Below, one piece after another: positions 1-64,000 of a stretch of DNA of 64,000 nucleotides. The stretch lies in the IMG/VR virus record IMGVR_UViG_3300019458_000022; one strand, given 5' to 3'. Within the stretch, counting starts at the first letter, position 1, and every line of letters starts with the position of its first letter. The notes below the pieces were generated by a model that saw only the letters and a list, made by a program, of their open reading frames with translations, was not told where the DNA came from and ran no database searches. The position numbers were made by a program, and so were the translations under genes. This stretch comes from a virus.

Positions 1-7
1 GCATGAC

Positions 8-202
8 CTACCTCGCTTCCTTCTTCCGCCACCTGTACTGCCGATCCCTGGCCCGTTTGACGTCGCGCCGTTCCTCCTCCGTCCCCGCCGGAGTCCGGAG
101 GACGCACGCGCAGAGCGGGCCGCAGCACCACTCGAACTTGCAGGTCCCGGGACGCGAGACGCACTGGTAACGGCTCTCCGGGAACCCGCTTCCGCCTGCC
201 AT
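8..202 (-). CDS. small Cys-rich hypothetical protein
   Basis: ATG at 202 just after ligase stop; C-rich (CVSRPGTCKFEWCCGPLCAC), basic tail. Confidence 0.55.
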   Translation of the reverse strand: MAGGSGFPESRYQCVSRPGTCKFEWCCGPLCACVLRTPAGTEEERRDVKRARDRQYRWRKKEAR

Positions 203-204
203 GC

Positions 205-822
205 CTAGCTCTCCACGACCTTTCGGCCTTTTTCGATCCCGTACTTCTCCATCACCCGGTCGATCCACGCCTGGGTCTTGGCCTTGGCCATGACGAGATC
301 GCCCCGGATCTCGGCTTTCCCGACCGCGCCCTCGAACGTGATCCCGTCCACCTGCCCCAAGCGCACGCGCTCGACGAGCCCCCGGGTCCAGTTCATGCGG
401 CCCAGGAACCGGGGGGTCGGCAGGTGCCCGAACAGCTTGACGAAGGTCTTCGGCCCGAGGAGGTCGCCCTTGTTTGGCGCGGCATCGAAGAGAACCAGCT
501 TCTTCGGGTCCCCCGGGACATGCTCCCCGGCGAAGCTCTTCTCCCCGAAGAACTCCACGAAAACGGTCAGCACGTCCCACCGCTCCTTCCGGGCCACCTT
601 CTCGATCCCGCCCGCCAGGGTCTCATGGAAAATCGGGATCGCCGGGCCGAAGACCTCGTCCGTTTCGTCAAAGAGCCGCTCGCGCGTTCCGAACTTCCAC
701 CATCCGCGCTTCCGGGACCACTCGACCCGGAGGTTTGACCCGTCCAGCTTGTCGAAGACGTACGCCTCGAACTCGCGGAACTTCTAGCCTCCGCTCCACG
801 GGATGGACGGGTAGAAAAGCAT
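205..822 (-). pseudogene. RNA ligase-like nucleotidyltransferase (Rnl2-type motifs) with one in-frame TAG at codon 13
   Basis: My translation from ATG 822: MLFYPSIPWSGG*KFREFEAYVFDKLDGSNLR...; motif I KLDGSN, VLFDA, EGAV, MAKAK; TAG at 784-786; in frame with track ORF 205..597. Confidence 0.75.
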
Positions 823-828
823 GGTTTC

Positions 829-1455
829 CTAGCCTTCCGGGCTGATGTCCGTGAACTCCTCGGCCTTTCCGACCTGCTCCTCGGCCCACTCCTCCTTCTT
901 CTCGTCGGCAGCCTCGTCGATCCGCTCCTTCTTCGCGCCGTCGTCCCCGAACTCCTCTCCCTCGATCTCGGCCTGGGCGTCATCCCGGGCCTGGTCCTCG
1001 TCGAACTCCTCCAGGTCCCCGGCCGCGCTCTCTATCTCGTCGGCCTTGGATTCGAGGTTGTCGGCCTTCTCCTCAAGCTCGTCGCAGATCGGCATCCGGT
1101 TCCCGTTCATGCCGCTCTCGACGTTTGCGGCGCTCTCGCGGTACTCCTCGGCGACCTCGCGGATCTGGCCCGCGGCCTCCTCCATCGCGCCCCGCAGGTT
1201 CTCGATCTCGTAGTCCTTCCGGAACGCCTCGATCGCGTCGGAGATCGACTCGCCCGCCTCGTAGCAGCGGGAGAGCTTGTCCGAGTTGGTCAGTTCGCTC
1301 GGGCGCGGGGACGGGCACTCCATGCAGCGGAGGCGCTTCCCGCCGTAGCGGAACTTCCACCAGCGGTAGGGCGCGCCCGCCTGGATCTTCTTCCCGCACT
1401 TGGCGCAGGACCCGGGAGCCTTCCTCGCCTTCTCGACCTTGTTCACGCGGGGCAC
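829..1455 (-). CDS. phage-type hypothetical protein, N-terminal Zn finger and acidic coiled coil
   Basis: CAKC...CMEC, YRWWKFRYGG, E/D-rich helical C-terminus. Confidence 0.8.
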   Translation of the reverse strand: MPRVNKVEKARKAPGSCAKCGKKIQAGAPYRWWKFRYGGKRLRCMECPSPRPSELTNSDKLSRCYEAGESISDAIEAFRKDYEIENLRGAMEEAAGQIREVAEEYRESAANVESGMNGNRMPICDELEEKADNLESKADEIESAAGDLEEFDEDQARDDAQAEIEGEEFGDDGAKKERIDEAADEKKEEWAEEQVGKAEEFTDISPEG

Positions 1456-1471
1456 GTTCGACTCCCTTCCT

Positions 1472-1951
1472 TCATACCGTCTTGACGCCGATCGCCGCGA
1501 GCATATCGGCGCGGTACTCCTCGAACCGGCGGAGCCAGTCCAGGTTCACGCCGGTCTTCTCCGGGGGCATCGTCCAGCCCGTGTTTCTCGCGATGATGAC
1601 GAGCCACTTGGCGCGGCTGTACGTCCGGGCCGCGAGCGTGATCTCGCCTTTCGCCAGGAGCGCCTGCGCGGCCTCGACCAGGAACCTAGTGAACCCGTAG
1701 AGCTTGTCGTGCTCCTCCTGGCTCCGTTCGGCGGTGTGAAGGTTCGAGAACACGAACTGGAAGTAGACGAACTCCCGGTCCTTGTCCGGGTCTCCCGTGA
1801 CCTCCATCTTCGAGATGACGCGCGCCGCCCACGCCTCGGTCTCCCGCCAGTAGGCCCAGGCCCACGGGTCGTTCCGCTTGAGGCTCCGGACGGCTCGCTC
1901 CCGGGCGAACTCGACCAGCCTGGAGAAGCTCGTGACGTCGTCCTTCTTCAT
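1472..1951 (-). CDS. hypothetical protein
   Basis: ATG 1951 overlaps upstream TGA (ATGA); natural composition. Confidence 0.7.
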   Translation of the reverse strand: MKKDDVTSFSRLVEFARERAVRSLKRNDPWAWAYWRETEAWAARVISKMEVTGDPDKDREFVYFQFVFSNLHTAERSQEEHDKLYGFTRFLVEAAQALLAKGEITLAARTYSRAKWLVIIARNTGWTMPPEKTGVNLDWLRRFEEYRADMLAAIGVKTV

Positions 1952-2505
1952 GCGTTCACCGGTCCCCGAAGCGCCTCCATGACCGAAGCCTTGAGCTTGC
2001 CCCGGTAGTTCTTCTCGATCCAGGGCTTCGCGCGCTCCGTCCACGCCGCCCGGAACTCCGGGTTGAGCCAGCGCCGCGCGAACTTCTGGAACGGCAGGAC
2101 GCCCGACCGGTGCTCCTGGGTCGTGAGGAGGAACCGGACGACCGCGCCCGGAACCGCCGCCGTCGTCTGGAAGACGCCGGATGCCGCGACCTTCTTCGTG
2201 ACCGCCTGGCCGACCTTGGCCGCGACGATCGCGTTGAGATGGGCCACCCAGGAGTTCTCGACCCGGGTCTTCCCGAGCGCGCCCCGGAGCGCCTCCTTGA
2301 GGGAGGCCCGCTTGACGTAGACGGCCTCGCCCAGGACCGCGTCCTCCGCGGGCGTGACCTCGCCGTCCGCGATCCGCCGGAGGGCCGTGTAGACCTCCTG
2401 CTCCAGTTCGTCGAAGAAGCCCCGGGGCAGCCGCTCGTCCTGCGCGTGGAACGCCTCGCGCACCGCCGAGCGGTTGACCAGCCGCCGCGTCGCCGTCATC
2501 GTCAT
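1948..2505 (-). CDS. hypothetical protein, first gene after sigma54 promoter 1
   Basis: GGAGGAAGG RBS before ATG 2505. Confidence 0.7.
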   Translation of the reverse strand: MTMTATRRLVNRSAVREAFHAQDERLPRGFFDELEQEVYTALRRIADGEVTPAEDAVLGEAVYVKRASLKEALRGALGKTRVENSWVAHLNAIVAAKVGQAVTKKVAASGVFQTTAAVPGAVVRFLLTTQEHRSGVLPFQKFARRWLNPEFRAAWTERAKPWIEKNYRGKLKASVMEALRGPVNA

Positions 2506-2556
2506 CGTCCTTCCTCCATCCCGAAGCCGTTCAGGTTCGCCATCGGAGGAAGATAG

Positions 2557-2572
2557 TGCAAAACGTGTGCCA
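2557..2572 (-). promoter_or_regulatory. sigma54 -24/-12 promoter 1 (TGGCACACGTTTTGCA)
   Basis: matches TGGCAC-N5-TTGC, GG-N10-GC spacing; intergenic; CTGCCA-N3-CGGCAG at 2614-2628. Confidence 0.85.
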
Positions 2573-2646
2573 CTCTGAGACACGGTTAATTCGCTCGTTT
2601 TCAATGGGTCCGACTGCCATGACGGCAGGACTGCCTGCCGCCTCCG

Positions 2647-4134
2647 TCACCTGATCCTGCGGATCTCCTTCCGGACCCGGCCGAAGTCCTTCGCGCGCCG
2701 CGCGACCGCGTTGAGGAGTTCGGCCTGTTTCGTCGAGAAACGCTCGTTGTGGCTGCGCTCCCACCGGTGCGCGAGTTCGTGCGTGAGCGTGTAGAGCACC
2801 TGATGGGCCGCGACCGAGAACTTCCGGTCGAGCTTGGCGACGTCGATGAGGACGCCCTTGTCGTCGTCGGACCAGTGCGCGTCGTGCGACTTCGAGTCCC
2901 TCATGAGGCCGATGTTCGCGACCTCCAGGTCGGGAAACGCCTCTTCGAGGATCTCGATCGACCGGTCCATGAGGGCGAGGATCTTCCGGAACCGCGCGCT
3001 CTTCTCGGGGTGCCACTCGCGCCGCGGGTTCGTCGAGCGGTCCTCGATGATGACTCCCCGGCAGGGGACCAGGGACTCCAGGAGCCGGTTCATCCTCTCC
3101 TCGGCGCTCTCGACCACGGACTGGATGCCGGAAGTGACGAGCGCCGCCCGGCGGTCGTCCTCCAGGAAGGACTCGGCCAGGTTCTCCTCGACCTCTCTCG
3201 GCTTGGGCGCGACCGGCGCCGACCGCTTGATCTTGCGCTGCTTCAAGTTGTAGGTGAAGCGCTTCTTGACCGGCTGAGGGGGGATCTTGGAGGAGAGGGG
3301 ATTCTCCTGCTCGTACCTCATGCGCTCCCGGAGGCGCCGGAAGGCGTCCTCCAGGCCGGGATTCGCGAGGCGCTCCCGGGCCGGGGTGAAGTCCTTGTAC
3401 GTCGTCCGCTCGAAGTTGACGACGTAGCCGTCCGTGCCCCCGGTCCACTCGTCGAACTGGGGGAGGCCGTTCGAGAGAACGACGATGTGCCCGCGGTACT
3501 CCTGGGGCTTCCGGGCCTTGTAGACGGGGTGGCCGACGATCTCGGAATGGAGCGGCGAGGGCTCCAGGTCGAAGCCGATCTTCTCGCCGTTGAGGAAGAT
3601 CGAGGTCTTGGAGAGCCGCGCGTATGAGAGCATCTCGCTCAGGTGATCCGGGTAGATGTAGCTGTTCGGGTGGTACCGGATGACGAAGGTGACGCCGGGC
3701 TTTTCGGTCGTGGGCTCGTCCTTGAGTTCGGCTCCGCCCAGGATCTCAGCCTGCGTGACCTTGAACTTCCGGCCTTCGGCGACGCTCGTGATCGAGAAGT
3801 CCTTGACCTGTCGGTTGAAGAGGATGATGGCCTTGGCAACGCCGTTCCCGCCGGTCCGATCGCCTTCCTCGTTCGTCTTGGCGCCCAGGCAGAGGAACCG
3901 GTTGAGGAAGACATCCGTGGTCATCCCGCAGCCGTCGTCGGCGAACGTGAGGACCCAGTCCTTGTCCACGGTCGCCTCTCGGACGAGGCCGATCCGGACC
4001 TCCCGCGAGCGGCTGTCCACCGAGTTCTGGAGCATCTCGGTTGCCGACTTGACCAGCTTGTCCCCGGCGTAGAGCCGGTCGGCGTAGGCGCTCCAGACCT
4101 CGCGGGCGTCGATCTTGAGTTCGAGCTTCGGCAT
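2647..4134 (-). CDS. GHKL (HATPase_c/MORC-like) ATPase with C-terminal HExxH zincin-like domain
   Basis: EMLQNSVD, DDGCGM, GGNGVAK Bergerat motifs; THELAHRWERSHNERF. Confidence 0.8.
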   Translation of the reverse strand: MPKLELKIDAREVWSAYADRLYAGDKLVKSATEMLQNSVDSRSREVRIGLVREATVDKDWVLTFADDGCGMTTDVFLNRFLCLGAKTNEEGDRTGGNGVAKAIILFNRQVKDFSITSVAEGRKFKVTQAEILGGAELKDEPTTEKPGVTFVIRYHPNSYIYPDHLSEMLSYARLSKTSIFLNGEKIGFDLEPSPLHSEIVGHPVYKARKPQEYRGHIVVLSNGLPQFDEWTGGTDGYVVNFERTTYKDFTPARERLANPGLEDAFRRLRERMRYEQENPLSSKIPPQPVKKRFTYNLKQRKIKRSAPVAPKPREVEENLAESFLEDDRRAALVTSGIQSVVESAEERMNRLLESLVPCRGVIIEDRSTNPRREWHPEKSARFRKILALMDRSIEILEEAFPDLEVANIGLMRDSKSHDAHWSDDDKGVLIDVAKLDRKFSVAAHQVLYTLTHELAHRWERSHNERFSTKQAELLNAVARRAKDFGRVRKEIRRIR

Positions 4135-4163
4135 CGCCGTCTCCCTAAAGACCCCCTCTCTAC

Positions 4164-4179
4164 CGCAAAACGTGTGCCA
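4164..4179 (-). promoter_or_regulatory. sigma54 promoter 2 (TGGCACACGTTTTGCG)
   Basis: consensus match ~30 bp upstream of GHKL start; CTGCCA/TGACAG/TGGCAG at ~4243-4268. Confidence 0.85.
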
Positions 4180-4281
4180 TACTGGATATCATACACAAAC
4201 CTCAAAATCACGCGAAAAACGAAGGTCGCTCGTGCGGGCGCCCTGCCAGGGGGGTGACAGGATGGCAGCCGGGAACGGGGC

Positions 4282-4617
4282 CTAGCTATCCTTGTCCCGG
4301 GCGCCCTTTCTCTCCTCCACGGCCCTCCGGTGCCAGGCCCGGTTGTTCATGATTTGGTGGAACGTATCGAGGGCGTCCACGGCGATCTTCACGTTGTACA
4401 TCAGCCGGTCCCGGATGCGTTCGAGCGTGACCGGATCGTCGGTATCGTGGTCGTACGGCACCGGCCGGTGATGAAAGGCCCGGTACCGGGACCGGTCCAC
4501 GACGACGATCTCGATCCTGCGATCGCCCTCCTCGTCGCGCCCGAAGGTCTCGCGCGCAAGCGCCTCGACCTGGCGCTGGAAGGTCTCGATCTTCTTCTCG
4601 TCCAGGAGGTCACGCAT
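4282..4617 (-). CDS. hypothetical protein
   Basis: ATG 4617 overlapping upstream gene end. Confidence 0.65.
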   Translation of the reverse strand: MRDLLDEKKIETFQRQVEALARETFGRDEEGDRRIEIVVVDRSRYRAFHHRPVPYDHDTDDPVTLERIRDRLMYNVKIAVDALDTFHQIMNNRAWHRRAVEERKGARDKDS

Positions 4618-4879
4618 CGGTTGTTCCTCCGGCATCCTGGCCGAACGCGCACGCATGGCTTCCCTGCGTCCATCCGCAAAGGCGGCAGCAATCGCCGCGC
4701 CGGTACTCCTCGATCGCCTTCCTCACGTCCGGGTCGTTCAAGGTCGCCTCCTCGTCGAACTCCCCGAGCCATTTCCAGCCCTTCCTCTGGAGCGGATCGA
4801 CGAAGAAGTTCCCGTCCCTCCGTTTGAGAAGGAAGGCGCCGTCCTTGGCCAAAAGATGGGTCTTCGGGTCGTGATGCAT
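4610..4879 (-). CDS. hypothetical protein with C-terminal CxxC...HxC
   Basis: ORF track; packing. Confidence 0.6.
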   Translation of the reverse strand: MHHDPKTHLLAKDGAFLLKRRDGNFFVDPLQRKGWKWLGEFDEEATLNDPDVRKAIEEYRRGDCCRLCGWTQGSHACAFGQDAGGTTDA

Positions 4880-4948
4880 GGGCTTACCCGATCTGTTCCA
4901 GGTGGACGAAGAGGGAGACGTGACGGGTATGGAGGGAGTTCGACATGT

Positions 4949-6394
4949 TTAGGCCCAGCCCTTCTCCCTGAGAAACTCCACGTTCTCCACGGCCGCCATG
5001 AACGCGAGTCCGGAAAGGCGCCCGAACTCCTGGTACCACGACTGGTCGTGGCCGTTCCCCTTCCGATGGGCGAATTCGTGGACGAGTAGATTGACCCAGG
5101 TCGCGGTGTTCCCGCGGGCAAAGAAGCGCTTGCCCACGCGCTTCCGGTTGACGTTGACCTGCCGGAGCACGTCGTTCCAGGTCGCGCAGTACCTGTCCCG
5201 GTCCATGGTGTAGATCTCGACCTCGAACGCGCCGATCGAGAGCTTCCCCCCGAGCCACTGGGCGAACGCCACGAAGTCCTTCTCGTCGTCGGTCCAGTCG
5301 TCTTCGGGAATGGTCTCGGCCTCTCCGAAGGAGGGCGCGAACACCTGGCTCGTGCTCGGCGCATGGGTCCGGACAAGGTCGCGGACGGCGTCCGTCTGGC
5401 CCCGGAGATCGACGAGGGGGAGGCCGTCCTGGACCGCGCGGACGTTGTTGTCCGGGTCCATGGGATTGAGGCGGACGACGTTCTCCCCGAACCGCTTCTT
5501 GACGTAGAGCGCGCCCGCCTTCTCCTTGTCGAAGACGGCGCTTGAGACGGCCTCCTCGACCCACAGCTTCGAGGCATCTTCCCGGCTCATCTTCTCCATC
5601 CGGTGGTTCGCGAGGCACCCGAAGACCTGCCGGAGATACGACCGGGGGACGACGTCCCGTTCCGGCTTGAGCGGGACCCGCTGCTGGACGTCGATGTGGA
5701 ACGGAAAGCCGTCGTCCTTGATCGGCTCGATGGGGATGCCCATCTCGTAGATCCACGGAGTCTCGCCGTTCTGGAGCGAATAGAGCCGGATTTCGGTTTT
5801 CCGGACCCTCTGGACCATGACCTCGTTTTCCACGAAAACCGTGGGAAGGCTGGCCTCGAAGCTGTCGGCGCGCGTGTAGGTCGGGAGCGTAAGCCCCACC
5901 ATCTGGAAATCGAGGCCCGGGGGCGGGATGAAGAGCTTGAGATACCACCGGATGTCCTGCGCGTCCTGCGCCGTCCAGGACGGGATCTCGCAGACGATCA
6001 AGGTCCCGCGCTCGCGCGAGTTGGCCCGAACGGTCCGCTCGAACTCCTTCCGCTTCCACTTGAAGTGGACCGTCTTCCCCACGGTCTCGACAATGACGTC
6101 GTCGGAGACCGCGATCATCTCCTTGAGGCCGCGCCCCATCCGGCCGCGCTTGAGCGGGGAATCCTTCTTGCCGCTCGCGAAGATCGTCCAGATCTCCTTG
6201 GGGTCCTGGAACCCGCGCGGGACTTCGTCCTCGATCGAGATCCTGGTGTAGCCGGGTTCCGACCGGACCTCCAGGATCACGCGCTTGGCGCCCTCCTCGT
6301 CGAAGGCGTTCTGGACGAGTTCCCGGACGAGATGGCCCGGAGGCCGATGGAGGTTCTGCGCCCGGAACGCCCGTTCGTCGATCTCGAAACCCAT
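4949..6394 (-). CDS. second GHKL ATPase with C-terminal HExxH domain
   Basis: ELVQNAFD, IEDEVPRG, GRMGRGLKE; LVHEFAHRKGNGHDQSW. Confidence 0.8.
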   Translation of the reverse strand: MGFEIDERAFRAQNLHRPPGHLVRELVQNAFDEEGAKRVILEVRSEPGYTRISIEDEVPRGFQDPKEIWTIFASGKKDSPLKRGRMGRGLKEMIAVSDDVIVETVGKTVHFKWKRKEFERTVRANSRERGTLIVCEIPSWTAQDAQDIRWYLKLFIPPPGLDFQMVGLTLPTYTRADSFEASLPTVFVENEVMVQRVRKTEIRLYSLQNGETPWIYEMGIPIEPIKDDGFPFHIDVQQRVPLKPERDVVPRSYLRQVFGCLANHRMEKMSREDASKLWVEEAVSSAVFDKEKAGALYVKKRFGENVVRLNPMDPDNNVRAVQDGLPLVDLRGQTDAVRDLVRTHAPSTSQVFAPSFGEAETIPEDDWTDDEKDFVAFAQWLGGKLSIGAFEVEIYTMDRDRYCATWNDVLRQVNVNRKRVGKRFFARGNTATWVNLLVHEFAHRKGNGHDQSWYQEFGRLSGLAFMAAVENVEFLREKGWA

Positions 6395-6399
6395 GGGGT

Positions 6400-6639
6400 C
6401 TACCTCTTCTCCCTCCGGTTCTGCGCGCCCATCGACGAGGCGACGATGAACCAGGCTTCCTTCCGATCGAGTCCGAGTTGCCGGTTGAGTTCGTCCGCTC
6501 GCTCCTTGGCCTGGTCGTAGCGCTCGAACTCGCCTTCCACCTGGACCGGGGTATAGCCCGGGACATCGCGCTCGGCGAGGCCGATCGCGTGCCCGGTCGC
6601 GGTCACGACCGCCGTGAACGCCTTGTTGCCTTTCGACAT
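6400..6639 (-). CDS. hypothetical protein
   Basis: GGGGGAG RBS; packing. Confidence 0.7.
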   Translation of the reverse strand: MSKGNKAFTAVVTATGHAIGLAERDVPGYTPVQVEGEFERYDQAKERADELNRQLGLDRKEAWFIVASSMGAQNRREKR

Positions 6640-6648
6640 GGCTCCCCC

Positions 6649-6888
6649 CTAAAGGATGTTCTTCCCTGCCTCGTCGAGCTTCACGATCTGGAAGCCGCCC
6701 GCGGTCGGCCAGTCGATCCCGATCACGCCCCCGCCCAGGGTCCGGACGTTCTCGGCCAGTTCCCCGGCCGCGCTCACGAGGAGCGCGAGCGCCATCAAGG
6801 GATCGCGTTCGACGCGCTTGGCGGCCTCCTCGACGGACGCCTTGACGCGGGTCCGGACATCGAAGTTGGCGACGTCGTTTCCGTCCAT
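6649..6888 (-). CDS. hypothetical protein
   Basis: AGGAGG RBS. Confidence 0.7.
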   Translation of the reverse strand: MDGNDVANFDVRTRVKASVEEAAKRVERDPLMALALLVSAAGELAENVRTLGGGVIGIDWPTAGGFQIVKLDEAGKNIL

Positions 6889-6899
6889 GGTCTTCCTCC

Positions 6900-7613
6900 T
6901 TAGTCGATGTTCGCCTTGAGCCCGATTTCGCGGGCGATCATGCGCTTGTAGTCCATGGAGAGCCCGGCCGCGTCCGTCACCAGTTCGCAGAGCGCGCGCT
7001 CGTACTCCGGGTTCTCGCCGTCATCGGACTTGAGGTCCGAAGCCAGCTTGACGAGGTCCCTGACGGTGACCTTGCGCGACAGGATCTTGGAGTCGAGGAC
7101 TGACGAGGGGACGTCCACCTTGCCGGTCCGGAGGGACATGCGGACCTCGCAGTTCGAGCAGAAGAGGTACTCCTCTCCGGAGATGAACGCGCGCCGGGCT
7201 TCCTGGAGCGTGGCCTTCCGCGTCCGCTGGCCGTCGTCGCGCGCGTCCTTGGCGCAGTCGGCGCAGAGGAAGATCTTCCGCCTGTCGCTCGTCCAGGCCG
7301 CGTGGATGGCGGGCGCCTTCGGTGACGCCGTCGCGGCCCCGGCCACGATCTCCGGGTAGACGATCAGGTGGTCCCCGTCCTTCACCCCGGCGTCCGGGAG
7401 CGTCTGCGTCTCCTGGAGACGCTTCCCGCCCTCCTTGTGGTCGAGGCTGTAGGACATGGGTGTTCCGTCCGGCGCCGTCACCGGAAGCGTCATCTTCGTG
7501 ATGATGTTCGGGAGGATCTTCGCCACGGTCACGGTCGGCGAGATCTTGGCGCGGACCGACTTCGCGCCGGTCTGGTCGAGGAACGTCACCTGGATGCCCT
7601 GCGGATCGCTCAT
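6900..7613 (-). CDS. ubiquitin-like (EsaB/YukD-type beta-grasp) domain fused to Zn-binding C-terminal domain
   Basis: IQVTFLDQTGAK...KMTLPVTAPDGTPMSYSLDHKEGGKRLQETQTLPDAGVKDGDHLIVYPEIVAG, then CADC...CSNC; AGGAG RBS. Confidence 0.75.
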   Translation of the reverse strand: MSDPQGIQVTFLDQTGAKSVRAKISPTVTVAKILPNIITKMTLPVTAPDGTPMSYSLDHKEGGKRLQETQTLPDAGVKDGDHLIVYPEIVAGAATASPKAPAIHAAWTSDRRKIFLCADCAKDARDDGQRTRKATLQEARRAFISGEEYLFCSNCEVRMSLRTGKVDVPSSVLDSKILSRKVTVRDLVKLASDLKSDDGENPEYERALCELVTDAAGLSMDYKRMIAREIGLKANID

Positions 7614-7816
7614 GCCGGTTTCTCCTTCTTCCTGGCTTCCTGAGCCTTTTCGGCCCGTTCCTTGCATCCGTCGCAGTACGCCTTTCCGCCCCGCATCCAG
7701 CGGGCCGGTTCTTCCTCCCGGTGCGACCGCCCCGTGAATGAGCAGACCCCCTTGAACGCCCACGTCCATCCCGGATTGAAGGCGCTCCCTTCGTAGGGCC
7801 TGAACGCGGCCGTCAT
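7610..7816 (-). CDS. small Zn-finger protein
   Basis: CSFTG...YCDGC; overlaps both neighbours. Confidence 0.6.
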   Translation of the reverse strand: MTAAFRPYEGSAFNPGWTWAFKGVCSFTGRSHREEEPARWMRGGKAYCDGCKERAEKAQEARKKEKPA

Positions 7817-8067
7817 GCGACCACCGCCTTCTCGCGCCGGTACTTCCGCGCGCAGTCTGGACCCAGGGGATATCCGCCCATGTTCCACGGGTGATGCTGG
7901 TGGGCTTCCTCCCCGCCTGCGGGTTCGAACTGGCCGCAGCAGATGAAGACCCACATGGCTTTGTCCTTCTCCTTGATCGGCTTCCCGCAGTAGGCGCAGG
8001 GCCATTCGCTGCCCTTGCAGCGCTCGGCATTCTCATGGAAGCGGGGGCCGGAAAAGGGCGTCATCAT
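7813..8067 (-). CDS. small Zn-finger protein
   Basis: CAYCGKPI...GPDCA. Confidence 0.65.
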   Translation of the reverse strand: MMTPFSGPRFHENAERCKGSEWPCAYCGKPIKEKDKAMWVFICCGQFEPAGGEEAHQHHPWNMGGYPLGPDCARKYRREKAVVA

Positions 8068-8555
8068 GAGAGCGACCTTTCCAGCGTCAGGAGAGCTTCC
8101 CGCTGGCTCCGAAGTTTCGCCAGGGCGTCCTCGGTTTCCGCGATCTTCTCGTCCACGCCGATGATCTCGTTGTTGACGTGCGACCGCTTGGCGGCCTTGA
8201 GGATCTCGGGATGCCCGGCCGCGTACCGGGCCCATGCCTCGGAGAGCACCGAACGGGCCTTTTGGACAGCGGACAGCGTGTAGTCGAACGCCTTGAGCGA
8301 ACCGGCCCGCGACAGGTTGACCTCGTTCGTGCTGTTCGCGTCCCAGGAGCCATCCGCCTTGAGATGCAGGTGGGCTGAGAGATGATACTCCACGCGGTTG
8401 ATGACGACCGGTATCGGGGTCGTCGGGCTCCCGTCTTCGTCGTAACGACGGGACTCCAGGTAGACGTGCGACCCGCTCGTCACCGAGAAATCGACCGGCC
8501 CGATCGACGTCTCAAGGACGCCCTTCGCCGGATTCTGGTGCTTCCGCGCCTTCAT
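8064..8555 (-). CDS. hypothetical protein, C-terminal coiled coil
   Basis: first gene after promoter 3; alternative GTG start 8567. Confidence 0.7.
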   Translation of the reverse strand: MKARKHQNPAKGVLETSIGPVDFSVTSGSHVYLESRRYDEDGSPTTPIPVVINRVEYHLSAHLHLKADGSWDANSTNEVNLSRAGSLKAFDYTLSAVQKARSVLSEAWARYAAGHPEILKAAKRSHVNNEIIGVDEKIAETEDALAKLRSQREALLTLERSLS

Positions 8556-8579
8556 CGTCTCGCTCACGACCTCTCCTAC

Positions 8580-8595
8580 TGCAAAACGTGTGCCA
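8580..8595 (-). promoter_or_regulatory. sigma54 promoter 3 (TGGCACACGTTTTGCA)
   Basis: consensus; TGGCAG-N4-CTGCCA at 8645-8660. Confidence 0.85.
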
Positions 8596-8607
8596 CGCTG
8601 ACACCTA

Positions 8608-8636
8608 TTTATACTCGCCGGAACCGCGGTTGTCAA
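8608..8636 (-). promoter_or_regulatory. sigma70-type promoter in tandem with sigma54 promoter 3
   Basis: TTGACA-N17-TATAAA. Confidence 0.6.
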
Positions 8637-8668
8637 TGCCAATCTGGCAGACGGCTGCCAGCCATTCT

Positions 8669-9301
8669 CTACTTCTTGACCTTGCCCCACACTTCGCGCA
8701 CGACGGCGGGCGGCGCGTCCTTGAGGCGTTCCGGGATCTCGAAGAAGAACACGGCCGTGGGCTCGACCTTGACGTGGCCGCCCACGACCGCGAACCGGAC
8801 GATCTGGCCCTTTTCCCGCTCGTTCAGGTTGTTGACCGCGACCTGCCAGGCTTCCCCGTCCCGGGCCACGAGGACGTGTCCGCGGAGGCCGAAGCTGTTC
8901 CGGTTCGATGAGACGGCCGCGACCTTGAACTCCTTGACCGCGTGCTCGGGCTCGAAGGCTTTGGCCGGGAAGTAGACCTTCCGGGGGTTGAACTCGCGCT
9001 GGTCGGGGTCGATGAGGTCGAGGCCGAGCCGGGCGCCCTTCGCCTCCTTCGCGTGGCCGGTGGTCCCGATCTTCCGGGCGAGCTTCACGTCCTTCTCGTC
9101 GAGAAGCTCTCCGTGGAGCCGGTCGCCGGTCTCGTAGTCGTGGAACCCGTGGGTCACGCGCACCCGGTAGCGACCCGGCGGAAGCCAGTTGGAGCCGCCG
9201 ACGTCGTTCAAGATCATGACGTCCGTGATGTCGCTCAGGCGCTTCCCGCAGGTGACGAACCCGACGAGGCCGACTTCCCGGATCTCGCTCTTCGCGCCCA
9301 T
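8669..9301 (-). CDS. hypothetical protein
   Basis: GGAGGAA RBS, ATG 9301. Confidence 0.7.
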   Translation of the reverse strand: MGAKSEIREVGLVGFVTCGKRLSDITDVMILNDVGGSNWLPPGRYRVRVTHGFHDYETGDRLHGELLDEKDVKLARKIGTTGHAKEAKGARLGLDLIDPDQREFNPRKVYFPAKAFEPEHAVKEFKVAAVSSNRNSFGLRGHVLVARDGEAWQVAVNNLNEREKGQIVRFAVVGGHVKVEPTAVFFFEIPERLKDAPPAVVREVWGKVKK

Positions 9302-9309
9302 GGTTCCTC

Positions 9310-9672
9310 CTAGCCCTTCTTCAAAAGCTCGATCCCGTGGAGCCCGTGGATGTCCAGATACTCCGTACGGATCTCCGCGACCGACGTCGTCCATCGGCCC
9401 ACCCTCCCGCGTTTCAGCCGCCAGGAGAAGGCTTCGGAATGGTCGTGGAGCAGCTTGTCCCCCTGCTTGGCAAAGGCGCCGACCTCGTGGATCGGACGCA
9501 CTTCGGCCGGTCCCGAGAACTTCAGGACGACGAAGTGCGTGTAGCCCAGGCGCTTGGCTTCGGCGAGGACGCCCTCGTAGTTGGTGTACCAGAAGTCGAT
9601 GTACGTGAACCGCTTGTAGCGGATGCCCCGGACGATCTTCTCCTGGGTCTGGCTCCGGTACTGGGTCTTCAT
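9310..9672 (-). CDS. hypothetical protein
   Basis: ATG 9672; aromatic-rich natural composition. Confidence 0.6.
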   Translation of the reverse strand: MKTQYRSQTQEKIVRGIRYKRFTYIDFWYTNYEGVLAEAKRLGYTHFVVLKFSGPAEVRPIHEVGAFAKQGDKLLHDHSEAFSWRLKRGRVGRWTTSVAEIRTEYLDIHGLHGIELLKKG

Positions 9673-9721
9673 CGGGTCTTCGTTCCTTTCGCGGCCTTCT
9701 GGACGAGTTCGACGGCCCCCC

Positions 9722-11428
9722 TCATGCCTGGCCTCCCTCGAACGGAATCCCTTCCTCGCCTCCCCAGAAGTCGCCGTGGCGGTCGCAGCGGCACTTCGGG
9801 CAGACCTCGGTCTTGGGCGCGTTATAGGTCCCGCACCCGTAGCCTCCGCACTTGACGTAGCCCTTGGGGGTCCCGCAGACGTCCTCGACGCCGGGCTCTC
9901 CGGGGCGCGCGACCTTGTTCGTGCAGGTCTTGGCCTTCCGCACGTTGTACTGGAAGCACCTGTTGCACCGCCAGGACTTGAGGTCGTGCCCGCACTCGCA
10001 GACCTTGACCTCGGGCCGGTTGACGTGCGAGCAGGCCAGGCAGCACCAGGAGCCGCGCGCGGTCCCGCAGTGGCAGGTGTCGGCCGGGTTCTCGGAATGG
10101 GGGACGTTCTCGCTGCGGCAACGGTTGTCCGGGCAGAACCAGGTCCCCTCGACCGCGCAGCGCGTGAGGACCGTCTGCTTGATCCCCTTGTACTCGTCAT
10201 GCTTCTTGACCGTGGCCTTGATCTGGTAGGTCTTCCCGACCTCAAGCTCGCCGTTCGTCGCGAACCAGGTCACGACGTTCCCCTTGGGGTCCACCATCTT
10301 GTGGATGTAGGTGACGCCGAACTCGCTCTGCGAGTTGATGACCTTCGTGACCGTCAGCGTGAAGACCTCGCGCGCGCCGACCGTCCCGAAGTGCTCGCTC
10401 TTGGCCTCCCGCTCGTACCGGATCTTCTGCTCGGCCACGAAGCCCATCTCGCGCTTGTAGACGGTGATCAGGCTCGCGGCGATCCCGAAACCCTTCTCGA
10501 CGACCGCGTCCCGGGAGCAGACCGCCACGAGGTTGAACTCGTAGTCGTTCTTCTCGGCCTTCTCGGCGAGGGTCCCGCGGAGCCACGCGAGCGCGTCCTG
10601 GGCGAGCTTCGCGTCCTCGGTCACGGGGACCGGGGGCTGCTCCTTGGCGCCGGGGAAGGGAGTCATCCACGCGAACGCGAGGTCGGCCGTGGCCGACCGC
10701 ATCTCGCCCTCGGGAAGCTGCCGGGCCTTGGACCGGGAGAGCCAGCCCTCGGTCCGGACGGCGAGCGCCACGTAGGAGAGGTAGTCGGCGAGCCAGATCA
10801 CGCGGGCGCCGCCGCCCCATCCAGCGCCCTCGGCCTCGGAGAGGACGTCGCCCACCGACAGGAGGTACTCGGCGGCCTGGAGGATCTGCTCGGGGTCCTG
10901 GTGCCCAAGGAAGTCGGCGATGCACTGCCGTCCGACCTGCTTCCACTCCCCGTTCTCGTTCCGGACGACGAAGGTCTCCTTCCGGCGCCGGAGGTACCCG
11001 CAGTGGTCGCAGGTAGCCTTGGCCTCGCGGTAGGTCTTGGGAAGCTCCTTGCCCGGCACCGCCCGGAGGAGGACAGCCGCGTCGTTCTCGCCGTTGGCGG
11101 CCAGGTGCTGGATCGTGCCCATGAACTCCCACCCGGCGAACTTGGGGGTCCCCCCCTCGATCGAGACCTCGTAGACCACCTTGGTCCGGGTGACGGGCTT
11201 GCCGTCGCCGTCCCGGAGGACGGAGACGCCGTCCGGGTCCAGGTTGTCCCGGACCGGCTCCTCCCGCTTGATGGGCTCGGAGACCTTGAGGACGACCGGC
11301 GGGCAGCCGATCTTGTCCGCCCGCTTCACGAGCGCCAGGATGCGCTCCTGGAGCCGGGGCAGGTTCTCCGCCGGGATCAGGTGGACCTTGGGGTCCTCGG
11401 CCATCTTCGTCTCCGCGTTTGTCAGCAT
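9722..11428 (-). CDS. phage-type protein with OB-fold-like domain and multiple C-terminal Zn ribbons
   Basis: SEHFGTVGAREVF...IKATVKKHDEYKGIKQTVLTRC; WFCPDNRC, WCCLACSHVN, WRCNRCFQYN, CGTYN...CPKC. Confidence 0.75.
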   Translation of the reverse strand: MLTNAETKMAEDPKVHLIPAENLPRLQERILALVKRADKIGCPPVVLKVSEPIKREEPVRDNLDPDGVSVLRDGDGKPVTRTKVVYEVSIEGGTPKFAGWEFMGTIQHLAANGENDAAVLLRAVPGKELPKTYREAKATCDHCGYLRRRKETFVVRNENGEWKQVGRQCIADFLGHQDPEQILQAAEYLLSVGDVLSEAEGAGWGGGARVIWLADYLSYVALAVRTEGWLSRSKARQLPEGEMRSATADLAFAWMTPFPGAKEQPPVPVTEDAKLAQDALAWLRGTLAEKAEKNDYEFNLVAVCSRDAVVEKGFGIAASLITVYKREMGFVAEQKIRYEREAKSEHFGTVGAREVFTLTVTKVINSQSEFGVTYIHKMVDPKGNVVTWFATNGELEVGKTYQIKATVKKHDEYKGIKQTVLTRCAVEGTWFCPDNRCRSENVPHSENPADTCHCGTARGSWCCLACSHVNRPEVKVCECGHDLKSWRCNRCFQYNVRKAKTCTNKVARPGEPGVEDVCGTPKGYVKCGGYGCGTYNAPKTEVCPKCRCDRHGDFWGGEEGIPFEGGQA

Positions 11429-11439
11429 GCCCTCTCTAT

Positions 11440-11455
11440 TGCAAAACGTGTGCCA
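11440..11455 (-). promoter_or_regulatory. sigma54 promoter 4 (TGGCACACGTTTTGCA)
   Basis: consensus; A-tract inverted repeat CTCAAAAAC...GTTTTTGAG; CTGCCA-N3-TGGCAG at 11558-11572. Confidence 0.85.
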
Positions 11456-11577
11456 CAGTAGCTACTGTTTAACCCCTCAAAAACGAGCGAATTTCGAGGT
11501 TTTTGAGGGTTCCGGACTGCCATGGGGGTGCCCGGACTGGCTGTCAAACCGGCCTGCCTGCCACGGTGGCAGCCGCT

Positions 11578-12615
11578 TTAGCCCGGCGGGAACGCGCTCC
11601 GCGTGGCCCTTTTCCAGCCTGGAGGAGGCCGCCAAGGAGGGAGGGGCTCCGCGAAGACCTCCTCCACGGGGTAGAGGGGCTCCCTCTGGAACAGCATGTA
11701 TACATCATGGGTCGGTTCGCCTGGACGGGTGTCGATCCTGGAATCGAACCAGACGATCCCGTCGTAGTTCGCGCGCTCGATGTTCTCGCGGAAGTCCCGG
11801 ATGTAGTCCGCGTCTAGCAGGAGAGCCTGCATGATCCGGGAGGCTCGGTGGTCGAAACGCGCGGTCCCCGGCGGATGGACTTCCAGATGCTCGAAGTCAT
11901 CCGGCGCAAGGTGCTCTCGCGCCCTCGGCCAGTTGAGGAAGAAGGCGTCGAAATCGTCGGTGTGCGCTTCCAGGTAGCGCCCAGCCGGAAGCTCGAAAGC
12001 GTAGACGATCGGCCCGTAGAACGTCCTCGCATGGATCGGCGAGGATGTGAACCAGGTGCCCATCGAGTTGTAGTTCCGGATGGGTCTTGGATCGAGCCGA
12101 TCGAGCGGCTTGTGGCTGGCGAAGTAGACGATCGTTTCCGGAGGCCCTTCCAGCGAGGCCGGAGGAGGAAAACTGAGGACGTACCGGCCGTAATCGAAGT
12201 TCCGGTCCTCAAGCTCTGGAGGCCCCGGGACCTCCCAAAACGCGCGCCCCTTCCGGACCTGTTTGTGCCAGAACTCGGCCGCTTCGTCTGAAAGCACCGT
12301 GTCCGAACAGAGCGCGACGCCGCTTTCCGCCGACAGGCGCGCGGCCTCCTCGTAGAGCGCCGTCCCAACCCCGGTCCGCCGCCATGCCGGATAGACTTCG
12401 ATGCCGGAGACCTGGTAGCAGGCGGTCCTCGGCTCGAACGGGCGACCCCTCCCGCCTACGACATCGCCCTTCCGAATGGTGATCCAGCCCACTTGCTCAT
12501 AGCCGGTATGCTGGCGGGGAACGAAAGCCGAGATGCTTATGGTGTTGTGCCTGGGCTCCAGCCCTCGGTACCGGAACACTAGCTCCTTTCCGGCCCTGGT
12601 CAACCTCACGTCCAT
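11578..12615 (-). CDS. GNAT acetyltransferase fused to an ADP-ribosyltransferase-like (polyvalent-type) domain
   Basis: IEVYPAWRRTGVGTALY (GNAT motif A); GTWFTSSPIHARTFYG and YDGIVW resemble ART-PolyVal; ART call weaker. Confidence 0.6.
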   Translation of the reverse strand: MDVRLTRAGKELVFRYRGLEPRHNTISISAFVPRQHTGYEQVGWITIRKGDVVGGRGRPFEPRTACYQVSGIEVYPAWRRTGVGTALYEEAARLSAESGVALCSDTVLSDEAAEFWHKQVRKGRAFWEVPGPPELEDRNFDYGRYVLSFPPPASLEGPPETIVYFASHKPLDRLDPRPIRNYNSMGTWFTSSPIHARTFYGPIVYAFELPAGRYLEAHTDDFDAFFLNWPRAREHLAPDDFEHLEVHPPGTARFDHRASRIMQALLLDADYIRDFRENIERANYDGIVWFDSRIDTRPGEPTHDVYMLFQREPLYPVEEVFAEPLPPWRPPPGWKRATRSAFPPG

Positions 12616-12710
12616 CGCTTCTCCAGTTTAGCCGCCCTTGAACGGTGAAGCACGATCTTAGATGCGCTTGTCGGAGAATCCAATCTTTGAGGAAGCGGGC
12701 TGTCCGCCGT

Positions 12711-13898
12711 CTACGGCTTTTCGACTCGGTAGCGCTGGTCCAGGGTCTCGGCTAACTCGGGGCCGCGCCAGAAGGGCTCGATCCAGCGCTGGACGCTCGC
12801 CCAGCCGTCTTCGACCACGACCGCCGCCTTCCGGTCGGCCTCGGACAGGTTCTCCTCCTTGAGCCAGTAGCGCCGAAAGTGTCCCCTGACCTGGTGCCTG
12901 AATTTGAAATACCTGGTCTTCCCGACCCGGATCTCCTCGGTGCCGCTTTCGACCGCGTGGGACGGGACCTGGATCGTCCGCCCCACGTAGTAATAGTCGA
13001 GCGCGGACCGCCGAGCCGCCCGGCGCGCGGCCTTCTTCGCTTTTCCGCCCTTCGCGTGTTCGGCCTTCGCCAGGAACTCCGCGGCGGGCGCCTTGCAGAA
13101 CTCGACCTGGGAGCCGGACGAGTTGATGTAGGCGATCGTGAGGAGCGCAAGCTCCATCACCGTGCTGAAATCGTCCATGCTGTCCTTGTAGTCCGGGTTC
13201 CCGTCCATCTTGTACTTCACCGTGGTCGAAATGAACTTGTCGTCGATGATCTCGGTGTCCGGGAATTCCCAGGGAAGGCCGCTGTGGAGCACGTTTCCGA
13301 CGAACCGGTCAGGATAAGCCGGGTCTCCCTCCGAGATCGCCACGAACCGAAGGTGCTTGACACGGAACGTCTTGAGTTCGGCGTTCGGGTCCCGCATCAG
13401 AAGTCCCAGGAGGCTGTAATCCCTGGTTCCCCACCACTCCTTGTCGATGTACTCCTCATCGACCTCGAACACGTAGACGCCGTCGATCGGGAGCCAGGAA
13501 CCGTCGTAGGGAACGTAGAGATGCACCGGGCGCCCATCGAACCGGATGAAAATGCATGGAAATGGGAGCTTGAGGAAGCCCTTCGCGCACTTGAGGTCGG
13601 TCTGAAGAAGAAGCTTCCCGAGGCTCTCCGATACCGTGAATACCTTCTTCCCGGATGTCCAGAAGCTGAACATCGCCTGCTGCTCGTTGACGATCGTGCT
13701 TATGTTCGTCGTCTGAGCCGCGGGCGACCGATCTCTCAGGTAGATCGAAAGCGCGGTCCGCATGACCGGATCATGCCGCATGAGCGACATCTGGGTAGGT
13801 ATACCGGGACCGATCTTGGACCGCGTGATCCGCCAGTCCTCCTCGATCATCGGGAAGTCGATGCCCTTGAAGACCGATTCGAAATGGGTCGGTTTCAT
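12711..13898 (-). CDS. AcrVA2/FinQ-like phage protein, paralog 1
   Basis: W...VFTVSESLGKLLLQTDL...LPFPCIFI; YYVGRTI; HQVRGHFRRYW; RWIEPFWRG. Confidence 0.5.
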   Translation of the reverse strand: MKPTHFESVFKGIDFPMIEEDWRITRSKIGPGIPTQMSLMRHDPVMRTALSIYLRDRSPAAQTTNISTIVNEQQAMFSFWTSGKKVFTVSESLGKLLLQTDLKCAKGFLKLPFPCIFIRFDGRPVHLYVPYDGSWLPIDGVYVFEVDEEYIDKEWWGTRDYSLLGLLMRDPNAELKTFRVKHLRFVAISEGDPAYPDRFVGNVLHSGLPWEFPDTEIIDDKFISTTVKYKMDGNPDYKDSMDDFSTVMELALLTIAYINSSGSQVEFCKAPAAEFLAKAEHAKGGKAKKAARRAARRSALDYYYVGRTIQVPSHAVESGTEEIRVGKTRYFKFRHQVRGHFRRYWLKEENLSEADRKAAVVVEDGWASVQRWIEPFWRGPELAETLDQRYRVEKP

Positions 13899-14113
13899 GA
13901 ACGTCCGCCCATCTCCAAGAGTTTGGCACCCGCCTCTTTCGCCAGACGGTGGATCGCGTCCAGGTGCCGGGAGATCACATAACGCTCGCCGTCCCTCACC
14001 TTGCCCTCGCGGTTAGGGTCGAGCTTGTCGGCCGTCACGATCGCCTTGTACGCGAGCTTCGCCAGGACCACCTGGACCTCTTCGCGTTCACGACTCGTCA
14101 GCTTCGCCTTCAT
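13895..14113 (-). CDS. hypothetical protein
   Basis: GGAAGGAG RBS; overlap with next gene. Confidence 0.65.
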   Translation of the reverse strand: MKAKLTSREREEVQVVLAKLAYKAIVTADKLDPNREGKVRDGERYVISRHLDAIHRLAKEAGAKLLEMGGRS

Positions 14114-14139
14114 TGTTCGCTCCTTCCGTCTGAGCCACC

Positions 14140-14216
14140 GGATAGGGATGCCGAAGTCTTTCTTTCGGGTGGAGACCCTCGGCTTAGAACCCACCCTGAG
14201 CAATTAAGCCCTATCC
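14140..14216 (-). ncRNA. candidate structured RNA: three-way junction with kissing loops in a 5' leader
   Basis: P1 GGATAGGG/CCCTATCC; P2 CTTA/TAAG; P3 CCGAG-G-GTCT/AGAC-TTCGG; loop-loop GGGTGG/CCACCC. Confidence 0.4.
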
Positions 14217-14250
14217 GCCCGGCCGGGTCCTTTCCCCTGCCAGCCCGGCA

Positions 14251-14610
14251 TCAGGTAGGGGACCCTTTCTTCGCCTTCCTTCCTCCACGGTGACGCCGCT
14301 GCCGTATGACGACCCGTCCAGCCTCCTTCCACGAGAGCCGCCAGACGCTCCCGTGTCGGCAGATCCAGGTACCCGAGTCCGTAAGGAGCTTCCCGCCCGT
14401 CGTCGCCGAGCAGCCGCAGACGAGGACGCCCGCACCCATTCTGCCCGACCGGAGCGCCTTCCGGCACTCGCGGCACTGGCTCTGGAGGCCGTCCTGCCGA
14501 GCATCGTTCGCATCGAACCGGTCGAGCGGCAGCGGCTTCTCGCACGCGGGGCAATACTTGAGATAGCCTCGCGTGAGCGCCTTCCTGTTCCAGCCCTTCG
14601 GTAGCTTCAT
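14251..14610 (-). CDS. Zn-finger protein (HNH-associated-type finger, no HNH domain)
   Basis: KYCPACEKPLPLDRF...DGLQSQCRECR. Confidence 0.65.
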   Translation of the reverse strand: MKLPKGWNRKALTRGYLKYCPACEKPLPLDRFDANDARQDGLQSQCRECRKALRSGRMGAGVLVCGCSATTGGKLLTDSGTWICRHGSVWRLSWKEAGRVVIRQRRHRGGRKAKKGSPT

Positions 14611-14624
14611 GGGGCCTTTTACGC

Positions 14625-14642
14625 ACACACGTTAACAAGTGT
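14625..14642. promoter_or_regulatory. palindromic operator 1 over sigma70 promoter TTGCTT-N17-TAACGT (minus)
   Basis: ACACACGTTAACAAGTGT. Confidence 0.7.
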
Positions 14643-14766
14643 GACGGGGAAAAGCAAGCCTCGGGACAAGAACGAACGTGGCCCGCTGGGCGATATACTT
14701 CCGGACGTGCGCTCGGACGAGCCCCACGCTCGGAAGGCCGGTCCGCTTGTGGTCCCAGCGCTTCAT
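14632..14766 (-). CDS. small basic hypothetical protein
   Basis: ATG overlaps HD gene stop; 44 aa. Confidence 0.35.
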   Translation of the reverse strand: MKRWDHKRTGLPSVGLVRAHVRKYIAQRATFVLVPRLAFPRHTC

Positions 14767-15284
14767 CGCGCGCCCTTCGGAAGGAGCGCGAGAGCGCGCT
14801 CGATGAGTTCGGCCTTGAGCCCGGTATCGGCCTCGCCGATGGCCTCGACGAGGCGGAACGATTCGTCGGCGTAGAGCCGGGCGAAGTCCTCGGGGGCTCC
14901 GGTCATCTCGGTCAGGTTGTCGATCCGGTCGATGAGCTTGATGATCTTGACTTGCCAAGGGGCGCGCGCCAGGTGCTCCCGGTCCATCTTCTTCCGTTCC
15001 GCGCGCAAGATCTTCAAGCCTTTCGACGGATTCGTCATCCATCGCACGAACCCGGCGACCTCGGGGTTCGTCTCCCGGCGGATGGTCTCGATCAGAACCG
15101 TCGTGTCCTCGACCACGTCATGAAGGAACGCCGCCGCGACCATGTCCTCCGTCGCGTCCGGGTGGATGGCCACGCGCCCCGCCACGCGCGCCGGATGGAC
15201 GACGTAGGGGAGGTCGTTGTACTTCCGCCGTTGGCCGCTATGGGCCTCCCGCGCGAGCGCCGCCGCCTTGAGGATCAGGTTCAT
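14763..15284 (-). CDS. Mesh1/SpoT-type HD-domain (p)ppGpp hydrolase-like protein 1
   Basis: AHSGQRRK...PYVVHP, AAFLHDVVEDT, IKLIDRIDN. Confidence 0.85.
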   Translation of the reverse strand: MNLILKAAALAREAHSGQRRKYNDLPYVVHPARVAGRVAIHPDATEDMVAAAFLHDVVEDTTVLIETIRRETNPEVAGFVRWMTNPSKGLKILRAERKKMDREHLARAPWQVKIIKLIDRIDNLTEMTGAPEDFARLYADESFRLVEAIGEADTGLKAELIERALALLPKGAR

Positions 15285-15294
15285 CGCTCCCTCG

Positions 15295-17310
15295 TTAGTC
15301 TTCGTCATTGGGCTTCGGCGTCCGCCGCGTGACGCCGTGGTCCTTGCAGATCTTGTTGAAGCTGTGCTTGCTCAGTCCCAGGATGACCTCGAAATGGAGC
15401 GAACGCCATGGGTTCTCCAGCTTCCAGTCCATGGGATCGAGACGGTTGAGGATCGAATTCCCCGAATATCGGTCGTTCCGGTACCAGTGCTGGAGAACGT
15501 CCGGGAGATCCTTGACCTTGCATCCGGCGAGGTCCGCGAGGGACACGGGCGTCCACGGATGGAAGTACGTCCAGACGGATGCGGTCTCCCCGCTCAACCA
15601 GCAGTAGGCGTCCTCGCGCCCCTCCGGATGCCGGAAGAGCCGGACCATGTCGCGCGTATGCCGCCAAGGAAAGCTCTTCTTCGTCCACTGGAATAGGATC
15701 TCCCCCTTCTTTGGAGCGCCGTGGTCGAAGGAGGAGTCGAAGCTGTCTTCGGTGGACCGTCCCTGGATCTCGGACTTGAACGTCCCGAGCGCCGCCGCCT
15801 TGAGAAGCCGGGGCAGGTTCGCCTCGACATGCTCCCGATACCAGGCGGTGACCTCGTCTTTCCGGGCGTCGAACTCCCGGTTGGCTTCGGCCTGGATGAC
15901 GCAAGCTTCGTTATAGCGGGCGATCCACCGGCGATCCGACTCCATCTTCTCGGGAGTCCCGAAGCTCGTGGGATCGACGGCCACGAGGGAAAGGTCCGTG
16001 TTCTTCGAGTGGATGATCGCGTTCGTGTTGGCGATCTGCCCGTCCGGCGCCCAGTTCTTGGGCACCAGCTTCCCTGGTTTCGCCTTGGTGCCGTCCAAAA
16101 GGCGGTAGACCTTGCCCCCGCCGATCAGGTTATAGACCTGGTTGGGGACCTTGTCCTTGTAGCGGTCTTCCAGCCAATCGTTCTGGCCGGTGGGCTTCCG
16201 CTCGAAGACGTGCGCGAGCTTCTCGCGGGCCATATCGGCGCCCGTCAGTTCCTTGACGGCCGCGAACCCGGGAGCGATGAGGGCGCCCTTCGCCTTCGGC
16301 GCCGGGAGCGCCGCGACCATCCCTTCCCCGAGATAGGAGAGCGTCAGCGGCTTGGGCTCCTCCCGCCAATGCTCCTGGGCGAGGAGATCGAACATCATCA
16401 TCGCCCAAAGCGCCTGGTCCTTCTCCAGTTCCCGGATGGGCTTCACGCGGACCGCCTGGATATTGACCGGCGAGAGCGCGCTTTTTGCCTTCTCGCCGCG
16501 GTACTTCCCGTCGTCCGTGAACTCGAAGTCGAAAAGCTGGTAGGGGAACCGGAGCCGGAACGCGCGGTCCTCGTACCGGCGCTCCTGGGCCCGCGCCCGG
16601 CTCATGTACTTGTGGAGGGGGTGCGGGTCGTCCGGGATGTCCGAGTAGATCGCGATGTTCTCGCCGTTCTTCACCAGGAAGCAGAAATAAGAATGGAGGT
16701 CCACGGGATCGCGGACCATCACCATCGAGATCCCATCCTCGGGCTGCACTTCCGCGAACCGGACGACGGAGTTCATGTTCCAGAACTTTGCGATGATCGG
16801 GTTGTATTTGGGCTTCGAGGAACCGCGTTTCCCGGCCGAGAAATGATGGATCTGGAGCGTCTTGAAGCCCCGGAGCGCGTCGCGCCGGATGTAGGCCAGT
16901 TCCTGGACCTCGTCGATCAGGTCCCCGAAGATCCCATCCAGATCCGTGGCTTTCGCCATGGCCTTGAGGTCGCCCTGGAACGCCTTGACCTCGGCGAGGC
17001 ACTCGGGAGTGTTGAGGATCGAAAGGAGCCGCCGGAGCTTCTCCGTCCGCTTGAGGACGTCATCCGGGTTCTCCAGGAACTCCAGGGCATTGAACTCCCG
17101 GCTCTCGGCGAACTTGCGGGCTTCGGACCGGAGCACCATGAACGTCGTCAGCGCCGTATGGTCGAGATCCTGGGATTCGCGGATCGTCTGGTTCGACTTG
17201 TAGACCCCGAACTCGCCCATGCTCCAGGACATCTGCATGGGATCGACCCCGGTCGCGTCGATCCAGAGGTTGAGCGCCTTGTTGATGACGTCGTAGATGG
17301 CCTTGTTCAC
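15295..17310 (-). CDS. large hypothetical protein (671 aa)
   Basis: long ORF with GTG start; no motif recognised. Confidence 0.75.
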   Translation of the reverse strand: MNKAIYDVINKALNLWIDATGVDPMQMSWSMGEFGVYKSNQTIRESQDLDHTALTTFMVLRSEARKFAESREFNALEFLENPDDVLKRTEKLRRLLSILNTPECLAEVKAFQGDLKAMAKATDLDGIFGDLIDEVQELAYIRRDALRGFKTLQIHHFSAGKRGSSKPKYNPIIAKFWNMNSVVRFAEVQPEDGISMVMVRDPVDLHSYFCFLVKNGENIAIYSDIPDDPHPLHKYMSRARAQERRYEDRAFRLRFPYQLFDFEFTDDGKYRGEKAKSALSPVNIQAVRVKPIRELEKDQALWAMMMFDLLAQEHWREEPKPLTLSYLGEGMVAALPAPKAKGALIAPGFAAVKELTGADMAREKLAHVFERKPTGQNDWLEDRYKDKVPNQVYNLIGGGKVYRLLDGTKAKPGKLVPKNWAPDGQIANTNAIIHSKNTDLSLVAVDPTSFGTPEKMESDRRWIARYNEACVIQAEANREFDARKDEVTAWYREHVEANLPRLLKAAALGTFKSEIQGRSTEDSFDSSFDHGAPKKGEILFQWTKKSFPWRHTRDMVRLFRHPEGREDAYCWLSGETASVWTYFHPWTPVSLADLAGCKVKDLPDVLQHWYRNDRYSGNSILNRLDPMDWKLENPWRSLHFEVILGLSKHSFNKICKDHGVTRRTPKPNDED

Positions 17311-17313
17311 GGT

Positions 17314-17523
17314 CTACCCCGGCAAGAGATCCCGGGCGTCCACGTAGTAGGTCTTGCCGTCGAGGCACAGCACTTCGACGTCGTCGCGCGTCAGGTCGAA
17401 GCTCGGGCCGAGGTCCCGGACCACGAGCATGAGCCCCGAGCACGGCTCCGCGTACTTCCCGGAAGTCCGGGCGTCCTTCGTGATCTCAACCAGCGTCGCC
17501 TGAGGGATCGGTCTCGTCATCAT
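17314..17523 (-). CDS. small beta-barrel-like hypothetical protein
   Basis: start overlaps upstream stop. Confidence 0.6.
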   Translation of the reverse strand: MMTRPIPQATLVEITKDARTSGKYAEPCSGLMLVVRDLGPSFDLTRDDVEVLCLDGKTYYVDARDLLPG

Positions 17524-17846
17524 AGGTGTTCGTGCGCGAGCTTGTAGCCATCCCCGTAGATCGCCTCCGCGATCTGGTAGACGAGATGGAAGGCCATGTC
17601 CATCCCGCAGCCCTGGACCTTGACGGCGCCGTCGTCGGTCCAGGTCCAGCCGAGGGCCCGGGAGGCCAGGTGCGAGAGGTTGACGACCTTCCCCTTGACC
17701 ACCGCGATCGGGGCGATCCGGCGCATCATGCCGCTCCGGGCGACGTGCTTGACGACCGTGTACACGGTCGCGCCCGGCGGCACGAGCTTCTTGAGCGACT
17801 CCGTGGCCCGCTCCCGGTCTGCGTCCTTCTCCGCGGTCTTCGGCAT
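17520..17846 (-). CDS. conserved phage-type hypothetical protein
   Basis: TVYTVVKHVARSGMMRRI, GCGMDMAFHLVY, recognised from phage proteins. Confidence 0.75.
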   Translation of the reverse strand: MPKTAEKDADRERATESLKKLVPPGATVYTVVKHVARSGMMRRIAPIAVVKGKVVNLSHLASRALGWTWTDDGAVKVQGCGMDMAFHLVYQIAEAIYGDGYKLAHEHL

Positions 17847-17858
17847 CGTTCGTCCTCC

Positions 17859-18089
17859 TTAGGAAATTGGAGTCAAGGAATCCACGACGACGTCCATGGC
17901 GTCTCGAAGTTTCTCCATGGCTTCCGGATAAAGCCGTTTCCCGTCGTTCAGCGATCCGTGGACCTGGCCCATCGACCGAAGGGCGTATCGCAGGGCCCTT
18001 TCCATGTCCCGGTAGACCTTGATGCTGACGAGCCCGGTTTCGGGAGCGCGCCTCTTAAAACCTTCGACTTTGACGGGTTCCTTGCTCAT
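17859..18089 (-). CDS. hypothetical protein
   Basis: overlap packing. Confidence 0.6.
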   Translation of the reverse strand: MSKEPVKVEGFKRRAPETGLVSIKVYRDMERALRYALRSMGQVHGSLNDGKRLYPEAMEKLRDAMDVVVDSLTPIS

Positions 18090-18280
18090 ACGGTCATCTC
18101 GCGATTCTCGGCATCGCGCGCCTTGTTCTCAAGCCAGTCGCAGAGGCGCGTCCGCCAGCCTCCGAGGTTTCCGTTACAGCAGAACGGATGCTGCCATCGG
18201 CTCCGGGGCGTATAGGGATAGCCCGCGTGCCAGAGCGCGCGGAGCGCCCACCAGAAGCTGGCCACCGTGAACCTATCCAT
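18086..18280 (-). CDS. hypothetical protein
   Basis: overlap packing; W-rich. Confidence 0.55.
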   Translation of the reverse strand: MDRFTVASFWWALRALWHAGYPYTPRSRWQHPFCCNGNLGGWRTRLCDWLENKARDAENREMTV

Positions 18281-18304
18281 GCCGATTCTCGTTCGCCCGA
18301 TCGC

Positions 18305-18715
18305 TCACGAAGCTTTCCTCTCCAGTTCGTAGCCGTCATAGAGCCTGGCCAAGGCGATGCGCTGTTGGTCCGGATACCGACTGAGGATGATCTCGTGCGT
18401 CTGCTCCGTGACGTGCGCCGGGCGCCACCGGCCGCTGTAGAACCCGATCTCCCGGCGGAAATGGGCGGCCACGTCCGCATTGTAGACGTCGTCCCGCGTC
18501 AGGTCGTAGCGGATCTTGAAGCTCTCCCCGTCCTCGAACTCGACGGTGACGTCCGTCTTATGGTAGCTCCCGTCCTCCGGGGCCGTGTGCGCCATCCGGC
18601 GAAGTACGGCATCCGCGGCCTCGAACGAAGCTGCGCGGATCGTGACGCACTCGTGGTCCCAGCCTTCGGCCCTGGACACGGTGACCGTCTTGATCCGGAT
18701 CTTCGGCTCGCTCAT
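18305..18715 (-). CDS. hypothetical protein, possibly large-polyvalent-protein-associated domain (LPD25-like)
   Basis: GSYHKTDVTVEFEDGESFKIRYDL. Confidence 0.6.
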   Translation of the reverse strand: MSEPKIRIKTVTVSRAEGWDHECVTIRAASFEAADAVLRRMAHTAPEDGSYHKTDVTVEFEDGESFKIRYDLTRDDVYNADVAAHFRREIGFYSGRWRPAHVTEQTHEIILSRYPDQQRIALARLYDGYELERKAS

Positions 18716-18742
18716 GGTCTTCTCCTACTTTTGCTGCTTATC

Positions 18743-18958
18743 TCACTCTCCGAGCTTCGTGCCTTCGACCCGCGTTTCCATGAGCTTCGTTCCGACCCGG
18801 GCGAGTCCGGCGATCGCGAACGAGGACCCGACGCCCTTGACGTAGTAGCGCCTGTCGTCGCTCACCATGATGACGACCGTGGCCTTCGGGCCGATCTTCG
18901 CGGCCAAGTCGAGCGCCGCGTTGTCCACGATCTCGGGGGTTTCGTTCGTGTACGCCAT
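18743..18958 (-). CDS. hypothetical protein
   Basis: GGAG RBS. Confidence 0.6.
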   Translation of the reverse strand: MAYTNETPEIVDNAALDLAAKIGPKATVVIMVSDDRRYYVKGVGSSFAIAGLARVGTKLMETRVEGTKLGE

Positions 18959-18980
18959 TCCATGGTCTCCGGGTCTTCCC

Positions 18981-19168
18981 TCGCATCCGGACCCCGCGGG
19001 GCCCGGGTGCGAGGGGGCGCCCCCTCTCGGGGCGCCCGCTCGACTTCGCTGACTCGCGCAATCACGTCTGATTAGCCGTTCCCGCTACCGCATCTTCGTA
19101 TCCTCCATTGTCCTCGTATCGCCCTCCCCGCAGGAGGGCGCTACGAGGCCCGCCCTTTCGGGCGGGCC
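18981..19168. repeat. cluster of four strong hairpins/palindromes in an intergenic gap
   Basis: 18981-19012 stem; perfect palindrome GAGGGGGCGCCCCCTC 19011-19026; 15-bp interrupted stem 19112-19148; GGCCCGCCC-TTTC-GGGCGGGCC 19147-19168. Confidence 0.7.
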
Positions 19169-19187
19169 ACTGGAGAGATGGGGGAAG

Positions 19188-20480
19188 TTAGCTCTTGAGG
19201 GCGCCCACCCCCTTCTCGATGATCTCGCCGCCGAACTCCTCCAGGAGGATCGCCCCGTCCGCGTCCCGCTCGCGGCGGTAGTGGGCGGCGGCGGTCACCG
19301 CGCGCTGGAGGTCGAGGAGCGTGTCCCGCTTGGCGCTCAGCGGCTGGTAGGCAGCCAGGATGTCGTCCCGGATCTCCTCGGTCATCCCCGGAAGCTGGAC
19401 GATCTCGTTGACGGCCTTCCGGACCTCGATCTCGACCTTCTGGAGGCCCTTCATCTTCTTGGCGTTCTCCAGGAGGTACTCGGGGTTGAAGACCGACCGG
19501 ATGAGGTCGGCGACCTTGGCGAAGATGAGCGCGTTCTCCTTCTTGAGCGTCTCGTCGGACCAGAACTCCTCGTCCAACTGCCGCCCCAGGTGCCGCTGCG
19601 CGAAGTCCTCGCCGATCCGGGCCGTGTTGTCGCAGACGGCCTCGTAGAGGCCGACCTGGACGCCGAGGCCGCCGTGCCCGGTCTCGCTGTTGCGGAGGAA
19701 CGCGGCCGGGAAGACCATGTGGTTCTTCGACTTGTCCCACTCGGGGCTCCAGAACCACCCGCCCTGGTTGGGGTCGTCGCTCTGGACCTGCTGACCGGCG
19801 TAGACGAAGTCGGTGCCCCCGCCCTTGCCCTTGGTCTTCTTCTCGGGGGTCTGGACCTGGACGCCCTTGTCCAGGTTGTTGAGGTCCACGAGGAGGCCCG
19901 GGTTGACGAGGCCGATGTGGAGCCGGGTGGGGCTGAGCGCCCAGTCGAACGCCTTGGCGCCCCTGGCCCAGGGCTTGTCCTCGCCGTCGCCGCCGTCCTT
20001 GCCGGTCACCACCTGGACGGCCGTGGACACGAGGTCCAGGCTGTCGAGCGGGCGGTACCGGTCGGAGAGGAACCCGCGGACCTCGTCGCCCAGGAGCCGG
20101 ACGAGCCGCTTGTCGCCGTTCCCCTTCTTCCGCCAGTACTCCAGGTTGTAGGCGAGAAGGTCCAACGCGCCCGCGCCCCTCACCCGCGAGTAGTAGTGGC
20201 CGTTCACGCCGAACTTCTGCGCGAACTGCGGGTGGACCTGCTCCTGGATCGGGTGCGCGCCCCCCTCGAACCTGAGGAAGAGGCCGCCGGGCTTGGGCTT
20301 CGGGTTCTCCTCGGTCGCGGCCTCGCCGACCTCGCCCACGAACTCCATCTTCGTGAGCGGCACGATGTAGTCCTTGCACCGCGCCTTGACCTCCCGGAGG
20401 CCCTTCACGAGTTCCGGGATGTCCTTCAGGACGCGCACGCGCCGCGGGCGCTCCTGGCTGCCGAGGTTTCCATCCGCCAT
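19188..20480 (-). CDS. DUF932-like protein
   Basis: VRGFLSDRYRPLD, LRNSETGHGGLGV, VCDN. Confidence 0.7.
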   Translation of the reverse strand: MADGNLGSQERPRRVRVLKDIPELVKGLREVKARCKDYIVPLTKMEFVGEVGEAATEENPKPKPGGLFLRFEGGAHPIQEQVHPQFAQKFGVNGHYYSRVRGAGALDLLAYNLEYWRKKGNGDKRLVRLLGDEVRGFLSDRYRPLDSLDLVSTAVQVVTGKDGGDGEDKPWARGAKAFDWALSPTRLHIGLVNPGLLVDLNNLDKGVQVQTPEKKTKGKGGGTDFVYAGQQVQSDDPNQGGWFWSPEWDKSKNHMVFPAAFLRNSETGHGGLGVQVGLYEAVCDNTARIGEDFAQRHLGRQLDEEFWSDETLKKENALIFAKVADLIRSVFNPEYLLENAKKMKGLQKVEIEVRKAVNEIVQLPGMTEEIRDDILAAYQPLSAKRDTLLDLQRAVTAAAHYRRERDADGAILLEEFGGEIIEKGVGALKS

Positions 20481-20532
20481 GTCTCTTCTCCTTCCCCGGA
20501 TCATTCCGGGATTCGCTTCACGACTCACCCTA

Positions 20533-20548
20533 TGCGAATCGTGTGCCA
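20533..20548 (-). promoter_or_regulatory. sigma54 promoter 5 (TGGCACACGATTCGCA)
   Basis: GG-N10-GC kept; CTGCCA-N3-TGGCAG at 20620-20634. Confidence 0.75.
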
Positions 20549-20638
20549 ATCCGGATACTGTTCTGAGAGGCCGTTGTCAAGCGAATTTCGCACATTCGTT
20601 CGTCTCCGTGGCAGCCGCGCTGCCACCGTGGCAGGCAG

Positions 20639-20848
20639 CTATGGCGCCTTGGCAGGCTCCCCCGGGTAGTCCGTTTCGATCCGCCGCTTGCACGGGTCGC
20701 AGTACGCCTTCCCGGTCGGACCGCGCTGGTTCGTCCAGGTCCGCATCCAGCGGGGTGGGTTGCGCTTGCACATCGAGCATAGGCCCCGGGAGGCGTAGGA
20801 ACGCACCCCCGCGAAGAAGGCGGGATCGAACGGAACGAAGGCGTTCAT
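20639..20848 (-). CDS. small Zn-finger protein
   Basis: CSMC...YCDPC. Confidence 0.6.
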   Translation of the reverse strand: MNAFVPFDPAFFAGVRSYASRGLCSMCKRNPPRWMRTWTNQRGPTGKAYCDPCKRRIETDYPGEPAKAP

Positions 20849-21228
20849 GCGCGATCCACGACGAAGGTCTTCTTGAGATCCAGGTGTTCCTTCCGGAGCC
20901 CCGGAAGGTCGATGACCTTCCGGATCTCGGGGAGGACGGCCGCGAGTCGCGCGATCGTCAGACGGCCGCCTTGGATGAGATCGCGCCCCATGTGGAAAAG
21001 CAACCTGTCCCCGTCGTCCCGGACTTCCAATCGCGCGGGCGCGTAGGCAGGACCCATGTAGAGCCCCTGCCAATAGGGGTGGCCCTTCCTCCACAGGATC
21101 TTCCAGCTTTTGTGGACGAGAAGGATCTTGGCCGTCGCGCCGTAATCGACGCCTGGCGAATAGCGGGGGTCGATCCGCTGGTCCTCGAAATGCCCGATGA
21201 TTCCGGTCTTCCGGCGATTCTTCTTCAT
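20845..21228 (-). CDS. hypothetical protein
   Basis: overlap packing. Confidence 0.6.
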   Translation of the reverse strand: MKKNRRKTGIIGHFEDQRIDPRYSPGVDYGATAKILLVHKSWKILWRKGHPYWQGLYMGPAYAPARLEVRDDGDRLLFHMGRDLIQGGRLTIARLAAVLPEIRKVIDLPGLRKEHLDLKKTFVVDRA

Positions 21229-21240
21229 GACAGGCCGAGA

Positions 21241-21909
21241 CTACTCCTTGCCCCCCTCCATCTCGATCCGGGGAAGCGCGCCCTTTTCCTTGAGCGAATC
21301 CAGGCCCGCCTTGTGGATGGTGTTGGCGAGATGAGCTTCGATCTCGCCCTTGGCGGCGGCGACGGTTTCCTCCATCGTCTCCTGGAAGCGCTCCTGCATC
21401 CATGGGATGTTCTCGCGGATGTCCTGGGCCAGCTTGAAAAGGACGTCCTTGATACTCTTGAGATCGGCCTTCGTGACACGGTCCTTGGCGAGAAGCGCGT
21501 TCACGTCCTTCTCGACATTCTCCGCGGCCTCCGCCAGCCCCTTGAAATCCCGCTTGACCTCGTCGGCCCACAGCTTCCTCAGGTCCCGCTTGGGCGGTTC
21601 AGGGACGTCCTTGCCGCCGATCTGCTCGACGGTGCAGGGCGTTCCGCCGTGGATGTTGGCGTTCAGGACGAGGTTCGCGAACTGGATCTCCGACATCATC
21701 ACGTTGATATGCGGAACCGCATCGGTCGGCGACGCCCGGTCTCCGTGGAAATCACGGATGAGCGCGGCCGGTTGGATCTCCAGCGTGATCGCGTGATAGT
21801 GCTTGAACGGGCTCATGAAGAGCCGCTTCGAGCCTCCGCCGATCTGGACGCGGTTGATGTGGATGACCGCGTAGCTCGGATGCTCGATCCGTTCCTCGTT
21901 TTTAGCCAT
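21241..21909 (-). CDS. conserved phage-type hypothetical protein
   Basis: HPSYAVI...LFMS...MSEIQFANLV...GTPCT, helical C-terminus. Confidence 0.75.
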   Translation of the reverse strand: MAKNEERIEHPSYAVIHINRVQIGGGSKRLFMSPFKHYHAITLEIQPAALIRDFHGDRASPTDAVPHINVMMSEIQFANLVLNANIHGGTPCTVEQIGGKDVPEPPKRDLRKLWADEVKRDFKGLAEAAENVEKDVNALLAKDRVTKADLKSIKDVLFKLAQDIRENIPWMQERFQETMEETVAAAKGEIEAHLANTIHKAGLDSLKEKGALPRIEMEGGKE

Positions 21910-21919
21910 GCGCGCCCTC

Positions 21920-22120
21920 TTACCCGGCGACCTCGAATTCGAGGTAGGCAAGCTCGACCCAACAGCCGTAGGTGCTTCCGGCGATGTAGATCCGATCCTT
22001 CCGGCTGTCCCGGTATCGGACTTCGCCTTCATACCACGTCTCGTTCTTCGAGCCGTCCGGGTTCTTGGCGAAGTTGAACCGCCAGCGGATGCGAGTCCGG
22101 TTCTTCGGGATATCGGCCAT
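21920..22120 (-). CDS. small SH3/Tudor-like hypothetical protein
   Basis: TWYEGEVRY pattern; start uncertain. Confidence 0.5.
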   Translation of the reverse strand: MADIPKNRTRIRWRFNFAKNPDGSKNETWYEGEVRYRDSRKDRIYIAGSTYGCWVELAYLEFEVAG

Positions 22121-22160
22121 GGTCGTCAGCATCACGGTCCTCACTTGTCCAGGATCTCGC

Positions 22161-22316
22161 CTACTTCGCGTGAACGCTATTCGGATGGTACCGTTTCCAC
22201 CAGCAGCCCTCGTGGAAGTCCCCGTCGCGCGTTCTCATGAACGCGCCGGTGATCTTCTGCTTGCACTCGGCGCATACGGATGGCGCCTTGCTCCGCTTGC
22301 CTGTCCTTCCGGGCAT
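22161..22316 (-). CDS. small LIM-like Zn finger
   Basis: CAECKQKI...FHEGC; AGGAG RBS. Confidence 0.55.
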   Translation of the reverse strand: MPGRTGKRSKAPSVCAECKQKITGAFMRTRDGDFHEGCWWKRYHPNSVHAK

Positions 22317-22329
22317 GCCCTCTCCTGCT

Positions 22330-22653
22330 CTAGAACTCCACGAACTTCTTGCCGATCCGCTTCTCGGTTCTACGGCCGTCCGGATGCGCGGTGACCAGGA
22401 AGACGTCGGCGAGCACCTTGTCGCCCTTCTTGTCCCAGGTGTACATCGCCGAGCCGGTCTTCGTGAGGTCGATCCGATGCCGCTCCTCGATCCACTCCTT
22501 GCGCCCGTCTTCCCACCGGACGGTCGCGCCCTTCCGCATAGCCGCCCACGCGCGCTGCTCGACGATCCTCCGGCTGTCCGAGTCGAAGATGTTGAGGATC
22601 TCCCCACGGTCCGTCAGGACCGTGATCACATGGAGCTTGAGTTTGGGCTTCAC
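22330..22653 (-). CDS. hypothetical protein
   Basis: GTG overlapping upstream TGA. Confidence 0.65.
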   Translation of the reverse strand: MKPKLKLHVITVLTDRGEILNIFDSDSRRIVEQRAWAAMRKGATVRWEDGRKEWIEERHRIDLTKTGSAMYTWDKKGDKVLADVFLVTAHPDGRRTEKRIGKKFVEF

Positions 22654-23483
22654 TTCCGGAAGTCCTTCTCGAACTCGAACTTGACCTGGATCACCCTCCC
22701 ATCCTTGGGCTCGTACCAGACCTTGCCCACGGTCTTGAGGGAAGGCCCGGCGAGGATCGCGAAGACCGCGCTCGTCAGGCGCTCGGTCTCGATCCGGAGG
22801 AGGTCGAGCTTGTCGGGCGCCGCGCCTAGTTGCTCGACGAGCGCCTGGGCGACCATGGCGAGGATCTGGCCTTTGTGGGGCGGCGGGTTTCTGTAGATGC
22901 GGGGATCTTCGTGGCTCTCGCAGAGGCGCGTGAAGTCGTAGTCGTTGGCGAGCCGGAGGAGCGCCGGGAACTGCTTGGACTCGATGAGGTCGTGGGCGAG
23001 GTCGTTCGCCCACGTCCCGGCGATCTCGGACGTGTAGATCCGCGGGTCGGGCTTGCCCGACCTGTCGGCGCGCGACCAGACCCAGTAGGCGAGGTCGTAG
23101 ACGTCGGCGTTCCTGCCCAGGTCGGCGACCGCGGCCTTGACCACGCTCTCCCGGCGCTTGGCGTACTCGCGGTCGGACTTCCGGCCGTGATCGTCCATGA
23201 TCTTCCGGAACCCCTCCTGGGCGCGGATGAGCGGCTCGACGAGCTTGCGCGCGAACCAGCCGCCCTGTCCCAGGATGTCGTCCTGCCAGGCGTCCAGGAC
23301 GTCGTGCCAGGAGACGCGGACTTTGGCGCCCTTCTCCTCCTCGACCGTGTAGTAGGCGTAACCGTCCGCCTTCTGGATCTGGAGGAGCTTCCCGACGAGG
23401 CCCTGGGCCTTGTCCGAACGCTCCTGGATGGCCTTCAGCCGTTCGAGGTCCCTGTCGATGGACGCGATGCCGGTCTTCCGCAT
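22650..23483 (-). CDS. hypothetical protein
   Basis: GAGGAG RBS, ATG 23483. Confidence 0.7.
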   Translation of the reverse strand: MRKTGIASIDRDLERLKAIQERSDKAQGLVGKLLQIQKADGYAYYTVEEEKGAKVRVSWHDVLDAWQDDILGQGGWFARKLVEPLIRAQEGFRKIMDDHGRKSDREYAKRRESVVKAAVADLGRNADVYDLAYWVWSRADRSGKPDPRIYTSEIAGTWANDLAHDLIESKQFPALLRLANDYDFTRLCESHEDPRIYRNPPPHKGQILAMVAQALVEQLGAAPDKLDLLRIETERLTSAVFAILAGPSLKTVGKVWYEPKDGRVIQVKFEFEKDFRK

Positions 23484-23494
23484 GGTCGGTCTCC

Positions 23495-24115
23495 TCAGAG
23501 AAGGTTGATCCCGAGATTCTCGAAGCTCTGGATGTCGCGCTCGGCCTGGGCGTTCTCCCGGGCCTTCTGGTTGGCGCGCTGCTGGTCCTCCCAAGCCTTC
23601 CGGTCCGCCTCGGCGCGCACGCGGGCCTCTTCGTCGAGGCGCCGGAAGTACGTGGCGGCGCGCTCCGGGTTGGGCTCCCCGTATGGGTCGTGGCAGATCC
23701 GGCAAAGGTCCCGGCCGTCCTCCAGCATCACCGGAGTGACCCTGGCGGGATCGGAGGGCTCGTGCGTGTGCCAGCCGACCCGGATGTCGCCCCGGCGGAT
23801 CTCCAGGACGTCGCCGACCTGCTCGCCCGGGAACGTGTCGCAGTCGATCCAGAAGGGGTGCCTGGACGTCCAGCGGTAGACGCGGTTGAAGCGCTCGATG
23901 CCCTCCTTGTAGCTGCCGTGGATCACGTACTCCGGGAGGGTCTTGCCCTCCCAGTACCGCTCGATCCGGGCCTGGGTCGCCTTCTGAAGGTTCGTGGGCG
24001 TGTAAAAAGAGCCCCCGTTGAAGACGAAGGAAAGCTCATGAGCGACCGCGATCTTCCCGTCCGGGAACGTGATGCGATGCGCCTTGGCCTTCACCGCGTA
24101 CAGGTATATGCCCAT
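23495..24115 (-). CDS. hypothetical protein, first gene after promoter 6
   Basis: GGAGG RBS. Confidence 0.7.
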   Translation of the reverse strand: MGIYLYAVKAKAHRITFPDGKIAVAHELSFVFNGGSFYTPTNLQKATQARIERYWEGKTLPEYVIHGSYKEGIERFNRVYRWTSRHPFWIDCDTFPGEQVGDVLEIRRGDIRVGWHTHEPSDPARVTPVMLEDGRDLCRICHDPYGEPNPERAATYFRRLDEEARVRAEADRKAWEDQQRANQKARENAQAERDIQSFENLGINLL

Positions 24116-24147
24116 CTCTCGTTCGCCTCCAAATCTACCCCCTCTCC

Positions 24148-24163
24148 TGCAAAACGTGTGCCA
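24148..24163 (-). promoter_or_regulatory. sigma54 promoter 6 (TGGCACACGTTTTGCA)
   Basis: consensus; shares GTTTTTGAGGGTTCCG with promoter 4; CTGCCG-N3-TGGCAG at 24235-24249. Confidence 0.85.
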
Positions 24164-24213
24164 CTCTGGATACCGTTTGGAAAGCCCCAAAACGTGCGTT
24201 TTTGAGGGTTCCG

Positions 24214-24519
24214 TCAGGGCTCCACGCTGCCTGCCTGCCGTGTTGGCAGTCGGATGGGCCTGTCAGGTGGCAGGAAGTAGCAGTAGGGAGGGTAGGGGGC
24301 GGGAACCTCGGTCCCGCCCCCCCTCCCCTTGACGACGTGGGTCACGCCGATGGGCTTCCCGTCCTTCCGGCGGGTGTCGTAGATCCAGGCCCAATCGACG
24401 TCCGGACGCTCGGCGAGTTCCTGGACGCGGCGCAAGGCCCTCCGGAGGAAGGTGAACTCGCTGTCGCGCCTTCCTGGCCGGTGGGTACCTGGACCGAAGT
24501 ACCAGGTCTCGTAGGCCAC
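24214..24519 (-). CDS. hypothetical protein (3' end overlaps candidate enhancer)
   Basis: GTG start right after upstream stop. Confidence 0.45.
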   Translation of the reverse strand: MAYETWYFGPGTHRPGRRDSEFTFLRRALRRVQELAERPDVDWAWIYDTRRKDGKPIGVTHVVKGRGGGTEVPAPYPPYCYFLPPDRPIRLPTRQAGSVEP

Positions 24520-24522
24520 GTT

Positions 24523-25014
24523 CTAGGAGAGCGTGCGGATGACGCGCCGGAGCTTCTTGGCCTGGGCGCCGAGGAGCTTGGCCTGGGCGCCGTAGAGCCG
24601 CGCCTGGCGCTGGCTCTCGACGGCCTTGGTCATGATCTTCTGGAGCGCCGCCTTGAGGTACGGCGCCGCGCCGTTCATGACCGCCCGGACGCCGCTCTTG
24701 GAAGACGCCTTCCGGCGAGGCTTCTTCTGGGCCTTCGCCGCGGGCTTCCGCCTGGCGTGCGGCTTGGCCTTCTTCGGCTTCTTCCGCCGTCCGTGTCCGT
24801 TCATCGACCCTCCGGGCTTCGAGATCCCGAGGGCCTTCTTCCGGATCTTCCGGACCATGTAGAGGGACACGTCCAGGCCCTCCTTCTCCTTGAGGAGCCC
24901 GACGATGTCGGCGTCCTTGCGCCCGGCCCGGACGTGCTTCCGGACCTCCTCCAACAGCTTCTTCTCCGCTTCCCCCCGCACCCCGGCAGCCTGAGCCTGA
25001 GTTGCGGTCGCCAT
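24523..25014 (-). CDS. basic K/A/R-rich nucleoid-associated-like protein
   Basis: HTH-like N-terminus; KKPKKAKPHARRKPAAKAQKKPRRK linker; GGAGG RBS. Confidence 0.7.
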   Translation of the reverse strand: MATATQAQAAGVRGEAEKKLLEEVRKHVRAGRKDADIVGLLKEKEGLDVSLYMVRKIRKKALGISKPGGSMNGHGRRKKPKKAKPHARRKPAAKAQKKPRRKASSKSGVRAVMNGAAPYLKAALQKIMTKAVESQRQARLYGAQAKLLGAQAKKLRRVIRTLS

Positions 25015-25063
25015 GTAAGAGCCTCCAAAAAAATGGGACCTTGGACCGTACTGCACAAAGTTC

Positions 25064-26227
25064 CTATTCCTCGACGCGGTACTCCTTGCCGACCGCTTCG
25101 ACGAGATCGCGGCCCTTCTCGTAAGGCTCGATGAACTTCCGGAAGAGCACCGAATCGCCCTCTTCAGCGATGACGAACGGCCGCTCCTCCTCAGCCAGGT
25201 TCTTCCGAAGCTTCCAAAATGAATGCCAATGGGCACGAACCATGAAACGGAAAGAGACCGTCCAGGTCTTCCCGGTCCGGTTCGGGGCCGCGCTCCCGCA
25301 GTTCTTCGGGAGCTTGACGTTCCGGCCGACGTCGATGTAGTCGATCCGGGTGTGGTTCCTGGCCTCATCCAGGAACCGCTGCCGCTGGTTCTCGTTCGTC
25401 TGACGTCCGGCACGCTCGACGAGGCGGTTTCCCTTGGCGACGACCGGAGCCAGATCCGCCCCGAGCGAGTTGATGTAGAGCACCGCGTTCATCGCCAGCC
25501 GCGTGATCAGGCTGTAGTCGTTGCAGGCGTCGGCGATCATCTCCCGTTCACGCTTCTCGAAAAAAACATCGCTGATGACGAAGTCTTCGGCAAGGCCCTC
25601 TAGCTCGAACCAGTTGGCGGCCGAGTTGCCGACCTTGCGGCCTTTGAACTCGATGATTTCCGAGTAGAAGAGGAACTTGATGACGTGCTTCTCGTGGATG
25701 TAGGCAGGGTTCGGCTCGCGCCCGGCCATGACGTCGTTCCAGACCTCGATCCGCTGCTCTTTCGTCGTGTGCTTTTCGGAATCCGCGCTGTCGGACATCT
25801 CCGTGACGAAGCAACCGTCGAGCCGGGCGCGGGACCCGTCCGCGCATTCGAGTTCAACGGGGGCATTCTCGAACCGGGTAAGGAAGCAGCGGAAAGGGAG
25901 CTTGAGGAACCGCTTCTGGACCTTGAGATCGGTGTTGAGGAGGAGATGCGTCAGGTTCGGAGACACGTTGAAGACCTTCTTCCCGGCGCTCCAGAAGTTG
26001 AAGAGGGTCTGTTCCGTTTCGAGAGAAAGCGACGGCTGGAAGTTCGGGATGTACTCCTGGCCGTGGTTTACGATGTCCTTGGCGATCGGGTCAAGCCGGA
26101 GCATCTCATGCTTCTTGATGAAGGGGGGGACCTTGATCCGGTCCCTGAGCGCGCGGAAGCGCTGGTCGAAGTTGACCCGCATGGAGGCGTACTCGGCCTC
26201 CATGACTTCGTAATAGGTCGGTCTCAT
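25064..26227 (-). CDS. AcrVA2/FinQ-like phage protein, paralog 2
   Basis: FWSAGKKVFNVSPNLTHLLLNTDL...LKLPFRC; LYINS; IDVGRNV; MVRAHWHSFW; FIEPYEKG; clear paralog of 12711-13898. Confidence 0.5.
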   Translation of the reverse strand: MRPTYYEVMEAEYASMRVNFDQRFRALRDRIKVPPFIKKHEMLRLDPIAKDIVNHGQEYIPNFQPSLSLETEQTLFNFWSAGKKVFNVSPNLTHLLLNTDLKVQKRFLKLPFRCFLTRFENAPVELECADGSRARLDGCFVTEMSDSADSEKHTTKEQRIEVWNDVMAGREPNPAYIHEKHVIKFLFYSEIIEFKGRKVGNSAANWFELEGLAEDFVISDVFFEKREREMIADACNDYSLITRLAMNAVLYINSLGADLAPVVAKGNRLVERAGRQTNENQRQRFLDEARNHTRIDYIDVGRNVKLPKNCGSAAPNRTGKTWTVSFRFMVRAHWHSFWKLRKNLAEEERPFVIAEEGDSVLFRKFIEPYEKGRDLVEAVGKEYRVEE

Positions 26228-26246
26228 CCCGAGGTTCGCATTTCTC

Positions 26247-26531
26247 CTATGAGCCGTTGTCCTTCTTCTTCGACTCCAGGAGAAGCTCGATCGCCTTGCG
26301 AGCGAGGGGCGATGGATGAGACTGCCCGCGCAGCCAGCGCTCGACGGTGTACTCCCGGACGCCGATCTTCTGGGCGAACTCCTGGAACGTCATTCCGCTC
26401 TTCTTGAGGAGGCCCTGCATCTCCTTGGCGAGCGCGGAATCCTTCCTGGGCTGTTCCTTGCTCTCGGCGGGCTTCCGGGGGCTTGGCCGCTTCGCGCCCT
26501 CTTTCCCCGTAGTCACGTCGCCTTTCGTCAT
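26247..26531 (-). CDS. XRE-family HTH regulator
   Basis: GMTFQEFAQKIGVREYTVERWLRGQSHP; GAGGAGG RBS. Confidence 0.85.
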   Translation of the reverse strand: MTKGDVTTGKEGAKRPSPRKPAESKEQPRKDSALAKEMQGLLKKSGMTFQEFAQKIGVREYTVERWLRGQSHPSPLARKAIELLLESKKKDNGS

Positions 26532-26566
26532 GCCAGCCTTCCTCCTCAGAGGCACCCCCGTATCCT

Positions 26567-26584
26567 ACATCTGTTAACAATTGT
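26567..26584. promoter_or_regulatory. palindromic operator 2 in promoter TTGACA-N17-TAGGAT (26562-26590, minus)
   Basis: ACATCTGTTAACAATTGT. Confidence 0.8.
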
Positions 26585-26696
26585 TGTCAAGCTCGATTTG
26601 CGAGGGAGTGGATCTCGCGGAAGGGAATCCGCGCGGCTCCGACCTTGTCGTTGGCCCGGCCGATCTCGGTCCTGGCGTCGGTCAAGTCCTCCATGG

Positions 26697-26867
26697 CTAC
26701 CTTGAGCGTTTGGGGAGCTTGCGGGCGATCGGATGATCGGCGGGCGCCTCGACCTCGTAGATGCCTTGCCGTCCGGTCTTCTTGAGGGGAGCGCCGAAGA
26801 AGTCCGCAAGCTTCCGGACGGCACGGTTGTGGGTCTTCCAGCCTCCGGATTTCGCCTTCTTCGCCAT
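26697..26867 (-). CDS. small basic hypothetical protein
   Basis: my translation MAKKAKSGGWKTHN...; GAGGAGAG RBS. Confidence 0.55.
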   Translation of the reverse strand: MAKKAKSGGWKTHNRAVRKLADFFGAPLKKTGRQGIYEVEAPADHPIARKLPKRSR

Positions 26868-26881
26868 CGCCGCTCTCCTCT

Positions 26882-27091
26882 CTACGTCATCTTCCAGAGC
26901 TTCCGGAGCGCGTCCGCGGCGCGTGGGAATTGCTTGATCGCGTCGGCGGCATCGCGGCGTTCCTGTTCGAGAAGGAGGCCGAACGCGCCCACGAGGACGG
27001 AGACGAGCTTCTTCCGTTCCCTCGCATTCTCGAAATCGAACTGGTCAAGGGCGTCCTCGATCGCCTCCTGGACGGTGACCTTTCCGATCAT
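26882..27091 (-). CDS. hypothetical protein
   Basis: ATG overlapping upstream stop. Confidence 0.6.
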   Translation of the reverse strand: MIGKVTVQEAIEDALDQFDFENARERKKLVSVLVGAFGLLLEQERRDAADAIKQFPRAADALRKLWKMT

Positions 27092-27291
27092 GGTTGCCGA
27101 TCTCTGCCCCGGAACCGCCTCTTCTCTTCGTCGGCGACGACTGCGGCCTCGCATTCCCGGTGCCCGTACCGATACCGGCCCCCGGCCTGGATCAGCCGGT
27201 TGGTCTTGCCGCCGCAGACACAGTAGCCCTCCTGGCGACGCCGGAGGCGCCGGAGCGCGAACGGGAGCGACATCGCCTGGAATCGCCTCAT
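27088..27291 (-). CDS. small Zn-finger protein
   Basis: YCVCG...GHREC. Confidence 0.5.
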   Translation of the reverse strand: MRRFQAMSLPFALRRLRRRQEGYCVCGGKTNRLIQAGGRYRYGHRECEAAVVADEEKRRFRGRDRQP

Positions 27292-27320
27292 GAAGCTGCG
27301 GGGCGTTCGACCTCCCCCTC

Positions 27321-27884
27321 CTATACGTGGGCCATCCCGCAGTCCTTGCAAAGGACCGCGCCCGCGACCGGTAGGTATCGCGCGCTTCGGCCGCAGCCCG
27401 GACATGGACGCTCCCGTTCCTCCACGAGACGCTTGTCGTTCGCCCAGGCGATGGACGTGGGGTTTCTCCGCTTCCTGGCCCATCTTCCGCGGACAAACTC
27501 CCGCACATAATACGAACCCTTGTCCTCCCCGTTCAAGGCGCCCGCGAGGATGCCTGAAAGGACGAGGAGCGGCGATGCCGCGATCACGAGCGGCGCGGCC
27601 AGGAGCCCCTTGAGACCGTCCCAGGCGCTGAGATGCCCCGGGGAGCCGTCCGCCCCGCGCCCGCGAGCGTCCCTGATCTCGCCGAGCATCCAGAGCGCGG
27701 CGCCGATGTAGGCGACGATCCCGAGCGCGCCCCCCAGGGACCAGAAGGCCCACTTCGGACCCGTGATCCCGAGGAGCGAGACCTCCTCCTGGCTGACGAG
27801 GCCGTGCGTGAGAACGATGCCGGAGAAGAGGATTCCGAGGACAGCCGATACGACCGCGACCCTGAAAAGACCCGAGATCTTCAT
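27321..27884 (-). CDS. membrane protein (3 TM) with C-terminal Zn ribbon
   Basis: hydrophobic segments; CPGC...CKDC. Confidence 0.7.
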   Translation of the reverse strand: MKISGLFRVAVVSAVLGILFSGIVLTHGLVSQEEVSLLGITGPKWAFWSLGGALGIVAYIGAALWMLGEIRDARGRGADGSPGHLSAWDGLKGLLAAPLVIAASPLLVLSGILAGALNGEDKGSYYVREFVRGRWARKRRNPTSIAWANDKRLVEERERPCPGCGRSARYLPVAGAVLCKDCGMAHV

Positions 27885-28303
27885 GCCGTACCTCCTTCAT
27901 GATTCGATGTTTCTTCGGAAGCGGGCTTCTGTCGGACCTTTGTGTATTCCTTGCCCCATCCCCGTACGATGACGTTCTCCGGCGCCAAGCACGACCCCCA
28001 GAAGATCGGCTTCCGGTACTCCGGACGGGCCTGGCCGACCGGGAAGAGCGGCACGCTCATGAGAAGCATGAGCGGGATCGCCAGGAACTCGGTGCCGGTC
28101 CGGTCGAAGAACCGGATCTTGTCCATGCTGTTGGCCTTGCCGGAGACCTCGACCGAGACCGTGGTCACGAGGTCGATCTGCCGGGGGATCTTGATGTCGA
28201 ACTGGCCTTTCCCCTCGAAGATCATGTAATACTCGGTCTTGAGGACGTAGACGGCGATGGCCTTTTTCGGATCGGCCGGGGGCGCGGTTCTTTCGTCGGG
28301 CAT
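27881..28303 (-). CDS. hypothetical beta-rich protein
   Basis: overlap packing. Confidence 0.6.
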   Translation of the reverse strand: MPDERTAPPADPKKAIAVYVLKTEYYMIFEGKGQFDIKIPRQIDLVTTVSVEVSGKANSMDKIRFFDRTGTEFLAIPLMLLMSVPLFPVGQARPEYRKPIFWGSCLAPENVIVRGWGKEYTKVRQKPASEETSNHEGGTA

Positions 28304-28306
28304 CGG

Positions 28307-28651
28307 CTACGCTCCTTCGCCCCATGGGGGGTTCTTGGCCTCCGCTTTGTCCGGGAAGTTCTCCTTCCGGGCCTCGTCGATCATGCGGTTGACGTGCGCG
28401 ACTTCGGCTTCGTACTTGCCGCGCTTCATGGTGTCGGTCAGCTTCTGGAGCCACGAGGACGCACGGGGACCGTCTCGGCCGGTGCATGGTTTCGGCCAGA
28501 TCCCGCCGAAGACGGGCCAACAGGTAGCCTCGGCCTCAAACCCGGCCGCGAACAGGACCGCCTGGACGGCCTTGACCCGGTCCTCATCGGGATGTCCATG
28601 GTCCTGGATCGCGAAGTACACGAAGGCCGCTCCTGGACTTGGGGTTGTCAT
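28307..28651 (-). CDS. hypothetical protein
   Basis: ATG overlapping upstream TGA. Confidence 0.6.
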   Translation of the reverse strand: MTTPSPGAAFVYFAIQDHGHPDEDRVKAVQAVLFAAGFEAEATCWPVFGGIWPKPCTGRDGPRASSWLQKLTDTMKRGKYEAEVAHVNRMIDEARKENFPDKAEAKNPPWGEGA

Positions 28652-29103
28652 GCGGAGCCCCTCGCGCACGCCTGGACTTCCGACGCGAAGCGCTCGCCGC
28701 AGGTCTCGTCGATCTCCTCGTCCTTTTCGATCTCGATGACGACCGAGATCCCGATCTTGAGCGAGAAGACGAGGTCTCCTTTCGGGACCGGCTGCTCGCA
28801 GAGCAGGCAATCCTTGCCCTTGGACTTCCGGAGGGAGAGCTTGTAGGCGCCGTCCACCTTCTTCCGGCTGAGGATGGCTTGCGCCATTTCCTGTCCGCAC
28901 GCGATATGGATCTCCTCGTTCTTCGGGATCTTGATCAGACCGAGCCCCAGCGGATTCAGGCTCATCCGGAGGTTGAAGACGTCCTGGCCCGCGGCGATCC
29001 CCTCCTTGCAGAGGAGGCATGCCTTGGACCCGGACGCCGTCCTCCGGTCAAGCCGATAGAGGGGTTCGCCCACCCGGATCTTGCCCTCGCACGCGCCGAT
29101 CAT
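28648..29103 (-). CDS. tandem PARP-type-like Zn-finger protein
   Basis: two repeats: KACLLCKEGIAAG...IHIAC and KDCLLCEQPVPKG...IDETC. Confidence 0.7.
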   Translation of the reverse strand: MIGACEGKIRVGEPLYRLDRRTASGSKACLLCKEGIAAGQDVFNLRMSLNPLGLGLIKIPKNEEIHIACGQEMAQAILSRKKVDGAYKLSLRKSKGKDCLLCEQPVPKGDLVFSLKIGISVVIEIEKDEEIDETCGERFASEVQACARGSA

Positions 29104-29120
29104 ACCCGCGACTGACTCAC

Positions 29121-29138
29121 ACAGATTTTAACACCTGT
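29121..29138. promoter_or_regulatory. palindromic operator 3 over promoter TTGACG-N16-TAAAAT (minus)
   Basis: ACAGATTTTAACACCTGT. Confidence 0.7.
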
Positions 29139-29166
29139 GCGAGCCGCGTCAAGGGCTATCGGCGCG

Positions 29167-29817
29167 CTACTTCTTGTGCTCGATCTTCGGGAAGAGCTTG
29201 TCGGCGAGGATCAGGTCCACGCGCTCCCGGACGTCGCGGTTCAGGTTCGGGAGCTTCCGGATCTGCTCGGCCATCCGACGCCCCTCGAAGTGCCTGCGGT
29301 TCGCCGAGAACGTCCCCTTGTGGATCTCGTAGGCCACCCGCGAAAGGTCGTCCAGATCGCCCACGAGCGGCGAGAGCGTCGTCGGGTCCACGAGCCCGGA
29401 GATGTAGTAGACCTCCTTGCCGTCGTCGAGCGTGAGCTTGATGAAGCACGCCTTCGCGCCCTGGGGCGCGTAGAACTTGTCCAGGTGTGCTCTGAAGCTC
29501 TCGATGGTGCTCCGGAGGCGGTTCTTGGCCTTCTTCTTCGCCGCCTTGCAGAGCGTGTCGATGGCCTCATCGTCGCGCTTGTACTGGCGCGCGATCTCCT
29601 TCACTCGGTCGCTGTAGGTGTCCGCCAGGCCGAGCTTCTTGAAAAGCTCGTCCTCGGTGAGCATGCCGCCCGCCTTGCCCATCGCGTGCTCGACGATGAT
29701 CGTCCGGCCCGATCCGTTCCGGGCCTTCTCCGGATTGGGATCGGTCCGGAAGAGCTTGTCTAGATCCTCATGCAGACAGGACTTCCGCTCCTTGACCGCC
29801 ACTGCCGTGCGCACCAT
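29167..29817 (-). CDS. hypothetical protein
   Basis: AGGAGGAG RBS before ATG 29817. Confidence 0.7.
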   Translation of the reverse strand: MVRTAVAVKERKSCLHEDLDKLFRTDPNPEKARNGSGRTIIVEHAMGKAGGMLTEDELFKKLGLADTYSDRVKEIARQYKRDDEAIDTLCKAAKKKAKNRLRSTIESFRAHLDKFYAPQGAKACFIKLTLDDGKEVYYISGLVDPTTLSPLVGDLDDLSRVAYEIHKGTFSANRRHFEGRRMAEQIRKLPNLNRDVRERVDLILADKLFPKIEHKK

Positions 29818-30538
29818 GTTTCTCCTCCTTGCCCTGAACTTCTCCACCCTCCACCACCTTGGCGGGGGCGTCGATGATCGGAATGGTCGTGTCCGTCGCC
29901 TGGACGTGGGTCTTGATCTGCTCGACGTAGCCCTGCACGATCCGGTCCACGGCCTCGAACGTCTCCTTGGTCGTATGCCGGGTCTTCCACGCCTCGTCGA
30001 AGAGGCGCTCGCTGATCTCGTTCCCGACGAGCGGGGATTGGGGCATGAAGCTCACGATCTTTGCGAGGAGCGCCCGGTACTCGAACCCCAACTCCACGAG
30101 GCGGTTCAGCATCTTGTGCCAGGCGTTCTGAGCGTCCCGGGAAGGCGCCTTCGGCTCCTCGATCGTCCCGTCCACGATCGCGAATGCGGTCGCGATCGCG
30201 GTGCCCTTCCGGATGAGGTCCCGGATGACGCGGAGCTTCGTCCGCGTGTACCCCTTCCGGATCGCCTCCTGGAGGATGAAGCTCTTCTGGCCGTTCTTGA
30301 GCTTGGTCGTGGCCAGGAACGTGACCGTCTTCATGGAGACTTTTCCGTCCCGGATCTTCTCCAGGACGTCCATCGGGAACTCGGCGATGGCCACGTATTG
30401 CTTCATCGTGTGCCACGAAATGCCGTGCTTCTCCGCCAGACGCTTCGTCTTCTGCTCCCGGTTCACGCCGACCATGGCGTCCGATTCGAGCTTGAATTGG
30501 ATCAATTGCTCCGGGGTGATCACGGCCTTGAAAGGCAT
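29768..30538 (-). CDS. ParB/Spo0J-type HTH domain protein lacking the CTPase domain
   Basis: RLAEKHGISWHTMKQYVAIAEFPMDVLEKIRDGKVS. Confidence 0.6.
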   Translation of the reverse strand: MPFKAVITPEQLIQFKLESDAMVGVNREQKTKRLAEKHGISWHTMKQYVAIAEFPMDVLEKIRDGKVSMKTVTFLATTKLKNGQKSFILQEAIRKGYTRTKLRVIRDLIRKGTAIATAFAIVDGTIEEPKAPSRDAQNAWHKMLNRLVELGFEYRALLAKIVSFMPQSPLVGNEISERLFDEAWKTRHTTKETFEAVDRIVQGYVEQIKTHVQATDTTIPIIDAPAKVVEGGEVQGKEEKHGAHGSGGQGAEVLSA

Positions 30539-31860
30539 CAGACTTTCTCCTCTCCCGCGACGGCCTGGCGCGCCTCGAACTCCTGAGCGTCCTCCGGACG
30601 CGGTTTCCGGAGGAGGAGGGCCATCTGCTGCACCGTGAACGACTTCATGGTCTCCCAGGCGAAGTACGACCACTCGTGTTCCGAGAATGCCTGGTAGTGG
30701 TCGAGCATCTTGTCGAGGTTGCCGTTTTCCGGCGATAGCCCGAGCTTCGCCAGGATCGCCTTCGCCGCGAACCGGTCGAATTCCCCGCCCGGGATCAGCT
30801 TCTCGAACGCCTTCATCCCGTCCGTCCTGGAATCGAGCGAGGGGACGCGCCCGAGCGCCTGCCTGAGTTCGAACGCGCTTTCGAGAACCGTGGGCGCTGC
30901 GGCTTCTCCGTTAGTCGGCTTCTTCCTGTAGTCGCGGCCGTGGGCGGGCAGGGGCTTCACCGGCTGAAGCTGGTGCTCGGTGAAGTATTTGAGCTTGAGG
31001 GTGCCGTCTTCACCTTCGATGAGGACGCCCCGCTCGATCGCCATGAGGACAAGCCTGCGATAGGCTTCCAGCGACTTGGGCCCGTCCTCATTCCAGAATT
31101 CCTTGAAGCAGGCCAGGATCTTCGCGAGTCCATAGCGCCCTGGGAATTCGCGGACCGGGAGCGACGGAAGGAGTTCGATGAGCTTCTCTCGCGGGGACTT
31201 TTCTTCGGGTTGCGCGGCCTTCGGCTCGTACTTGTACCCCAGGCCGAGGATCTGGATCTTCGTGTCGCCTTCGTACCGGAAGTAGCGGGACAGGTGGCAC
31301 TTGGGAAGGAGTTCCTGCAACTGCTTTCGGTCGATGCCCACGCTCTCGCAGATGAGATCGAACGAGGCTTCCTTGTCGAGGATTTCTCCGGGTTCTCCGA
31401 GCGCCTTGAATGCGTCCCGGAGTTGCATCCAATAGGCGTTCCAGAGTTCGTCGATCGAGATTCCGACCGAGGACATATCATCGGAAGGAGCAGCGACGGG
31501 CGGCGGCATCTGGCTCGCGTTGGCGGGCGGAGCTTCGTTGCCTTTCCGCACAAGAAACTTGGCCTCGACGAGCCTGGGCAGGATGTAGTTCCCGGTCTGA
31601 ACAGGGAGAAGAGGGATGCCTGCTTTCTGCGCCCCGGCCCGCGCCTCGGCCCACTGCGGGGGACCGATCCAGCGGGTGATCGGGATGACGGCGTCGTAGC
31701 CGACAAGGGAGGGCGGGAACGTGGAGGCGTCCCGGGTGATGTGGTTGACGTCGCAGATCTCGGAAAGGTCCGGGGGGAGATTCCTCGGTTCGGCCCCGAC
31801 AATCAGGAGCTTGAGCATGCGTCCCTTGGTCGATTCGTAGCTCTTGGCCCCGATCCTCAT
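30538..31860 (-). CDS. hypothetical protein, N-terminal DUF2325-like Rossmannoid domain
   Basis: KLLIVGAEP...DAVIPITRWIG...AQKAGIPLL; start uncertain. Confidence 0.6.
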   Translation of the reverse strand: MRIGAKSYESTKGRMLKLLIVGAEPRNLPPDLSEICDVNHITRDASTFPPSLVGYDAVIPITRWIGPPQWAEARAGAQKAGIPLLPVQTGNYILPRLVEAKFLVRKGNEAPPANASQMPPPVAAPSDDMSSVGISIDELWNAYWMQLRDAFKALGEPGEILDKEASFDLICESVGIDRKQLQELLPKCHLSRYFRYEGDTKIQILGLGYKYEPKAAQPEEKSPREKLIELLPSLPVREFPGRYGLAKILACFKEFWNEDGPKSLEAYRRLVLMAIERGVLIEGEDGTLKLKYFTEHQLQPVKPLPAHGRDYRKKPTNGEAAAPTVLESAFELRQALGRVPSLDSRTDGMKAFEKLIPGGEFDRFAAKAILAKLGLSPENGNLDKMLDHYQAFSEHEWSYFAWETMKSFTVQQMALLLRKPRPEDAQEFEARQAVAGEEKV

Positions 31861-31882
31861 AACCGCTCCTACGACCCCTCTC

Positions 31883-32131
31883 CTATCCCTGTGACGAGGA
31901 TTCTGCGCCGCGCGCAAGAATCTCGACCTCTTTTTGGTTCGCGGCGAGCACCGTCTTCTCGTCCATGAGGTTGCAGGAACAGCCCGAGGGTTCGATCGCG
32001 TGCATAACCCCACGGGCCGCGCAGCCCTCATCCATGATGAGCTTGAGGAGCTTCCGGTAGACCGCCTCGGCGTTCTCCGGTTGAGCTTCCTTGTTGGGGA
32101 CCTCGAAGACGAAGTTCGCATGGAAAAGCAT
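31883..32131 (-). CDS. hypothetical protein
   Basis: GAGGGAA RBS. Confidence 0.55.
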   Translation of the reverse strand: MLFHANFVFEVPNKEAQPENAEAVYRKLLKLIMDEGCAARGVMHAIEPSGCSCNLMDEKTVLAANQKEVEILARGAESSSQG

Positions 32132-32471
32132 CGTTCCCTCTGTCTTATCTAGTGAGCGACCCGTCCGCCCGGCATGCTCCGAAAAACTTCCAACCGCTTG
32201 ATGGTCAAGGGATTATTTCCGAAGCGTCCCCTGCAATCCACCCAACGTGCCGCATCTGCAAGGACTCGTGTAAGGAGTGGTGTAGCCTGGAGCGAGGGTT
32301 GGGAGGATGTCTCAAGGTTGGGAGCATGGGCCTTGGATTTCGCGGGAAAGCGGCCGGAGGGATACCGCGGGGAAAGGATCGGCGCGCGCATGGAACGTTC
32401 AATCACGATCGTTCTCGGATGGACCCGCGATGTCAGAACTCCCGCCTCGATCCCAGTCGTTGCATGGGTGA

Positions 32472-32500
32472 ATGATACCGTACGTGTGCCACGATTGCAA
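32472..32500 (-). promoter_or_regulatory. sigma70 promoter TTGCAA-N17-TATCAT with a TGGCACACG box in the spacer
   Basis: minus strand TTGCAATCGTGGCACACGTACGGTATCAT. Confidence 0.5.
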
Positions 32501-32572
32501 GCGATTTTCGCGACGTGAAGCGCGCGGAACCCGTGCTTCCCGAGGGCCTCCTGACTGCCCGAAAACCCCATC

Positions 32573-33940
32573 CTACCCCTCCACCCGGGTCTCGGCCGTG
32601 GGCGCGCTCACCGGACGCGCCGGGAGGGCCGGGGTGTCCGGGATGTCGGAGATCGCCTCCTCGAACCGCTCCTTCTTGGCCTGGTGCTCGTTCCGGACGT
32701 CGAGCGCGGCGTCCACGAGGAACGGGACGGGCAGCATGAGGACGTTGTTCGAGGTGAGCCTGGGGTCTTCGAGCGCGCGGATGACCGCGCGCTTGACGGA
32801 TTCGTAGACATGGGCGCCAGAGTGGCCCGCCAGCATGTTCCCGATGGCCTCCCAGGATTGGTGCGTATGGTCCTTCCACTGGTAGCCCTTGCAGAAGCGC
32901 TTGACCATGAGCAGGACCAGGTTCTTGTCCGGGTTCTCGAACCGAAGCTCCTTGTCGAAGCGGCCGGGCCGGTCGATGAGCGCCCGCTCCATCTTCTCGG
33001 GGAAGTTCGTGGTCATGATCGTAAGGACGTTCTCCAGATCCTCGATGCCGTCAAGCTGATTGAAGATCTCGCCCATGACCGCGGAGCGGTTCCCCGTCTT
33101 CCGGTCTTCGACGTAGAGGTCGGCATCCTCGAAAAGGAGGATGGTCGGCGCCAGATCCCTGGCCATCCGGAAGACCTCCCGGACCTTCCCGGCATCGGAC
33201 AGATCCTTCGATGTGACCCAGATGAACGTGACCGCGACCTGGGACGCGAGGACTTTTGCCGCGAGCGTCTTCCCGGTGCCCGGCGGACCGGAGAAGAGGA
33301 CGCCCTTTTTGGTCTTGAGTCCATATCGCCGGTAGAGGTCGAGCTTCTGGACGAACCCGGCAACGTGATCGCCGAGGTACGCCTTCGTCTCGTCCGGGAC
33401 GATGAGGTCGTCCCAGGTGTAGTTCCCGATCTTGAGGAAACGACCCTGAGGGTCGATCTTCTTTCCGCGGAGTTGGTTGTTCTTCTTGCAGTAGAGCCGG
33501 ATGGCGTCCAGGAGATCCCTGCCCATCTTCGCCTGCTCGGACCTGGTCCACACGCGCATCCAAAGCCCGCGCTCGATCCGGCGAAGCTCGACCACGCAGG
33601 GGGTGGTCGCGGCCGTCCCGAGAAGGAGGAGCCCTTCGTCGAGCACCTGTTCGTGTTGACCCGGGAGCACTTCGACGTACTTGTAGACGTTCGTCTTCTC
33701 GGAATACTCGGGCGGCAGCGGGAGCGCCGAATAGCCGGACGACGGCGAACGGATGATGTTGTAGAGACCGATGCAGGCCAGGTTCCGGTGATGGGGGCCG
33801 AAGGTGAACTCGGCGACGGCGATCCCGGACAGGCTCTCCTCCTCGGTCAGGCTCTTGTTCTTCATGAACTCGCGGAAGAACCCGCGGTCCATGAACTTCC
33901 GGAGAAGAGCGACCCCTTCGTTCTTCGGAGCATCGGCCAT
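32573..33940 (-). CDS. AAA+ ATPase (classic Cdc48/FtsH-like clade)
   Basis: GPPGTGKT, LLFEDAD, IMTTN, RPGRFD. Confidence 0.9.
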   Translation of the reverse strand: MADAPKNEGVALLRKFMDRGFFREFMKNKSLTEEESLSGIAVAEFTFGPHHRNLACIGLYNIIRSPSSGYSALPLPPEYSEKTNVYKYVEVLPGQHEQVLDEGLLLLGTAATTPCVVELRRIERGLWMRVWTRSEQAKMGRDLLDAIRLYCKKNNQLRGKKIDPQGRFLKIGNYTWDDLIVPDETKAYLGDHVAGFVQKLDLYRRYGLKTKKGVLFSGPPGTGKTLAAKVLASQVAVTFIWVTSKDLSDAGKVREVFRMARDLAPTILLFEDADLYVEDRKTGNRSAVMGEIFNQLDGIEDLENVLTIMTTNFPEKMERALIDRPGRFDKELRFENPDKNLVLLMVKRFCKGYQWKDHTHQSWEAIGNMLAGHSGAHVYESVKRAVIRALEDPRLTSNNVLMLPVPFLVDAALDVRNEHQAKKERFEEAISDIPDTPALPARPVSAPTAETRVEG

Positions 33941-33941
33941 C

Positions 33942-34271
33942 CTATTTCCCCTTCTCCTTCCCCAGGAACGCGCGGTATTCGGCGAGGCTGTCCCTCATGA
34001 ACTCCAGGTCGGAACTATCCTTGCGACAAGCGACAAAAAGGACCCCTCCGACCAGGAACATGGCGCCGGAAACCGGAACGAACCAGACGTTCCTGTCGTT
34101 TGCCCAGAACATTCCCGCGAGTCCCACGATTACGGCTCCGAGCAGGAACGCCGCGCATCCTACGGCCAGAAGACGCGCGCGCAGCACCTTCCGGAAGAGC
34201 CGCCGGGAGAGGTCTCCTTCCTCCTCCTGGACCCGATGGAGGCGTTGCTCGCGCGGAAGAAGGAATCGCAT
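33942..34271 (-). CDS. small 2-TM membrane protein
   Basis: two hydrophobic segments. Confidence 0.6.
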   Translation of the reverse strand: MRFLLPREQRLHRVQEEEGDLSRRLFRKVLRARLLAVGCAAFLLGAVIVGLAGMFWANDRNVWFVPVSGAMFLVGGVLFVACRKDSSDLEFMRDSLAEYRAFLGKEKGK

Positions 34272-34280
34272 ACGCTAATC

Positions 34281-34685
34281 TTAGCGGTCCGGCTTCCCGT
34301 GGACAAGCCTCGGCACGTCCGGCGAACGGGAGACGATCTCCCGATCGACTCTCCGTGCCAGCAGCGGCTCCAGCTTCTCTGAGATCTCCTGGCTCAGGTC
34401 GCGCGTCACTTCCGCCCCGACCCTATCCCGCACCTGGAGGTAGATGGCGTCGATGATGTCGCGCATCCCCTTCTCCGCCGTCGCCCGGCGACGCCAATCG
34501 CGGGCGCGCTTCGGCCACGGATTCGAATCTCCCTTGAGAAGGAGGATGAAGGGCATCGTATCCGGGGTGACCGGGATCTCGAAGTTGTGCCCCATGCACA
34601 TGACCTTGACGACACCCGTCATGCGGGAGGCGAGATCCGGGGACGCCCACCAAGGGGCCTTGCCGTTTCGTTTCGCGCGGGACAT
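34281..34685 (-). CDS. hypothetical protein
   Basis: ORF track; packing. Confidence 0.65.
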   Translation of the reverse strand: MSRAKRNGKAPWWASPDLASRMTGVVKVMCMGHNFEIPVTPDTMPFILLLKGDSNPWPKRARDWRRRATAEKGMRDIIDAIYLQVRDRVGAEVTRDLSQEISEKLEPLLARRVDREIVSRSPDVPRLVHGKPDR

Positions 34686-34739
34686 CGGTCAGGCTTCCTT
34701 TCTCTGTGCGCGTCCGACCGGCGCGCAGCCGGAGATTCC

Positions 34740-35063
34740 TCAGCCCTTCGGCGTCTCAACCGCCGTCTTGTCCGCGGCCTTGAGAGCCGCCCGCCCCTCG
34801 TCGCTCACCGCGTACCCATCCTCGTCATGGTGTACGCCCCGGAACTGTTGACGAACGTACCCCAGTCGGGCAAGTTTCCCCAGGTAGCCTCCACCGGCGA
34901 GCGACATTCCGCCTCCACGGTGGACTCCCTTAGGGCCGCAGCGGGTATGCCGACGCCAGCCCTGGCTTTCAGGCCACATCGCCCTGGCAAAAGCGGTCGG
35001 GCGAATGATCCCGGCTTTCTTCACGACCTCAAGGGCTCGGATCTGGTTGGGCGTTAGATCCAC
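34740..35063 (-). CDS. winged-helix-like hypothetical protein
   Basis: LTPNQIRALEVV...YLGKLARLGYV...YAVSDEGRAAL; GTG start. Confidence 0.6.
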   Translation of the reverse strand: MDLTPNQIRALEVVKKAGIIRPTAFARAMWPESQGWRRHTRCGPKGVHRGGGMSLAGGGYLGKLARLGYVRQQFRGVHHDEDGYAVSDEGRAALKAADKTAVETPKG

Positions 35064-35068
35064 CTGGC

Positions 35069-35209
35069 CTACTTCCGGACCTCGTCCTTCTGTTCCTCCA
35101 TGATCTTGCGGCAGTCGCCGCAATACTTCTGCTTGCCCACGGCCACGAAACCGTGCTGGCACATCGCGCAGAAACGCGGACGTTTCCGTTGGCTCGGCTT
35201 CGCAGCCAT
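35069..35209 (-). CDS. small Zn ribbon
   Basis: CAMC...KYCGDC; GGAGG RBS. Confidence 0.6.
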   Translation of the reverse strand: MAAKPSQRKRPRFCAMCQHGFVAVGKQKYCGDCRKIMEEQKDEVRK

Positions 35210-35223
35210 CGGGGACCTCCCTT

Positions 35224-35862
35224 CTAGCCGTGGACTCCTGACTGGCCTTGCGCCTTCGTGACGCCTTGACCGTCGTTCTGGCCAGACCTCGTTACTCTCC
35301 GGTCCTCCCGGCACAGCAGACAATCGGTTCCGGATTCCGGGCCATGTACGGGATGCGCCATCACTTCCTTGAACAGCTTGACGTACGCCTCGTCGTCCTG
35401 GCGCTTCCGGGTAAGATACTGCACGCCCGCGATGATCCCCGCGCCGACGATGCCTGAAAGAATGGCCTCCAAGAATGAACCACTGTTCGGCCGCGTGGGG
35501 TCTCCAGGCTCCCCTTTTTCGCCGGGCTCTCCTTTGGGGCATCCCTGAGGCCCCGGCGGTCCATGGACGGGATCGACCGGCGCCGCAGGTCTCTCAACCG
35601 ATGCTTCAGAATAGCCCAAGCGTCCCCACTTCCCCCTGGCCGGGCGCCGGACAAGAATGCCGTAACGCTTCGTTTCTTCGAGAAGAAGCTCTGCCTTGTC
35701 CCGTTCCTCCTTTGCCTTGAGTCGCTCCTTGCGGGCTTCCTCGCGGATCGCGTAGGCGCGGGCGCGGTACCGGCGCCCGATCCAGAGGTAGATCAAGGAG
35801 ACGAGGACGAAGACGGCCGCGCCGCCCAGGATCACGTTCTCCGCCGTCAGGGTCACGGTCAT
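35224..35862 (-). CDS. membrane protein with short Gly-X-Y stretch
   Basis: N-terminal TM, GPPGPQG/GEPGEKGEPG, second TM. Confidence 0.65.
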   Translation of the reverse strand: MTVTLTAENVILGGAAVFVLVSLIYLWIGRRYRARAYAIREEARKERLKAKEERDKAELLLEETKRYGILVRRPARGKWGRLGYSEASVERPAAPVDPVHGPPGPQGCPKGEPGEKGEPGDPTRPNSGSFLEAILSGIVGAGIIAGVQYLTRKRQDDEAYVKLFKEVMAHPVHGPESGTDCLLCREDRRVTRSGQNDGQGVTKAQGQSGVHG

Positions 35863-36461
35863 GCCGTCTCCTTCATCAACTCGCGCTTTCGGCTTGCGAG
35901 AAGATCGGCCGCCCGCTCGTACAGGCTCGTGAACGCCTGCTTCGCCTCATCCGACGCCTTCGACCGTTCGTGGGCGTCGTGGAGCACCGAGAGCGTATCG
36001 GTCCACTTCGCGATGACGCGCTCCTCGAAATCCGGCCTCGCGCGCGCCACGGCATCCCCCAGGGACATCAGGTTGTGGAGGAGATCGGCGAGCTTGACGA
36101 TCCGAACGCGCTCGGATGCGGTCGAAAGCGTCTCCCGGTACAACCTCAGCGCATCTTCCTCCGGAATCCGGTGATCAAGGGAAAGCTGTCCGACGATGTT
36201 GGCGACCTCAGCGCCGAAGCGGTCGTTCAGCTTGTTCCAGGTCGTGCCGGTATCCTCGATCGTGTCGTGGAGGTAGGCCGCCGCCACGACGATCGGGTCA
36301 GGGAAGACCTCCGCGACGAACCTCGCGACGCCCTCGACATGCGTGAAATACGGCGTCTTCCCGTCAAGCCGCTTCTGGTGCGCGTGCTTCGTACGCGCGA
36401 ACTCGGCCGCCTTCTTGACGATGGCGTCTTCCAGGACGGGCAGCGTCCTATCGTCGTTCAC
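35859..36461 (-). CDS. Mesh1/SpoT-type HD-domain hydrolase-like protein 2
   Basis: KHAHQKR...PYFTHV, AAYLHDTIEDT, VKLADLLHN; GTG overlapping upstream TGA. Confidence 0.85.
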   Translation of the reverse strand: MNDDRTLPVLEDAIVKKAAEFARTKHAHQKRLDGKTPYFTHVEGVARFVAEVFPDPIVVAAAYLHDTIEDTGTTWNKLNDRFGAEVANIVGQLSLDHRIPEEDALRLYRETLSTASERVRIVKLADLLHNLMSLGDAVARARPDFEERVIAKWTDTLSVLHDAHERSKASDEAKQAFTSLYERAADLLASRKRELMKETA

Positions 36462-36895
36462 GGCATCCCCACATCGTTCCGGGCTTCCCGGGCGACTTCC
36501 ATCATAACCGCGAAGTCCGTTTCCGAAAGGATATCCAGATCGTCGGTCGTAATCGCGCTCCTCGGGTCCTTCCGTTGGCGCACCGCCCCAAGCACCCGGC
36601 GACGGATCTCCGCGATCCGCTCCCTCTTCACGGTCTCCATATCGTTCTCCCGGAGTCTCGCCCGCTGTACTTCCGGGAAGAATGAGACCTGAAGCGAAAG
36701 CCCGGCCTTCGCCGCCACTTTCTCGGTCCACGCCCGCATCTCTAACATGAGAGCGCTCATGGCGCCGTTTGTCGGCGTCTTCCCGTGGGACCTCATCTTG
36801 AGACGCGCATCCAGTTCTTCGCGCCACAGCTTCCGCAATGCCGCGATCGGTTCGGGTTGGCCGATGATCCGCTGGACGGCCTCTTCCACCTTCAT
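36458..36895 (-). CDS. hypothetical protein (possibly leaderless transcript)
   Basis: ATG 9 nt from -10 box. Confidence 0.65.
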   Translation of the reverse strand: MKVEEAVQRIIGQPEPIAALRKLWREELDARLKMRSHGKTPTNGAMSALMLEMRAWTEKVAAKAGLSLQVSFFPEVQRARLRENDMETVKRERIAEIRRRVLGAVRQRKDPRSAITTDDLDILSETDFAVMMEVAREARNDVGMP

Positions 36896-36899
36896 TCCC

Positions 36900-36917
36900 A
36901 CAAATGTTAACAGATGG
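36900..36917. promoter_or_regulatory. palindromic operator 4 over promoter TTGACA-N17-TAACAT (minus)
   Basis: ACAAATGTTAACAGATGG. Confidence 0.8.
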
Positions 36918-36928
36918 GAGCCGCGGTG

Positions 36929-37423
36929 TCAAGGGGCCGCTGAGCGTTGGGATGGGACGTCGCCCTGCGACGACCCGGCGGGCAGGATCACCAGGAAGCC
37001 GTACTCGTAGTAGCCCCTGTCGTCGGCCGTCCGGAACCGGACGTCGATCAGGTCAGCCTCGCTGTTCGGGAACACCGCGAGGAACTTGAGTCGCTGGACG
37101 GACCCGTCGATCACAAGTTCGATGATCCGGGCGACGTAGTGAGGTCCGTGCGTCTTGAGAAGATCGGTAACGGCTCGTTCGGCTTTTGCCTTGAGCCATC
37201 CCAGATCGACGCGCGCGGCCGGATAGCCCGGAAGCGGTTTCGCTTCGGCGATCCCGTTACCCTGGATGGTCTTGAGATACGTGTAGAAAGTCCGCTGCCT
37301 GTCGTCCGCGGATAGCATCGGCCGATCGACAAGCGCGCCCTCGACGTAGGCGAGTTGGGCGTGAAGAAGCGCAATGGTCTCGTCGTCCTGGGTGTCCACA
37401 GGAAGCTTTACCTCACGGGGCAC
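36929..37423 (-). CDS. hypothetical protein
   Basis: ORF track; start uncertain. Confidence 0.55.
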   Translation of the reverse strand: MPREVKLPVDTQDDETIALLHAQLAYVEGALVDRPMLSADDRQRTFYTYLKTIQGNGIAEAKPLPGYPAARVDLGWLKAKAERAVTDLLKTHGPHYVARIIELVIDGSVQRLKFLAVFPNSEADLIDVRFRTADDRGYYEYGFLVILPAGSSQGDVPSQRSAAP

Positions 37424-37438
37424 GGAGGGTTGGTACTC

Positions 37439-37768
37439 TCATCGCCGGTCGGAGTACCACGGTGTCCTTGGCGGGTGGTCCTCGATAACAGCGGATGGGC
37501 GATCATCCACGAACTCCCATCCCGGTCCGCGGCGCCAGCGCATCATTTCGCAAGGTTTACCGTTTGCCAGGAGGCGCTCCAGGCGAAGCGTCGTGAGCGC
37601 CTCAGCCCCGCGCTCCTTGCCAAGGATGTGGTCGATGACATGCCGATAGGCAGCGGCGTCATCTGCCGCGTAGAACTCGACGCGGTCGGGCCCCATCAGG
37701 CGCCAACCAGGTTGAGTCCCCTCGAAGATACAGATGTAGTTCGGAGGCCGATCCGAACCCATGGCCAT
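37439..37768 (-). CDS. hypothetical protein
   Basis: ORF track. Confidence 0.55.
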   Translation of the reverse strand: MAMGSDRPPNYICIFEGTQPGWRLMGPDRVEFYAADDAAAYRHVIDHILGKERGAEALTTLRLERLLANGKPCEMMRWRRGPGWEFVDDRPSAVIEDHPPRTPWYSDRR

Positions 37769-37782
37769 GATCACCGACAATC

Positions 37783-38004
37783 TTACGCCTGGACCTGAGC
37801 CTGGGAAGGAGCGACATTGAGGGCCTTCGGACCCTTGCCGTCATCCAGGATCTGGAACTCCACCGCCTGACCCTGCTGCAACTGGCGGTATCCGTCCATC
37901 TTGATCGACGTGTGGTGGACGAAAACGTCCTTCTCCATTCCTTCGACCGTAATGAAGCCGTAACCCTTCTCGGCGTTGAAGAACTTCACGGTACCGCGAG
38001 CCAT
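37783..38004 (-). CDS. csp: cold-shock protein
   Basis: [15 protein letters not shown] (RNP1), DVFVHHTSI (RNP2); AGGAG RBS. Confidence 0.95.
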
Positions 38005-38111
38005 TACTAGATCTCCTTGTGAACGCGCAAGACAGTCTAATACCACCGGGCGAATGAATCAACCGTAGACAATCCAGATGAAGGCGCTTGTTGTGGTCCT
38101 GGAATGTCCAT

Positions 38112-38921
38112 TTATTTTGGTTCAGCGTCTGTTCGTGGTGTAACGACTAAACGAGAGATTGAAAACGATCCATTGCAAATGCTCAAAAAAAGACTTGGAT
38201 TCCTGGAAGCGCGGCCTCCATCTAAGCCAACACGACCGTAATCAGCCTTCCAGTTAATGAGGGCTTTTGCTTGGACGGTCACAACCACTCGATCCTTACG
38301 GACCGAGCAGATGATGGTTCTCGGTTGCTTATCGGTGAAGATGCGGCCGTTGACACCGGTCTCGTTCGCGTGGGGAAGCTTAGCGTCAACCGTCCGTAAT
38401 CCGCTTACCGTGCCCTTTAAGCAATCCAGGCTCACGCCGAATTGCCTTCCACCCCCGACAAGACCGATGACGAGTTCACCATCACCGTCCTTGCGCTCTG
38501 CAACAACCTCAACGTCATACTGATCTACTGGAATATGAGGTAACTCCAGCCAGATCGGTGTATCCGCCGTAGTTGTTGCCCCTGTAAGCTTACCGCTCCC
38601 TGTCCTCCACTCAGACGTGGCTCCCGCCTTCTTGAGGTCGATGGCTGAGAGCACGTTCACCGGAGACGATGCCGCCTTGGTGATATCTCCAGTGAACGTG
38701 GCCCCAGTAAGCGGCGCCTTGGGGATTGAACTCCGTATTTCCTTGATGTCCTTCTTGGCTATGGTAATTGTCTGGTTGTCCACCGTCTGAACTTCCAGGG
38801 TATCGCCGTTGTCCTTGATGATGCGCCATTCGATGGAGGTTCCGTTCTTGAGTACGAGCGTATCACCCAGAGCCGAATGCGCACAAACCAGGACCGCGGC
38901 CAGCGCCCACATCTGCCTCAT
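38112..38921 (-). CDS. secreted protein with lectin/beta-sandwich-like C-terminal domain
   Basis: signal peptide (ALAAVLVCAHSALG), DTLVLKNG, YDVEVVAERKDGDGELVIGLVGGGRQF; lower GC. Confidence 0.7.
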   Translation of the reverse strand: MRQMWALAAVLVCAHSALGDTLVLKNGTSIEWRIIKDNGDTLEVQTVDNQTITIAKKDIKEIRSSIPKAPLTGATFTGDITKAASSPVNVLSAIDLKKAGATSEWRTGSGKLTGATTTADTPIWLELPHIPVDQYDVEVVAERKDGDGELVIGLVGGGRQFGVSLDCLKGTVSGLRTVDAKLPHANETGVNGRIFTDKQPRTIICSVRKDRVVVTVQAKALINWKADYGRVGLDGGRASRNPSLFLSICNGSFSISRLVVTPRTDAEPK

Positions 38922-38944
38922 CTGGTCACCTCGCCCTAAACCAC

Positions 38945-38962
38945 ACACATTATAACATCTGT
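38945..38962. promoter_or_regulatory. palindromic operator 5 over promoter TTGAAC-N17-TATAAT (minus)
   Basis: ACACATTATAACATCTGT. Confidence 0.7.
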
Positions 38963-38973
38963 GGTTCTACGGT

Positions 38974-39954
38974 TCAAACGTTTTCGCCTTTCCCGCTCGC
39001 AACGAGATCGTCCACAAGGCGTTTTATTCTGGGCCTGTTCTCAGACCAATTCGACAGTTGCAGGAGTCGCGTACGAGCCGAAGTCCCCATCCTTCGGTTC
39101 TCTGCGGGATCGCTTAATCTTCGGATAAAACCGAGGAGAGGGTCCAGTCTTTCGGTGGTTGCGTGGAAGCACGTTTCCCCATCCTTGAATAGCATCGTCA
39201 TCTCAGTGCTTCTTAGGAAGTCGCGCCCAAGGATTACTGGAACGCCCAGCAGAACGGCTTCCATGACAACATACCCTGGCGTGTCGGTAGGCTTCGGATG
39301 AAATAACACCTTCGCAGCGCGCAGATGTTCGAGGAACTGGTCGTGCGGTATTTCCCTAGACCATTCAGGCGGACCCCCTCCATAAAGCTGTAGCTGCGCC
39401 TCCGGATGATCCCGCAGGACTTCGAGGAGTGGAACATTTGACCAGCCCTGAGCATTCTTTATGGCCGTTACTACGTGAGGGCCAAACGAGGATCGCTCGG
39501 AGCAGTTAAGAAGTTGTGGGTACGGGGGCCACAAAAACTCCACAGGACACAGCCTCATTTCCCGAATAACACGTCCTATGGCGGGATTGAAAGCCATGAC
39601 GGATACGCCCTTGCCTGGGCGAAAGTTCTTTTCAACCCAGTCAGGCCAGCATGGCCAAAGCCAATAGATCAAATAAGGTCCCATCCAGCCGAGGCCGCGA
39701 AGCCGTTGTTCGGTCTCCGGCATCGTATCGACAAAAAGTGCATCCTGCGGCATGTCCTTAAATTCCATGATACCGCGAACGTATGGGGTCTTTCTGACAG
39801 ATTGTTGCATGTATCCATGGTGATAGAAAATCGGAAGAAACGTGCTGAAGGACGGTCCCGCAACATAGACGTCGAACCCAAGATCATTGAGAATCCACGC
39901 GCAAATCTCGTATCCAATCGCATGCGTGTCATTAACTACCGCGAGTCTACCCAT
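38974..39954 (-). CDS. GT-B glycosyltransferase (GT4-like)
   Basis: AKVLFHPKPTDTPGYVVMEAVLLGVPVI. Confidence 0.75.
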   Translation of the reverse strand: MGRLAVVNDTHAIGYEICAWILNDLGFDVYVAGPSFSTFLPIFYHHGYMQQSVRKTPYVRGIMEFKDMPQDALFVDTMPETEQRLRGLGWMGPYLIYWLWPCWPDWVEKNFRPGKGVSVMAFNPAIGRVIREMRLCPVEFLWPPYPQLLNCSERSSFGPHVVTAIKNAQGWSNVPLLEVLRDHPEAQLQLYGGGPPEWSREIPHDQFLEHLRAAKVLFHPKPTDTPGYVVMEAVLLGVPVILGRDFLRSTEMTMLFKDGETCFHATTERLDPLLGFIRRLSDPAENRRMGTSARTRLLQLSNWSENRPRIKRLVDDLVASGKGENV

Positions 39955-39966
39955 GGATCGCTTCCC

Positions 39967-40575
39967 CTACATTCCACCCTTTACCACAACCCCAAACCCA
40001 AACCCTGTGTGAAGGTGATTGAATTCACTCTTGGGTTCGCGTACCGCGTTCCAGAATCTTTCCATGTCTGAATTCATGTGTATGTCGTCGCAGAGCACAA
40101 AGCCACCATCCCGGACAATAGAGCCATAGACCGCGTATTCAGCGAGAACCCTCGCAAAGACATGATCGGAGTCCAGGTACAGCAGGTCGATTGCCTTACA
40201 GCGTTTTTCGACTTCCGCAAAGGCCGCTATTGAATCACCGGTAATGGCGACGATGTTAGCGACCGAAAGTGCCGCAACTCGCTTGGAACACTCCGGATCT
40301 ATATCTACGCTAATGACAATCCCGGCCGGATTAGCCACAGCCATTTGTGCCGCGGAACACCCTAACCGGGTCCCAGTTTCGACGCATGTGACGCCGGACC
40401 TCGCGCTAATTGTTTTGGTTAGCTCATAAAGGAACCGATAGTAAAGGCAAATATCGGGTCCTCCTTCGACATGCTTCTTCGCCCACTCGGGTCGTTCATC
40501 TTTAATGTCGTGAAGTCCAGCTACAAGTTGTGAGACCTGCTTGAGGAGGATGTCTGCGGACACGGATCGCCTCAT
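39967..40575 (-). CDS. class I SAM methyltransferase (Methyltransf_24-like)
   Basis: VETGTRLGCS, IDLLYLDSDH, GGFVLCDD. Confidence 0.85.
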   Translation of the reverse strand: MRRSVSADILLKQVSQLVAGLHDIKDERPEWAKKHVEGGPDICLYYRFLYELTKTISARSGVTCVETGTRLGCSAAQMAVANPAGIVISVDIDPECSKRVAALSVANIVAITGDSIAAFAEVEKRCKAIDLLYLDSDHVFARVLAEYAVYGSIVRDGGFVLCDDIHMNSDMERFWNAVREPKSEFNHLHTGFGFGVVVKGGM

Positions 40576-40639
40576 TGCTATCGTTCGGAAAAGCGGGCCA
40601 TTCTGCTGTATCTAGGGTTTCCGCGTATATCAACGTGCT

Positions 40640-41650
40640 TCATGCGCCGCTCAGTAACGATATCCACTGTTGCTTGAGCGCCATCCAGGAATAGTTCTTT
40701 TCAACTCGCGCACGCGCCAGGTTTGATAGCTCCGTGATGTCCGTCCGATACAGCCTCAGCACCGTCCGCGTGAGCGCCGCTGATGACCCCACGTAGGACG
40801 GAAGCCTCTTCCCGTAGATGACGGGATGTTCCACGCGGTCAACAGGCACAAGAAGATCCGGCGCCAGTTCATTCATTGGCTCCGCATCAACGGCGATGAC
40901 GGGCAGTCCGCAAGCTTGTGCTTCGAGAAGTGTGACGCCCACGCCTTCAAACCTGGAGAACTGTACGGCCACATCTCCCGTAACGAACAGACCAGCAGGA
41001 TCTGGAGTGCTTCCGATCTGGAAGCCGACGCCAAATGGCATGTTTGTCTCGTAGGGCTTCTGCTGGGCCCGGAAGACCAAGGGAGGCTTCCCCATGAACG
41101 TCTTCCAAGCCATGAAGATCTGCGGAAGACCGCGTCGATTCTCGGCTCCTCCATAGCCGTAGACGGAGATAAAGGTCTCCGCGCGCTCACGGAGCCGGAA
41201 TTTGAAAAGGTCTGTGTCGATGGGAACGGGGAGCAGCGCGGCCTTGAGCCCGTAGTTCTTTTCAAGCTCCCGTTGGCACATCGCGTTCGGGGCGACGAGG
41301 TCGGCTTCCTTCCACAACGCCATGTGCTGCGGCGCGAACCAATCCCAATGGACGACATGGACCCATCGGATGCCGTGCCTCTTCCAGATTCCCGGGTACT
41401 CCCAACCACCCGGGATTTCCCAGGTCAGGATAGTGTCCGGCTTGTAGGTCTCGATGAACTTCTCCATCTCCGTGGGAGCCTGCGGCTTCGATGCGAGATG
41501 GTGCTTGACTTTCTCCAGGAGGTCTCGGCGTGTGGGTTTTCCAGCGTTCTGGAGCACGAACGCGGCCTCGACGGGAAGGTGATTCACCGCGTCGAAAAAC
41601 TCCCGGCCCAAGCCGGAATCGTTGGCCCAACCGACCAGCGCCAGACGCAT
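40640..41650 (-). CDS. GT4 glycosyltransferase
   Basis: SRFEGVGVTLLEAQACGLPVI. Confidence 0.85.
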   Translation of the reverse strand: MRLALVGWANDSGLGREFFDAVNHLPVEAAFVLQNAGKPTRRDLLEKVKHHLASKPQAPTEMEKFIETYKPDTILTWEIPGGWEYPGIWKRHGIRWVHVVHWDWFAPQHMALWKEADLVAPNAMCQRELEKNYGLKAALLPVPIDTDLFKFRLRERAETFISVYGYGGAENRRGLPQIFMAWKTFMGKPPLVFRAQQKPYETNMPFGVGFQIGSTPDPAGLFVTGDVAVQFSRFEGVGVTLLEAQACGLPVIAVDAEPMNELAPDLLVPVDRVEHPVIYGKRLPSYVGSSAALTRTVLRLYRTDITELSNLARARVEKNYSWMALKQQWISLLSGA

Positions 41651-41668
41651 TGCGAATCGTTCCTTTCG

Positions 41669-42712
41669 CTAATCCGTCAAGCAGAACCTGATCCCTTCAA
41701 GAGCCCGCTCTCGAAGGTCCGACAGGGTTTCCCTTGGAACGACGCATGCGTCCCGCCTGATCTCATTCAGCCGTTCCAACGTGAGCGGGAGCGTGGCGCA
41801 CGGAACCGAGAGAACGCGAGCGAGGGCCGTCAGCTTCGAGGACCGGCCGACGATCGCAACCCTGCATCCGGCCCAGGCCGCGGCCAGAAGACAATGATAC
41901 CTGGAACTGACCAGGGTTTCACATTCCGAAATCGGCCTGACAAGATCCTCGACCGACCCTGTCCTATAGGGAGGCACCGAAAGCTCGGCGTTCGGAAGGT
42001 ATCCCTCCTGGCGTAGCTCCCTGTAGACGTAGACCTCGTGGAGCGGAATCGACCGGACGTCGCCCGCGATGAACGAGGTTGGGGCTCCCTCTCCATCAAC
42101 GAACGACGCGAAAACTCTCACGTCCTCTCGGCTCAGCGTGTCGGCCATGAGCACGGTGCCGAGCGGGTACCTCCGTTCCGGCTTACGGTCTTTGAAGAGA
42201 TAAGCCAGGCTGATATTCGCGAGATCCGCAGCCGGGAGCACGCGCTCCTTTGGAACTCCCACGGCGCCGGTGATGATGCCGTAGCTATGGTCGTCCCGTG
42301 TCGAGATCCGGTCGAAAAGGGCGGCCACCGGTTTATGGGCCCCGGCCCAAGGCAGCATTTCGGATTCCGCGCCCGCGCAGACCATGATCTTCCGGGCATG
42401 GGCTCCGATCTCATCCTTCCGGGCGACGAGCACCCGAAGCACCTGATCTCCCCACGTCGCCTGAAACGGCGTATCCCCCACCGCGGCCCAGATACACGAC
42501 GACCGCGGAGTCGGGCAGATCGTGTCCCATAGGATTTCAGGGCAGCGGAGGCGCTGGGATGCGGGGTCAGAGGTGCGCGGTCCGTAGACGCATCTGCGGT
42601 CGAGCCCGAGTTCCTTGAGTCCCCTGGCGAACCCGGAGATCATGATGTCGTCGCCGATATTCCCATATCCGAAAAGGTCGAGCCCTATCGTGATTGGAAG
42701 TCCCGTTTTCAC
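41669..42712 (-). CDS. polysaccharide pyruvyl transferase family protein
   Basis: GYGNIGDD, ISTRDDHS, PAADLA, VSSRYHCLLAA. Confidence 0.8.
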   Translation of the reverse strand: MKTGLPITIGLDLFGYGNIGDDIMISGFARGLKELGLDRRCVYGPRTSDPASQRLRCPEILWDTICPTPRSSCIWAAVGDTPFQATWGDQVLRVLVARKDEIGAHARKIMVCAGAESEMLPWAGAHKPVAALFDRISTRDDHSYGIITGAVGVPKERVLPAADLANISLAYLFKDRKPERRYPLGTVLMADTLSREDVRVFASFVDGEGAPTSFIAGDVRSIPLHEVYVYRELRQEGYLPNAELSVPPYRTGSVEDLVRPISECETLVSSRYHCLLAAAWAGCRVAIVGRSSKLTALARVLSVPCATLPLTLERLNEIRRDACVVPRETLSDLRERALEGIRFCLTD

Positions 42713-43458
42713 TCGTACCTGGCGTCGATCACAATCTGGTTATAGGATTCGTAGTTGCACCGTGCATCCACGTCTGCTGAATCGTACCCCCAGTCCCAGA
42801 CGTGGTAGTACGGCCGCGTCCGGACGGCCGCGGCGATGATGCTGGGGGCCGAATTGACCGTGAAGAACTCTTCCGCTTCCTCGATCAGCCGGGGCAGGTG
42901 CGCCACGCTCGTGGCCGTAAGCACCGGCACGGGGCAATCGACTACGGGTTTGTCGCTCAGGCAGAACACTTTCCAACCAGGGCCGAATCGCTTGCGTACC
43001 TGGTCGAGAAACCACGCGATCGGAGGATTCCTCGGCTGGCTGTACCCGAACGGGGAGATCAGGATGTACGGGCGAGGAAGGCCGTAATCTGGAACCTCGA
43101 CCGCGTGATAGCGATCGAAGGTCACATTATGGTTTCGAGGGACGCCCTGGAGTTCGGGGAAGGCGTCTGTCACGTAATCCTTGATCTTGCTCCTCGCAAA
43201 GTGGAAGTCGAGCGCCATCGTATCGAAGACCGTATCCGGCTCTCCCCATACCGGAGTCCACGGGCATACATAGGAGACGAGATCGAAGATCGCATGGTGA
43301 CGTTCCGGGCATTCGATAGCAACCTGGTGTCCGGATCTGGCCAGATAAAGGGCCGGGGGGAAGCAGAAAAGCGCGTCTCCGAGACGTTTCCTGGACTTGA
43401 AGCAGTAGCGCATCCTCTTCAGGAGCCCCACTGCCATTCGTCCACGCGCTTGTTCCAT
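42709..43458 (-). CDS. putative GT9-like glycosyltransferase
   Basis: RLGDALF, YILISPFG, LIEEAEEFFTVNSAPSIIA. Confidence 0.55.
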   Translation of the reverse strand: MEQARGRMAVGLLKRMRYCFKSRKRLGDALFCFPPALYLARSGHQVAIECPERHHAIFDLVSYVCPWTPVWGEPDTVFDTMALDFHFARSKIKDYVTDAFPELQGVPRNHNVTFDRYHAVEVPDYGLPRPYILISPFGYSQPRNPPIAWFLDQVRKRFGPGWKVFCLSDKPVVDCPVPVLTATSVAHLPRLIEEAEEFFTVNSAPSIIAAAVRTRPYYHVWDWGYDSADVDARCNYESYNQIVIDARYE

Positions 43459-44039
43459 TCGGGCTTGTTGTGGATTCCATGAATCATGATGACGTCCGGC
43501 TTCCAGACGATCGCCTCTTCCTTCCCGGGCCAGAGCGCGACCGTGCGTTGGATGAATTCGAGGTCACCTTCGTAGTACAGGCCCCACAAGCCGAGCCGTT
43601 CAGGGACATAGGGGCAGACGATCATCTGCGTGCTCACGTTCTGTATCCTCACCACGGGCTCGCGCCAAAGGACGGTCCCTTCATGGTGCATCCGGAATAG
43701 GATGGGACGGTCCGGATTCTCCTCGATCGCCTTTCGCGCGATAGAAAGCGCGTTCGGCGCCATCCGATCGTCGTCGTCGCACGTCATGAAATGGGTGCTT
43801 TTGATGAGTCGCATCGCCCAGTTCCGTTGCGAATGGCCCCAATCCTTGGTCGGCCCGTACTCGTAGTAGACGATTCGCCGATCCAGGCCCTCGATCATCG
43901 CACGCGCCTCCGGTTGAGGGCCGTCCCCGACCACGATCACCCGGTCGCATTCCCCCAGTTGAGGCATCGCTTCAAGGGCCACGCGCTTGAGCGTGGGTCT
44001 CCCGATCGTCGGGATGATGATCGTCAGTGAAATATCCAT
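43419..44039 (-). CDS. GT2 glycosyltransferase
   Basis: TIIIPTIGR, VIVVGDG, FMTCDDDD. Confidence 0.85.
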   Translation of the reverse strand: MDISLTIIIPTIGRPTLKRVALEAMPQLGECDRVIVVGDGPQPEARAMIEGLDRRIVYYEYGPTKDWGHSQRNWAMRLIKSTHFMTCDDDDRMAPNALSIARKAIEENPDRPILFRMHHEGTVLWREPVVRIQNVSTQMIVCPYVPERLGLWGLYYEGDLEFIQRTVALWPGKEEAIVWKPDVIMIHGIHNKPEWNKRVDEWQWGS

Positions 44040-44054
44040 CGTCCCTCTTCGAGC

Positions 44055-44726
44055 CTACCCGGAGAGCATCCACTTCGCGCGGAAGGCTTCCTCCGCCTCC
44101 CGCTCCAGGGCTCCGAGGCCGCCACCGTACTTCTCCATGAAGACCGACTTGATCCGGATGTTGTGCTCGACGACGACCCTGGGATCGACGCCGATCGAAA
44201 GACCGGCCCTCTTTGCGCGCACGCAATAATCGGTGTCATCGTAGCCGTAACCCGGGAACCGGTCCTCCAGGAAACCGACCATGTTGACTACCACGCGCGA
44301 GATGTAGACGCAGACGAAGGAGACGAACGGCACCTCGACCGCGGCCTCGCCTTCCCGCTGCCACGGGGGTCCGACACGACCGCGGATCGCCGCCGACAGC
44401 ACCCGCATGCAGGCGGTTTCGGACAGGAGATCGAAAGCGTTCCGCGTGACCACCTCGACGTCGTCGCCCATCACGACCGCGTCGAGCGGCGCGATCGCCT
44501 CCAGACCAAGATTCACGCGGCGCGCGAACGAGAACTCCTCCTTCGGGTCCTGAACATACGTGAGTTCCCGAAGGAGCGGAGGCGCGTCTTTCTCGTTGAG
44601 GGAACGACTGACGACGTGGATCTCATGGGGGCTTAGATCCGGATGGGCCAGGAGCACCGAAAGCGCGCTCAGCCGGAGGTGTTCGAAGGAATCCGAAGGG
44701 ATGACGACGGCCCAGCGTCTTTTCAT
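44055..44726 (-). CDS. GT2 glycosyltransferase
   Basis: FSFARRVNLG, VMGDDV, GYGYDDTDYC. Confidence 0.8.
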   Translation of the reverse strand: MKRRWAVVIPSDSFEHLRLSALSVLLAHPDLSPHEIHVVSRSLNEKDAPPLLRELTYVQDPKEEFSFARRVNLGLEAIAPLDAVVMGDDVEVVTRNAFDLLSETACMRVLSAAIRGRVGPPWQREGEAAVEVPFVSFVCVYISRVVVNMVGFLEDRFPGYGYDDTDYCVRAKRAGLSIGVDPRVVVEHNIRIKSVFMEKYGGGLGALEREAEEAFRAKWMLSG

Positions 44727-44734
44727 GGGCTCTC

Positions 44735-45430
44735 CTATTCCAGGTCTTCTCCGGGCGCAGGAAGATTGAACTTCGGCCGTTGCCGGGCGTCGTCGTAGAT
44801 CCCGGCGACCTTGGCTTCGGCCGTGCTTACGCCCCACTTGTGGAAGCACGCGGCGTGCGCGGCGATCCCGATGTCCATCCCAGCCTCAATGAGCCTTAGG
44901 TTGAAATCATAGTCGTTCCCCGCGAACGCGATGTTCTCGTCAAAGCCTTTGATCGCCTTCCACGAGGACCGGCGGATGACCGTGCAGTGGCCCGGCGCGA
45001 ATCTCCGGTCCTTTCCAAGGAGGAAACGCCGGGTCGGATGCAAGGTCTTGAGACGGTCAGTGAGGGCATCCATTCGACCGACGTCCTCCATAGTCGGCAC
45101 GCTGCCCTTGAAATGCTCCCTGTGCGCCTCGTGATTCGTCACTGGACTCGCGGCGCCGCAGGACGGATGCTCATCGAGGCACGCGATCACCTCCGTATCC
45201 CAGCCAGGGCCGACGATCACGTCCGGATTGAGGAGCGCGACGAACGCCCGGCGGCTTTGGCAGATAAACCGATTCCAGAGCCAGGTGAGCGGGTAGTTTT
45301 TGACCGTATTTTCGTACACGGTCAGCCGGTATCCGGGAGCGGACCAACGCGCGACGCTCGCCAAGGTATCGGCCAGCGCCTGATGTCCCAGGAATCCGAC
45401 GACGAAGATGTCGAGCTTCACGCGCGCCAC
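44735..45430 (-). CDS. GT2 glycosyltransferase
   Basis: ALLNPDVIV, GFDENI...NDYDFNLR. Confidence 0.85.
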   Translation of the reverse strand: MARVKLDIFVVGFLGHQALADTLASVARWSAPGYRLTVYENTVKNYPLTWLWNRFICQSRRAFVALLNPDVIVGPGWDTEVIACLDEHPSCGAASPVTNHEAHREHFKGSVPTMEDVGRMDALTDRLKTLHPTRRFLLGKDRRFAPGHCTVIRRSSWKAIKGFDENIAFAGNDYDFNLRLIEAGMDIGIAAHAACFHKWGVSTAEAKVAGIYDDARQRPKFNLPAPGEDLE

Positions 45431-46284
45431 CGGGTTTCGAGGAGGCCGATGAGCGTCCGCGCTCGCTCCTTCCAGTTATGGCGAAGCTGGACATGGTCGA
45501 AGCCCGCCCGGCGGATCGTCTCTCGGCCGGGATCATCGTCGATCCAGCGCCTGAGTTCTCCCTCAAGGGCGTCCAGGGAATCGAAGGTCGCAAGATGCTT
45601 GCCGATCTCGAATTGATCGGAGAGGCCCGGGACCGAAGGCGTGAGGAGAAACCCTCCGGCGCCCGGAATCACGTAGTTCCTGGACGACCAATAGCCAGGG
45701 ACATCCGACCGGGCGTTGTCGCCGACCACGACCTTCGTTTCCTGGACGTATTTCGCGAGGTCCCGGCCGTACACCCAGCCTCCCGGCTGGATGCGCGCTT
45801 CGCCCCCCAGCTTCATCACGAGCTTCGCGATCGCGCGGCGCCGGTCGTTATAGAGGCTCCCGAGCCAGGCGCAAGGGCGTTTCGGCTTCGGATCGAACTC
45901 GACCGGTACGCCTTCGCATGCGCCGGGAAGGTAAACGTGGTTCCGGATTCCGTAGACGCCCTCCCAATCGAATTCGTCGGAACTTACGAACAGCGTGGCC
46001 GTCCGCGCGATCTCGATCATGTCGTCCCGGTTGAAGAAGGGCAGCCAGTCGAGCGTCCAGAAGATCGTCCGGTGCGTCCTGGACCACACGCTGAGTTTCG
46101 AGCGCGAGTCCGGATGGCCCGAGAAGAATGCCCAGTCGGCGTCCGCGGGCGGGTTGGCAGGAACAGCCGGATTCACCCGGATCACCTGGACGCCGATCTT
46201 CTCAAGGGCATCGGCGAAGTAAGCCTCGTCAGGATGCTGACCCCATCCCCAGCGCTCGAATTGCCCGATGACCGCGATTTTCAT
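45418..46284 (-). CDS. CgeB-like GT-B glycosyltransferase
   Basis: WLGSLY, WSSRNYVIPGAGGFLLT, HNWKERA. Confidence 0.75.
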   Translation of the reverse strand: MKIAVIGQFERWGWGQHPDEAYFADALEKIGVQVIRVNPAVPANPPADADWAFFSGHPDSRSKLSVWSRTHRTIFWTLDWLPFFNRDDMIEIARTATLFVSSDEFDWEGVYGIRNHVYLPGACEGVPVEFDPKPKRPCAWLGSLYNDRRRAIAKLVMKLGGEARIQPGGWVYGRDLAKYVQETKVVVGDNARSDVPGYWSSRNYVIPGAGGFLLTPSVPGLSDQFEIGKHLATFDSLDALEGELRRWIDDDPGRETIRRAGFDHVQLRHNWKERARTLIGLLETRWRA

Positions 46285-46307
46285 GGGTCCCCCTCTCCTC
46301 CGGAATC

Positions 46308-46571
46308 CTAGTTTTTGGGAATCTCCTTTGAGAGCGCTTCGAGGCTGTCCAGGACCGCCAGGTTCTTCCGGATCATCGCTGTCGCCGCATCAAATGCATC
46401 GCCAGCGCATTTGTCCCAGTCGGCCCTGCTCGTGGGATTCCTCGCCTGGATGATGCCGATGAGCGCCTGTCCGGCATAGTACTGAAGGAGCGACATCCCG
46501 ACCGACGCCGTTCCGCCCGGGAACGCATGACCGCCGTTCCCTCTGTACCAGAAATCCTCGATTTTTCCCAT
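46308..46571 (-). CDS. small conserved phage protein
   Basis: HAFP...GMSLLQYYAGQAL...AFDAATAM. Confidence 0.7.
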   Translation of the reverse strand: MGKIEDFWYRGNGGHAFPGGTASVGMSLLQYYAGQALIGIIQARNPTSRADWDKCAGDAFDAATAMIRKNLAVLDSLEALSKEIPKN

Positions 46572-46574
46572 CGG

Positions 46575-47180
46575 TCACCTCGGCCTGAGAATGAAAAAAC
46601 CCTGATCCGGCCGCATCACCTGTAGATGGAACCGGTCGCGATGCGCTTCGGCGAACTCGTCCACGGCATGCTTGACCCCGACCCGGAGAGGCCACCGGGG
46701 ATCTTCGTGAAGATAGTAATCGTGGCCGCAGATCGTGCCGTCCCGGTCTATTTTTGGAAGCCACGCGGCTAGTTCGCGCCGGGTCTCCTCGATCTCGTGC
46801 GTCGTGTCGAGGAAGAATAGGCCGACGCTCCGGTCCGCCCAGTCCGAAGCAGCTTCGACGCTCGGTTCGACGCGGAAGGTCCAGAACTTCTCCAGTTCCT
46901 CGCGCTCGGTGCTCTTCCGAATCCCGATATTGGAAAGGACGCTTTCCCGGCAGGCGCCTTTGACGTCGTAGCTCCAGACGCCGTACTCGGCGCCCGAAAG
47001 TAGGGCGATCGTCGAAAAGCCGTTTCCGACCCCGCATTCGACGATGGGGCCGACCGAATGTCTGGCTAGGAGGGCGAGAAGAGGCATATGCGCGGCAATG
47101 TCCGACCCCCATTCGCGGGCTCCTCCCTCCATCCCGCGGAAAAGCGCGCCCAGAAGGAGTTTCCTCAGCCGTTCGCTCAT
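46575..47180 (-). CDS. class I SAM methyltransferase (Methyltransf_24-like)
   Basis: VECGVGNGFST, FFLDTTH, ICGHDY, GVKHAVDEF. Confidence 0.85.
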   Translation of the reverse strand: MSERLRKLLLGALFRGMEGGAREWGSDIAAHMPLLALLARHSVGPIVECGVGNGFSTIALLSGAEYGVWSYDVKGACRESVLSNIGIRKSTEREELEKFWTFRVEPSVEAASDWADRSVGLFFLDTTHEIEETRRELAAWLPKIDRDGTICGHDYYLHEDPRWPLRVGVKHAVDEFAEAHRDRFHLQVMRPDQGFFILRPR

Positions 47181-47398
47181 GACTTCTGCCCAGAAAGCGG
47201 TTTACCCGTGAAATCGGTCGCCTGATAGGCGTCGAGCGCGGCGCGGGCCGCCGCGAGCGCCTCCTGGGCCGCGTTGAAGGCGCAGACGCGGACGAGTTCC
47301 ATCTTTTCGGAATGAAGCGCGATCTCGGCCTGGCTTGCGGAGAACTCGGCCTTCTCCTTGGCGAGCTTGAGCGCCTCTCTCCACATCGAAAGCTGCAT
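47177..47398 (-). CDS. small coiled-coil protein
   Basis: GGGGAG RBS; Ala-rich helix. Confidence 0.55.
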   Translation of the reverse strand: MQLSMWREALKLAKEKAEFSASQAEIALHSEKMELVRVCAFNAAQEALAAARAALDAYQATDFTGKPLSGQKS

Positions 47399-47442
47399 GT
47401 CTCCCCCTATTGGGCACGCATGATAGACTTTCAGGAACGCTC

Positions 47443-48225
47443 ATGGGCGTAGAATTCGTCTATATCCCCCAATGCCGGATCGGGAACGTCCTCTTCCAGT
47501 ACATCGCGGCCAGGATCTTCGCGGAGGCGCAGGGCCTTCGGCTTCTTACGCCGTTCGATCCTCCAAACGGCAAGGACATCGTCTCGGTCGCCCCGCCGCG
47601 CGACGGAGAAGTCGTGGATGATCCCGTGGTCGGACTGACGGACGATCTTCCCTGGGTATCTGCCCAGGGTCAAGGACCCCATATGGTCATCCGGCATGGC
47701 GACGAACTCTCCTCGAAGGCGTGGCCCAAGGCCCGCTACCGGCTCCAAGGCTGGTTCCAATGGTCCGACTGGTATCACGCGCTCCGGCCGCGGATCGAAA
47801 AGTTCGTCGCTCCATCGGAAATCCCGGCGGTCAACACGCGCGACATCGTCGTCAACCTCAGGATCGGCGCCGATTACAGGGATCACCGATGGATCATCCA
47901 TCCGGCTTGGTACATCTCGATCCTCGAATCCGAGCGTTTCGAACAGCTTCACGTCGTCACCGACGTCCGCGACGAGGAGTATCTCGCGCATTTCGCGCGT
48001 TACAGTCCCGTCGTCGTCTCCTCCGGACCCAAGGGCGACTGGGAATATCTTCGATCGTTCGACCGGATCATCTGCTCGAACAGCACGTTCGCCTGGTGGG
48101 CCGCCTATTTCAGCCGCGCATCACGGATCTACACATTTAAGCGATGGAACCTGCACCCGGTCGTCCACCTGGGACCCTTTCCGGGAGGGATCGAGCAGGA
48201 CGGTCCATTCCTGCACGAGGTCTAG
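47443..48225 (+). CDS. GT11 alpha-1,2-fucosyltransferase-like protein
   Basis: RIGNVLFQY, GWFQ, VNLRIGADY, IICSNSTFAWWAAY; only plus-strand gene. Confidence 0.85.
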   Translation: MGVEFVYIPQCRIGNVLFQYIAARIFAEAQGLRLLTPFDPPNGKDIVSVAPPRDGEVVDDPVVGLTDDLPWVSAQGQGPHMVIRHGDELSSKAWPKARYRLQGWFQWSDWYHALRPRIEKFVAPSEIPAVNTRDIVVNLRIGADYRDHRWIIHPAWYISILESERFEQLHVVTDVRDEEYLAHFARYSPVVVSSGPKGDWEYLRSFDRIICSNSTFAWWAAYFSRASRIYTFKRWNLHPVVHLGPFPGGIEQDGPFLHEV

Positions 48226-48287
48226 GCCCGAATCGAGCGATTGACCTTTTCCCAGGCCGCCGGGCGCCTCGGTTTTCCCTTCCACGG

Positions 48288-48551
48288 CTATCTCCTCTTC
48301 CCTAGCTTCTCGAACATCTCCGACATCTTGCGTCCGAAGTCGTTGAACATCCTCCCCATGGTCTCCAAGACGCTCTCCTGGGACTTGAAGACCTCGTCCA
48401 CCTCGCCCGCAGCCTTCCGGTTGTCCTCCATGATCTGGCGCGCTTCCTCCTCGGTCAGGTCGCGCCTCGTGATCTTGACGCGACGAACCGGAACGCCGTT
48501 CTCGATCGTGATCACGACTTCATGGATCTCTTCCCGGCCGTAGCTGTTCAT
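48288..48551 (-). CDS. hypothetical protein
   Basis: ATG 48551; natural composition. Confidence 0.6.
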   Translation of the reverse strand: MNSYGREEIHEVVITIENGVPVRRVKITRRDLTEEEARQIMEDNRKAAGEVDEVFKSQESVLETMGRMFNDFGRKMSEMFEKLGKRR

Positions 48552-48564
48552 GGAGGAGTCCCCG

Positions 48565-48924
48565 CTAAACCAACTCGAAGAAGAACCGGTAACGACCCGG
48601 CTCTTGTTTCCATTTCGGGATGGTCGCCTCGATGCGTCCGTCCGGATTGCCCCATTTCTCCTGCCGTACGAGATTGAGGAATAGGAGGACGACATCCGGA
48701 TTGTCGGTCCACCATGACCGGACGCCGTCCACCGAATCCTCGCGGCCTTCGGCTTCGTGCCATTCGAACGGTCCCAGGCCCCTCTCGTGCGCGATCCTGA
48801 CGCGATCGGGCCAGTTGAGGCTCGACGCGCCGAACTCGACGTCGTAATCGAGAGGCAACTCTGCCTTCCGGTCCCATACGTGCAGGGCAAGGTGGCAGCC
48901 CATGATCGTATCCCTGAGGTTCAT
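48565..48924 (-). CDS. hypothetical protein
   Basis: ATG overlapping upstream TGA. Confidence 0.6.
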   Translation of the reverse strand: MNLRDTIMGCHLALHVWDRKAELPLDYDVEFGASSLNWPDRVRIAHERGLGPFEWHEAEGREDSVDGVRSWWTDNPDVVLLFLNLVRQEKWGNPDGRIEATIPKWKQEPGRYRFFFELV

Positions 48925-49241
48925 TCGATTCGTTCGAGAAATCCGTATTCGTGCGGAACGGAGCGCACGTCTTCGAGCGAAAGTTCGGCGCCTTCCCGCT
49001 GGCGACGGAGGAGCCGGAAGCAGAGCGCGACATCGCCCGGTTCCATGGAGACGGCGATCCGGTTGAGCGGGATCTCGACCCCGCATAGCTGCGTGAGGAG
49101 AGCGGCCGTTCCCTCGTGGCCGACCGCGCTCGTCCAGCCGGGCGTGCGCAAGAAGGCCACGGCTTCTTCCATCGTGGACTTGCGGAAACGGTACATGCCG
49201 TAGCTCGTGAGAATCGGCGTGTTCAGGATATAACGGGCCAT
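48921..49241 (-). CDS. AcrIII-1 / DUF1874 (STIV B116/YddF) ring nuclease homolog
   Basis: YILNTPIL, SAVGHEGTAALLTQLCG, NRIAVSMEPGDVALCFRL, REGAEL; AGGAGG RBS; open in frame upstream to 49583. Confidence 0.8.
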   Translation of the reverse strand: MARYILNTPILTSYGMYRFRKSTMEEAVAFLRTPGWTSAVGHEGTAALLTQLCGVEIPLNRIAVSMEPGDVALCFRLLRRQREGAELSLEDVRSVPHEYGFLERIE

Positions 49242-49600
49242 GCTCCTCCTATCCCAGTCCGGCCAGGAACACGTCCCGCACCGGTCCCGACCGGCGATCC
49301 AAAGCAGCGCGTACTTGTACCCCCGTTCCAGGCACCGGGGACAGTACGACGCTCCCCGCGACGACCCCGGAACGTTCCCGTTCCGGATGTCCGCGATCGC
49401 ATGCTCGTGGGTCCTTGCCGCTGCCTCGTCCCCGGCCTTCGCGCGCAGCCGATGCGCTCTCGCCGCGAGCGATCGCCAGTGGGTCTCGGATTCCGGAACG
49501 ACCCCTGAAAGCCTCTCGAAGGTCGTGGTCTCTCCCATCGTATCCTCCGGAAGTCGGATACGGGTAAGACCGTTCCCGCTCATGGCATGTTTCACCCGGG

Positions 49601-50374
49601 TCAAACCTCGCCCTCCCGGCGCGTGAGGACTTCGCAGCCATTGTCGGTGACGGCGACGGTATGTTCCCAGTGGGCCGCAAGGCCGCGACCCTTGTTGATG
49701 ACGGTCCAGTTGTCGGGGAGGACGGTGACGTCGCCGTTCCCGACCACGAACATGGGCTCGATCGCGATGCAATGACCCGGTCTGAGGACGAAACGGTCCA
49801 CATAGGGTTCTCCCGTCACGAAGTTCGGGACGTTCGGTTCCTCGTGCATGTTCCGTCCGATTCCGTGACCGCAGAATTTCCGGACGACCCCGTAACCGGC
49901 TCGCAGGGCGACGCGCTGAATGGCCGCACCGAGGTCACCCAGGGTCGCGCCCGGTTTCACCGCCTTGATCCCTTCCTCCAAACCCTGCCGGGTCGCCTCG
50001 ATGAGCTTCTTGGCGTCGTCCGGAACCGTGCCAATCGCGAGCGTGACGGCCGAATCCCCGACGTATCCGCGATAGGTCGCACCCGCGTCGATCTTTAGGA
50101 CGTCCCCTTTTTTCAGGCGCCGGTCGTTGGTCGGGATTCCGTGGACGACCTCCTCGTTCAGGGACGCGCAGATCGAGGCCGGGAACTCGCGATAGCCCTT
50201 GAAGGTAGGCACCGCGTCGCAGGAGCGGACGTGCTCTTCGAACGCGCGGTCGAGATCCGCGGTCGTCGCTCCCGGAACCGCCCGTTCGGTCAGCATCGAG
50301 AGGCCGCGGGCGACGATCTTCCCGGCCTCGCGCATGAGGTCGATCTCCCACCCCTCCTTCACGATCGCGCCCAT
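49601..50374 (-). CDS. map: methionine aminopeptidase type I
   Basis: KIDAG...GDSA, GHGIG...HEEP, IEPM, HWEHT. Confidence 0.95.
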   Translation of the reverse strand: MGAIVKEGWEIDLMREAGKIVARGLSMLTERAVPGATTADLDRAFEEHVRSCDAVPTFKGYREFPASICASLNEEVVHGIPTNDRRLKKGDVLKIDAGATYRGYVGDSAVTLAIGTVPDDAKKLIEATRQGLEEGIKAVKPGATLGDLGAAIQRVALRAGYGVVRKFCGHGIGRNMHEEPNVPNFVTGEPYVDRFVLRPGHCIAIEPMFVVGNGDVTVLPDNWTVINKGRGLAAHWEHTVAVTDNGCEVLTRREGEV

Positions 50375-50375
50375 G

Positions 50376-50831
50376 CTATTTGGCCTTGGCCGTCTCCAGC
50401 GGAATCGAGATCGAGAACGTGGCGAAGACGCCGCCCGCGGCCTTGTGACGCCGGAGATCGGCCGCGACGGTCTGGCCGAGCCTGGTCATCCGGACGAAGC
50501 CGTTCGCCTCGCTCAGGATATTGATGAATCCAGCGGCTTCGATATCGTTCAGGCAATCCCAATCGTCGTGGGCCTTGATCTGACGCTCCGGATTGGTCGT
50601 CTTGTCAGCGTTCCAGAACCCCGAAAGTCGGGTCCCGTAGCCCGGCTTCCAGCCGCCGACGCCGAAGTTCGCGTTCACGGCATGAAGCGGATGTCGCTTG
50701 GGATTGCAGCGGACGCGCCGTTTGTCGATCTCCCCCACGCCCCTTTTGGTCGAGTCCACGCAGAGAGTCTCGATATAGCCGACGAGACTCCAATGGTCCC
50801 TCCCAAAATCACGAACCGAAACCTTTCGCAT
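50376..50831 (-). CDS. conserved phage-type hypothetical protein
   Basis: DHWSLVGYIET, YGTRL, HDDWDCLNDI. Confidence 0.7.
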   Translation of the reverse strand: MRKVSVRDFGRDHWSLVGYIETLCVDSTKRGVGEIDKRRVRCNPKRHPLHAVNANFGVGGWKPGYGTRLSGFWNADKTTNPERQIKAHDDWDCLNDIEAAGFINILSEANGFVRMTRLGQTVAADLRRHKAAGGVFATFSISIPLETAKAK

Positions 50832-50865
50832 CTCCTGCTCCCTTTCAAGCCGGTTTCGCCTCAGC

Positions 50866-51261
50866 CTAGTTCTTGTGGGCGACCATAAGCGAGGCCGCGC
50901 ACGACGGGCAGAGTCCGAGCTTGGCGACGTCTTCCGGACCGACGACGACGGCCGGGCTCGCGAACCGGCCCAAAAACGCGCGTTTCGCGGCTTCCGAAAA
51001 GAAGCCGAGCGCGAACGCCTCGAAGTCCTCCCGGATCTCAGGCGCCACCTTCTCGGCCGCCGCCATCGCAAGAAGCGCCCGCTCGTCGAGGTCGAAGATA
51101 CGGGCCAGCTTCTTCACGAGCTTCGCCGAAGGCGGGTTCACCTTGGCCTGCTCGAACCCGGAAACATAGCCCTTGTGGGACCGGATCTTGCGGGCGACGT
51201 CTTCCAGGGTCCACCCCTTCTCCTTCCGGCGGCGCTTCATGAGGTCGCCGAACGCGCTCAT
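50866..51261 (-). CDS. XRE-family HTH regulator
   Basis: RRRKEKGWTLEDVARKI...YVSGFEQAKVNPPS. Confidence 0.85.
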   Translation of the reverse strand: MSAFGDLMKRRRKEKGWTLEDVARKIRSHKGYVSGFEQAKVNPPSAKLVKKLARIFDLDERALLAMAAAEKVAPEIREDFEAFALGFFSEAAKRAFLGRFASPAVVVGPEDVAKLGLCPSCAASLMVAHKN

Positions 51262-51301
51262 GGCCCCTCCCGTTCACGAACGACCCGCGCCACAGAAGAT
51301 A

Positions 51302-51319
51302 ACACTTGTTATTAAGTGT
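51302..51319. promoter_or_regulatory. palindromic operator 6 filling spacer of TTGACA-N18-TATCTT (minus)
   Basis: ACACTTGTTATTAAGTGT. Confidence 0.8.
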
Positions 51320-51321
51320 TG

Positions 51322-51687
51322 TCAAGAGGCCGTGTGGTGTTCCGGAGGACCGTAGAGATACGGTCCCTCCCCGCAGGTCGGGCACCTTCCGGGCGTGCAG
51401 CCGTTGCAGAACGCCTCATGCCTGAGGGCGCATTTGAGGAGCATGAAGCCGTGCCGCGCGCAATATGGGGTGTTCGTCTCCAGGAAGCGCCTGATCGCGC
51501 GTCTTCGGGTGACATGCCAAATGACGGCCGCGTACAAGGTCAGCGGCCAGACCAGTTGGCTCAGGAATGCCTCTCGACAGAAGTTTCCGGGCGTCTTATA
51601 ATACGGAATCTTCTCGTACCAGTACAACGCGAACGAGATCCAAGCCATGACAAGCCACGCGACCGTGACGATGAGCCAGGTGCTCAT
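51322..51687 (-). CDS. membrane protein with C-terminal Cys/His cluster
   Basis: two TM; C-rich tail. Confidence 0.55.
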   Translation of the reverse strand: MSTWLIVTVAWLVMAWISFALYWYEKIPYYKTPGNFCREAFLSQLVWPLTLYAAVIWHVTRRRAIRRFLETNTPYCARHGFMLLKCALRHEAFCNGCTPGRCPTCGEGPYLYGPPEHHTAS

Positions 51688-51698
51688 GAATCCCTTCC

Positions 51699-52427
51699 CT
51701 ATGGCCCCGGCGGCGCCTGCGTGCCCTTGAGCGTGAAGACTTGTCCAATGAGATCGGCGACATCTCCGCTCGTGAAACTCGGCCGGTTGAGGAATCCGTC
51801 GATCGACTGATAGATCTGGTAGGCGATCTCGAAGTTCCGGTCGGCCGTCTTCACCTTGGCCCGGAGCGCTTCGAGTTTGGCCCCGATCTCCGTCCGCTTG
51901 GTCCTGGCCTGCCCGAGCAGGGTGCTCAGGTCCGCAGCCGGGATGTTCGCGCCCTTGAGCTTGATCTCGTAGTTCTCGATAAGCTGGATCTGCGTTTCGA
52001 GCGCGAGCGCGAGATCCGAGAAGAGCGCGGCCACGATCTTGTCGTGGTCGCTCTTGAACGCGAGGAGCGCCTCGCCCTGGACCGCGCTTGCCCGCTGGAT
52101 CGGCGGGGGCGTCGAGCATCCGGCGGAGAGGATGATCGCCAGGCACGGGAGGATGACCCCTTTGGCGAGCGACCCCACGAGGTTGCCGACCGTGCTTGCG
52201 ACTTTGACCCAGGCCGCGTCCTCGGTCTTGGCCTTCTCCACGTCGGAAAGGAGGGTCGCGAGATCCTGGTCCGAGATCACCTGGCCGTTCAGCTTCAGGT
52301 TGTCGAGCGCAGGCGTTCCGCTTACTGCATCGAACGGATTCGAAGAGGGCGGCGCCGAAGCCGAGAGGTCCCGTGCGGCCGTGATCAGCGCCTTGGTCTT
52401 CTCGATCACCTCTTCCTTCGTGGCCAT
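51699..52427 (-). CDS. hypothetical protein with internal lipobox and coiled coil
   Basis: VILPCLAIILSAGC in mid-protein; GGGGAGG RBS. Confidence 0.65.
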   Translation of the reverse strand: MATKEEVIEKTKALITAARDLSASAPPSSNPFDAVSGTPALDNLKLNGQVISDQDLATLLSDVEKAKTEDAAWVKVASTVGNLVGSLAKGVILPCLAIILSAGCSTPPPIQRASAVQGEALLAFKSDHDKIVAALFSDLALALETQIQLIENYEIKLKGANIPAADLSTLLGQARTKRTEIGAKLEALRAKVKTADRNFEIAYQIYQSIDGFLNRPSFTSGDVADLIGQVFTLKGTQAPPGP

Positions 52428-52460
52428 GCCATTCCTCCCCACCAAACTCGGTGAGCCCCC

Positions 52461-52964
52461 TTAGACGCGGTAACCCATCCTGGAGAATTCCTTGAGGAGG
52501 TACGCACGCTCCCTCCCGTCCATTCTCCCGATGAAGAGCTTCCCTTTGATGTGATCGTACTCGTGCTGGATGCCCCGCGCCTCTTTCCCTTGGAAAACCT
52601 CCTTGATCGGCCCTTCGGGCGTCTGGGCCTCCAGGCAGACCTCGGGGAATCGGGGGACATCGACCATGATGCTCGCGAAGGAGAGGCACCCCTCAAGATC
52701 CGTCTCAGGATCGCCGCTTAGGCCGATCTTCGGGTTCCAGAAGACGCGCTCGTCGGCCGGATCTCCGGTGAAGTTGACGACGAAAAGCTGGACGTTCCAG
52801 CCGATCTGCGGAGCCGCGAGTCCGACCCCCTCCACCTCGTACATGCATGCGAACATCTGCCGGACGCGGAGCGCGGCCTCCTCGTCATAGCGCTCAAGCG
52901 GCGAGTTCGCCTCGACGAGCTTCGGATCGGGGTAGTTGAGGATGACCGGGCTATCAAGCGTCAT
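52461..52964 (-). CDS. def: peptide deformylase
   Basis: GVGLAAPQIG, EGCLS, QHEYDH. Confidence 0.95.
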   Translation of the reverse strand: MTLDSPVILNYPDPKLVEANSPLERYDEEAALRVRQMFACMYEVEGVGLAAPQIGWNVQLFVVNFTGDPADERVFWNPKIGLSGDPETDLEGCLSFASIMVDVPRFPEVCLEAQTPEGPIKEVFQGKEARGIQHEYDHIKGKLFIGRMDGRERAYLLKEFSRMGYRV

Positions 52965-52994
52965 GGGTCCTCTCCAGGGGGTTCACTGGATTCG

Positions 52995-53012
52995 ACATAT
53001 GTTATCAAGTGT
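52995..53012. promoter_or_regulatory. palindromic operator 7 over promoter TTGAGG-N17-TAACAT (minus)
   Basis: ACATATGTTATCAAGTGT. Confidence 0.75.
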
Positions 53013-53066
53013 GCAAACGGACCTCAAGGCTGGACGAACTAATAACCATCCCACGAGAATGCCGCC

Positions 53067-53831
53067 TCACGGTCCTTGGGCCACGGAGTCCACGAAATAG
53101 TCCGCCTGATGGAACCACTCGCTCTGGCCGGTGGTCTTGTCTCCCATGTGCTGAACGAGGCAGGGGACGCTCGCCAGCTTGACCACGTTCCGCTCCGAGG
53201 CTCTTCTCCCGATCGTGAGATCGACCGGGACCACGAATCTCCGGATGCACCCTTCAAGAAGAGCTTCCGGTATCATCCGCAAGGCGCCCTTCGAGTAGAC
53301 GATGGCCTGCGTTCCCCAGAATTCGTCAAGCTGAGGAAACCGGAACCAGCGAGCGCCTTTCTCGACTTCCTCCTTCATGCTTCGCTGCCACGCATGGCTC
53401 ACGCGGTAGAGGGTGAGGAGCCATGGAAAGCCGAGTTCCCGCTCGATCTCCTCGACGATCCTTGCGAGATAGTCTATCCATCCTCGGCAGAACCGCACGT
53501 CGTCTTCGCAGACGAGCGCGACATCCCACGAATCTTCCGCGGCAAGGAGGTGCCGCATCGCCCGGTAGTGTCCGAAAGCGCACCGCGGCTTGACGCCGAG
53601 CGCGTCAAGCCCGATTTCCCTCGCCTCGTCCTCCGAAACCGGATCTATCAGGAACCGGACGGAGTCCTTCCTATAAGGCTCAAGGTGGTCCGTGTCCTTT
53701 GTCCCGGTCACCAGCCTAAGAGGAAGGTTCTCGGGCCTGTCGAAGAAGCCTGTTTCCCCCAGGCTTCCGATCGTTTGATGAACGTAGCCTTCGGGCCTGG
53801 GGACGCTGAGGAGGGCCGTCGCCAGTTTCAC
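53067..53831 (-). CDS. GT-A glycosyltransferase (GT25-like)
   Basis: ALVCEDDV, GTQAIVYS, VDL, CLVQH; GTG start. Confidence 0.7.
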   Translation of the reverse strand: MKLATALLSVPRPEGYVHQTIGSLGETGFFDRPENLPLRLVTGTKDTDHLEPYRKDSVRFLIDPVSEDEAREIGLDALGVKPRCAFGHYRAMRHLLAAEDSWDVALVCEDDVRFCRGWIDYLARIVEEIERELGFPWLLTLYRVSHAWQRSMKEEVEKGARWFRFPQLDEFWGTQAIVYSKGALRMIPEALLEGCIRRFVVPVDLTIGRRASERNVVKLASVPCLVQHMGDKTTGQSEWFHQADYFVDSVAQGP

Positions 53832-53839
53832 GGGATCTC

Positions 53840-54634
53840 CTACGGCAAGACCCGCACGATGCGCTGTTCCGAGAGGATCTTCCAGAAGATCTCCCTCAAT
53901 TCGTCCTCCGAACTGTGGATGAATGCTTTCGTCTGATCCGAGTATGGAATCGAGAGGTGCGTCCCCCATTGGTTCGCGCGGCTCTCGGGATGCATCCTTT
54001 GGATGCGCTCCATGTATTTGGCCGAGAAGAAGTCCGGTCCGAGCATCCGGTAGTGGAGAAGCTTCATTCCGGATTCCTCGGGTTCGACTACGTTCCCCTT
54101 GGGCGAGCAGTCATGGCACCCGAAATGGTAGTTGATGTCGATCGAGGGATCGAAGACGGCTTTCTTGTTGTAGCGGTAGTTGCAGAAACCGGCGCGGATC
54201 TCGTCATAAATCTGACCTCCGGTCGCAGGCGGGAAGAAGGACACCATTTCGTAGCCCGTCGCCTTGAGGAGCGTCGCGCCGCTCGCCTTGAGCCCTTCCA
54301 GATGGCCGAGCAGATCGGGATGGTGGATGAACTCGTCGATATCCACGATCATGACCCAGTCAGCCGCGCCTCGCGAACGCTTGTACGCCTCGTTCCGGAT
54401 CTTCATGAGGACGGACTCGTTGTACTGCCCATCGACATGGGTAGCGAACTCGCCGCTCCCGCCCTCAAGGACGACCTTGGGATGCGACTCCAGGATATCG
54501 ACCGAGCCGTCCATGCTGGCGCCGTCGAAGACGAAGATCTTCTCGGCGACGGCCTCGTAGTGCCGGAGGAAGTAAGGGAGCAGCATCTCTTCATCGTGAG
54601 AAACTGTGTATACGTGGATGATCGGAGTGTTCAC
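53840..54634 (-). CDS. GT2-like glycosyltransferase
   Basis: DEEMLLPYFLRHY, VFDGASMDGS, VDIDEFI, LLHY. Confidence 0.8.
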   Translation of the reverse strand: MNTPIIHVYTVSHDEEMLLPYFLRHYEAVAEKIFVFDGASMDGSVDILESHPKVVLEGGSGEFATHVDGQYNESVLMKIRNEAYKRSRGAADWVMIVDIDEFIHHPDLLGHLEGLKASGATLLKATGYEMVSFFPPATGGQIYDEIRAGFCNYRYNKKAVFDPSIDINYHFGCHDCSPKGNVVEPEESGMKLLHYRMLGPDFFSAKYMERIQRMHPESRANQWGTHLSIPYSDQTKAFIHSSEDELREIFWKILSEQRIVRVLP

Positions 54635-55044
54635 TAGATGAGCTTTTGGATTCGATGGACATCCTCATTGTCTAAAGGAGAGCATGGTTCCACAAGATCG
54701 CGCAGCCGAAGCAATTCTTTGTACCAGAAAACCCTTTCGGCCATCGCGATGAACTTCCGGTGAAGTTCGTTACAACGACGGTGATCTTCTACCAAGAACT
54801 TACGCTGACCATCCGCCTCCATCTCCCCAAATGGAATGCAGGAAGTGGGATGAAACTCGAACATGGCGTCCAAAGCCAGATGGAAAAGCGTTTCAATGCA
54901 TTCTTCACGCGAGCAAACGATTACGCATTTGAAGCCAGACCACCAACCGCCTCGCTCCGGTTTTGACCCACAGAAGAAACACCGCTCATTCTTCCCCCAC
55001 GGAGGCGGAACGCTACCTTTGGCCGTTGCTAGAAACGATCCCAT
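54634..55044 (-). CDS. hypothetical Zn-finger protein, lower GC
   Basis: CFFCG...CSREEC. Confidence 0.55.
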   Translation of the reverse strand: MGSFLATAKGSVPPPWGKNERCFFCGSKPERGGWWSGFKCVIVCSREECIETLFHLALDAMFEFHPTSCIPFGEMEADGQRKFLVEDHRRCNELHRKFIAMAERVFWYKELLRLRDLVEPCSPLDNEDVHRIQKLI

Positions 55045-55069
55045 GCAAAACCAGTCCTTTCAAGAGTGA

Positions 55070-55933
55070 CTAGTGCCCCGTTCCAGATGAGATCTCGCTC
55101 CAGGCTTTCTCCGAGAGCGGGAACTTGAGAATCCCGAGCCCGCGGCCCATGTTGACGAAGTGCTGGACCGCCTGTTCCAGGACCGGAAGTTCGGCCTTCC
55201 AATTCTCCTTGGCGTGCGAAAAATGCTCCCGGATGATCTTCGCGAGCGCAAAGTCGTAATACCGGCGGTCGCATGCGCGACACGCATGGTCCAGTTCGGC
55301 GAGCAGGTTATCGAAGACTTGCTTGATCTCCCTCGTCAACCTGATGAGCTTCCCGACGAAGGCCGCGGCCTCGGTCATGCATTTCTGGCAGTTTCCGTCT
55401 TCGTCCCGTTCGCAACGGCAGACCTTGTCCTCCTCCGGAACCAGGGTCTCGCCGACTTCGGACAGCGCTTCTTCCCAGGAGCCGACCTGGATCACGCCGT
55501 CCAGCGATGCCTTGAAGCGGGCGATCTCGTCCTTGCGGCCCTGGAAGAGGTACCGGTGAGCGACGATTCCACGGAGGTGCCCAAGGATCTCCAGCCGGTC
55601 GTCGATGAAGTGCGTGAGCCCGAGCGATTTCGCCATCGGCGCCTTGTCCTCGCGCTTGAGGCAGAAATGGATGCGTCCCGGATCAAGCCCCGTCTCCTCG
55701 AAAAACCTCCAGTGTTCCATCCACTCCAGGGTCTGCCGGGCAATCTTGAGACCGCACTTCGAGACGATGTGGACCCGGCCCTTGAACATCAGGCGATTCA
55801 GGACCGCGATCGCTCCGAATGCGCCTTCGACGGGCGTCGTCCTGAGGTAGTTCTTCCCGAGGAACGCGGTGTCGGTCTTGTCGTTCGCTCGGTCGATGAT
55901 GACGCCCCCGACGTCGATGCCCAGGGTCTCCAT
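55070..55933 (-). CDS. HAD-superfamily (5'-nucleotidase-like) phosphatase with Cys-containing C-terminal extension
   Basis: GIDVGGVI (DxxG variant), VSKC, THFIDD. Confidence 0.7.
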   Translation of the reverse strand: METLGIDVGGVIIDRANDKTDTAFLGKNYLRTTPVEGAFGAIAVLNRLMFKGRVHIVSKCGLKIARQTLEWMEHWRFFEETGLDPGRIHFCLKREDKAPMAKSLGLTHFIDDRLEILGHLRGIVAHRYLFQGRKDEIARFKASLDGVIQVGSWEEALSEVGETLVPEEDKVCRCERDEDGNCQKCMTEAAAFVGKLIRLTREIKQVFDNLLAELDHACRACDRRYYDFALAKIIREHFSHAKENWKAELPVLEQAVQHFVNMGRGLGILKFPLSEKAWSEISSGTGH

Positions 55934-56427
55934 TATCCCTTCTCCTCACCCGCGAGCGCGAAAAGCGCCCTCAGTTCCCGGATGACAAGGTCGGCGGTCG
56001 CAAGCTCCCTCGGGATCGCTTGCAGCGTCTCCTTGATGTGGGCGAGATAGCCCCGAAAGACCTCGTCGGAATGCTTGAGAAAGAGGAGCTTGATCTGGAT
56101 CTTGCAGGAATTGATCGGCGCGAAAGGGGACGCCATTCGGTTCGGGAGAACCCTGGGAACCGGCAGGATTTCACCATAGAAGATCCCGGCTCGCTCCTGG
56201 GCGCGCCCGATCTGGAAATACCGACGAGAGTTCTTCAGTACCTCCATGATGTCCTTGGGTTCCGGGTCGATGAAGTGTTGAGGACCCTTGAGCGGGTATC
56301 GGTCATAGAGAGCGTTCGCCTTCTCGTCGAGGAGCTTCACCATATCGGATACCTGGGTGAGCTTAGCCTTCCACTCCTCCTCGGGTGGAAGGCGATCGAG
56401 GAGAGCCTTGATGGAATCCATCGACAT
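55933..56427 (-). CDS. hypothetical protein
   Basis: GGAGG RBS. Confidence 0.6.
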   Translation of the reverse strand: MSMDSIKALLDRLPPEEEWKAKLTQVSDMVKLLDEKANALYDRYPLKGPQHFIDPEPKDIMEVLKNSRRYFQIGRAQERAGIFYGEILPVPRVLPNRMASPFAPINSCKIQIKLLFLKHSDEVFRGYLAHIKETLQAIPRELATADLVIRELRALFALAGEEKG

Positions 56428-56503
56428 CCTCCTTCCTCTTTCGACCGGCGCCGCAGGCAAGCGATTCTTCGCTTTCGCTCACTGCCTCCGTCATGGGACC
56501 TCG

Positions 56504-56722
56504 TTAGTCCGGGTATTTCTTCCTGGGATAGGCGTCCATCTGATCGGCGCACTTCATGATCTCGCGCGCGGCCTCATCCTGACCGGCCGCCTTGACCAGC
56601 GCCGCGTAGTAGCGGACGGCCGCCGACGCCAGACGATCCTGCCCGCGCAGGAGGAAAAGCGGCTCGCCCTCCGGGATTTCCTTCCCCTCCACCGTGATCC
56701 GGCCGTACTTGGTCTGAGACAT
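56504..56722 (-). CDS. small conserved phage protein
   Basis: EPLFLLRGQDRLA...RYYA; AGGAG RBS; open in frame upstream to 56878. Confidence 0.7.
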   Translation of the reverse strand: MSQTKYGRITVEGKEIPEGEPLFLLRGQDRLASAAVRYYAALVKAAGQDEAAREIMKCADQMDAYPRKKYPD

Positions 56723-56874
56723 TCCCCTTCTCCTGAAACTAAGCCCTTCGGTACCATCCATCGGCCTCCAACCGGCCGCGTCCGTGCAGCATTTGTAGTG
56801 ATGCGGCCCAGCCTCGGTCCTCCGGCATGTTCCAAGGTCCCGGTCCACCTGGAGACAAATGGCGCATCTTTCGT

Positions 56875-57159
56875 TCATGAATACCCGAGCGGGAGTTCGC
56901 TTACCGGCACCCATCGCGATTTCTGCTTGGGCGGGGATTCTCCCGGCGGATAAAGCAGCTTGAGCACCTCGTCCCTGTTCGGGAGTGACTCGACGGCCTG
57001 TCTCATGCGGCGCCGCTCGGCCTTGACCGCCTCCTTGACCGACTCCGCCGGATTCGATTCGCGCTCCAGAAGCTTGGCCTTGAGGTACGCGATGCATTCG
57101 GCAGCCCGGTGGATTCCATCCGGGTCAGAAACGATTCCCCCGCAGGTATGGCAGGTCAT
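56875..57159 (-). CDS. hypothetical protein, N-terminal Zn finger
   Basis: CHTC...H...C. Confidence 0.55.
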   Translation of the reverse strand: MTCHTCGGIVSDPDGIHRAAECIAYLKAKLLERESNPAESVKEAVKAERRRMRQAVESLPNRDEVLKLLYPPGESPPKQKSRWVPVSELPLGYS

Positions 57160-57170
57160 CCGTAAATCCC

Positions 57171-57542
57171 TCAACGCTGCATGAACTGGTCGCGGGCGAG
57201 TTCGACGGCCTGTTCCGGCGTGAATCCGGCCTTCACGAACTCATCCACGTACGTCCGGTAGATCTTGGCAACGATGGGCGCGACGATCTGGGTCTTCGCA
57301 AGGTAGTCTTCGTGCTGCGATCGGATCTGCTCCGGACTGGACGGCTCGGCTGGGACTTCTGGTGCTGCCTGCATAAAACCCTCGCTTACGGAGCTTTTTG
57401 ACGGAGGACGGCCCTGCAATGACCTTTTAAGCTCAGACGAGACTTCCCGTCGAACGATAAGGCGCTTGAAAGAGGGCCAGATCTTGAGCAATAAGCCCGC
57501 AAGCAGGACTCCGATGACGATCAGGATAAGCGACTCATCCAT
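57171..57542 (-). CDS. membrane-anchored hypothetical protein
   Basis: N-terminal TM. Confidence 0.65.
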   Translation of the reverse strand: MDESLILIVIGVLLAGLLLKIWPSFKRLIVRREVSSELKRSLQGRPPSKSSVSEGFMQAAPEVPAEPSSPEQIRSQHEDYLAKTQIVAPIVAKIYRTYVDEFVKAGFTPEQAVELARDQFMQR

Positions 57543-58006
57543 CAGGCGTCGCCCTTAACCGCTTCTTCGTGCGCACGGAGACGTTCCAGGATCTCCCGTC
57601 CGGCCTCGCACTTGAGCAAGTCCTTCGTCCGGGCGACCTCGATCCAGAGCTTCGACATGTCCCCGGAACCGGAGGCCGGGTGCTTGAGGACCGCGTCGAG
57701 CAGGCGCTCCAACTGCTCCCGATAGGCGACCGCGGGAGCGAGCGCCAGCGTCCGCTCGCGTTCGGTTGCCTTTTCTATATCCTGGCGCAGATCCGTAACG
57801 AGTGCCTGCCAACGGTCGCATTCGGCGCGCGCCTCGGCGACGGATGCTTCGACCTTGGACATGGCTTCCGCTTCCAAACCGGCCCGCTGCTCTTCAAGTG
57901 CCGATTGGATGGTCTCGACGATCACCTTGGAATGGAAGAACGAGACCTGAAGCCGCTTCTCGCTCAGCTTGGCGACGGCGATTCGGGCGTGTTCTTCCGG
58001 GGTCAT
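57542..58006 (-). CDS. coiled-coil hypothetical protein
   Basis: AGGAG RBS, ATG 58006. Confidence 0.65.
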   Translation of the reverse strand: MTPEEHARIAVAKLSEKRLQVSFFHSKVIVETIQSALEEQRAGLEAEAMSKVEASVAEARAECDRWQALVTDLRQDIEKATERERTLALAPAVAYREQLERLLDAVLKHPASGSGDMSKLWIEVARTKDLLKCEAGREILERLRAHEEAVKGDA

Positions 58007-58014
58007 AAGCGCTC

Positions 58015-58500
58015 CTATTTCAGGAACTTGAGCATCTCGACGGCTCTCGCGGGGGAACACGCCTCGTGCGCCTCCTTCTCCGCCTGGACCGTAAGGACGG
58101 CTCCCGTCTTCGCGAGGACGCGCTCGACGAGGGCGACGGTAAGACCCTGGCCGGGTGCGAGCACAGAGTCGAGTTCGTCCCGGAGGATGCCCATCGTCTG
58201 GCAGAACCCGGCCTTCGACTCATGGTCGCTCATCTTGTCTCGGATATATTCCATGAAGCCCGGGAGCATGCAGCGGCCCTGTTGGATGCCGAGCCTCGTT
58301 TCGAGGTCTTGGGCGACCCTGTGCGCTACCGATTCCGGCGGAAGCCCCGTCCGCTCGGCCTCGGCCTTCCAGCACCGGCCGAATCCCTCGACATCCGGAT
58401 TCGTCCGGTAGATTCCCAGGCAATACTTGAGGAACGCGGCCTCCGGCCACTTCAGGCGCTTGAGGTCGAATGCCCTGCCGGTGATCGTCGTATAGATCAT
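58015..58500 (-). CDS. hypothetical protein with C-terminal XRE-like HTH
   Basis: FCQTMGILRDELDSVL...LTVALVERVL. Confidence 0.6.
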   Translation of the reverse strand: MIYTTITGRAFDLKRLKWPEAAFLKYCLGIYRTNPDVEGFGRCWKAEAERTGLPPESVAHRVAQDLETRLGIQQGRCMLPGFMEYIRDKMSDHESKAGFCQTMGILRDELDSVLAPGQGLTVALVERVLAKTGAVLTVQAEKEAHEACSPARAVEMLKFLK

Positions 58501-58503
58501 GGA

Positions 58504-58797
58504 TCACTCCGAAAAAATAGCGAGCGTGATCTCGTCCAGCCCGAATCCGACCCGGGCGCCGTTCTCCTGGATGACCCGTTCCAGCATCTTGACGTCGCGG
58601 GTCGTCAGGAGATCGTTCCGGGCGCTCAGGTCGAATCCGTTCCTGCCGTCGAGGAGCCTCACGTCGGCGACTTCAAAGCCGATCTTCCTGAGGTTCTCGC
58701 TGAGTGCGTCTACGAGATTCTGCCGGTTGACGGAACTGTCGAGATCCACGACCCCGATTTCAAGGCGCACCGTCTCCTCCCTTCTTCGCCTTTTCAA
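58504..58797 (-). CDS. hypothetical protein
   Basis: ORF track; start uncertain. Confidence 0.55.
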   Translation of the reverse strand: MKRRRREETVRLEIGVVDLDSSVNRQNLVDALSENLRKIGFEVADVRLLDGRNGFDLSARNDLLTTRDVKMLERVIQENGARVGFGLDEITLAIFSE

Positions 58798-59185
58798 GAA
58801 GCTTCGCGATCGCCTGTGGCGGATCGCTGGCCAGAAGCGTGTTCCCCACCCGCTTCCACCAGGTCTGGTCTTCGGCGTGGAACAGCCGGTCCTCCGGCTT
58901 GTCGAGCACGCAGGATGCGAACGTGAGGATCGCGTCCACGTCTGCGGCCATCGGTTTCTTGGCGTTCCTCGCGGCCCCCTTTTCGAGAGCGGTCAACTTC
59001 CTCCTCAAATCGTCCAGTTCCGTTCTCCAAAGCTGGTTCGTCCGTTCGACGGTTTTGTAGGCGGCCTGCAACGCCTTGAGCTTCCCTTCGTTCTCGGAAC
59101 AGGATTCCCGTAGCTCCTTGTTCTCCTTCTCCAGGCCCTCGATCCTGGCCAGAAGTTCCGATTCCCGGTCGCTTTTGCCGCTCAT
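58760..59185 (-). CDS. coiled-coil hypothetical protein
   Basis: heptad-rich. Confidence 0.65.
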   Translation of the reverse strand: MSGKSDRESELLARIEGLEKENKELRESCSENEGKLKALQAAYKTVERTNQLWRTELDDLRRKLTALEKGAARNAKKPMAADVDAILTFASCVLDKPEDRLFHAEDQTWWKRVGNTLLASDPPQAIAKLLEKAKKGGDGAP

Positions 59186-59685
59186 GCCGACACCTTCCGG
59201 AAGCGTTCAAGGGACTTCGCTTGCGCCACGTAGAGCGGATGCCTCGGATGCCCTTCCTTGGTCGTGCCGAAGCAGTGGAGCTTGATCCCGTGGAGGAGTT
59301 GCAAGACCTCCCGGTCCCGGTTCCGGCAGGCTCCGTGGATACCCCAGGCCGCAACCACGATGTCGGCGCGCCGCGCGGCCTCCAAAATATACCGGTCATT
59401 TTCGGGACCGACCGGATCGCTGTGCTCGTAAAGAGCGTCCGGATCGGTCGAACGAAGCGCGAAGATGTTGACGACTTCGAGGGACCGGTGCCGGAACTTG
59501 TTCATGGAGAACCCGATGCACCTGCGGATGGTCGGGTCGTCGGTCTCGGCCGTCGCCGTGCTCGGGTTAAGGAGGATGAAGACCGTCCTGCCGTCCCCGG
59601 AATCCCATTCGCGGGTCAGGCTGTAGCGGTATTTCTGCGAAGGGTCGAACTTCGCCGTTCCGCGACGGAATAGATCGAGGTTCAC
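59182..59685 (-). CDS. DUF1643 family protein
   Basis: YRYSLTREW, LLNPSTA, DDPTIRRC, VVAAWG, PRHPLY. Confidence 0.85.
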   Translation of the reverse strand: MNLDLFRRGTAKFDPSQKYRYSLTREWDSGDGRTVFILLNPSTATAETDDPTIRRCIGFSMNKFRHRSLEVVNIFALRSTDPDALYEHSDPVGPENDRYILEAARRADIVVAAWGIHGACRNRDREVLQLLHGIKLHCFGTTKEGHPRHPLYVAQAKSLERFRKVSA

Positions 59686-59689
59686 GGGT

Positions 59690-60241
59690 TCACGACCACC
59701 GGCGTTTCGAGCCCTTCAAGTCGAAGAGCGTCGGGCCAAGGTCCATCCTGATCCGCATGGGGGATTCCAGCGAGATTCTGGGCCAGATCGAGATGAACGC
59801 CTCGTACGAATCCTGGGACGAAATACGGTGCTTTTCAGGAAACGGAAGAAGGAAGACGCGGTCCGGCGGCAACCAGCGCTTCCTCCGCACGATCGGAACC
59901 ATGGATCGGCGTTCGAGGGTGCCGAAAGAAGCCAGGTACTTCGGTGACTTGTCCCAGATTGAGAACGAGATGCCGACGCACGCCTTCTCGACAAGACGCC
60001 CGATATCGGGCTCGGTCCCATCGAGGATGGAGACCTGGAGCCATCCCCATTCAGCCTTGAGCGGCATCCCCAACTGAGACCCGAGTTCGCAATTCGTGTC
60101 CTCCCGGGTCTTGCCATGCTGCCCGCGCGGATACGTGAAGAACGGAAAGACGCCGGTAACGGGCCCTGCCAAGAATCGGAAGGTATCCCACATCGTATGG
60201 TTCCGCGGAACGAGTTCCGGTTCTAAACGTGGCACCGTCAC
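59690..60241 (-). CDS. hypothetical protein
   Basis: ORF track; overlap packing. Confidence 0.55.
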   Translation of the reverse strand: MTVPRLEPELVPRNHTMWDTFRFLAGPVTGVFPFFTYPRGQHGKTREDTNCELGSQLGMPLKAEWGWLQVSILDGTEPDIGRLVEKACVGISFSIWDKSPKYLASFGTLERRSMVPIVRRKRWLPPDRVFLLPFPEKHRISSQDSYEAFISIWPRISLESPMRIRMDLGPTLFDLKGSKRRWS

Positions 60242-60549
60242 CGCCTCTTCCTCCTTGGCTTGCAGGATGCCTTCTTCGTCATCCCTGGCCTCAGGATGCC
60301 GTACGTGAGGAAGACGCCCGGTTCCGGCGACTCCTGCCAGAACGTGCCCTTGACGAAACAGGAGGGCGGGCGCTGCCGGAACCTGAAGGACGTCGAGGTC
60401 TCGCGGCTCGTGTAGATCCGATCGGCGTAATCCCGGGCGACGGCGACAGCGTCCTCGAACGTTTCGACCTCAGGATGGTCCTTCGAGACGATCACCGTCT
60501 GCATGGCTTTTCGTTTCCACTGGGCGGGAGTCCAACGCCGGTTTCCCAC
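60238..60549 (-). CDS. hypothetical basic protein
   Basis: follows operator-8 promoter. Confidence 0.55.
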   Translation of the reverse strand: MGNRRWTPAQWKRKAMQTVIVSKDHPEVETFEDAVAVARDYADRIYTSRETSTSFRFRQRPPSCFVKGTFWQESPEPGVFLTYGILRPGMTKKASCKPRRKRR

Positions 60550-60577
60550 GCTCGTCTCCGAATCCCCTCAAATCCTA

Positions 60578-60595
60578 ACACATGTTCACAGGTGT
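60578..60595. promoter_or_regulatory. palindromic operator 8 filling spacer of TTGATT-N18-TAGGAT (minus)
   Basis: ACACATGTTCACAGGTGT. Confidence 0.75.
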
Positions 60596-60702
60596 AATCA
60601 AGGAATGAAGAAACTGCTTCTTCGGCGGCTTCGGCGACGAGACGGCGCCACCGGGCCCAGGGATTTCGGCCGATCCGGACATTGCCATCACCGGATCTAC
60701 CG

Positions 60703-60885
60703 CTATGCCTGGGCCGGTTCCTCATGCCGCGTGAGGACGCCGGTCACGACCCCGTCCGTCCAGCCCCACCGCTTCATCTGGACCTGCCCCCATGCCCGAG
60801 CTTCGTCCTCGTTCGGAGCTTCGATCTCCACCGAGGTCTCGGGAACGCCGGATTCCCCGCTTTTCATGGTCACGCGGAACTTCAT
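60703..60885 (-). CDS. small hypothetical protein
   Basis: AGGAGG RBS. Confidence 0.65.
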   Translation of the reverse strand: MKFRVTMKSGESGVPETSVEIEAPNEDEARAWGQVQMKRWGWTDGVVTGVLTRHEEPAQA

Positions 60886-60897
60886 GCGGCCTCCTTC

Positions 60898-61107
60898 CTA
60901 TTCCACGAGCACCGTGCAGTTCTCAGAATGCGCGTGCGCTTCATCGCAGGCCACCCGGCGCCAGGCGCCGTCGTAATTTAGCCCGCAGACCGGGCAGAAC
61001 CAGACCTCGCGTTTCGAGTCGAGGCGCTCCATCCGCCTGCCGCATCGGCATCGCTTGAATGGCCGCGCACGCTCAGTCTGCTCTCGTCCGGGCATTCCGA
61101 CCCCCAT
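60898..61107 (-). CDS. small Zn ribbon
   Basis: CRCG...WFCPVCG. Confidence 0.5.
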   Translation of the reverse strand: MGVGMPGREQTERARPFKRCRCGRRMERLDSKREVWFCPVCGLNYDGAWRRVACDEAHAHSENCTVLVE

Positions 61108-61264
61108 TCCGGCATCGCTCGCAGCGGTATTCGTGGCCCCGGATCACCCAGCCCTTACGGATCGCTTCCCGGAGCATCTCGGCGTAGCTCCCGAGTTGCG
61201 GGATCGTCGTTTGGCATCTCCCGCACCTAAGCAGGGCAAAGGACAGCAGATTCTTCATGGTCAT
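61073..61264 (-). CDS. small Zn ribbon
   Basis: RCGRC...YRCERC. Confidence 0.5.
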   Translation of the reverse strand: MTMKNLLSFALLRCGRCQTTIPQLGSYAEMLREAIRKGWVIRGHEYRCERCRNGGRNARTRAD

Positions 61265-61476
61265 GCCGTCTTGAGCGCATCCTCTACGCCGATTACCGCC
61301 TCGATGATGTCGGCCGGGAGCGCGGTTCCGGTTTCCAGGTGCGAGCGGACTCGGTAGGCGAGTAGTTCGAGCGCGCGCTCCCGGGCGAGCCTGATCCGCC
61401 GCGCGAGCGCTTTCATTTCTGCCCACTGGCGCTTCGTCAAGTGCCAGCACTGATCGACCGAGCGGCATCCGCACAT
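61261..61476 (-). CDS. hypothetical protein
   Basis: AGGAGACGAGG RBS. Confidence 0.55.
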   Translation of the reverse strand: MCGCRSVDQCWHLTKRQWAEMKALARRIRLARERALELLAYRVRSHLETGTALPADIIEAVIGVEDALKTA

Positions 61477-61492
61477 GACCTCGTCTCCTGAC

Positions 61493-62158
61493 TTACCCTT
61501 CCGATAGCGGCATGATCACGGCCTCGACCTCGAATCCGAGATCCTTGTTCTTGCCGCGGATGACCATGCCTTGCAAGACGGAAGGCGCATCATCCGGGCG
61601 TTTCTTGTCCGGATAGAATTCCAGCGTCACCCGCCCATTCCGTCCAAGGATCTCGGAGATCGCGAAGAGCAGGTTGGCCAGGATTGCCGGATTGAAGTCC
61701 ATCGCCATGATAGGCGCCCCCTTGGGGAAAACGCCAGGCACCGGCGGAAACTTGCAGTGCTCTTCGCTGTCGGGAATGATCGGGCTGACCCGCTTCATCC
61801 GGTGGTCGTTCGTGGTCGAAGCGAAAGTGATTTCCTCCTTCTCCAGGGTCGCCCCCGCGTATTCCGAGCCAGTCACGCTCTTCTGCTTTGGGATCTCGCG
61901 CAGGATGCGCCCGAATACCTGTGCGTTGACGAGCGCGCGATTGGAGCCATTGGCCTTGGGATCGAAACCGCGGATCTTGGGCAATTCCCATTCTTCCTTC
62001 CGGGCGGTCACCTGGAGGGCGCGTTTCCCGTCCGTCGCCGTGAGACGGAACTTGTCCTTCCCGGCGTCCTCGATGAGGACGCAAGAAATGGCATACCGGT
62101 GCGGTTCGGTGCTCGCGATTCTGGAAATGGCGTGAAGCGACCTGTGGATCAGAAGCAT
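61493..62158 (-). CDS. truncated DNA polymerase III beta-clamp-like protein
   Basis: ASTEPHRYAISCVLIE, LTATDGKRA, KFPPV, FNPAIL; 221 aa. Confidence 0.6.
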   Translation of the reverse strand: MLLIHRSLHAISRIASTEPHRYAISCVLIEDAGKDKFRLTATDGKRALQVTARKEEWELPKIRGFDPKANGSNRALVNAQVFGRILREIPKQKSVTGSEYAGATLEKEEITFASTTNDHRMKRVSPIIPDSEEHCKFPPVPGVFPKGAPIMAMDFNPAILANLLFAISEILGRNGRVTLEFYPDKKRPDDAPSVLQGMVIRGKNKDLGFEVEAVIMPLSEG

Positions 62159-62173
62159 GGATTCTTACCTTCC

Positions 62174-63697
62174 TCAGACCGTTCGGACCCTGATCCGGAA
62201 TCCCTTCTCTTCGAGCGCCAGGAACCGATTCTCGAACTTGTCGAACTCGTCCTGCGTCATGAGGACGATGTGCTCCCCCTTCTTGTCGGCGTGGAGAAGA
62301 CGCCCGACCCGCTGACCTTCCTGGCGCCGGGAACTTCCGTGGAAATCGACCTCGATGACCTTCCTGAGATTCGGGAGCGAAAGCCCTTCGTCGCCCACGC
62401 GCGAGACGACCGCCACGTCCGTCGAACGAAGCGTCTCCAGCCGGTTCTGGGTCTCGCCGTGGACGTGCGGGCACTTGAGGCGCCGGGCGACCTCGGCGCC
62501 CTTGTCGATCCCGTCGCAGAAGACGACGGTCATCCCCTTGACGTCCTTGGCCTCGGTCGCGGTGATGGCGACCTTGTTCTCCCACTTCTTGACGATCCGA
62601 ACCTCGATGTCGGGCGGCTTGATCTTGCCGCTCCGCACGAACTCGCCCCAATCGACGCCGATCGGGAACCCCGTGAGCGCCATGATGTAGGGCTCGCGCC
62701 CGTCTTCTCGGTTCGGCGTCGCGCTGAGACCCAGCCGGTACTTGGTCCGGACCGAGGCGAGCCGTGAGAACTTGTTCGCGGGCAGCCTGTGCGCCTCGTC
62801 GAAGATGATGAGCGCGTACTGGTTCTGCTGGACCCGTTCCCACGAATGGTAGGTGATGATCTCGACATCGGTCCTGAGCTTGAGATCGAGCTTTTTTTGG
62901 AGTTCGTCTTCCCATTGCTCCTTGAGGATGACCGTGGGCACGACGATGAGCTTCGGACCCTTGATGTTCGCGATCGCGTAGATCCCGAGCACGGTCTTGC
63001 CCTGGCCCCACGGCCAGTAAACGCCCACGGCGCCGTACTGTAGAAGCTTCTGCCAGGCGCTTTTCTGGTACTCGTAGAGATTGGCCAGCACCCCCGTGGG
63101 CTTGATCTCCCGGAGGTCGGATGGCTCGACCGGCTTCGGCCGGAACGGAAGCGTCCCCGCGTCGATGAGCGCGGCCATGAGGTGGAACTCGTGGCCCTTC
63201 CTGATCCGAAATTCGTTGGCACCCGTCTGCCCCCAGAGATGCTGTCCGAACTTCTCCGCGACCGCGAGCGTGGTCTTGAGGCGCCCTTCCTCGACGGACG
63301 CCTCGAAGGGTTCCGGCAGCTTGAGCTTGGACTTCAGGTCCCCGGGGATCTCCGTAAACCACATCGAGTAGCGATTGACGACAAAGCAGTTGTACGTATC
63401 CGTCGATTGCTGGAGCCATCCCACGGAGAGACCGACCCAGCGCGGGATGAGGACCCACCACTCGTCCCGCGACTTCGGAAGGATGAGCCACGGCTCCTTG
63501 AGGAATTTCTTGACCTCTTCGATGTCGATCGCGAGATACCGGTTGAGTTCGGAGACGACCGCCTGTACATCGCTTTCCAGCGTATGGACGTGGTCCTTGA
63601 GCGCGGTGACGGCCTCGATCGCGCGGTCCGCCAGCTTCCGCGCCGACGCCCTCTCCGGCTGTTGGGCGATCGCCTTCTTCTCCTCAATCGTTTCCAT
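62174..63697 (-). CDS. SF2 helicase, XPB/Rad25-like
   Basis: LYEYQ, WGQGKT, DEAH, GLSATP.REDG, DEGLSLP, QRVGRL. Confidence 0.85.
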   Translation of the reverse strand: METIEEKKAIAQQPERASARKLADRAIEAVTALKDHVHTLESDVQAVVSELNRYLAIDIEEVKKFLKEPWLILPKSRDEWWVLIPRWVGLSVGWLQQSTDTYNCFVVNRYSMWFTEIPGDLKSKLKLPEPFEASVEEGRLKTTLAVAEKFGQHLWGQTGANEFRIRKGHEFHLMAALIDAGTLPFRPKPVEPSDLREIKPTGVLANLYEYQKSAWQKLLQYGAVGVYWPWGQGKTVLGIYAIANIKGPKLIVVPTVILKEQWEDELQKKLDLKLRTDVEIITYHSWERVQQNQYALIIFDEAHRLPANKFSRLASVRTKYRLGLSATPNREDGREPYIMALTGFPIGVDWGEFVRSGKIKPPDIEVRIVKKWENKVAITATEAKDVKGMTVVFCDGIDKGAEVARRLKCPHVHGETQNRLETLRSTDVAVVSRVGDEGLSLPNLRKVIEVDFHGSSRRQEGQRVGRLLHADKKGEHIVLMTQDEFDKFENRFLALEEKGFRIRVRTV

Positions 63698-63941
63698 CTG
63701 TCCCTTCCCTTTTCCGCGCTCCAAGGCGCGAGATGACCGTCCGCGCGTCCTTCCGCGATCTGAATTCCGCCGTTAGCACCGTGAACGTGTTCTTGAGCAG
63801 GAGGCGATGGCATTCGGCAGGAACTTGACCGACCGTGAGGAAGGTCGTGAAGAACGACCCCTCTCGGATACGTATGCCGAATGTCCCGTCACCGAGACGT
63901 TCGGCTTTGTAGGAAACCTTGGTCGGTCCCAGCGCTCCCAC
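63684..63941 (-). CDS. hypothetical protein
   Basis: GTG start with AGGAG RBS. Confidence 0.55.
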   Translation of the reverse strand: MGALGPTKVSYKAERLGDGTFGIRIREGSFFTTFLTVGQVPAECHRLLLKNTFTVLTAEFRSRKDARTVISRLGARKREGTDGND

Positions 63942-64000
63942 TCGCTCCTCTTCCAGATCCGCCCTAGTTCATGATTTCAGCCACTTGAGCATCGCGTGCT

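Follow-up and report, generated by a model that had tools for sequence, protein, structure and literature searches.

The closest described counterparts of the locus studied here are chaperone promoters. In Flavobacterium psychrophilum, mapping of transcription starts located sigma-54-type promoters (motif SM4) before groESL, dnaK, grpE-dnaJ, clpB, lon and htpG (PMC9723704), and a scoring-matrix survey found the same enrichment in Planctomycetota and Bacteroidota (PMC12316311). The sigma-54 promoters of the chaperone regulon are already predicted in print. Both papers describe the promoters, and neither the palindrome discussed below nor the activator was found in either; what is new here is the identity of the palindrome as the upstream site. 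A phage precedent is YuA of Pseudomonas aeruginosa, which needs host sigma-54 for its development (Ceyssens et al. 2008, through PMC5053324 and bioRxiv 10.1101/2023.10.13.562163). YuA has no rpoN of its own and runs part of its programme from host sigma-54 promoters, as is predicted from sequence for the present element, but it is a 58-kb siphovirus of a proteobacterium and is not reported to be linked to a heat-shock enhancer. YuA speaks against the remark of the preliminary description that it was not aware of this as a standard phage programme.

The architecture of the locus resembles that of glnAp2 with NtrC and pspA with PspF, in which a dyad-symmetric activator site is separated from a TGGCAC-N5-TTGC box 70-140 bp further downstream by bendable A/T-rich DNA, although the sequence of the site differs; NtrC binds TGCACCA-N3-TGGTGCA. 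The psp system is, in addition, a stress response that phage proteins can trigger, comparable to the stress switch proposed here. On TOL plasmid pWW0, likewise a mobile element, the Pu promoter acting with XylR is of the sigma-54 type, has an enhancer and uses host RpoN, but pWW0 encodes its own activator, whereas the present element has none in the 96% that was read. Phages lambda and T4 depend on host GroEL and DnaK-DnaJ, and infection induces the sigma-32 heat-shock regulon. The phage life cycle is coupled there to the host protein-folding stress system, as is proposed for the present element, which also carries its own DnaJ (L054:2277-3032); lambda and T4, unlike what is proposed for the element, exploit the chaperones and not the transcriptional switch of the regulon. 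Part of the genome of the element appears to be tied to the host protein-stress alarm.

Candidate promoter boxes and upstream palindromes

The window is a stretch of 64,000 nucleotides from IMG/VR record IMGVR_UViG_3300019458_000022. It contains six copies of the motif TGGCACACG(T/A)TT(T/C)GC, a perfect sigma-54 -24/-12 box; a scan with the pattern TGGCACACGWTTYGC gave exactly six exact matches, all on the minus strand, with 0 expected by chance. The boxes start at 2558, 4165, 8581, 11441, 20534 and 24149. GG at -24 and GC at -12 with the exact spacing (TGGCAC-N5-TTGC) are present in all six, five of them having the full consensus (10/10 specified positions), while P5, with TCGC, matches 9/10. 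All are intergenic and co-oriented with the genes, and 12-53 nt further on each is followed by a called start codon that has a Shine-Dalgarno sequence. The number, strand and intergenic, gene-upstream placement agree with the preliminary description, the coordinates of which were off by one.

The palindrome CTGCCR-N3-YGGCAG occurs exactly at 2614, 11558, 20620 and 24235 (0.04 expected in the window), as described earlier, and all four copies are situated 41-102 nt upstream of a box. The other two boxes had been credited with variant half-site pairs; these do differ from the exact form, but near-palindromes there had been overlooked (CTGCCAGATTGGCAT at 8636-8650 and CTGCCATCCTGTCAC at 4254-4268). 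An upstream palindrome is thereby present at all six boxes (four exact, one with one mismatch, one with two), centred at -74, -75, -105, -105, -108 and -136 relative to the predicted start, and the proposal of a shared candidate enhancer at enhancer-like distances holds. The A-tracts noted between palindromes and boxes are enriched (seven A/T runs of at least 4 versus 1.0 expected in 397 bp) but not universal, being found in only four of the six regions. The features are as follows (palindromes without strand; gap, distance from palindrome to box).

2558..2572, minus strand: sigma-54 box P1, TGGCACACGTTTTGC, exact match; predicted transcription start ~2546; ATG 2505 with GGAGGAAGG 52 nt downstream
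2614..2628: P1 enhancer palindrome CTGCCGTCATGGCAG; gap 41 nt, centre ~-75
829..2505, minus strand: P1 unit, three called genes (185, 159 and 208 aa), no family in Pfam and PHROG searches
4165..4179, minus strand: sigma-54 box P2, exact match; ATG 4134 30 nt downstream
4254..4268: P2 degenerate enhancer palindrome CTGCCATCCTGTCAC, two mismatches; gap 74 nt, centre ~-108; extra TGGCAG half-site at 4243-4248
2647..4134, minus strand: P2 unit, one gene (495 aa), GHKL-type ATPase (Pfam HATPase_c_3, 4.5e-6) with a C-terminal HExxH zincin-like motif and a weak WLM match
8581..8595, minus strand: sigma-54 box P3, exact match; predicted start 2 nt 5' of the called GTG 8567, with ATG 8555 the next one in frame
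8636..8650: P3 enhancer palindrome CTGCCAGATTGGCAT, one mismatch; gap 40 nt, centre ~-74; overlapped by an everted TGGCAG-N4-CTGCCA at 8645-8660
8608..8636, minus strand: consensus sigma-70-type promoter TTGACA-N17-TATAAA between the P3 enhancer and box (tandem promoter), the only such match in the window
4282..8567, minus strand: P3 unit of nine genes, among them one for a YukD-like ubiquitin-fold protein (6900-7613) and one for a second GHKL ATPase (4949-6394)
11441..11455, minus strand: sigma-54 box P4, exact match; predicted start 1 nt 5' of the called ATG 11428, with ATG 11404 the next one in frame
11558..11572: P4 enhancer palindrome CTGCCACCGTGGCAG; gap 102 nt, centre ~-136; extra half-site at 11517-11522
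8669..11428, minus strand: P4 unit, a 568-aa phrog_2319 phage-family protein (2.6e-81) with homologues in large phages, and two small genes
20534..20548, minus strand: sigma-54 box P5, TGGCACACGATTCGC, -12 region TCGC, exact match; ATG 20480 53 nt downstream
20620..20634: P5 enhancer palindrome CTGCCACGGTGGCAG; gap 71 nt, centre ~-105; extra half-sites at 20609-20614 and 20650-20655
19188..20480, minus strand: P5 unit, one 430-aa gene, phrog_1362
18959-19187: four strong GC-rich hairpins 3' of the P5 unit (RNAfold -132.5 kcal/mol for 229 nt)
24149..24163, minus strand: sigma-54 box P6, exact match; ATG 24115 33 nt downstream
24235..24249: P6 enhancer palindrome CTGCCAACACGGCAG; gap 71 nt, centre ~-105; extra half-site at 24268-24273
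20639..24115, minus strand: P6 unit, ~6 genes, function not recognised

At P3 and P4 the called starts lie 1-2 nt from the predicted transcription start, so that either the mRNA would be leaderless or translation would begin at another codon. The genes behind the six promoters form six units with ~23 genes over ~15 kb. The first genes of the units encode unknown proteins, the GHKL ATPase with the zincin motif, phrog_2319 and phrog_1362, and none is a chaperone or protease. The earlier reading of the units as accessory or anti-defence blocks is not sustained, as most of the genes have no recognisable function and the AcrVA2-like gene is part of a stretch that has its own sigma-70-type promoter.

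When 161,427 bp of the 168,645-bp contig were scanned, the boxes and palindromes of the window proved to be the only copies, confined to 22 kb; the four exact palindromes are the only ones in 161 kb. The putative regulon, presented earlier as element-wide, is therefore a single 22-kb cluster, the scan of these 161,427 bp adding only a decayed seventh box 3.6 kb left of the window. This seventh copy keeps the spacer and GGCACACGTTTTG, has lost the -12 C, has no palindrome, and lies 8 nt after a sigma-70-like promoter, TTGTGT-N17-TACAGT. The remark that the N5 spacer is more constant than RpoN needs was borne out: the promoter cassette is conserved over ~35 bp, including the spacer and a purine-rich tract from -10 to -1, and spacer and flanks are nearly invariant among the boxes of the element. 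Sigma-54 requires neither, and host promoters do not have such conservation of a ~35-bp cassette.

The palindrome in chaperone promoters of bacterial genomes

The composite pattern CTGCCR-N3-YGGCAG-N41-71-TGGCAC-N5-TTGC was searched in species genomes and found at no fewer than 120 loci. At 62 of these at least 120 loci a chaperone gene lies directly downstream (DnaK 24, GroEL or GroES-GroEL 12, ClpB 10, Hsp20 16), and representative downstream proteins were confirmed by Pfam. Broken down by phylum, chaperones follow at 49 of the 56 loci from Planctomycetota, at 6 of the 8 from Bacteroidota and at both (2 of 2) from Gemmatimonadota. In 201 planctomycete genomes the reversed pattern had 0 matches versus 4 for the real one. 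One complete Phycisphaerae genome has the palindrome before groEL, clpB and hsp20 and a one-mismatch copy before dnaK, and encodes RpoN together with ~15 enhancer-binding proteins.

Because the composite pattern directly precedes chaperone genes at so many of the loci, the palindrome is, judged from sequence, the candidate enhancer of a host sigma-54 chaperone regulon in Planctomycetota, Bacteroidota and Gemmatimonadota, and is not private to the element. The chaperone promoters of Bacteroidota and Planctomycetota before dnaK, groESL, clpB and hsp20 share with the element the -24/-12 box, the palindrome and, at four of its six sites, the spacing classes, and differ in that the genes served here lie on a mobile element and encode no chaperones. 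The gap of 71 nt, present twice in the element, is the commonest native one (70-71 nt in 21 of 62 native sites), those of 40 and 41 nt form a minor native class, and those of 74 and 102 nt are outside the searched native range of 41-71 nt. The element would be plugged into the chaperone regulon without being a functional member of it.

Six-frame motif scans, tblastn and Pfam labels of called genes revealed no RpoN or enhancer-binding activator in the window, as stated earlier, and the full-contig check extended this absence to 96% of the contig; ~7.2 kb (4%) lay outside the scans, and the contig may be less than the whole element. Neither the RpoN box nor the GAFTGA motif is found in 161 kb, against which tblastn with planctomycete RpoN and activator gave no match (best E 0.5). 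Since neither gene was found in 96% of the contig, a host activator is the likeliest source of sigma-54 activation, in line with the first of the two options suggested earlier, a hijacked host activator. A classical AAA ATPase encoded at 32573-33940, 8 kb upstream of the cluster, is an unlikely sigma-54 activator, as it belongs to the PF00004 type and shows neither a GAFTGA loop nor a helix-turn-helix match.

The six motifs probably act as sigma-54 (RpoN)-dependent promoters in a large, uncultured, phage-like mobile element, and each is paired with an enhancer that would be bound by the enhancer-binding protein of the host chaperone regulon. Host RNA polymerase with sigma-54 would form a closed complex on TGGCAC-N5-TTGC, and the chaperone-regulon activator, an AAA+ ATPase, would bind the palindrome 74-136 bp upstream, loop over the A/T-rich stretch to the polymerase and melt the promoter with ATP. 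As activation would depend on this host activator, the six units would be silent until the host protein-stress response fires, the trigger being either heat or the load of the infection itself. The conservation of the ~35-bp cassette, the decayed seventh copy, the sigma-70 promoter at P3, the called starts at P3 and P4 and the non-chaperone nature of the genes served weigh against this reading.

Second viral lineage and alternative readings

The same palindrome-plus-box modules are present in dozens of copies in an unrelated IMG/VR phage lineage with a G+C content of 34-45%. Per 21-40 kb this lineage carries 33-43 palindromes together with 15-18 boxes, which often form face-to-face inverted pairs, and each box is followed by its own consensus sigma-70 promoter. 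No protein family that could be a shared regulator is common to this lineage and the element. It seems rather likely that the enhancer-plus-promoter module of the sigma-54 chaperone regulon was copied from hosts by mobile elements in no fewer than two unrelated lineages, the gene expression of which would then be triggered by, or interfere with, the host protein-stress alarm. If so, phages would have a hitherto undescribed means of sensing or subverting host physiology, and the modules could help to track down the heat-shock activator that Planctomycetota and Bacteroidota use.

The sites could also be mainly decoys: strong sigma-54 boxes and activator sites on replicating DNA would soak up the host heat-shock activator and sigma-54 polymerase and so damp or retime the chaperone response, downstream transcription being secondary. 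The density of sites in the second lineage would suit this, face-to-face boxes make little sense as promoters, each box there has its own sigma-70 promoter, and the -12 region of the boxes in the window is T-rich (TTTTGC), a feature that favours tight closed-complex binding. The arrangement in the element makes this unlikely, as each transcription unit has a single module, in every case oriented with its genes and 12-53 nt from a start codon, a good sigma-70 promoter is absent from five of the six intergenic regions, leaving the genes otherwise promoterless, and six sites are few for a sponge.

Quite unlikely is a reading in which the ~35-bp cassette is an operator or 5' leader for an element-encoded factor, with weak sigma-70-type promoters just upstream starting transcription and the palindromes serving an element-encoded regulator. 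The near-invariant spacer and flanks would suit it, as would the seventh copy behind its sigma-70-like promoter, the -10-like hexamer (AACAGT, AACGGT, TATGAT) 8-9 nt upstream of the box at five of six sites, and the TATAAA of TTGACA-N17-TATAAA 12 nt upstream of the box at P3. Most sites, however, have no -35 element at a consistent distance, no Rfam family matches, the odds that an unrelated operator fits the sigma-54 consensus at 10/10 positions by chance are ~1 in 10^6, and the palindrome is also joined to TGGCAC-N5-TTGC, with variable spacers, ahead of chaperone genes in several phyla and in the unrelated phage lineage, with which the element shares no candidate regulator. Least probable are sigma-54 promoters served by an element-encoded activator, hidden in the unread 7.2 kb, in a missing part of the genome or, in non-canonical form, among the unknown proteins: the unread 4%, the possibly incomplete contig and the AAA ATPase would leave room for one, but that ATPase has none of the features sought, a palindrome identical to the chromosomal host enhancer makes a separate activator unneeded, and a complete 138-kb phage of the other lineage also has no PF00158.

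In host-dependent activation as preferred here, the host is presumably a planctomycete; peptide deformylase and DnaJ look-alikes and a TnpB search indicated no clear host lineage. The element, recovered from a cave, has a G+C content of 63%, and its sequence is found in DNA runs only (0 RNA runs with a match). No gene for a capsid, portal or terminase protein could be recognised in 161 kb; its phage-like traits are proteins of phage families, an integrase, a P4 cII-like gene and coding that lies almost entirely on one strand.

Sigma-54-type promoters and gene units in the element

The window corresponds to positions 62658-126657 of a 168,645-bp ENA metagenome contig, of which positions 3594-165020 (161 kb) were assembled via exact-protein matches; element sequence was present in two sequencing runs, both of cave-metagenome DNA. 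The G+C content is 62%, nearly all coding lies on one strand, and the proteins are mostly of unknown function. Recognisable genes include an integrase, a P4 cII-like gene, TnpB, helicases, a Cas4-like nuclease, DnaJ and many glycosyltransferases, together with members of the phage protein families phrog_2319 and phrog_1362, which have homologues in large phages. Since Pfam and PHROGs searches of the large right-arm proteins recognised neither capsid nor portal nor terminase, the element is called phage-like rather than a phage. A 25-kb megablast query found no match among known phages or plasmids.

The box pattern TGGCACACGWTTYGC has six minus-strand matches in the window, at 2558, 4165, 8581, 11441, 20534 and 24149, compared with none in 100 shuffles. 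Five of the six copies are identical, the remaining one being TGGCACACGATTCGC, and a looser sigma-54 pattern produced no further matches in the window. Each box occupies an intergenic gap of 101-158 bp, and a co-directional start codon preceded by a purine-rich ribosome-binding site lies 12-53 nt downstream of it. The six motifs reported in the preliminary description are therefore confirmed as real, intergenic and co-oriented with start codons. The units behind them together comprise about 15 kb and about 23 genes:

Gene units downstream of the six boxes (window coordinates, minus strand)
P6 unit: 24115 to 20639
P5 unit: 20480 to 19188, closed by four strong hairpins
P4 unit: 11428 to 8669
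P3 unit: 8567 to 4282
P2 unit: 4134 to 2647
P1 unit: 2505 to 829

The stretch between P5 and P4 (11578-19187) has other promoters. The hairpins that follow the 430-aa gene of P5 (18959-19187, minus strand) are consecutive and G+C-rich, with -132.5 kcal/mol over 229 nt, and may act as a cluster of terminators or insulators, or form a structured RNA; Rfam gave no family match in window positions 1-26 kb.

The six boxes and their palindromes are the only copies in the assembled 161 kb, so the cluster is confined to 22 kb, in contrast to the element-wide regulon that had been proposed. A seventh, decayed box, AGGCACACGTTTTGA, is situated outside the window, 3.6 kb beyond its left edge (L053:3972-3986, a retrieved locus of the element). 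No palindrome accompanies it; a TTGTGT-N17-TACAGT promoter precedes it by 8 nt and an ATG follows 23 nt later.

Homologues of the 568-aa protein encoded in P4, none above 46% identity, were found at 12 loci in viruses and 44 in metagenomes, and none belongs to a close relative of the element. Four of the viral loci contain isolated sigma-54-type boxes away from the homologue start, none of the 12 contains the palindrome, and the 44 metagenome loci have neither box nor palindrome; hence sigma-54 control is not a trait of this gene family.

Upstream of the boxes, the palindrome CTGCCR-N3-YGGCAG has four exact matches in the window against 0.04 expected, each located 41-102 nt from a box. The other two regions, previously described as carrying variant pairs, in fact contain near-palindromes, CTGCCAGATTGGCAT at 8636-8650 with one mismatch and CTGCCATCCTGTCAC at 4254-4268 with two. 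Relative to a transcription start placed 12 nt downstream of the -12 C, the palindromes are centred at -74, -75, -105, -105, -108 and -136. Runs of at least four A or T are enriched about 7-fold between palindrome and box and are present in four of the six regions only. Hairpins with A5/U5 stems (CCCTCAAAAAC ... GTTTTTGAGGG) occur in this interval on the minus strand of P4 (11480-11520) and P6 (24185-24215), and may represent a terminator of the upstream unit or a protein-binding or bending site; the sequence CGAAATTCG is common to P4 and P5.

The palindrome in bacterial chaperone promoters

The composite pattern CTGCCR-N3-YGGCAG-N41-71-TGGCAC-N5-TTGC was searched in species genomes and in IMG/VR viral contigs. 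At least 120 loci were found in species genomes, and 1.5 kb downstream of each was compared with representative proteins, the families being confirmed by Pfam. Among the matches listed, 62 of 120 are followed by a chaperone gene, namely DnaK (24), Hsp20 (16), GroEL or GroES-GroEL (12) and ClpB (10).

Loci with a downstream chaperone gene, by phylum, among the matches listed
Planctomycetota: 49 of 56
Bacteroidota: 6 of 8
Gemmatimonadota: 2 of 2
Pseudomonadota: 1 of 31

About ten of the Pseudomonadota matches precede a gene for an EF-hand protein in Bradyrhizobium and related genomes (loci L111, L116, L134, L153, L176, L187 and others). The module is a G+C-rich variant there, in which CTGCCG-N3-CGGCAG is followed after 63-66 nt by a sigma-54 box and then by the conserved EF-hand gene, and it probably constitutes a separate sigma-54 regulon. 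Most of the remaining matches in this phylum look like chance occurrences in G+C-rich DNA.

Across a sample of 201 planctomycete genomes, four matches to the strict pattern were obtained and none to its reversed control. A complete Phycisphaerae chromosome (OY776568.1) carries the palindrome and a sigma-54 box before groEL, clpB and hsp20, and a palindrome copy with one mismatch upstream of dnaK; the same genome encodes a single RpoN along with some 15 enhancer-binding proteins. The distances between palindrome and box at the 62 native loci among the matches listed are mainly 59-65 nt (28 loci) and 70-71 nt (21 loci), smaller groups occurring around 41 and 49 nt. The element distances of 71, 71, 41 and 40 nt fall within these groups, and those of 74 and 102 nt lie beyond the 41-71 nt covered by the pattern.

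These observations agree with published data. Mapped transcription starts of Flavobacterium psychrophilum placed sigma-54-type promoters before groESL, lon, dnaK, grpE-dnaJ, htpG and clpB, leaving their activator unidentified (PMC9723704), and a scoring-matrix survey of 2025 reported the corresponding enrichment for both Bacteroidota and Planctomycetota (PMC12316311). No description of the CTGCCR-N3-YGGCAG palindrome, or of its use by phages, was found in the literature.

Activator genes occur within 8 kb of only two of the 120 loci among the matches listed, so gene neighbourhood cannot name the host activator, and this approach was ruled out. On the Phycisphaerae chromosome, a REC-AAA+(GAFTDA)-HTH_8 gene lies directly upstream of the palindrome-plus-sigma-54-driven hsp20 (L235:2447-3835, minus strand), and its product is a candidate heat-shock activator. 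Two further loci of this chromosome (L231, 1,021,300-1,025,300; L232, 1,090,000-1,094,000) are near-identical repeat copies with CTGCCAAAACGGCAG and a second half-palindrome and no adjoining chaperone gene; they may represent an insertion sequence, or what is left of a prophage, that carries the enhancer.

Predicted host control and its alternatives

The preliminary description proposed a single sigma-54 and activator switch, with the activator either hijacked from the host or encoded elsewhere by the element. This interpretation is partly supported and can be sharpened: the phage-like element appears to carry a local sigma-54 regulon, the predicted enhancer of which is that of the host chaperone regulon. 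Host sigma-54 polymerase would bind the boxes, and the activator of the host chaperone regulon would bind the palindromes, loop to the polymerase and open the promoter, so that expression would follow the host protein-stress signal, raised by heat or by the burden of infection. Sigma-54 promoters are fully off without an activator, and an element using them therefore hands the timing of its genes to a host signalling protein. Here this protein can be named by its regulon as the putative activator of chaperone genes. If so, part of the element would be expressed only when the protein-folding stress response of the host fires, a response commonly provoked by phage infection.

Phage use of sigma-54 is described as rare, yet it has a precedent in phage YuA, which is strictly dependent on the sigma-54 of its host (PMC5053324; bioRxiv 10.1101/2023.10.13.562163). 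This precedent qualifies the earlier remark that sigma-54 control is not known as a standard phage programme.

A second user of the module was found in IMG/VR, where the composite pattern has 17 matches against one or two expected (an estimate for random sequence), and the bare box 15-mer gave single chance matches only, among the matches listed. Nearly all of the 17 belong to one lineage with 34-45% G+C record-wide (single loci up to 50%). Its members have many proteins in common with each other, and BLASTP detected essentially none common to them and the element that might be a common regulator. Within 21-40 kb, three contigs have 33-43 palindromes together with 15-18 boxes. TGGCAC and TTGC never change in these boxes, but the spacer between them does (AGGAT, AGCAT, AGTAA and others), as would be expected if sigma-54 recognises them. 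A PF00158 gene was absent from all five records examined, which include a complete 138-kb genome. If host control holds, this unrelated phage lineage would do likewise on a larger scale.

The arrays of this lineage (L075-L091; records G001-G005) contain paired CTGCCA-W3-TGGCAG palindromes 29 bp apart, followed after 11 nt by TGGCAC-N5-TTGC, often a second, inverted box, an A/T-rich stretch and a consensus TTGACA-N17-TAnnnT promoter. The whole records include IMGVR_UViG_3300036770_006768 (L106-L107) and the complete 138-kb IMGVR_UViG_3300014720_000003 (L092-L098).

Three alternatives to host control, that the sites are decoys, that they form an operator or leader, or that the element encodes its own activator, jointly retain about a quarter of the probability. 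They are kept alive by these dense arrays, the cassette conservation, the P3 and P4 starts, the sigma-70-type promoter of P3 and the seventh copy. Dense, partly face-to-face arrays could act as sponges rather than promoters. As to an operator or leader, a cassette of about 35 bp, GTATCCAGAG-box-AGTAGAGAGGG, is conserved with its N5 spacer included, which is more than sigma-54 or the host promoters need and is most simply explained by recent copying of a single cassette within the element; the seventh copy suggests that something besides sigma-54 may also read the core. The transcription starts predicted for P3 and P4 fall 1-2 nt from the called start codons, so translation would begin on a leaderless mRNA or at the next ATG in frame (8555 and 11404, each with its own GAGACG box), and in P3 a consensus TTGACA-N17-TATAAA promoter lies between palindrome and box. 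Regarding a self-encoded activator, the reported lack of RpoN and of a GAFTGA activator extends to the 161 kb: the Sigma54 family is missing from the Pfam labels of called genes, a six-frame scan found no GAFTGA-type loop or RpoN box, the only GxxGxGK P-loop of a recognisable ATPase belongs to a classical AAA protein (PF00004), and tblastn with Phycisphaerae RpoN and one enhancer-binding protein gave a best E of 0.5.

Under control by the host chaperone activator, the palindrome (oligo CTGCCACCGTGGCAG) could be used as bait for the heat-shock activator of planctomycetes and their relatives, and as a marker linking uncultured phages to hosts having a chaperone regulon of the sigma-54 type.

Candidate host and accessory genes

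A planctomycete is the most plausible candidate host. Feature-based look-alikes of the element peptide deformylase (L054:20734-21237, window 57775-58278) and DnaJ are mixed across phyla, and TnpB has no close copy in 401 planctomycete genomes. The DnaJ is short, with a J domain, zinc finger and C-terminal domain, and is encoded right of the window (L054:2277-3032); it is notable in view of the chaperone-regulon link, and its feeding into the host protein-stress signal is a speculation. In the left arm, directly after the TnpB (IS605 OrfB) gene, ARAGORN called a tRNA whose CTA anticodon is amber-reading (label Pyl), plus another odd tRNA-like gene (L061:11167-11240 and 11781-11858), which could indicate a suppressor tRNA or a miscalled TnpB guide-RNA region.

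Follow-up and report, generated by a model that had tools for sequence, protein, structure and literature searches.

A virus-derived stretch of cave-metagenome DNA carries, at positions 6900-7613 on the minus strand, a single open reading frame (ORF) of 237 amino acids (aa) in which a bacterial ubiquitin-like (Ubl) domain and a cargo of 145 aa are encoded in one frame. We confirmed that this in-frame Ubl-cargo fusion gene is real. By sequence, its N-terminal domain is a conjugation-type Ubl of the kind encoded in E1/E2/JAB operons of Planctomycetota, and we consider it probable, from comparison of related genes, that the gene encodes a pro-protein that a host JAB peptidase would cut after Gly92, releasing a host-type Ubl and the cargo.

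The Ubl domain and its cargo are encoded in one continuous reading frame

We refer to the whole 64,000-nucleotide stretch that was analysed as the window (64 kb). It is part of a cave-metagenome contig of at least 175 kb, nearly all of its genes run in one direction, and most of them have no family match. The Ubl-cargo gene starts with an ATG at 7613, 8 nt after an AAGGAG motif, and this ATG overlaps the stop codon of the upstream small ORF as ATGA (Table 1). The frame is formally free of stops further upstream, to 8036; we take 7613 to be the true start because third-position GC (GC3) upstream of it favours two other frames. Within the gene, GC3 stays at 0.90-0.97 over all 237 codons and is unbroken at the Ala-Gly (AG) junction; the 145-aa extension is therefore coding and continues the frame of the Ubl. 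No stop codon separates the AG from the cargo. Positions 7032-7428, the AG junction included, recur with no differences on a 397-bp contig from a second cave-metagenome study, and the fusion is therefore not a peculiarity of one assembly. An earlier reading made from the sequence alone (the sequence-only reading) had described a Ubl of ~92 aa ending in PEIVAG, in a frame that continues for 145 aa with CxxC pairs, and the ORF, the Pfam match, and GC3 confirm this. In the encoded protein, the Ubl (residues 1-92) is followed by a linker predicted to be disordered, then by a module with two CxxC pairs, and finally by a domain of four helices.

Table 1. Features of the Ubl-cargo gene and of the gene block around it
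Feature	Position in window	Strand	Evidence
Ubl domain, residues 1-92, YukD-family beta-grasp, ending YPEIVAG	7338..7613	-	Pfam PF08817; identity to operon Ubls
Ala91-Gly92 codons; predicted mature C-terminus and cleavage site (after Gly92)	7338..7343	-	Invariance; end of similarity
Linker, residues 93-112, predicted disordered	7278..7337	-	AlphaFold2 pLDDT; no homologs found
Cys4 zinc-ribbon-like module, residues 113-170; CxxC at 7254-7265 and 7149-7160	7104..7277	-	Sequence, homologs
C-terminal four-helix domain, residues 175-237, motif GENPEY(D/E)RAL	6903..7091	-	Homologs, AlphaFold2
Next gene, 79 aa, free-standing here	6649..6888	-	Homologs are Ubl cargo in related elements
Small ORF upstream, 68 aa; ATGA overlap couples its translation to that of the Ubl gene	7610..7816	-	Frame-specific GC3; sequence
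Sigma54-type -24/-12 motif at the head of the gene block with the Ubl-cargo gene	8581..8595	-	Exact TGGCAC-N5-TTGC
GHKL ATPase and HExxHxxxxxH zincin, 481 aa, same block; context only	4949..6394	-	Pfam HATPase_c; invariant motifs

The gene lies on a likely phage, with no E1, E2, or JAB found in the window

The 568-aa product of a neighbouring gene has homologs in 372 phage records (among those listed, 147-309 kb) and also on IMG/VR contigs of 126-465 kb, and several further window ORFs match PHROGs. The element is likely a large phage; we call this likely, not proven, because no virion gene was seen within the window. Two metagenomic loci, L002 and L003, are syntenic to window positions 200-11,400 with protein identities of 43-75%, and the Ubl is the best-conserved segment (85% identity) of the block common to all three. 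A complete IMG/VR phage of 77.7 kb with terminal repeats (G003) carries a Ubl with a 3-aa tail and has neither a ThiF nor a JAB match. A single-protein scan of viral contigs and a tblastn search of GenBank phages with the Ubl gave no matches. The TGGCAC-N5-TTGC motif found at the head of the gene block occurs six times in the window, against 2.1 expected, always on the minus strand, with the next copy at 4165-4179.

The sequence-only reading had noted that E1, E2, and JAB are absent from the window. Systematic searches bear this out: tblastn with the host enzymes, as well as profile hidden Markov models (HMMs) made from 73-80 host enzymes and run against all six frames, found none of the three in the 64 kb. 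The best host-JAB profile match (positions 58763-59206, E = 0.02) is weak and was rejected, as it falls in a coiled-coil ORF that has no JAMM motif. As an orphan without these enzymes, the window Ubl would depend on those of the host.

The N-terminal domain is, by homology, an operon-type Ubl under purifying selection

Residues 8-84 match the Pfam family YukD (PF08817) with E = 3e-14 and 54 bits (cut-off 27), and weaker Pfam matches are to Rad60-SLD (8e-5) and ubiquitin. We assigned the beta-grasp fold from Pfam together with weak PDB sequence matches. The latter, obtained with a family profile, are all Ubls but lie below significance (E >= 0.17), so a close relative with a solved structure is absent. 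A single-sequence fold of the full 237-aa protein has a pLDDT of 38, too low for use.

A word-indexed search returned 124 relatives with 60-86% identity, confined to the first ~90 residues, and all 124 diverge directly past YPE(I/V)(V/T)AG. An alignment of 27 sequences has a mean column identity of 74% and 24 columns without variation, those of Ala91 and Gly92 among them. The window Ubl is 85-93% identical to operon-encoded host Ubls (L004-L016), with the highest value, 93%, reached by its core against locus L005; this upholds the earlier proposal of a bacterial conjugation-type Ubl of E1/E2/JAB operons. The nearest host-type Ubls (up to 93% identity) are in metagenome-assembled genomes (MAGs) of uncultured Planctomycetota. 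For nearly every cargo-bearing copy, the closest host Ubl comes from one group of uncultured Planctomycetota, in which the gene order is E1-Ubl-E2-JAB.

YukD/EsaB of type VII secretion, the best Pfam match of the window Ubl, belongs to the same beta-grasp family. YukD is reportedly not conjugated and sits in ESAT-6 secretion loci (PMC1779556), whereas Ubls of the window type have an invariant AG end and lie in E1/E2/JAB operons (72 of 80 host loci). The window domain is hence not a secretion-type YukD.

To what extent has the element-borne domain been preserved? All positions that are invariant in 79 host Ubls, Lys18, Lys60, Ala91, and Gly92 among them, are kept in 33 element copies. Values of dN/dS are 0.03-0.28 between element copies and 0.06-0.12 among hosts. 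These comparisons indicate that the element-borne Ubl copies are under purifying selection.

The related host operons encode a eukaryote-like conjugation system

We sought relatives of the Ubl in one genome per species and found 316, nearly all labelled Planctomycetota; cultured carriers include Singulisphaera, Tundrisphaera, Paludisphaera, and Tautonia. The sequence-only reading had advised looking for an E1-E2-JAB locus in hosts, and such a locus is indeed there: E2, E1, and JAB all lie within 6 kb of the Ubl in 72 of the 80 loci that were fetched, and E2 is adjacent to it in 79. Pfam identifies the three enzymes as UQ_con, ThiF, and JAB. In Singulisphaera acidiphila, Pfam further identifies, upstream, a membrane protein with Prok-RING_1 and, downstream, a peptidase of the M48 family. 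In a Planctomycetaceae MAG, a gene for a Ubl-E2 fusion immediately precedes those for a ThiF-type E1 and a JAB peptidase; the E2 has the motif HPN...Cys and the JAB the motif HxH-x10-D. A Ubl match at E <= 1e-10 was present in 35 of 301 sampled Planctomycetota genomes (about 12%), and the system is therefore widespread but patchy. Eukaryote-like Ubl/E1/E2/JAB operons, some including a RING E3 and others not, have been noted in silico, with Planctomycetes, Acidobacteria, Actinobacteria, and Caldiarchaeum among the lineages named (PMC4197634), and planctomycete E2s are credited to Arcas et al. 2013 in PMC8382908.

The sequence-only reading had started from the premise of a Bil-type system. This premise found no support in PADLOC, which reported neither BilA nor BilB and gave the Ubl and the group-A E2 no match at all; the host enzymes drew generic E1-E2 and JAB matches, and the single Bil component to appear was a weak BilD match (1e-6). 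Host operons, that of Singulisphaera included, sit amid ordinary chromosomal genes. Taken together, the host system is of a eukaryote-like RING/E2/E1/JAB type that has no defence signature and is not Bil or Bub. Because of this, and of the ordinary chromosomal setting, the terms "anti-phage defence" and "host defence protease" in the sequence-only reading are assumptions.

The Ala-Gly terminus marks the mature end of the Ubl

The motif PE(I/V)(V/T)AG occupies residues 87-92 of the window protein. The host Ubl ORF stops directly after AG in 36 loci; in most other host loci it ends 1-9 residues past AG (RR, RG, RS, SC, GC, etc.), and some loci encode Ubl-E2 fusions. Since host ORFs end at AG, in a short tail, or in an E2, AG is the mature end and trimming is routine, in keeping with the earlier view of PEIVAG as the mature terminus of the family. 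A 901-aa open frame around the host Ubl in G027 was set aside, as it consists of upstream stop-free high-GC sequence, and the tail of this Ubl is 9 aa. Tails begin with A, R, G, S, C, M, or one of a few other residues, and 0 of 94 begin with Pro; as these tails are not independent, the absence of Pro straight past AG is only suggestive. The PE(I/V)(V/T)AG tail is flexible and lies outside the fold core; that it stays constant although the sequence behind it is unrelated would be difficult to understand if its binding enzymes no longer read it.

Bil (BilABCD) and Bub (BubAB/BubCD) systems also have a Ubl with a conserved C-terminal Gly, which a JAB there exposes by cutting linear fusions (Ubl-GFP, Ubl-E2). 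The BilC JAB cuts a BilA-GFP fusion after the conserved Gly (doi 10.1101/2023.09.26.559546), and the BubCD JAB cuts a Ubl-E2 pre-protein after Gly229 (PMC11601596). The present system differs from both in that PADLOC does not match it to BilA or BilB, the E2 of the host is of the UQ_con type with HPN...Cys, the host operon has no defence-island context, and the window cargo is not an E2.

The cargo combines a putative zinc module with a widespread helical domain

The CxxC pairs of the cargo are at residues 117-120 and 152-155, and the Cys4 module that they form is predicted to bind zinc. The cargo (residues 93-237) belongs to no family in Pfam, PHROG, or PADLOC. A word-indexed search with the cargo returned P0002 only. 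An exhaustive HMMER search with the same residues gave 120 representative clusters, all but two of which match the last ~60 residues only, and no homolog of the linker (residues 93-112) was found in the cargo search. Matches to the GENPEY(D/E)RAL domain are mostly free-standing proteins of 54-150 aa, together with two giant proteins that have several copies of the domain. Two proteins without a Ubl contain both modules: P0129 (127 aa) is collinear with the entire cargo (E = 3e-21), and P0142 has the modules in swapped order with the same four Cys (E = 8e-7 for the zinc module). The free-standing cargo homologs that were checked, of both kinds, sit in small-ORF arrays.

An AlphaFold2 model of the cargo, built from 87 sequences, shows residues 96-112 as disordered (pLDDT <50), the zinc region with moderate confidence (pLDDT 59-73), and a C-terminal four-helix bundle with very high confidence (pLDDT 91-98). 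Foldseek found no match to this model in the PDB at E <= 0.001, matches in the ESM Atlas had TM scores of at most 0.36, and the best Z of 4.4 in a wide VIA-align search is generic for helical domains. We considered an IBR domain, suggested by a few Atlas clusters, and rejected it: the TM scores of 0.27-0.30 are too weak, there are four Cys only, and there is no Pfam IBR match.

Unrelated proteins follow the Ubl in related elements

The window, L002, and L003 have different content after the Ubl at the same genomic position: a zinc module and a helical domain in the window, a helical domain alone in L002, and in L003 a linker and a homolog of the free-standing window gene at 6649-6888. The product of this window gene is also 54% identical to the post-AG part of P0006 (E = 5e-26).

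Tails of at least 30 residues among 106 AG-motif matches fall into 31 clusters, and at least 12 of these look like real, unrelated cargo families. The clusters include E2 (23 proteins), a 74-aa family (8 proteins), a two-helix membrane protein (7 proteins), a 170-aa helical family (4 proteins), several Cys-rich proteins, and a homolog of the C-terminal half of window ORF 8669-9394 (P0034). Others are Arg/Pro-rich, occur on host-type proteins, and resemble read-through or frameshifted E2. We inspected seven cargo-bearing contexts; all seven are dense one-directional small-ORF arrays with no called E1, E2, or JAB, and several have phage-type genes (Mom, RNase T, DNA methylases, Phage_ABA_S, DnaB, Cpn10, and DUF5131). 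Several Ubl cargoes are also found as free-standing genes.

A proposed pro-protein cut by the host JAB, and its alternatives

Our explanation is that a phage of Planctomycetota carries a ubiquitin-fusion-type pro-protein, residues 1-92 of which would copy a conjugatable host Ubl. The usual task of the host JAB would be to remove a short tail or a fused E2 from the host Ubl; it would also recognise the Ubl of the phage, with its invariant PE(I/V)(V/T)AG tail, and cut after Gly92. Two products would result: a Ubl with a free C-terminal Gly, open to activation by E1 and E2 of the host, and the 145-aa cargo, with its flexible linker, Cys4 zinc module, and four-helix domain. In this way, phages of this group could fuse almost any downstream gene to the Ubl. 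If cleavage is indifferent to the sequence past the Gly, an in-frame fusion with the next gene would be tolerated, and many unrelated cargoes would result; such tolerance would in turn let the cargo vary between otherwise syntenic phages and the same small proteins occur both fused and free. What we observed is the homology, the link to host operons, a junction that does not vary, diverse cargoes, cargo homologs that stand free, and a lack of E1, E2, and JAB on the phage side; we infer the cleavage, that host enzymes use the released Ubl, and a benefit to the phage. This benefit is a conjecture; the presence of the Ubl alone in some phages suggests that the modifier itself is useful to them. 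The sequence-only reading had named a ubiquitin-fusion-style pro-protein as one of two possibilities, and the comparative data favour it.

Many eukaryotic proteins keep uncleaved N-terminal Ubl domains, and fusion alone therefore does not imply processing. The window Ubl might instead be a permanent adaptor that docks its cargo on Ubl-binding host proteins (E1, E2, RING, JAB, or unknown readers) and so mimics a linear conjugate. The conserved surface of the Ubl would suit this role. An adaptor would, however, leave several observations unaccounted for: the tail, although flexible and outside the fold core, is invariant in 33 of 33 element copies, similarity stops exactly at the Gly, the same cargoes function without a Ubl, and some phages have a Ubl with a mere 3-aa tail. 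Unrelated cargoes, the two-helix membrane protein included, would also need identical docking. We hold an uncleaved adaptor to be unlikely.

The other possibility raised by the sequence-only reading was a decoy for the host E1 or JAB. More generally, the fusion could counter a Ubl-based anti-phage system of the host, either by occupying or poisoning E1/JAB or by delivering an inhibitory cargo, and the faithful mimicry of the host Ubl would fit such a role. Bil-type Ubl conjugation is antiviral (doi 10.1101/2023.09.04.556158), but PADLOC does not class the host operon as Bil or Bub, and it is found amid ordinary chromosomal genes. Nothing specific speaks for a decoy, since each residue that is invariant in hosts, the scissile AG included, is retained in the element copies: neither the cleavage site nor the lysines nor any other invariant position is consistently altered in a way that would make them dominant-negative. 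The varied cargoes argue against a single inhibitory mechanism as well. A decoy or inhibitor thus seems to us less likely still.

Could the pro-protein be cut by an enzyme of the phage itself, with no need for the host JAB? The candidates are two conserved GHKL-ATPase/HExxHxxxxxH zincins encoded in the same block, at 4949-6394 and 2647-4134, the genes of which, like the Ubl gene, are syntenic in the window, L002, and L003. In the one listed in Table 1, residues E25/N29/D32 and H439/E440/H443/H449 are invariant in 55 homologs. WLM peptidases are tied to ubiquitin/SUMO pathways in eukaryotes, and the zincin has a weak WLM-like Pfam match; however, at E = 0.001 this match is below the cut-off, the family has more than 300 homologs, and the gene tables of other Ubl-cargo contexts (L097, L098, and L099) and of G003 have no such neighbour. 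Cleavage by a phage zincin is hence improbable. Finally, that the gene is a mis-assembled or mis-called fusion of a Ubl gene with the next gene is hardly credible, for although the source is a metagenome assembly and many host-type matches with Arg/Pro-rich tails of 35-60 aa resemble read-through or frameshift, the stop-free stretch from AG to cargo, GC3 of at least 0.9 across the junction, the identical junction in the second study, and analogous fusions on dozens of independent contigs all speak against it.

Relation to known ubiquitin fusions and implications

Set beside the Ubl/UQ_con E2/ThiF E1/JAB operons, the window Ubl is of the same family, with up to 93% identity and the same AG end, but it is an orphan on a phage-like element, has no E1, E2, JAB, or RING, and is followed by a 145-aa cargo past its Gly. 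Eukaryotic ubiquitin-fusion genes encode ubiquitin joined to eL40 or eS31, or polyubiquitin with a one-residue tail, and deubiquitinases cut after the terminal Gly. The window gene resembles them in having a conserved modifier N-terminal to a small, partly zinc-binding protein or a short tail. It has the layout of the ubiquitin-fusion class, an N-terminal modifier with an unrelated protein of a free-standing type directly past Gly92, and differs in being phage or bacterial, in ending in AG and not GG, in its diverse non-ribosomal cargoes, and in that its processing is putative. Among viruses of eukaryotes, baculoviruses have v-ubi, and cytopathic pestiviruses have ubiquitin insertions, after which a host hydrolase cuts and thereby processes the viral protein. 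There, as in the window, a virus has a copy of a host modifier, and the window would be the bacteriophage case. In a bacterial virus, the Ubl-cargo gene seems to be the equivalent of the ubiquitin fusions that eukaryotes and eukaryotic viruses encode.

The type of host operon, the pre-processing of bacterial Ubls by JAB, and ubiquitin-fusion genes are already known. In the openly searchable literature, including the Bil/Bub papers and a comparative review of jumbo phages, we found no description of a phage-borne conjugatable bacterial Ubl or of a diverse-cargo fusion.

We regard it as possible, though somewhat doubtful, that phages of Planctomycetota systematically exploit the ubiquitin system of their hosts, with the Ubl both as a universal self-removing leader for a range of unrelated phage products, in the manner of a polyprotein and dependent on the host JAB, and as an extra modifier that reprograms the E1/E2/RING cascade. 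If this is true, viral ubiquitin genes would for the first time have an equivalent in bacteriophages. The fusion would also define a natural cleavable leader, as predicted here, with a sharply defined junction, and it flags at least 12 small phage families, including the widespread unnamed GENPEY(D/E)RAL helical domain, as made simultaneously with a modifier. What a phage gains from supplying the modifier may point to the role of the planctomycete ubiquitin-like system. Viral ubiquitin and ubiquitin fusions are commonly regarded as typical of the cell biology and virology of eukaryotes; if the window protein is processed as proposed, viral ubiquitin and ubiquitin-fusion pro-proteins would not be confined to eukaryotes, and such fusions would be at work in the interplay of phages with bacteria that possess a RING/E2/E1/JAB system.

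A Ubl gene in a complete phage genome

The complete phage genome IMGVR_UViG_3300033233_000027 (G003; 77.7 kb, direct terminal repeats, 54% GC) encodes a Ubl in which AG is followed by a 3-residue tail, VVI. We found no match to ThiF or JAB anywhere in this genome.

Features of the window, the G003 Ubl locus (L084) and a planctomycete host locus (L064)
Feature	Location	Strand	Description
TGGCACACGTTTTGC, exact copies	window 2558, 4165, 8581, 11441, 24149	-	sequence match
TGGCACACGTTTTGC, variant	window 20534	-	sequence match, 1 mismatch
GHKL-zincin protein 1	window 4949-6394	-	~490 aa, paralog of 2647-4134
GHKL-zincin protein 2	window 2647-4134	-	~490 aa, paralog of 4949-6394
Four-helix domain, motif GENPEY(D/E)RAL	window 6903-7091	-	~60 aa, relatives P0122-P0240
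241-aa protein	window 8669-9394	-	C-terminal half = cargo of P0034
568-aa protein	window 9722-11428	-	C-terminal third Cys-rich; homologs in phage records
G003 Ubl gene	L084 9965-10264		99 aa, 76% identical to window Ubl
Ubl-E2-E1-JAB and flanking genes	L064 4876-11476		Singulisphaera acidiphila DSM 18658

Genomic neighborhood of the window Ubl

Copies of TGGCACACGTTTTGC, a sigma54-type -24/-12 element, all lie on the minus strand and partition the window's left third into blocks of genes; five identical copies and one variant were observed versus 2.1 expected by chance. Both GHKL-zincin paralogs, which join an N-terminal GHKL ATPase to a C-terminal HExxHxxxxxH zincin, keep their synteny with the Ubl gene at two metagenomic loci (L002 and L003). 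Among 55 homologs, E25, N29, and D32 of the GHKL part and H439, E440, H443, and H449 of the zincin part are invariant. This family has >300 metagenome members of very uniform length and carries no name.

Homologs of the 568-aa protein occur in 372 GenBank phage records (147-309 kb for the records listed); in one of these, from Tunturiibacter phage Tunturi_5, the annotation of the aligned region reads "RecT-like ssDNA annealing protein."

Cargo domains and apparent cargo

The four-helix domain of the window cargo is present in 120 representative clusters, mainly as tiny stand-alone proteins within small-ORF arrays, while giant proteins of 2225 and 6519 aa each contain 4-6 copies. The domain is unnamed: Pfam and PHROG have no family for it, and fold searches returned no informative match. 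The post-AG cargo of P0034, another Ubl fusion, corresponds to part of the 241-aa protein, a second window gene with Ubl-fused relatives elsewhere.

Many host-type Ubl gene calls (P0017, P0025-P0027, and P0032-P0048) end in Arg/Pro-rich tails, 35-270 aa long, with the appearance of translation running out of frame into the E2 gene. Such tails probably reflect frameshifts in the assembly or in gene calling of high-GC DNA, and they inflate the apparent count of cargo types.

A host operon in a culturable planctomycete

In Singulisphaera acidiphila DSM 18658, the Ubl-E2-E1-JAB genes lie between the gene of a Prok-RING_1 finger membrane protein, upstream, and that of an M48 (CAAX-protease-like) peptidase, downstream, and the JAB bears a long extension (coiled-coil and membrane). 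These features make this culturable planctomycete a tractable model for the host Ubl system.

Follow-up and report, generated by a model that had tools for sequence, protein, structure and literature searches.

The window, that is, the whole 64-kb stretch of DNA analysed, carries genes that lie nearly all on the minus strand, most of them small and without an assigned function. The cassette described in the earlier note was found in full: a sigma70 promoter containing a palindrome is followed by a small HTH gene (HTH1) and, 20 bp past its stop, by a gene for an AcrVA2-like protein (paralog 2). The promoter, TTGACA-17-TAGGAT, has a 17-bp spacer and agrees with the consensus at 10 of 12 positions; three sites with this score lie within 23.5–30 kb, compared with 0.5 in shuffles, and promoter strength is judged throughout from the consensus match only. 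The spacer is filled by the operator, a layout also seen in the relatives L001, L004, L079, L080, and L081. The coordinates of all features are collected in Table 1.

Table 1. Features of the cassette, operator copies, and further genes in the 64-kb window
Feature	Position	Strand	Remarks
−35 hexamer TTGACA of the cassette promoter	26585–26590	−	TTGAC kept upstream of HTH1 in L001, L004, L008, L079, L080, L081
18-bp operator, two 8-bp ACA-NN-TGT boxes	26567–26584		10-bp period, 2 bp between boxes; fills −35/−10 spacer
−10 hexamer TAGGAT	26562–26567	−	4/6 consensus
Shine-Dalgarno GAGGAGG of the HTH1 gene	26541–26547	−	Read from the sequence
HTH1 gene, 94 aa, XRE/HTH_3-type	26247–26531	−	Candidate master repressor
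AcrVA2-like paralog 2, 387 aa	25064–26227	−	AcrVA2/FinQ fold
163-aa Lys/Arg-rich protein	24523–25014	−	Third gene of unit; HTH-like N-terminus (lead only)
101-aa protein	24214–24519	−	Probable fourth gene of unit; 4-bp gap; 41% match in L007
Sigma54-type −24/−12 element	24149–24163	−	Opens next unit, bounds cassette
AcrVA2-like paralog 1, 395 aa	12711–13898	−	H-Q-V-R-G-H: H286 equivalent kept, R288 not
Operator copy	14625–14642		Heads operon of Zn-finger gene, 72-aa gene, and AcrVA2-like paralog 1
Operator copy	29121–29138		Over extended −10 of promoter at 29152; orthologous site in L001, L004, L007, L081
Operator copy	36900–36917		Heads operon with HD_4 phosphohydrolase and AAA ATPase
Operator copy	38945–38962		Before 278-aa protein with apparent signal peptide
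Three-box operator copy	51292–51319		Matches at 51292/51302; heads HTH2, 127-aa gene, Met aminopeptidase, AcrIII-1 homologue
Operator copy	52995–53012		Before peptide deformylase (52964–52461)
Operator copy	60578–60595		Heads operon containing DUF1643
HTH2, second XRE protein, 131 aa	50866–51261	−	Rival candidate for operator-binding repressor
AcrIII-1/DUF1874 ring-nuclease homologue	48921–49241	−	GHxxTA motif; in operator-headed HTH2 operon

The cassette unit probably extends over two further genes, encoding the 163-aa and 101-aa proteins, up to the sigma54-type promoter that opens the next unit. Between HTH1 and the AcrVA2-like gene lies a five-codon ORF (26224–26241) whose stop overlaps the AcrVA2-like start, and which possibly keeps the translational coupling that L001 has from a direct 4-bp overlap of the two genes. 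In L004, the AcrVA2-like gene is followed by genes for two tandem basic proteins with similar N-termini (11204–11599 and 11632–12072), of which the second matches the 163-aa gene of the window. Six near-identical sigma54-type −24/−12 elements on the minus strand (24163, 20548, 11455, 8595, 4179, and 2572), several of them with CTGCCA/TGGCAG palindromes upstream, make up a second promoter class that occurs only within 2.5–24 kb and is kept in L001, L004, L007, and L081.

The source contigs are 168–175 kb long, and the element size was put at 150–175 kb. The 341-kb contig of a relative (Ga0214473_10000007) contains two identical 20-kb stretches (L077 and L078); since these lie 151,716 bp apart, the unit of this relative is probably a circle of about 152 kb and the contig a repeated assembly. 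No virion gene family was found among the matches listed for the window genes (first 25 families), and the element is therefore named phage-like rather than phage. The best matches of the Met aminopeptidase (47–54%) are spread over several phyla and indicate no single host, and the weak Atlas leads for the 163-aa protein, all below 0.9, have Planctomycetota as their commonest taxon, which weakly suggests this phylum as the host. A lower-GC block (38112–48225) holds glycosyltransferase, methyltransferase, and pyruvyltransferase genes, and within it lies the sole plus-strand gene called in the window (47443–48225). In the relative L004, positions 317–673 gave a weak Pfam match to ribosome modulation factor (PF04957).

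The structure model of HTH1 is a four-helix XRE domain, and the protein matches Pfam HTH_3 with an E value of 3e-4, just under the curated cut-off, and a PHROG regulator with 7e-9. Among 10 homologues, its recognition-helix segment GVR[ED]YTVERW does not vary, in contrast to the termini; such an invariant helix would match the unchanged operator. The operator lies directly upstream of HTH1 in seven of the eight copies from the window and its relatives. Like an Aca protein, HTH1 is small and of the HTH type, and the core promoter of its operon contains a conserved inverted repeat. Searches by Pfam, NCBIfam, and PDB sequence gave no match to the known Aca families, and Aca1 ranked only 39th among generic XRE matches, with no specific Aca likeness. 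Weak resemblance was found to the antitoxin domains of MqsA, HigA, and HipB. There was no HTH1 relative in GTDB genomes, and GenBank phages gave only weak generic matches.

Paralog 2 carries PF26125 (AcrVA2-like) in the precomputed Pfam annotation and gave no match in local Pfam, NCBIfam, and PHROG scans. A profile of 136 sequences of the AcrVA2-like protein matches PDB 7CI1 (E 4e-6), and the structure model (pLDDT 90.9) has AcrVA2 as its sole strong structural match (Foldseek E 1e-7), with a VIA Z score of 16.8 against 7CI1 (rmsd 5.2, 264 aligned) and of 4.2 for the next match. Because the Pfam family, the profile match, and the structural match agree, paralog 2, as modelled, is a member of the AcrVA2/FinQ family. 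The claim of a second AcrVA2-like gene thus holds, and the two paralogs are 29% identical over their full length (E 1e-40). AcrVA2 from a Moraxella bovoculi prophage (PDB 7CI1/7CI2) and its homologue FinQ share with paralog 2 the overall fold, PF26125, an RGH-type motif with the H291 equivalent, and a location on mobile elements. Paralog 2 differs from AcrVA2 in its sequence (about 10% identity in the structural alignment) and in the replacement of H286 and R288 by F and V, and the present element has two paralogs, known from sequence alone.

AcrVA2 binds the N-terminus of Cas12a and lowers cas12a mRNA, the only mRNA reduced in a transcriptome; for mRNA down-regulation it requires the HxR motif (H286 and R288; bioRxiv 2022.11.29.518452) and it also needs H291. 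In the alignments to 7CI1, which as printed start at chain residue 109, past the AcrVA2 residues W79 and D89, F328-M-V330-R-A-H333 of paralog 2 aligns with H286-I-R288-R-G-H291 of AcrVA2. Across 136 aligned relatives, the R288 position is V in 128 and the H286 position is H in only 15, and the H291 equivalent, H333 in paralog 2, is kept as H in 129 of 136 rows. The V at the R288 position sets the FxVRGH proteins apart from AcrVA2 as a separate clade. Since two residues essential in AcrVA2, H286 and R288, are missing, paralog 2 is doubtful as a Cas12a inhibitor and is likely aimed at another target. Most AcrVA2 homologues are found without Cas12a, and other targets are considered possible (bioRxiv 2022.11.29.518452).

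In a quick version of the tree, the two paralog groups, each supported at 98–99, are sisters with a support of 95, which suggests that the paralogs stem from an old duplication in the lineage of the element. GenBank phages gave no match to the AcrVA2-like protein, and IMG/VR scans with both paralogs, both HTH proteins, and one conserved core gene gave no relative. The IncC plasmid NZ_CP055249.1 (L149) has an FxVRGH-type AcrVA2-like gene at 3154–4888, annotated as hypothetical, which comes after an RHH plus RelE/ParE toxin–antitoxin pair and before an integrase.

HTH1 followed by an AcrVA2-like gene, together with the TTGAC promoter and the operator, is kept in six of seven relatives (L001, L004, L008, L079, L080, and L081), whose AcrVA2-like proteins are 36–65% identical to paralog 2. 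In L007, HTH1 occupies the same syntenic place as the fourth gene of an operator-headed operon, with no promoter of its own and no AcrVA2-like neighbour, and is followed by the basic gene; the 163-aa gene is thus kept behind HTH1 even where the AcrVA2-like gene is missing. L005 has an AcrVA2-like gene as the second gene behind another operator promoter and has no HTH1. Since L007 has HTH1 alone and L005 the AcrVA2-like gene alone, the two genes can be separated, with both still inside the regulon. L005 and L007 come from the same sequencing run, have the same GC content, and may be one element.

The operator pattern, with up to two mismatches allowed, gave nine matches at eight promoters in the window, spanning 46 kb, compared with a shuffle mean of 0.29; no shuffle gave nine. 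The seven other sites counted in the earlier note are thus all present. The operator was found on all five sigma70 matches scoring 10/12 in the window and on seven of the ten intergenic matches scoring at least 8/12, and the promoter under the eighth site, at 14625, is weaker. Besides many genes without assigned function, the operator-headed operons contain genes for a deformylase, Met aminopeptidase, an HD_4 hydrolase, an AAA ATPase, DUF1643, and the second XRE protein. The operator also precedes the HD gene in L001. No terminator-like match was found between the operon of the 29121 operator and the HTH1 cassette toward which it runs. The HTH2-operon site is present in L147 and absent in L148, and the operator before the deformylase is not kept in L147.

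Anti-defence-type genes occur in two other operator-headed operons, namely AcrVA2-like paralog 1 and the AcrIII-1/DUF1874 homologue (PF08960, E 6.5e-21; PDB 2J6B, E 2e-12, and 6SCF, E 5e-4), whose family has been reported as ring-nuclease anti-CRISPRs, with its native role questioned. The suggestion that the operator sites mark anti-defence genes thus has some support from these copies but is not supported by those heading the deformylase, HD, AAA, and secreted-protein operons. Because it sits on all five 10/12 sigma70 matches and heads these other operons, the operator would mark a broad early regulon in which anti-defence genes are only a subset, and the sites would not be specific markers of them.

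The reading frame of the AcrIII-1 homologue is open upstream through a Cys-pair module (48921–49583), and L004 has a homologue upstream of its AAA gene. The deformylase (52461–52964) and the Met aminopeptidase (49601–50374) both process protein N-termini, and the gene of each lies in an operator-headed operon; the two genes are syntenic in L147, but there an operator directly precedes the aminopeptidase operon only. The 151-aa protein encoded at 28648–29103 consists of two similar Cys-rich halves; L004, L007, and L008 have versions with a single unit of about 76 aa, and the gene is usually the first of an operator operon.

Measured from the −35 element, the boxes keep to a fixed 10-bp lattice. 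They fill the spacer of the HTH1 promoter in six of seven cases, and reach across the extended −10 and the start region at most other operator promoters. The middle TGT-TA also serves as the extended −10 in most sites. The upstream ACA and the downstream TGT, which lie outside the −10, are also conserved, although the box-column counts are partly circular, since the sites were chosen by the pattern, and the shuffle test and the orthologous placement serve as independent evidence. Because these outer bases are conserved and promoters differ in register by one box, the boxes, judged by their sequence pattern, are more than a mere promoter consensus. The tandem ACA-NN-TGT after TTGAC also occurs in 68 IMG/VR viral contigs (L009–L076), nearly all unrelated; these were left out as relatives because none shares more than one gene. 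Their boxes often sit in longer GTTGAC-containing repeats. The operator-promoter pattern was absent in three unrelated bacterial genomes, a small sample that says little.

The reading that we favour, and to which we give an even chance, is that HTH1, as an autoregulated master repressor, controls an early or establishment regulon, and that the AcrVA2-like gene is cargo aimed elsewhere than at Cas12a. Every strong sigma70-like promoter in the window has the operator across its core, and one of these promoters precedes HTH1. On entry, the repressor-free DNA would be transcribed by the host sigma70 polymerase in a burst from all operator-bearing promoters, the early timing being deduced from promoter type alone. 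HTH1 would then build up, and its dimer would occupy two boxes spaced by one helical turn, blocking the polymerase and ending the burst. The spacer boxes at the HTH1 promoter, compared with the −10 and start boxes elsewhere, may give it a different threshold. The AcrVA2-like protein would be transiently expressed cargo; by its fold, it probably acts like AcrVA2, recognising a nascent polypeptide and setting off the decay of the mRNA that encodes it, with a target that is probably not Cas12a.

One operator over several dispersed strong promoters, including that of the candidate repressor itself, is the arrangement of a master-repressor regulon. The HTH1 regulon can be likened to those of the phage P1 C1 repressor and the IncP Kor proteins, in which a single element-encoded repressor acts on dispersed, promoter-overlapping operators. 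In its logic the proposed circuit would be Aca-like control scaled to a whole element, and it appears closest to the establishment regulon of the Bacillus plasmid p576, where Reg576 represses four establishment promoters, with less strict control of its own (PMC8708921). Both would have one autoregulated repressor (predicted here) acting on several strong promoters, tandem short boxes 2 bp apart, anti-defence genes among mixed cargo, and, presumably here as well, transient expression after entry. Reg576 differs in being a predicted ribbon-helix-helix protein with direct heptamer repeats that flank the promoter, whereas the present system has an XRE HTH protein and palindromic octamers inside the promoter, on a phage-like element of 150–175 kb.

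The operator could instead be bound by another protein of the element, such as HTH2, the 163-aa basic protein, or the product of a gene outside the window, with HTH1 merely regulated; we regard this as possible but rather unlikely. The earlier note left HTH2 and its three-box site unweighed. HTH2 belongs to the same element family and also heads a two-box site in L147, and HTH1 lacks its own promoter in L007. The true binder could also be encoded in the approximately 110 kb beyond the window, and the 163-aa neighbour, as a lead only, may bind DNA as well. However, neither a promoter nor an operator directly precedes the closest HTH2 homologue (L148, 64%), an operator is found in this place in only two of three HTH2 cases compared with the HTH1 count given above, and the recognition helix of HTH2 appears to have glycines at positions that usually read bases. 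Because of its upstream operator and the recognition helix unchanged among its homologues, HTH1 is favoured over HTH2 as the predicted operator binder. That the boxes are targets of a host transcription factor, such as one of the BlaI/MecI/CopY type, or are simply the promoter consensus of the element, is very improbable, even though the box core ACA-NN-TGT is that of the cop box (PMC7253601), the middle TGT-TA serves as a promoter element, the tandem core recurs in largely unrelated viral contigs, and host sigma54 appears to serve another class of the element's genes. The CopY/BlaI/MecI operator has the flanked consensus RNYKACANNTGTMRNY (PMC7253601), and none of the 29 perfect boxes fits KACANNTGTM, most having A/C before and T/G after the core; cop-box identity was therefore rejected, and a host factor of this type is unlikely. 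The register shift and the conserved bases outside the −10 are likewise not needed by a sigma consensus.

The earlier reading of the locus as a true aca-acr module, in which HTH1 is an Aca, the paralog an anti-CRISPR, and the operator-headed operons mainly anti-defence, appears improbable to us, yet part of it stands. As in aca-acr operons (Aca1–Aca14; PMC9410906, PMC13551039), a small HTH gene is co-transcribed with an Acr-like gene, an inverted repeat lies inside the core promoter, and extra sites lie at other operons; the AcrVA2-fold neighbour is kept in most relatives, paralog 1 and the AcrIII-1 homologue lie under other operator copies, and Aca proteins can control neighbouring operons (PMC13551039). 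What is not supported in the form proposed is the anti-CRISPR itself, since an AcrVA2-like protein without HxR leaves the operon without a verified acr, and the pairing, since L007 keeps HTH1 without an AcrVA2-like gene. Furthermore, HTH1 comes first in its operon, several operator-regulated genes are housekeeping-like, and reported multi-operon Aca control covers at most three clustered operons, compared with the eight sites here on nearly all strong sigma70 promoters. We would class neither HTH1 as an Aca nor paralog 2 as an anti-CRISPR. A toxin–antitoxin-like pair, with the AcrVA2-like protein as a translation-coupled mRNA-decay toxin and HTH1 as its antitoxin, would accommodate the antitoxin-like matches of HTH1, the gene overlap in L001, and the plasmid homologue that comes after an RHH-RelE pair, but it is extremely improbable, given that the two genes are separated in L005 and L007, that paralog 1 has no HTH neighbour, and that AcrVA2 lowered cas12a mRNA alone.

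Returning to HTH1 as master repressor, a bolder and decidedly unlikely extension is that the two paralogs of the FxVRGH clade act as nascent-peptide-guided effectors of mRNA decay on new targets, such as host defence or takeover genes, and are expressed in the same burst as the deformylase and the Met aminopeptidase; the missing deformylase operator in L147 weakens the co-regulation with the paralogs. If true, this would amount to an element-encoded toolkit at the ribosome exit, where deformylase and Met aminopeptidase act on the same protein N-termini, and would offer a way into the role of most AcrVA2 homologues in genomes without Cas12a. The targets of such homologues are an open question (bioRxiv 2022.11.29.518452), for which the cassette offers two divergent HxR-less paralogs whose expression appears to be timed by a defined operator, along with a short list of co-regulated genes. 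The locus also points to a limit of guilt by association: an HTH gene and a promoter palindrome beside an Acr-like gene can belong to an element-wide repressor, whose sites would mark early genes generally and anti-defence genes only in part.
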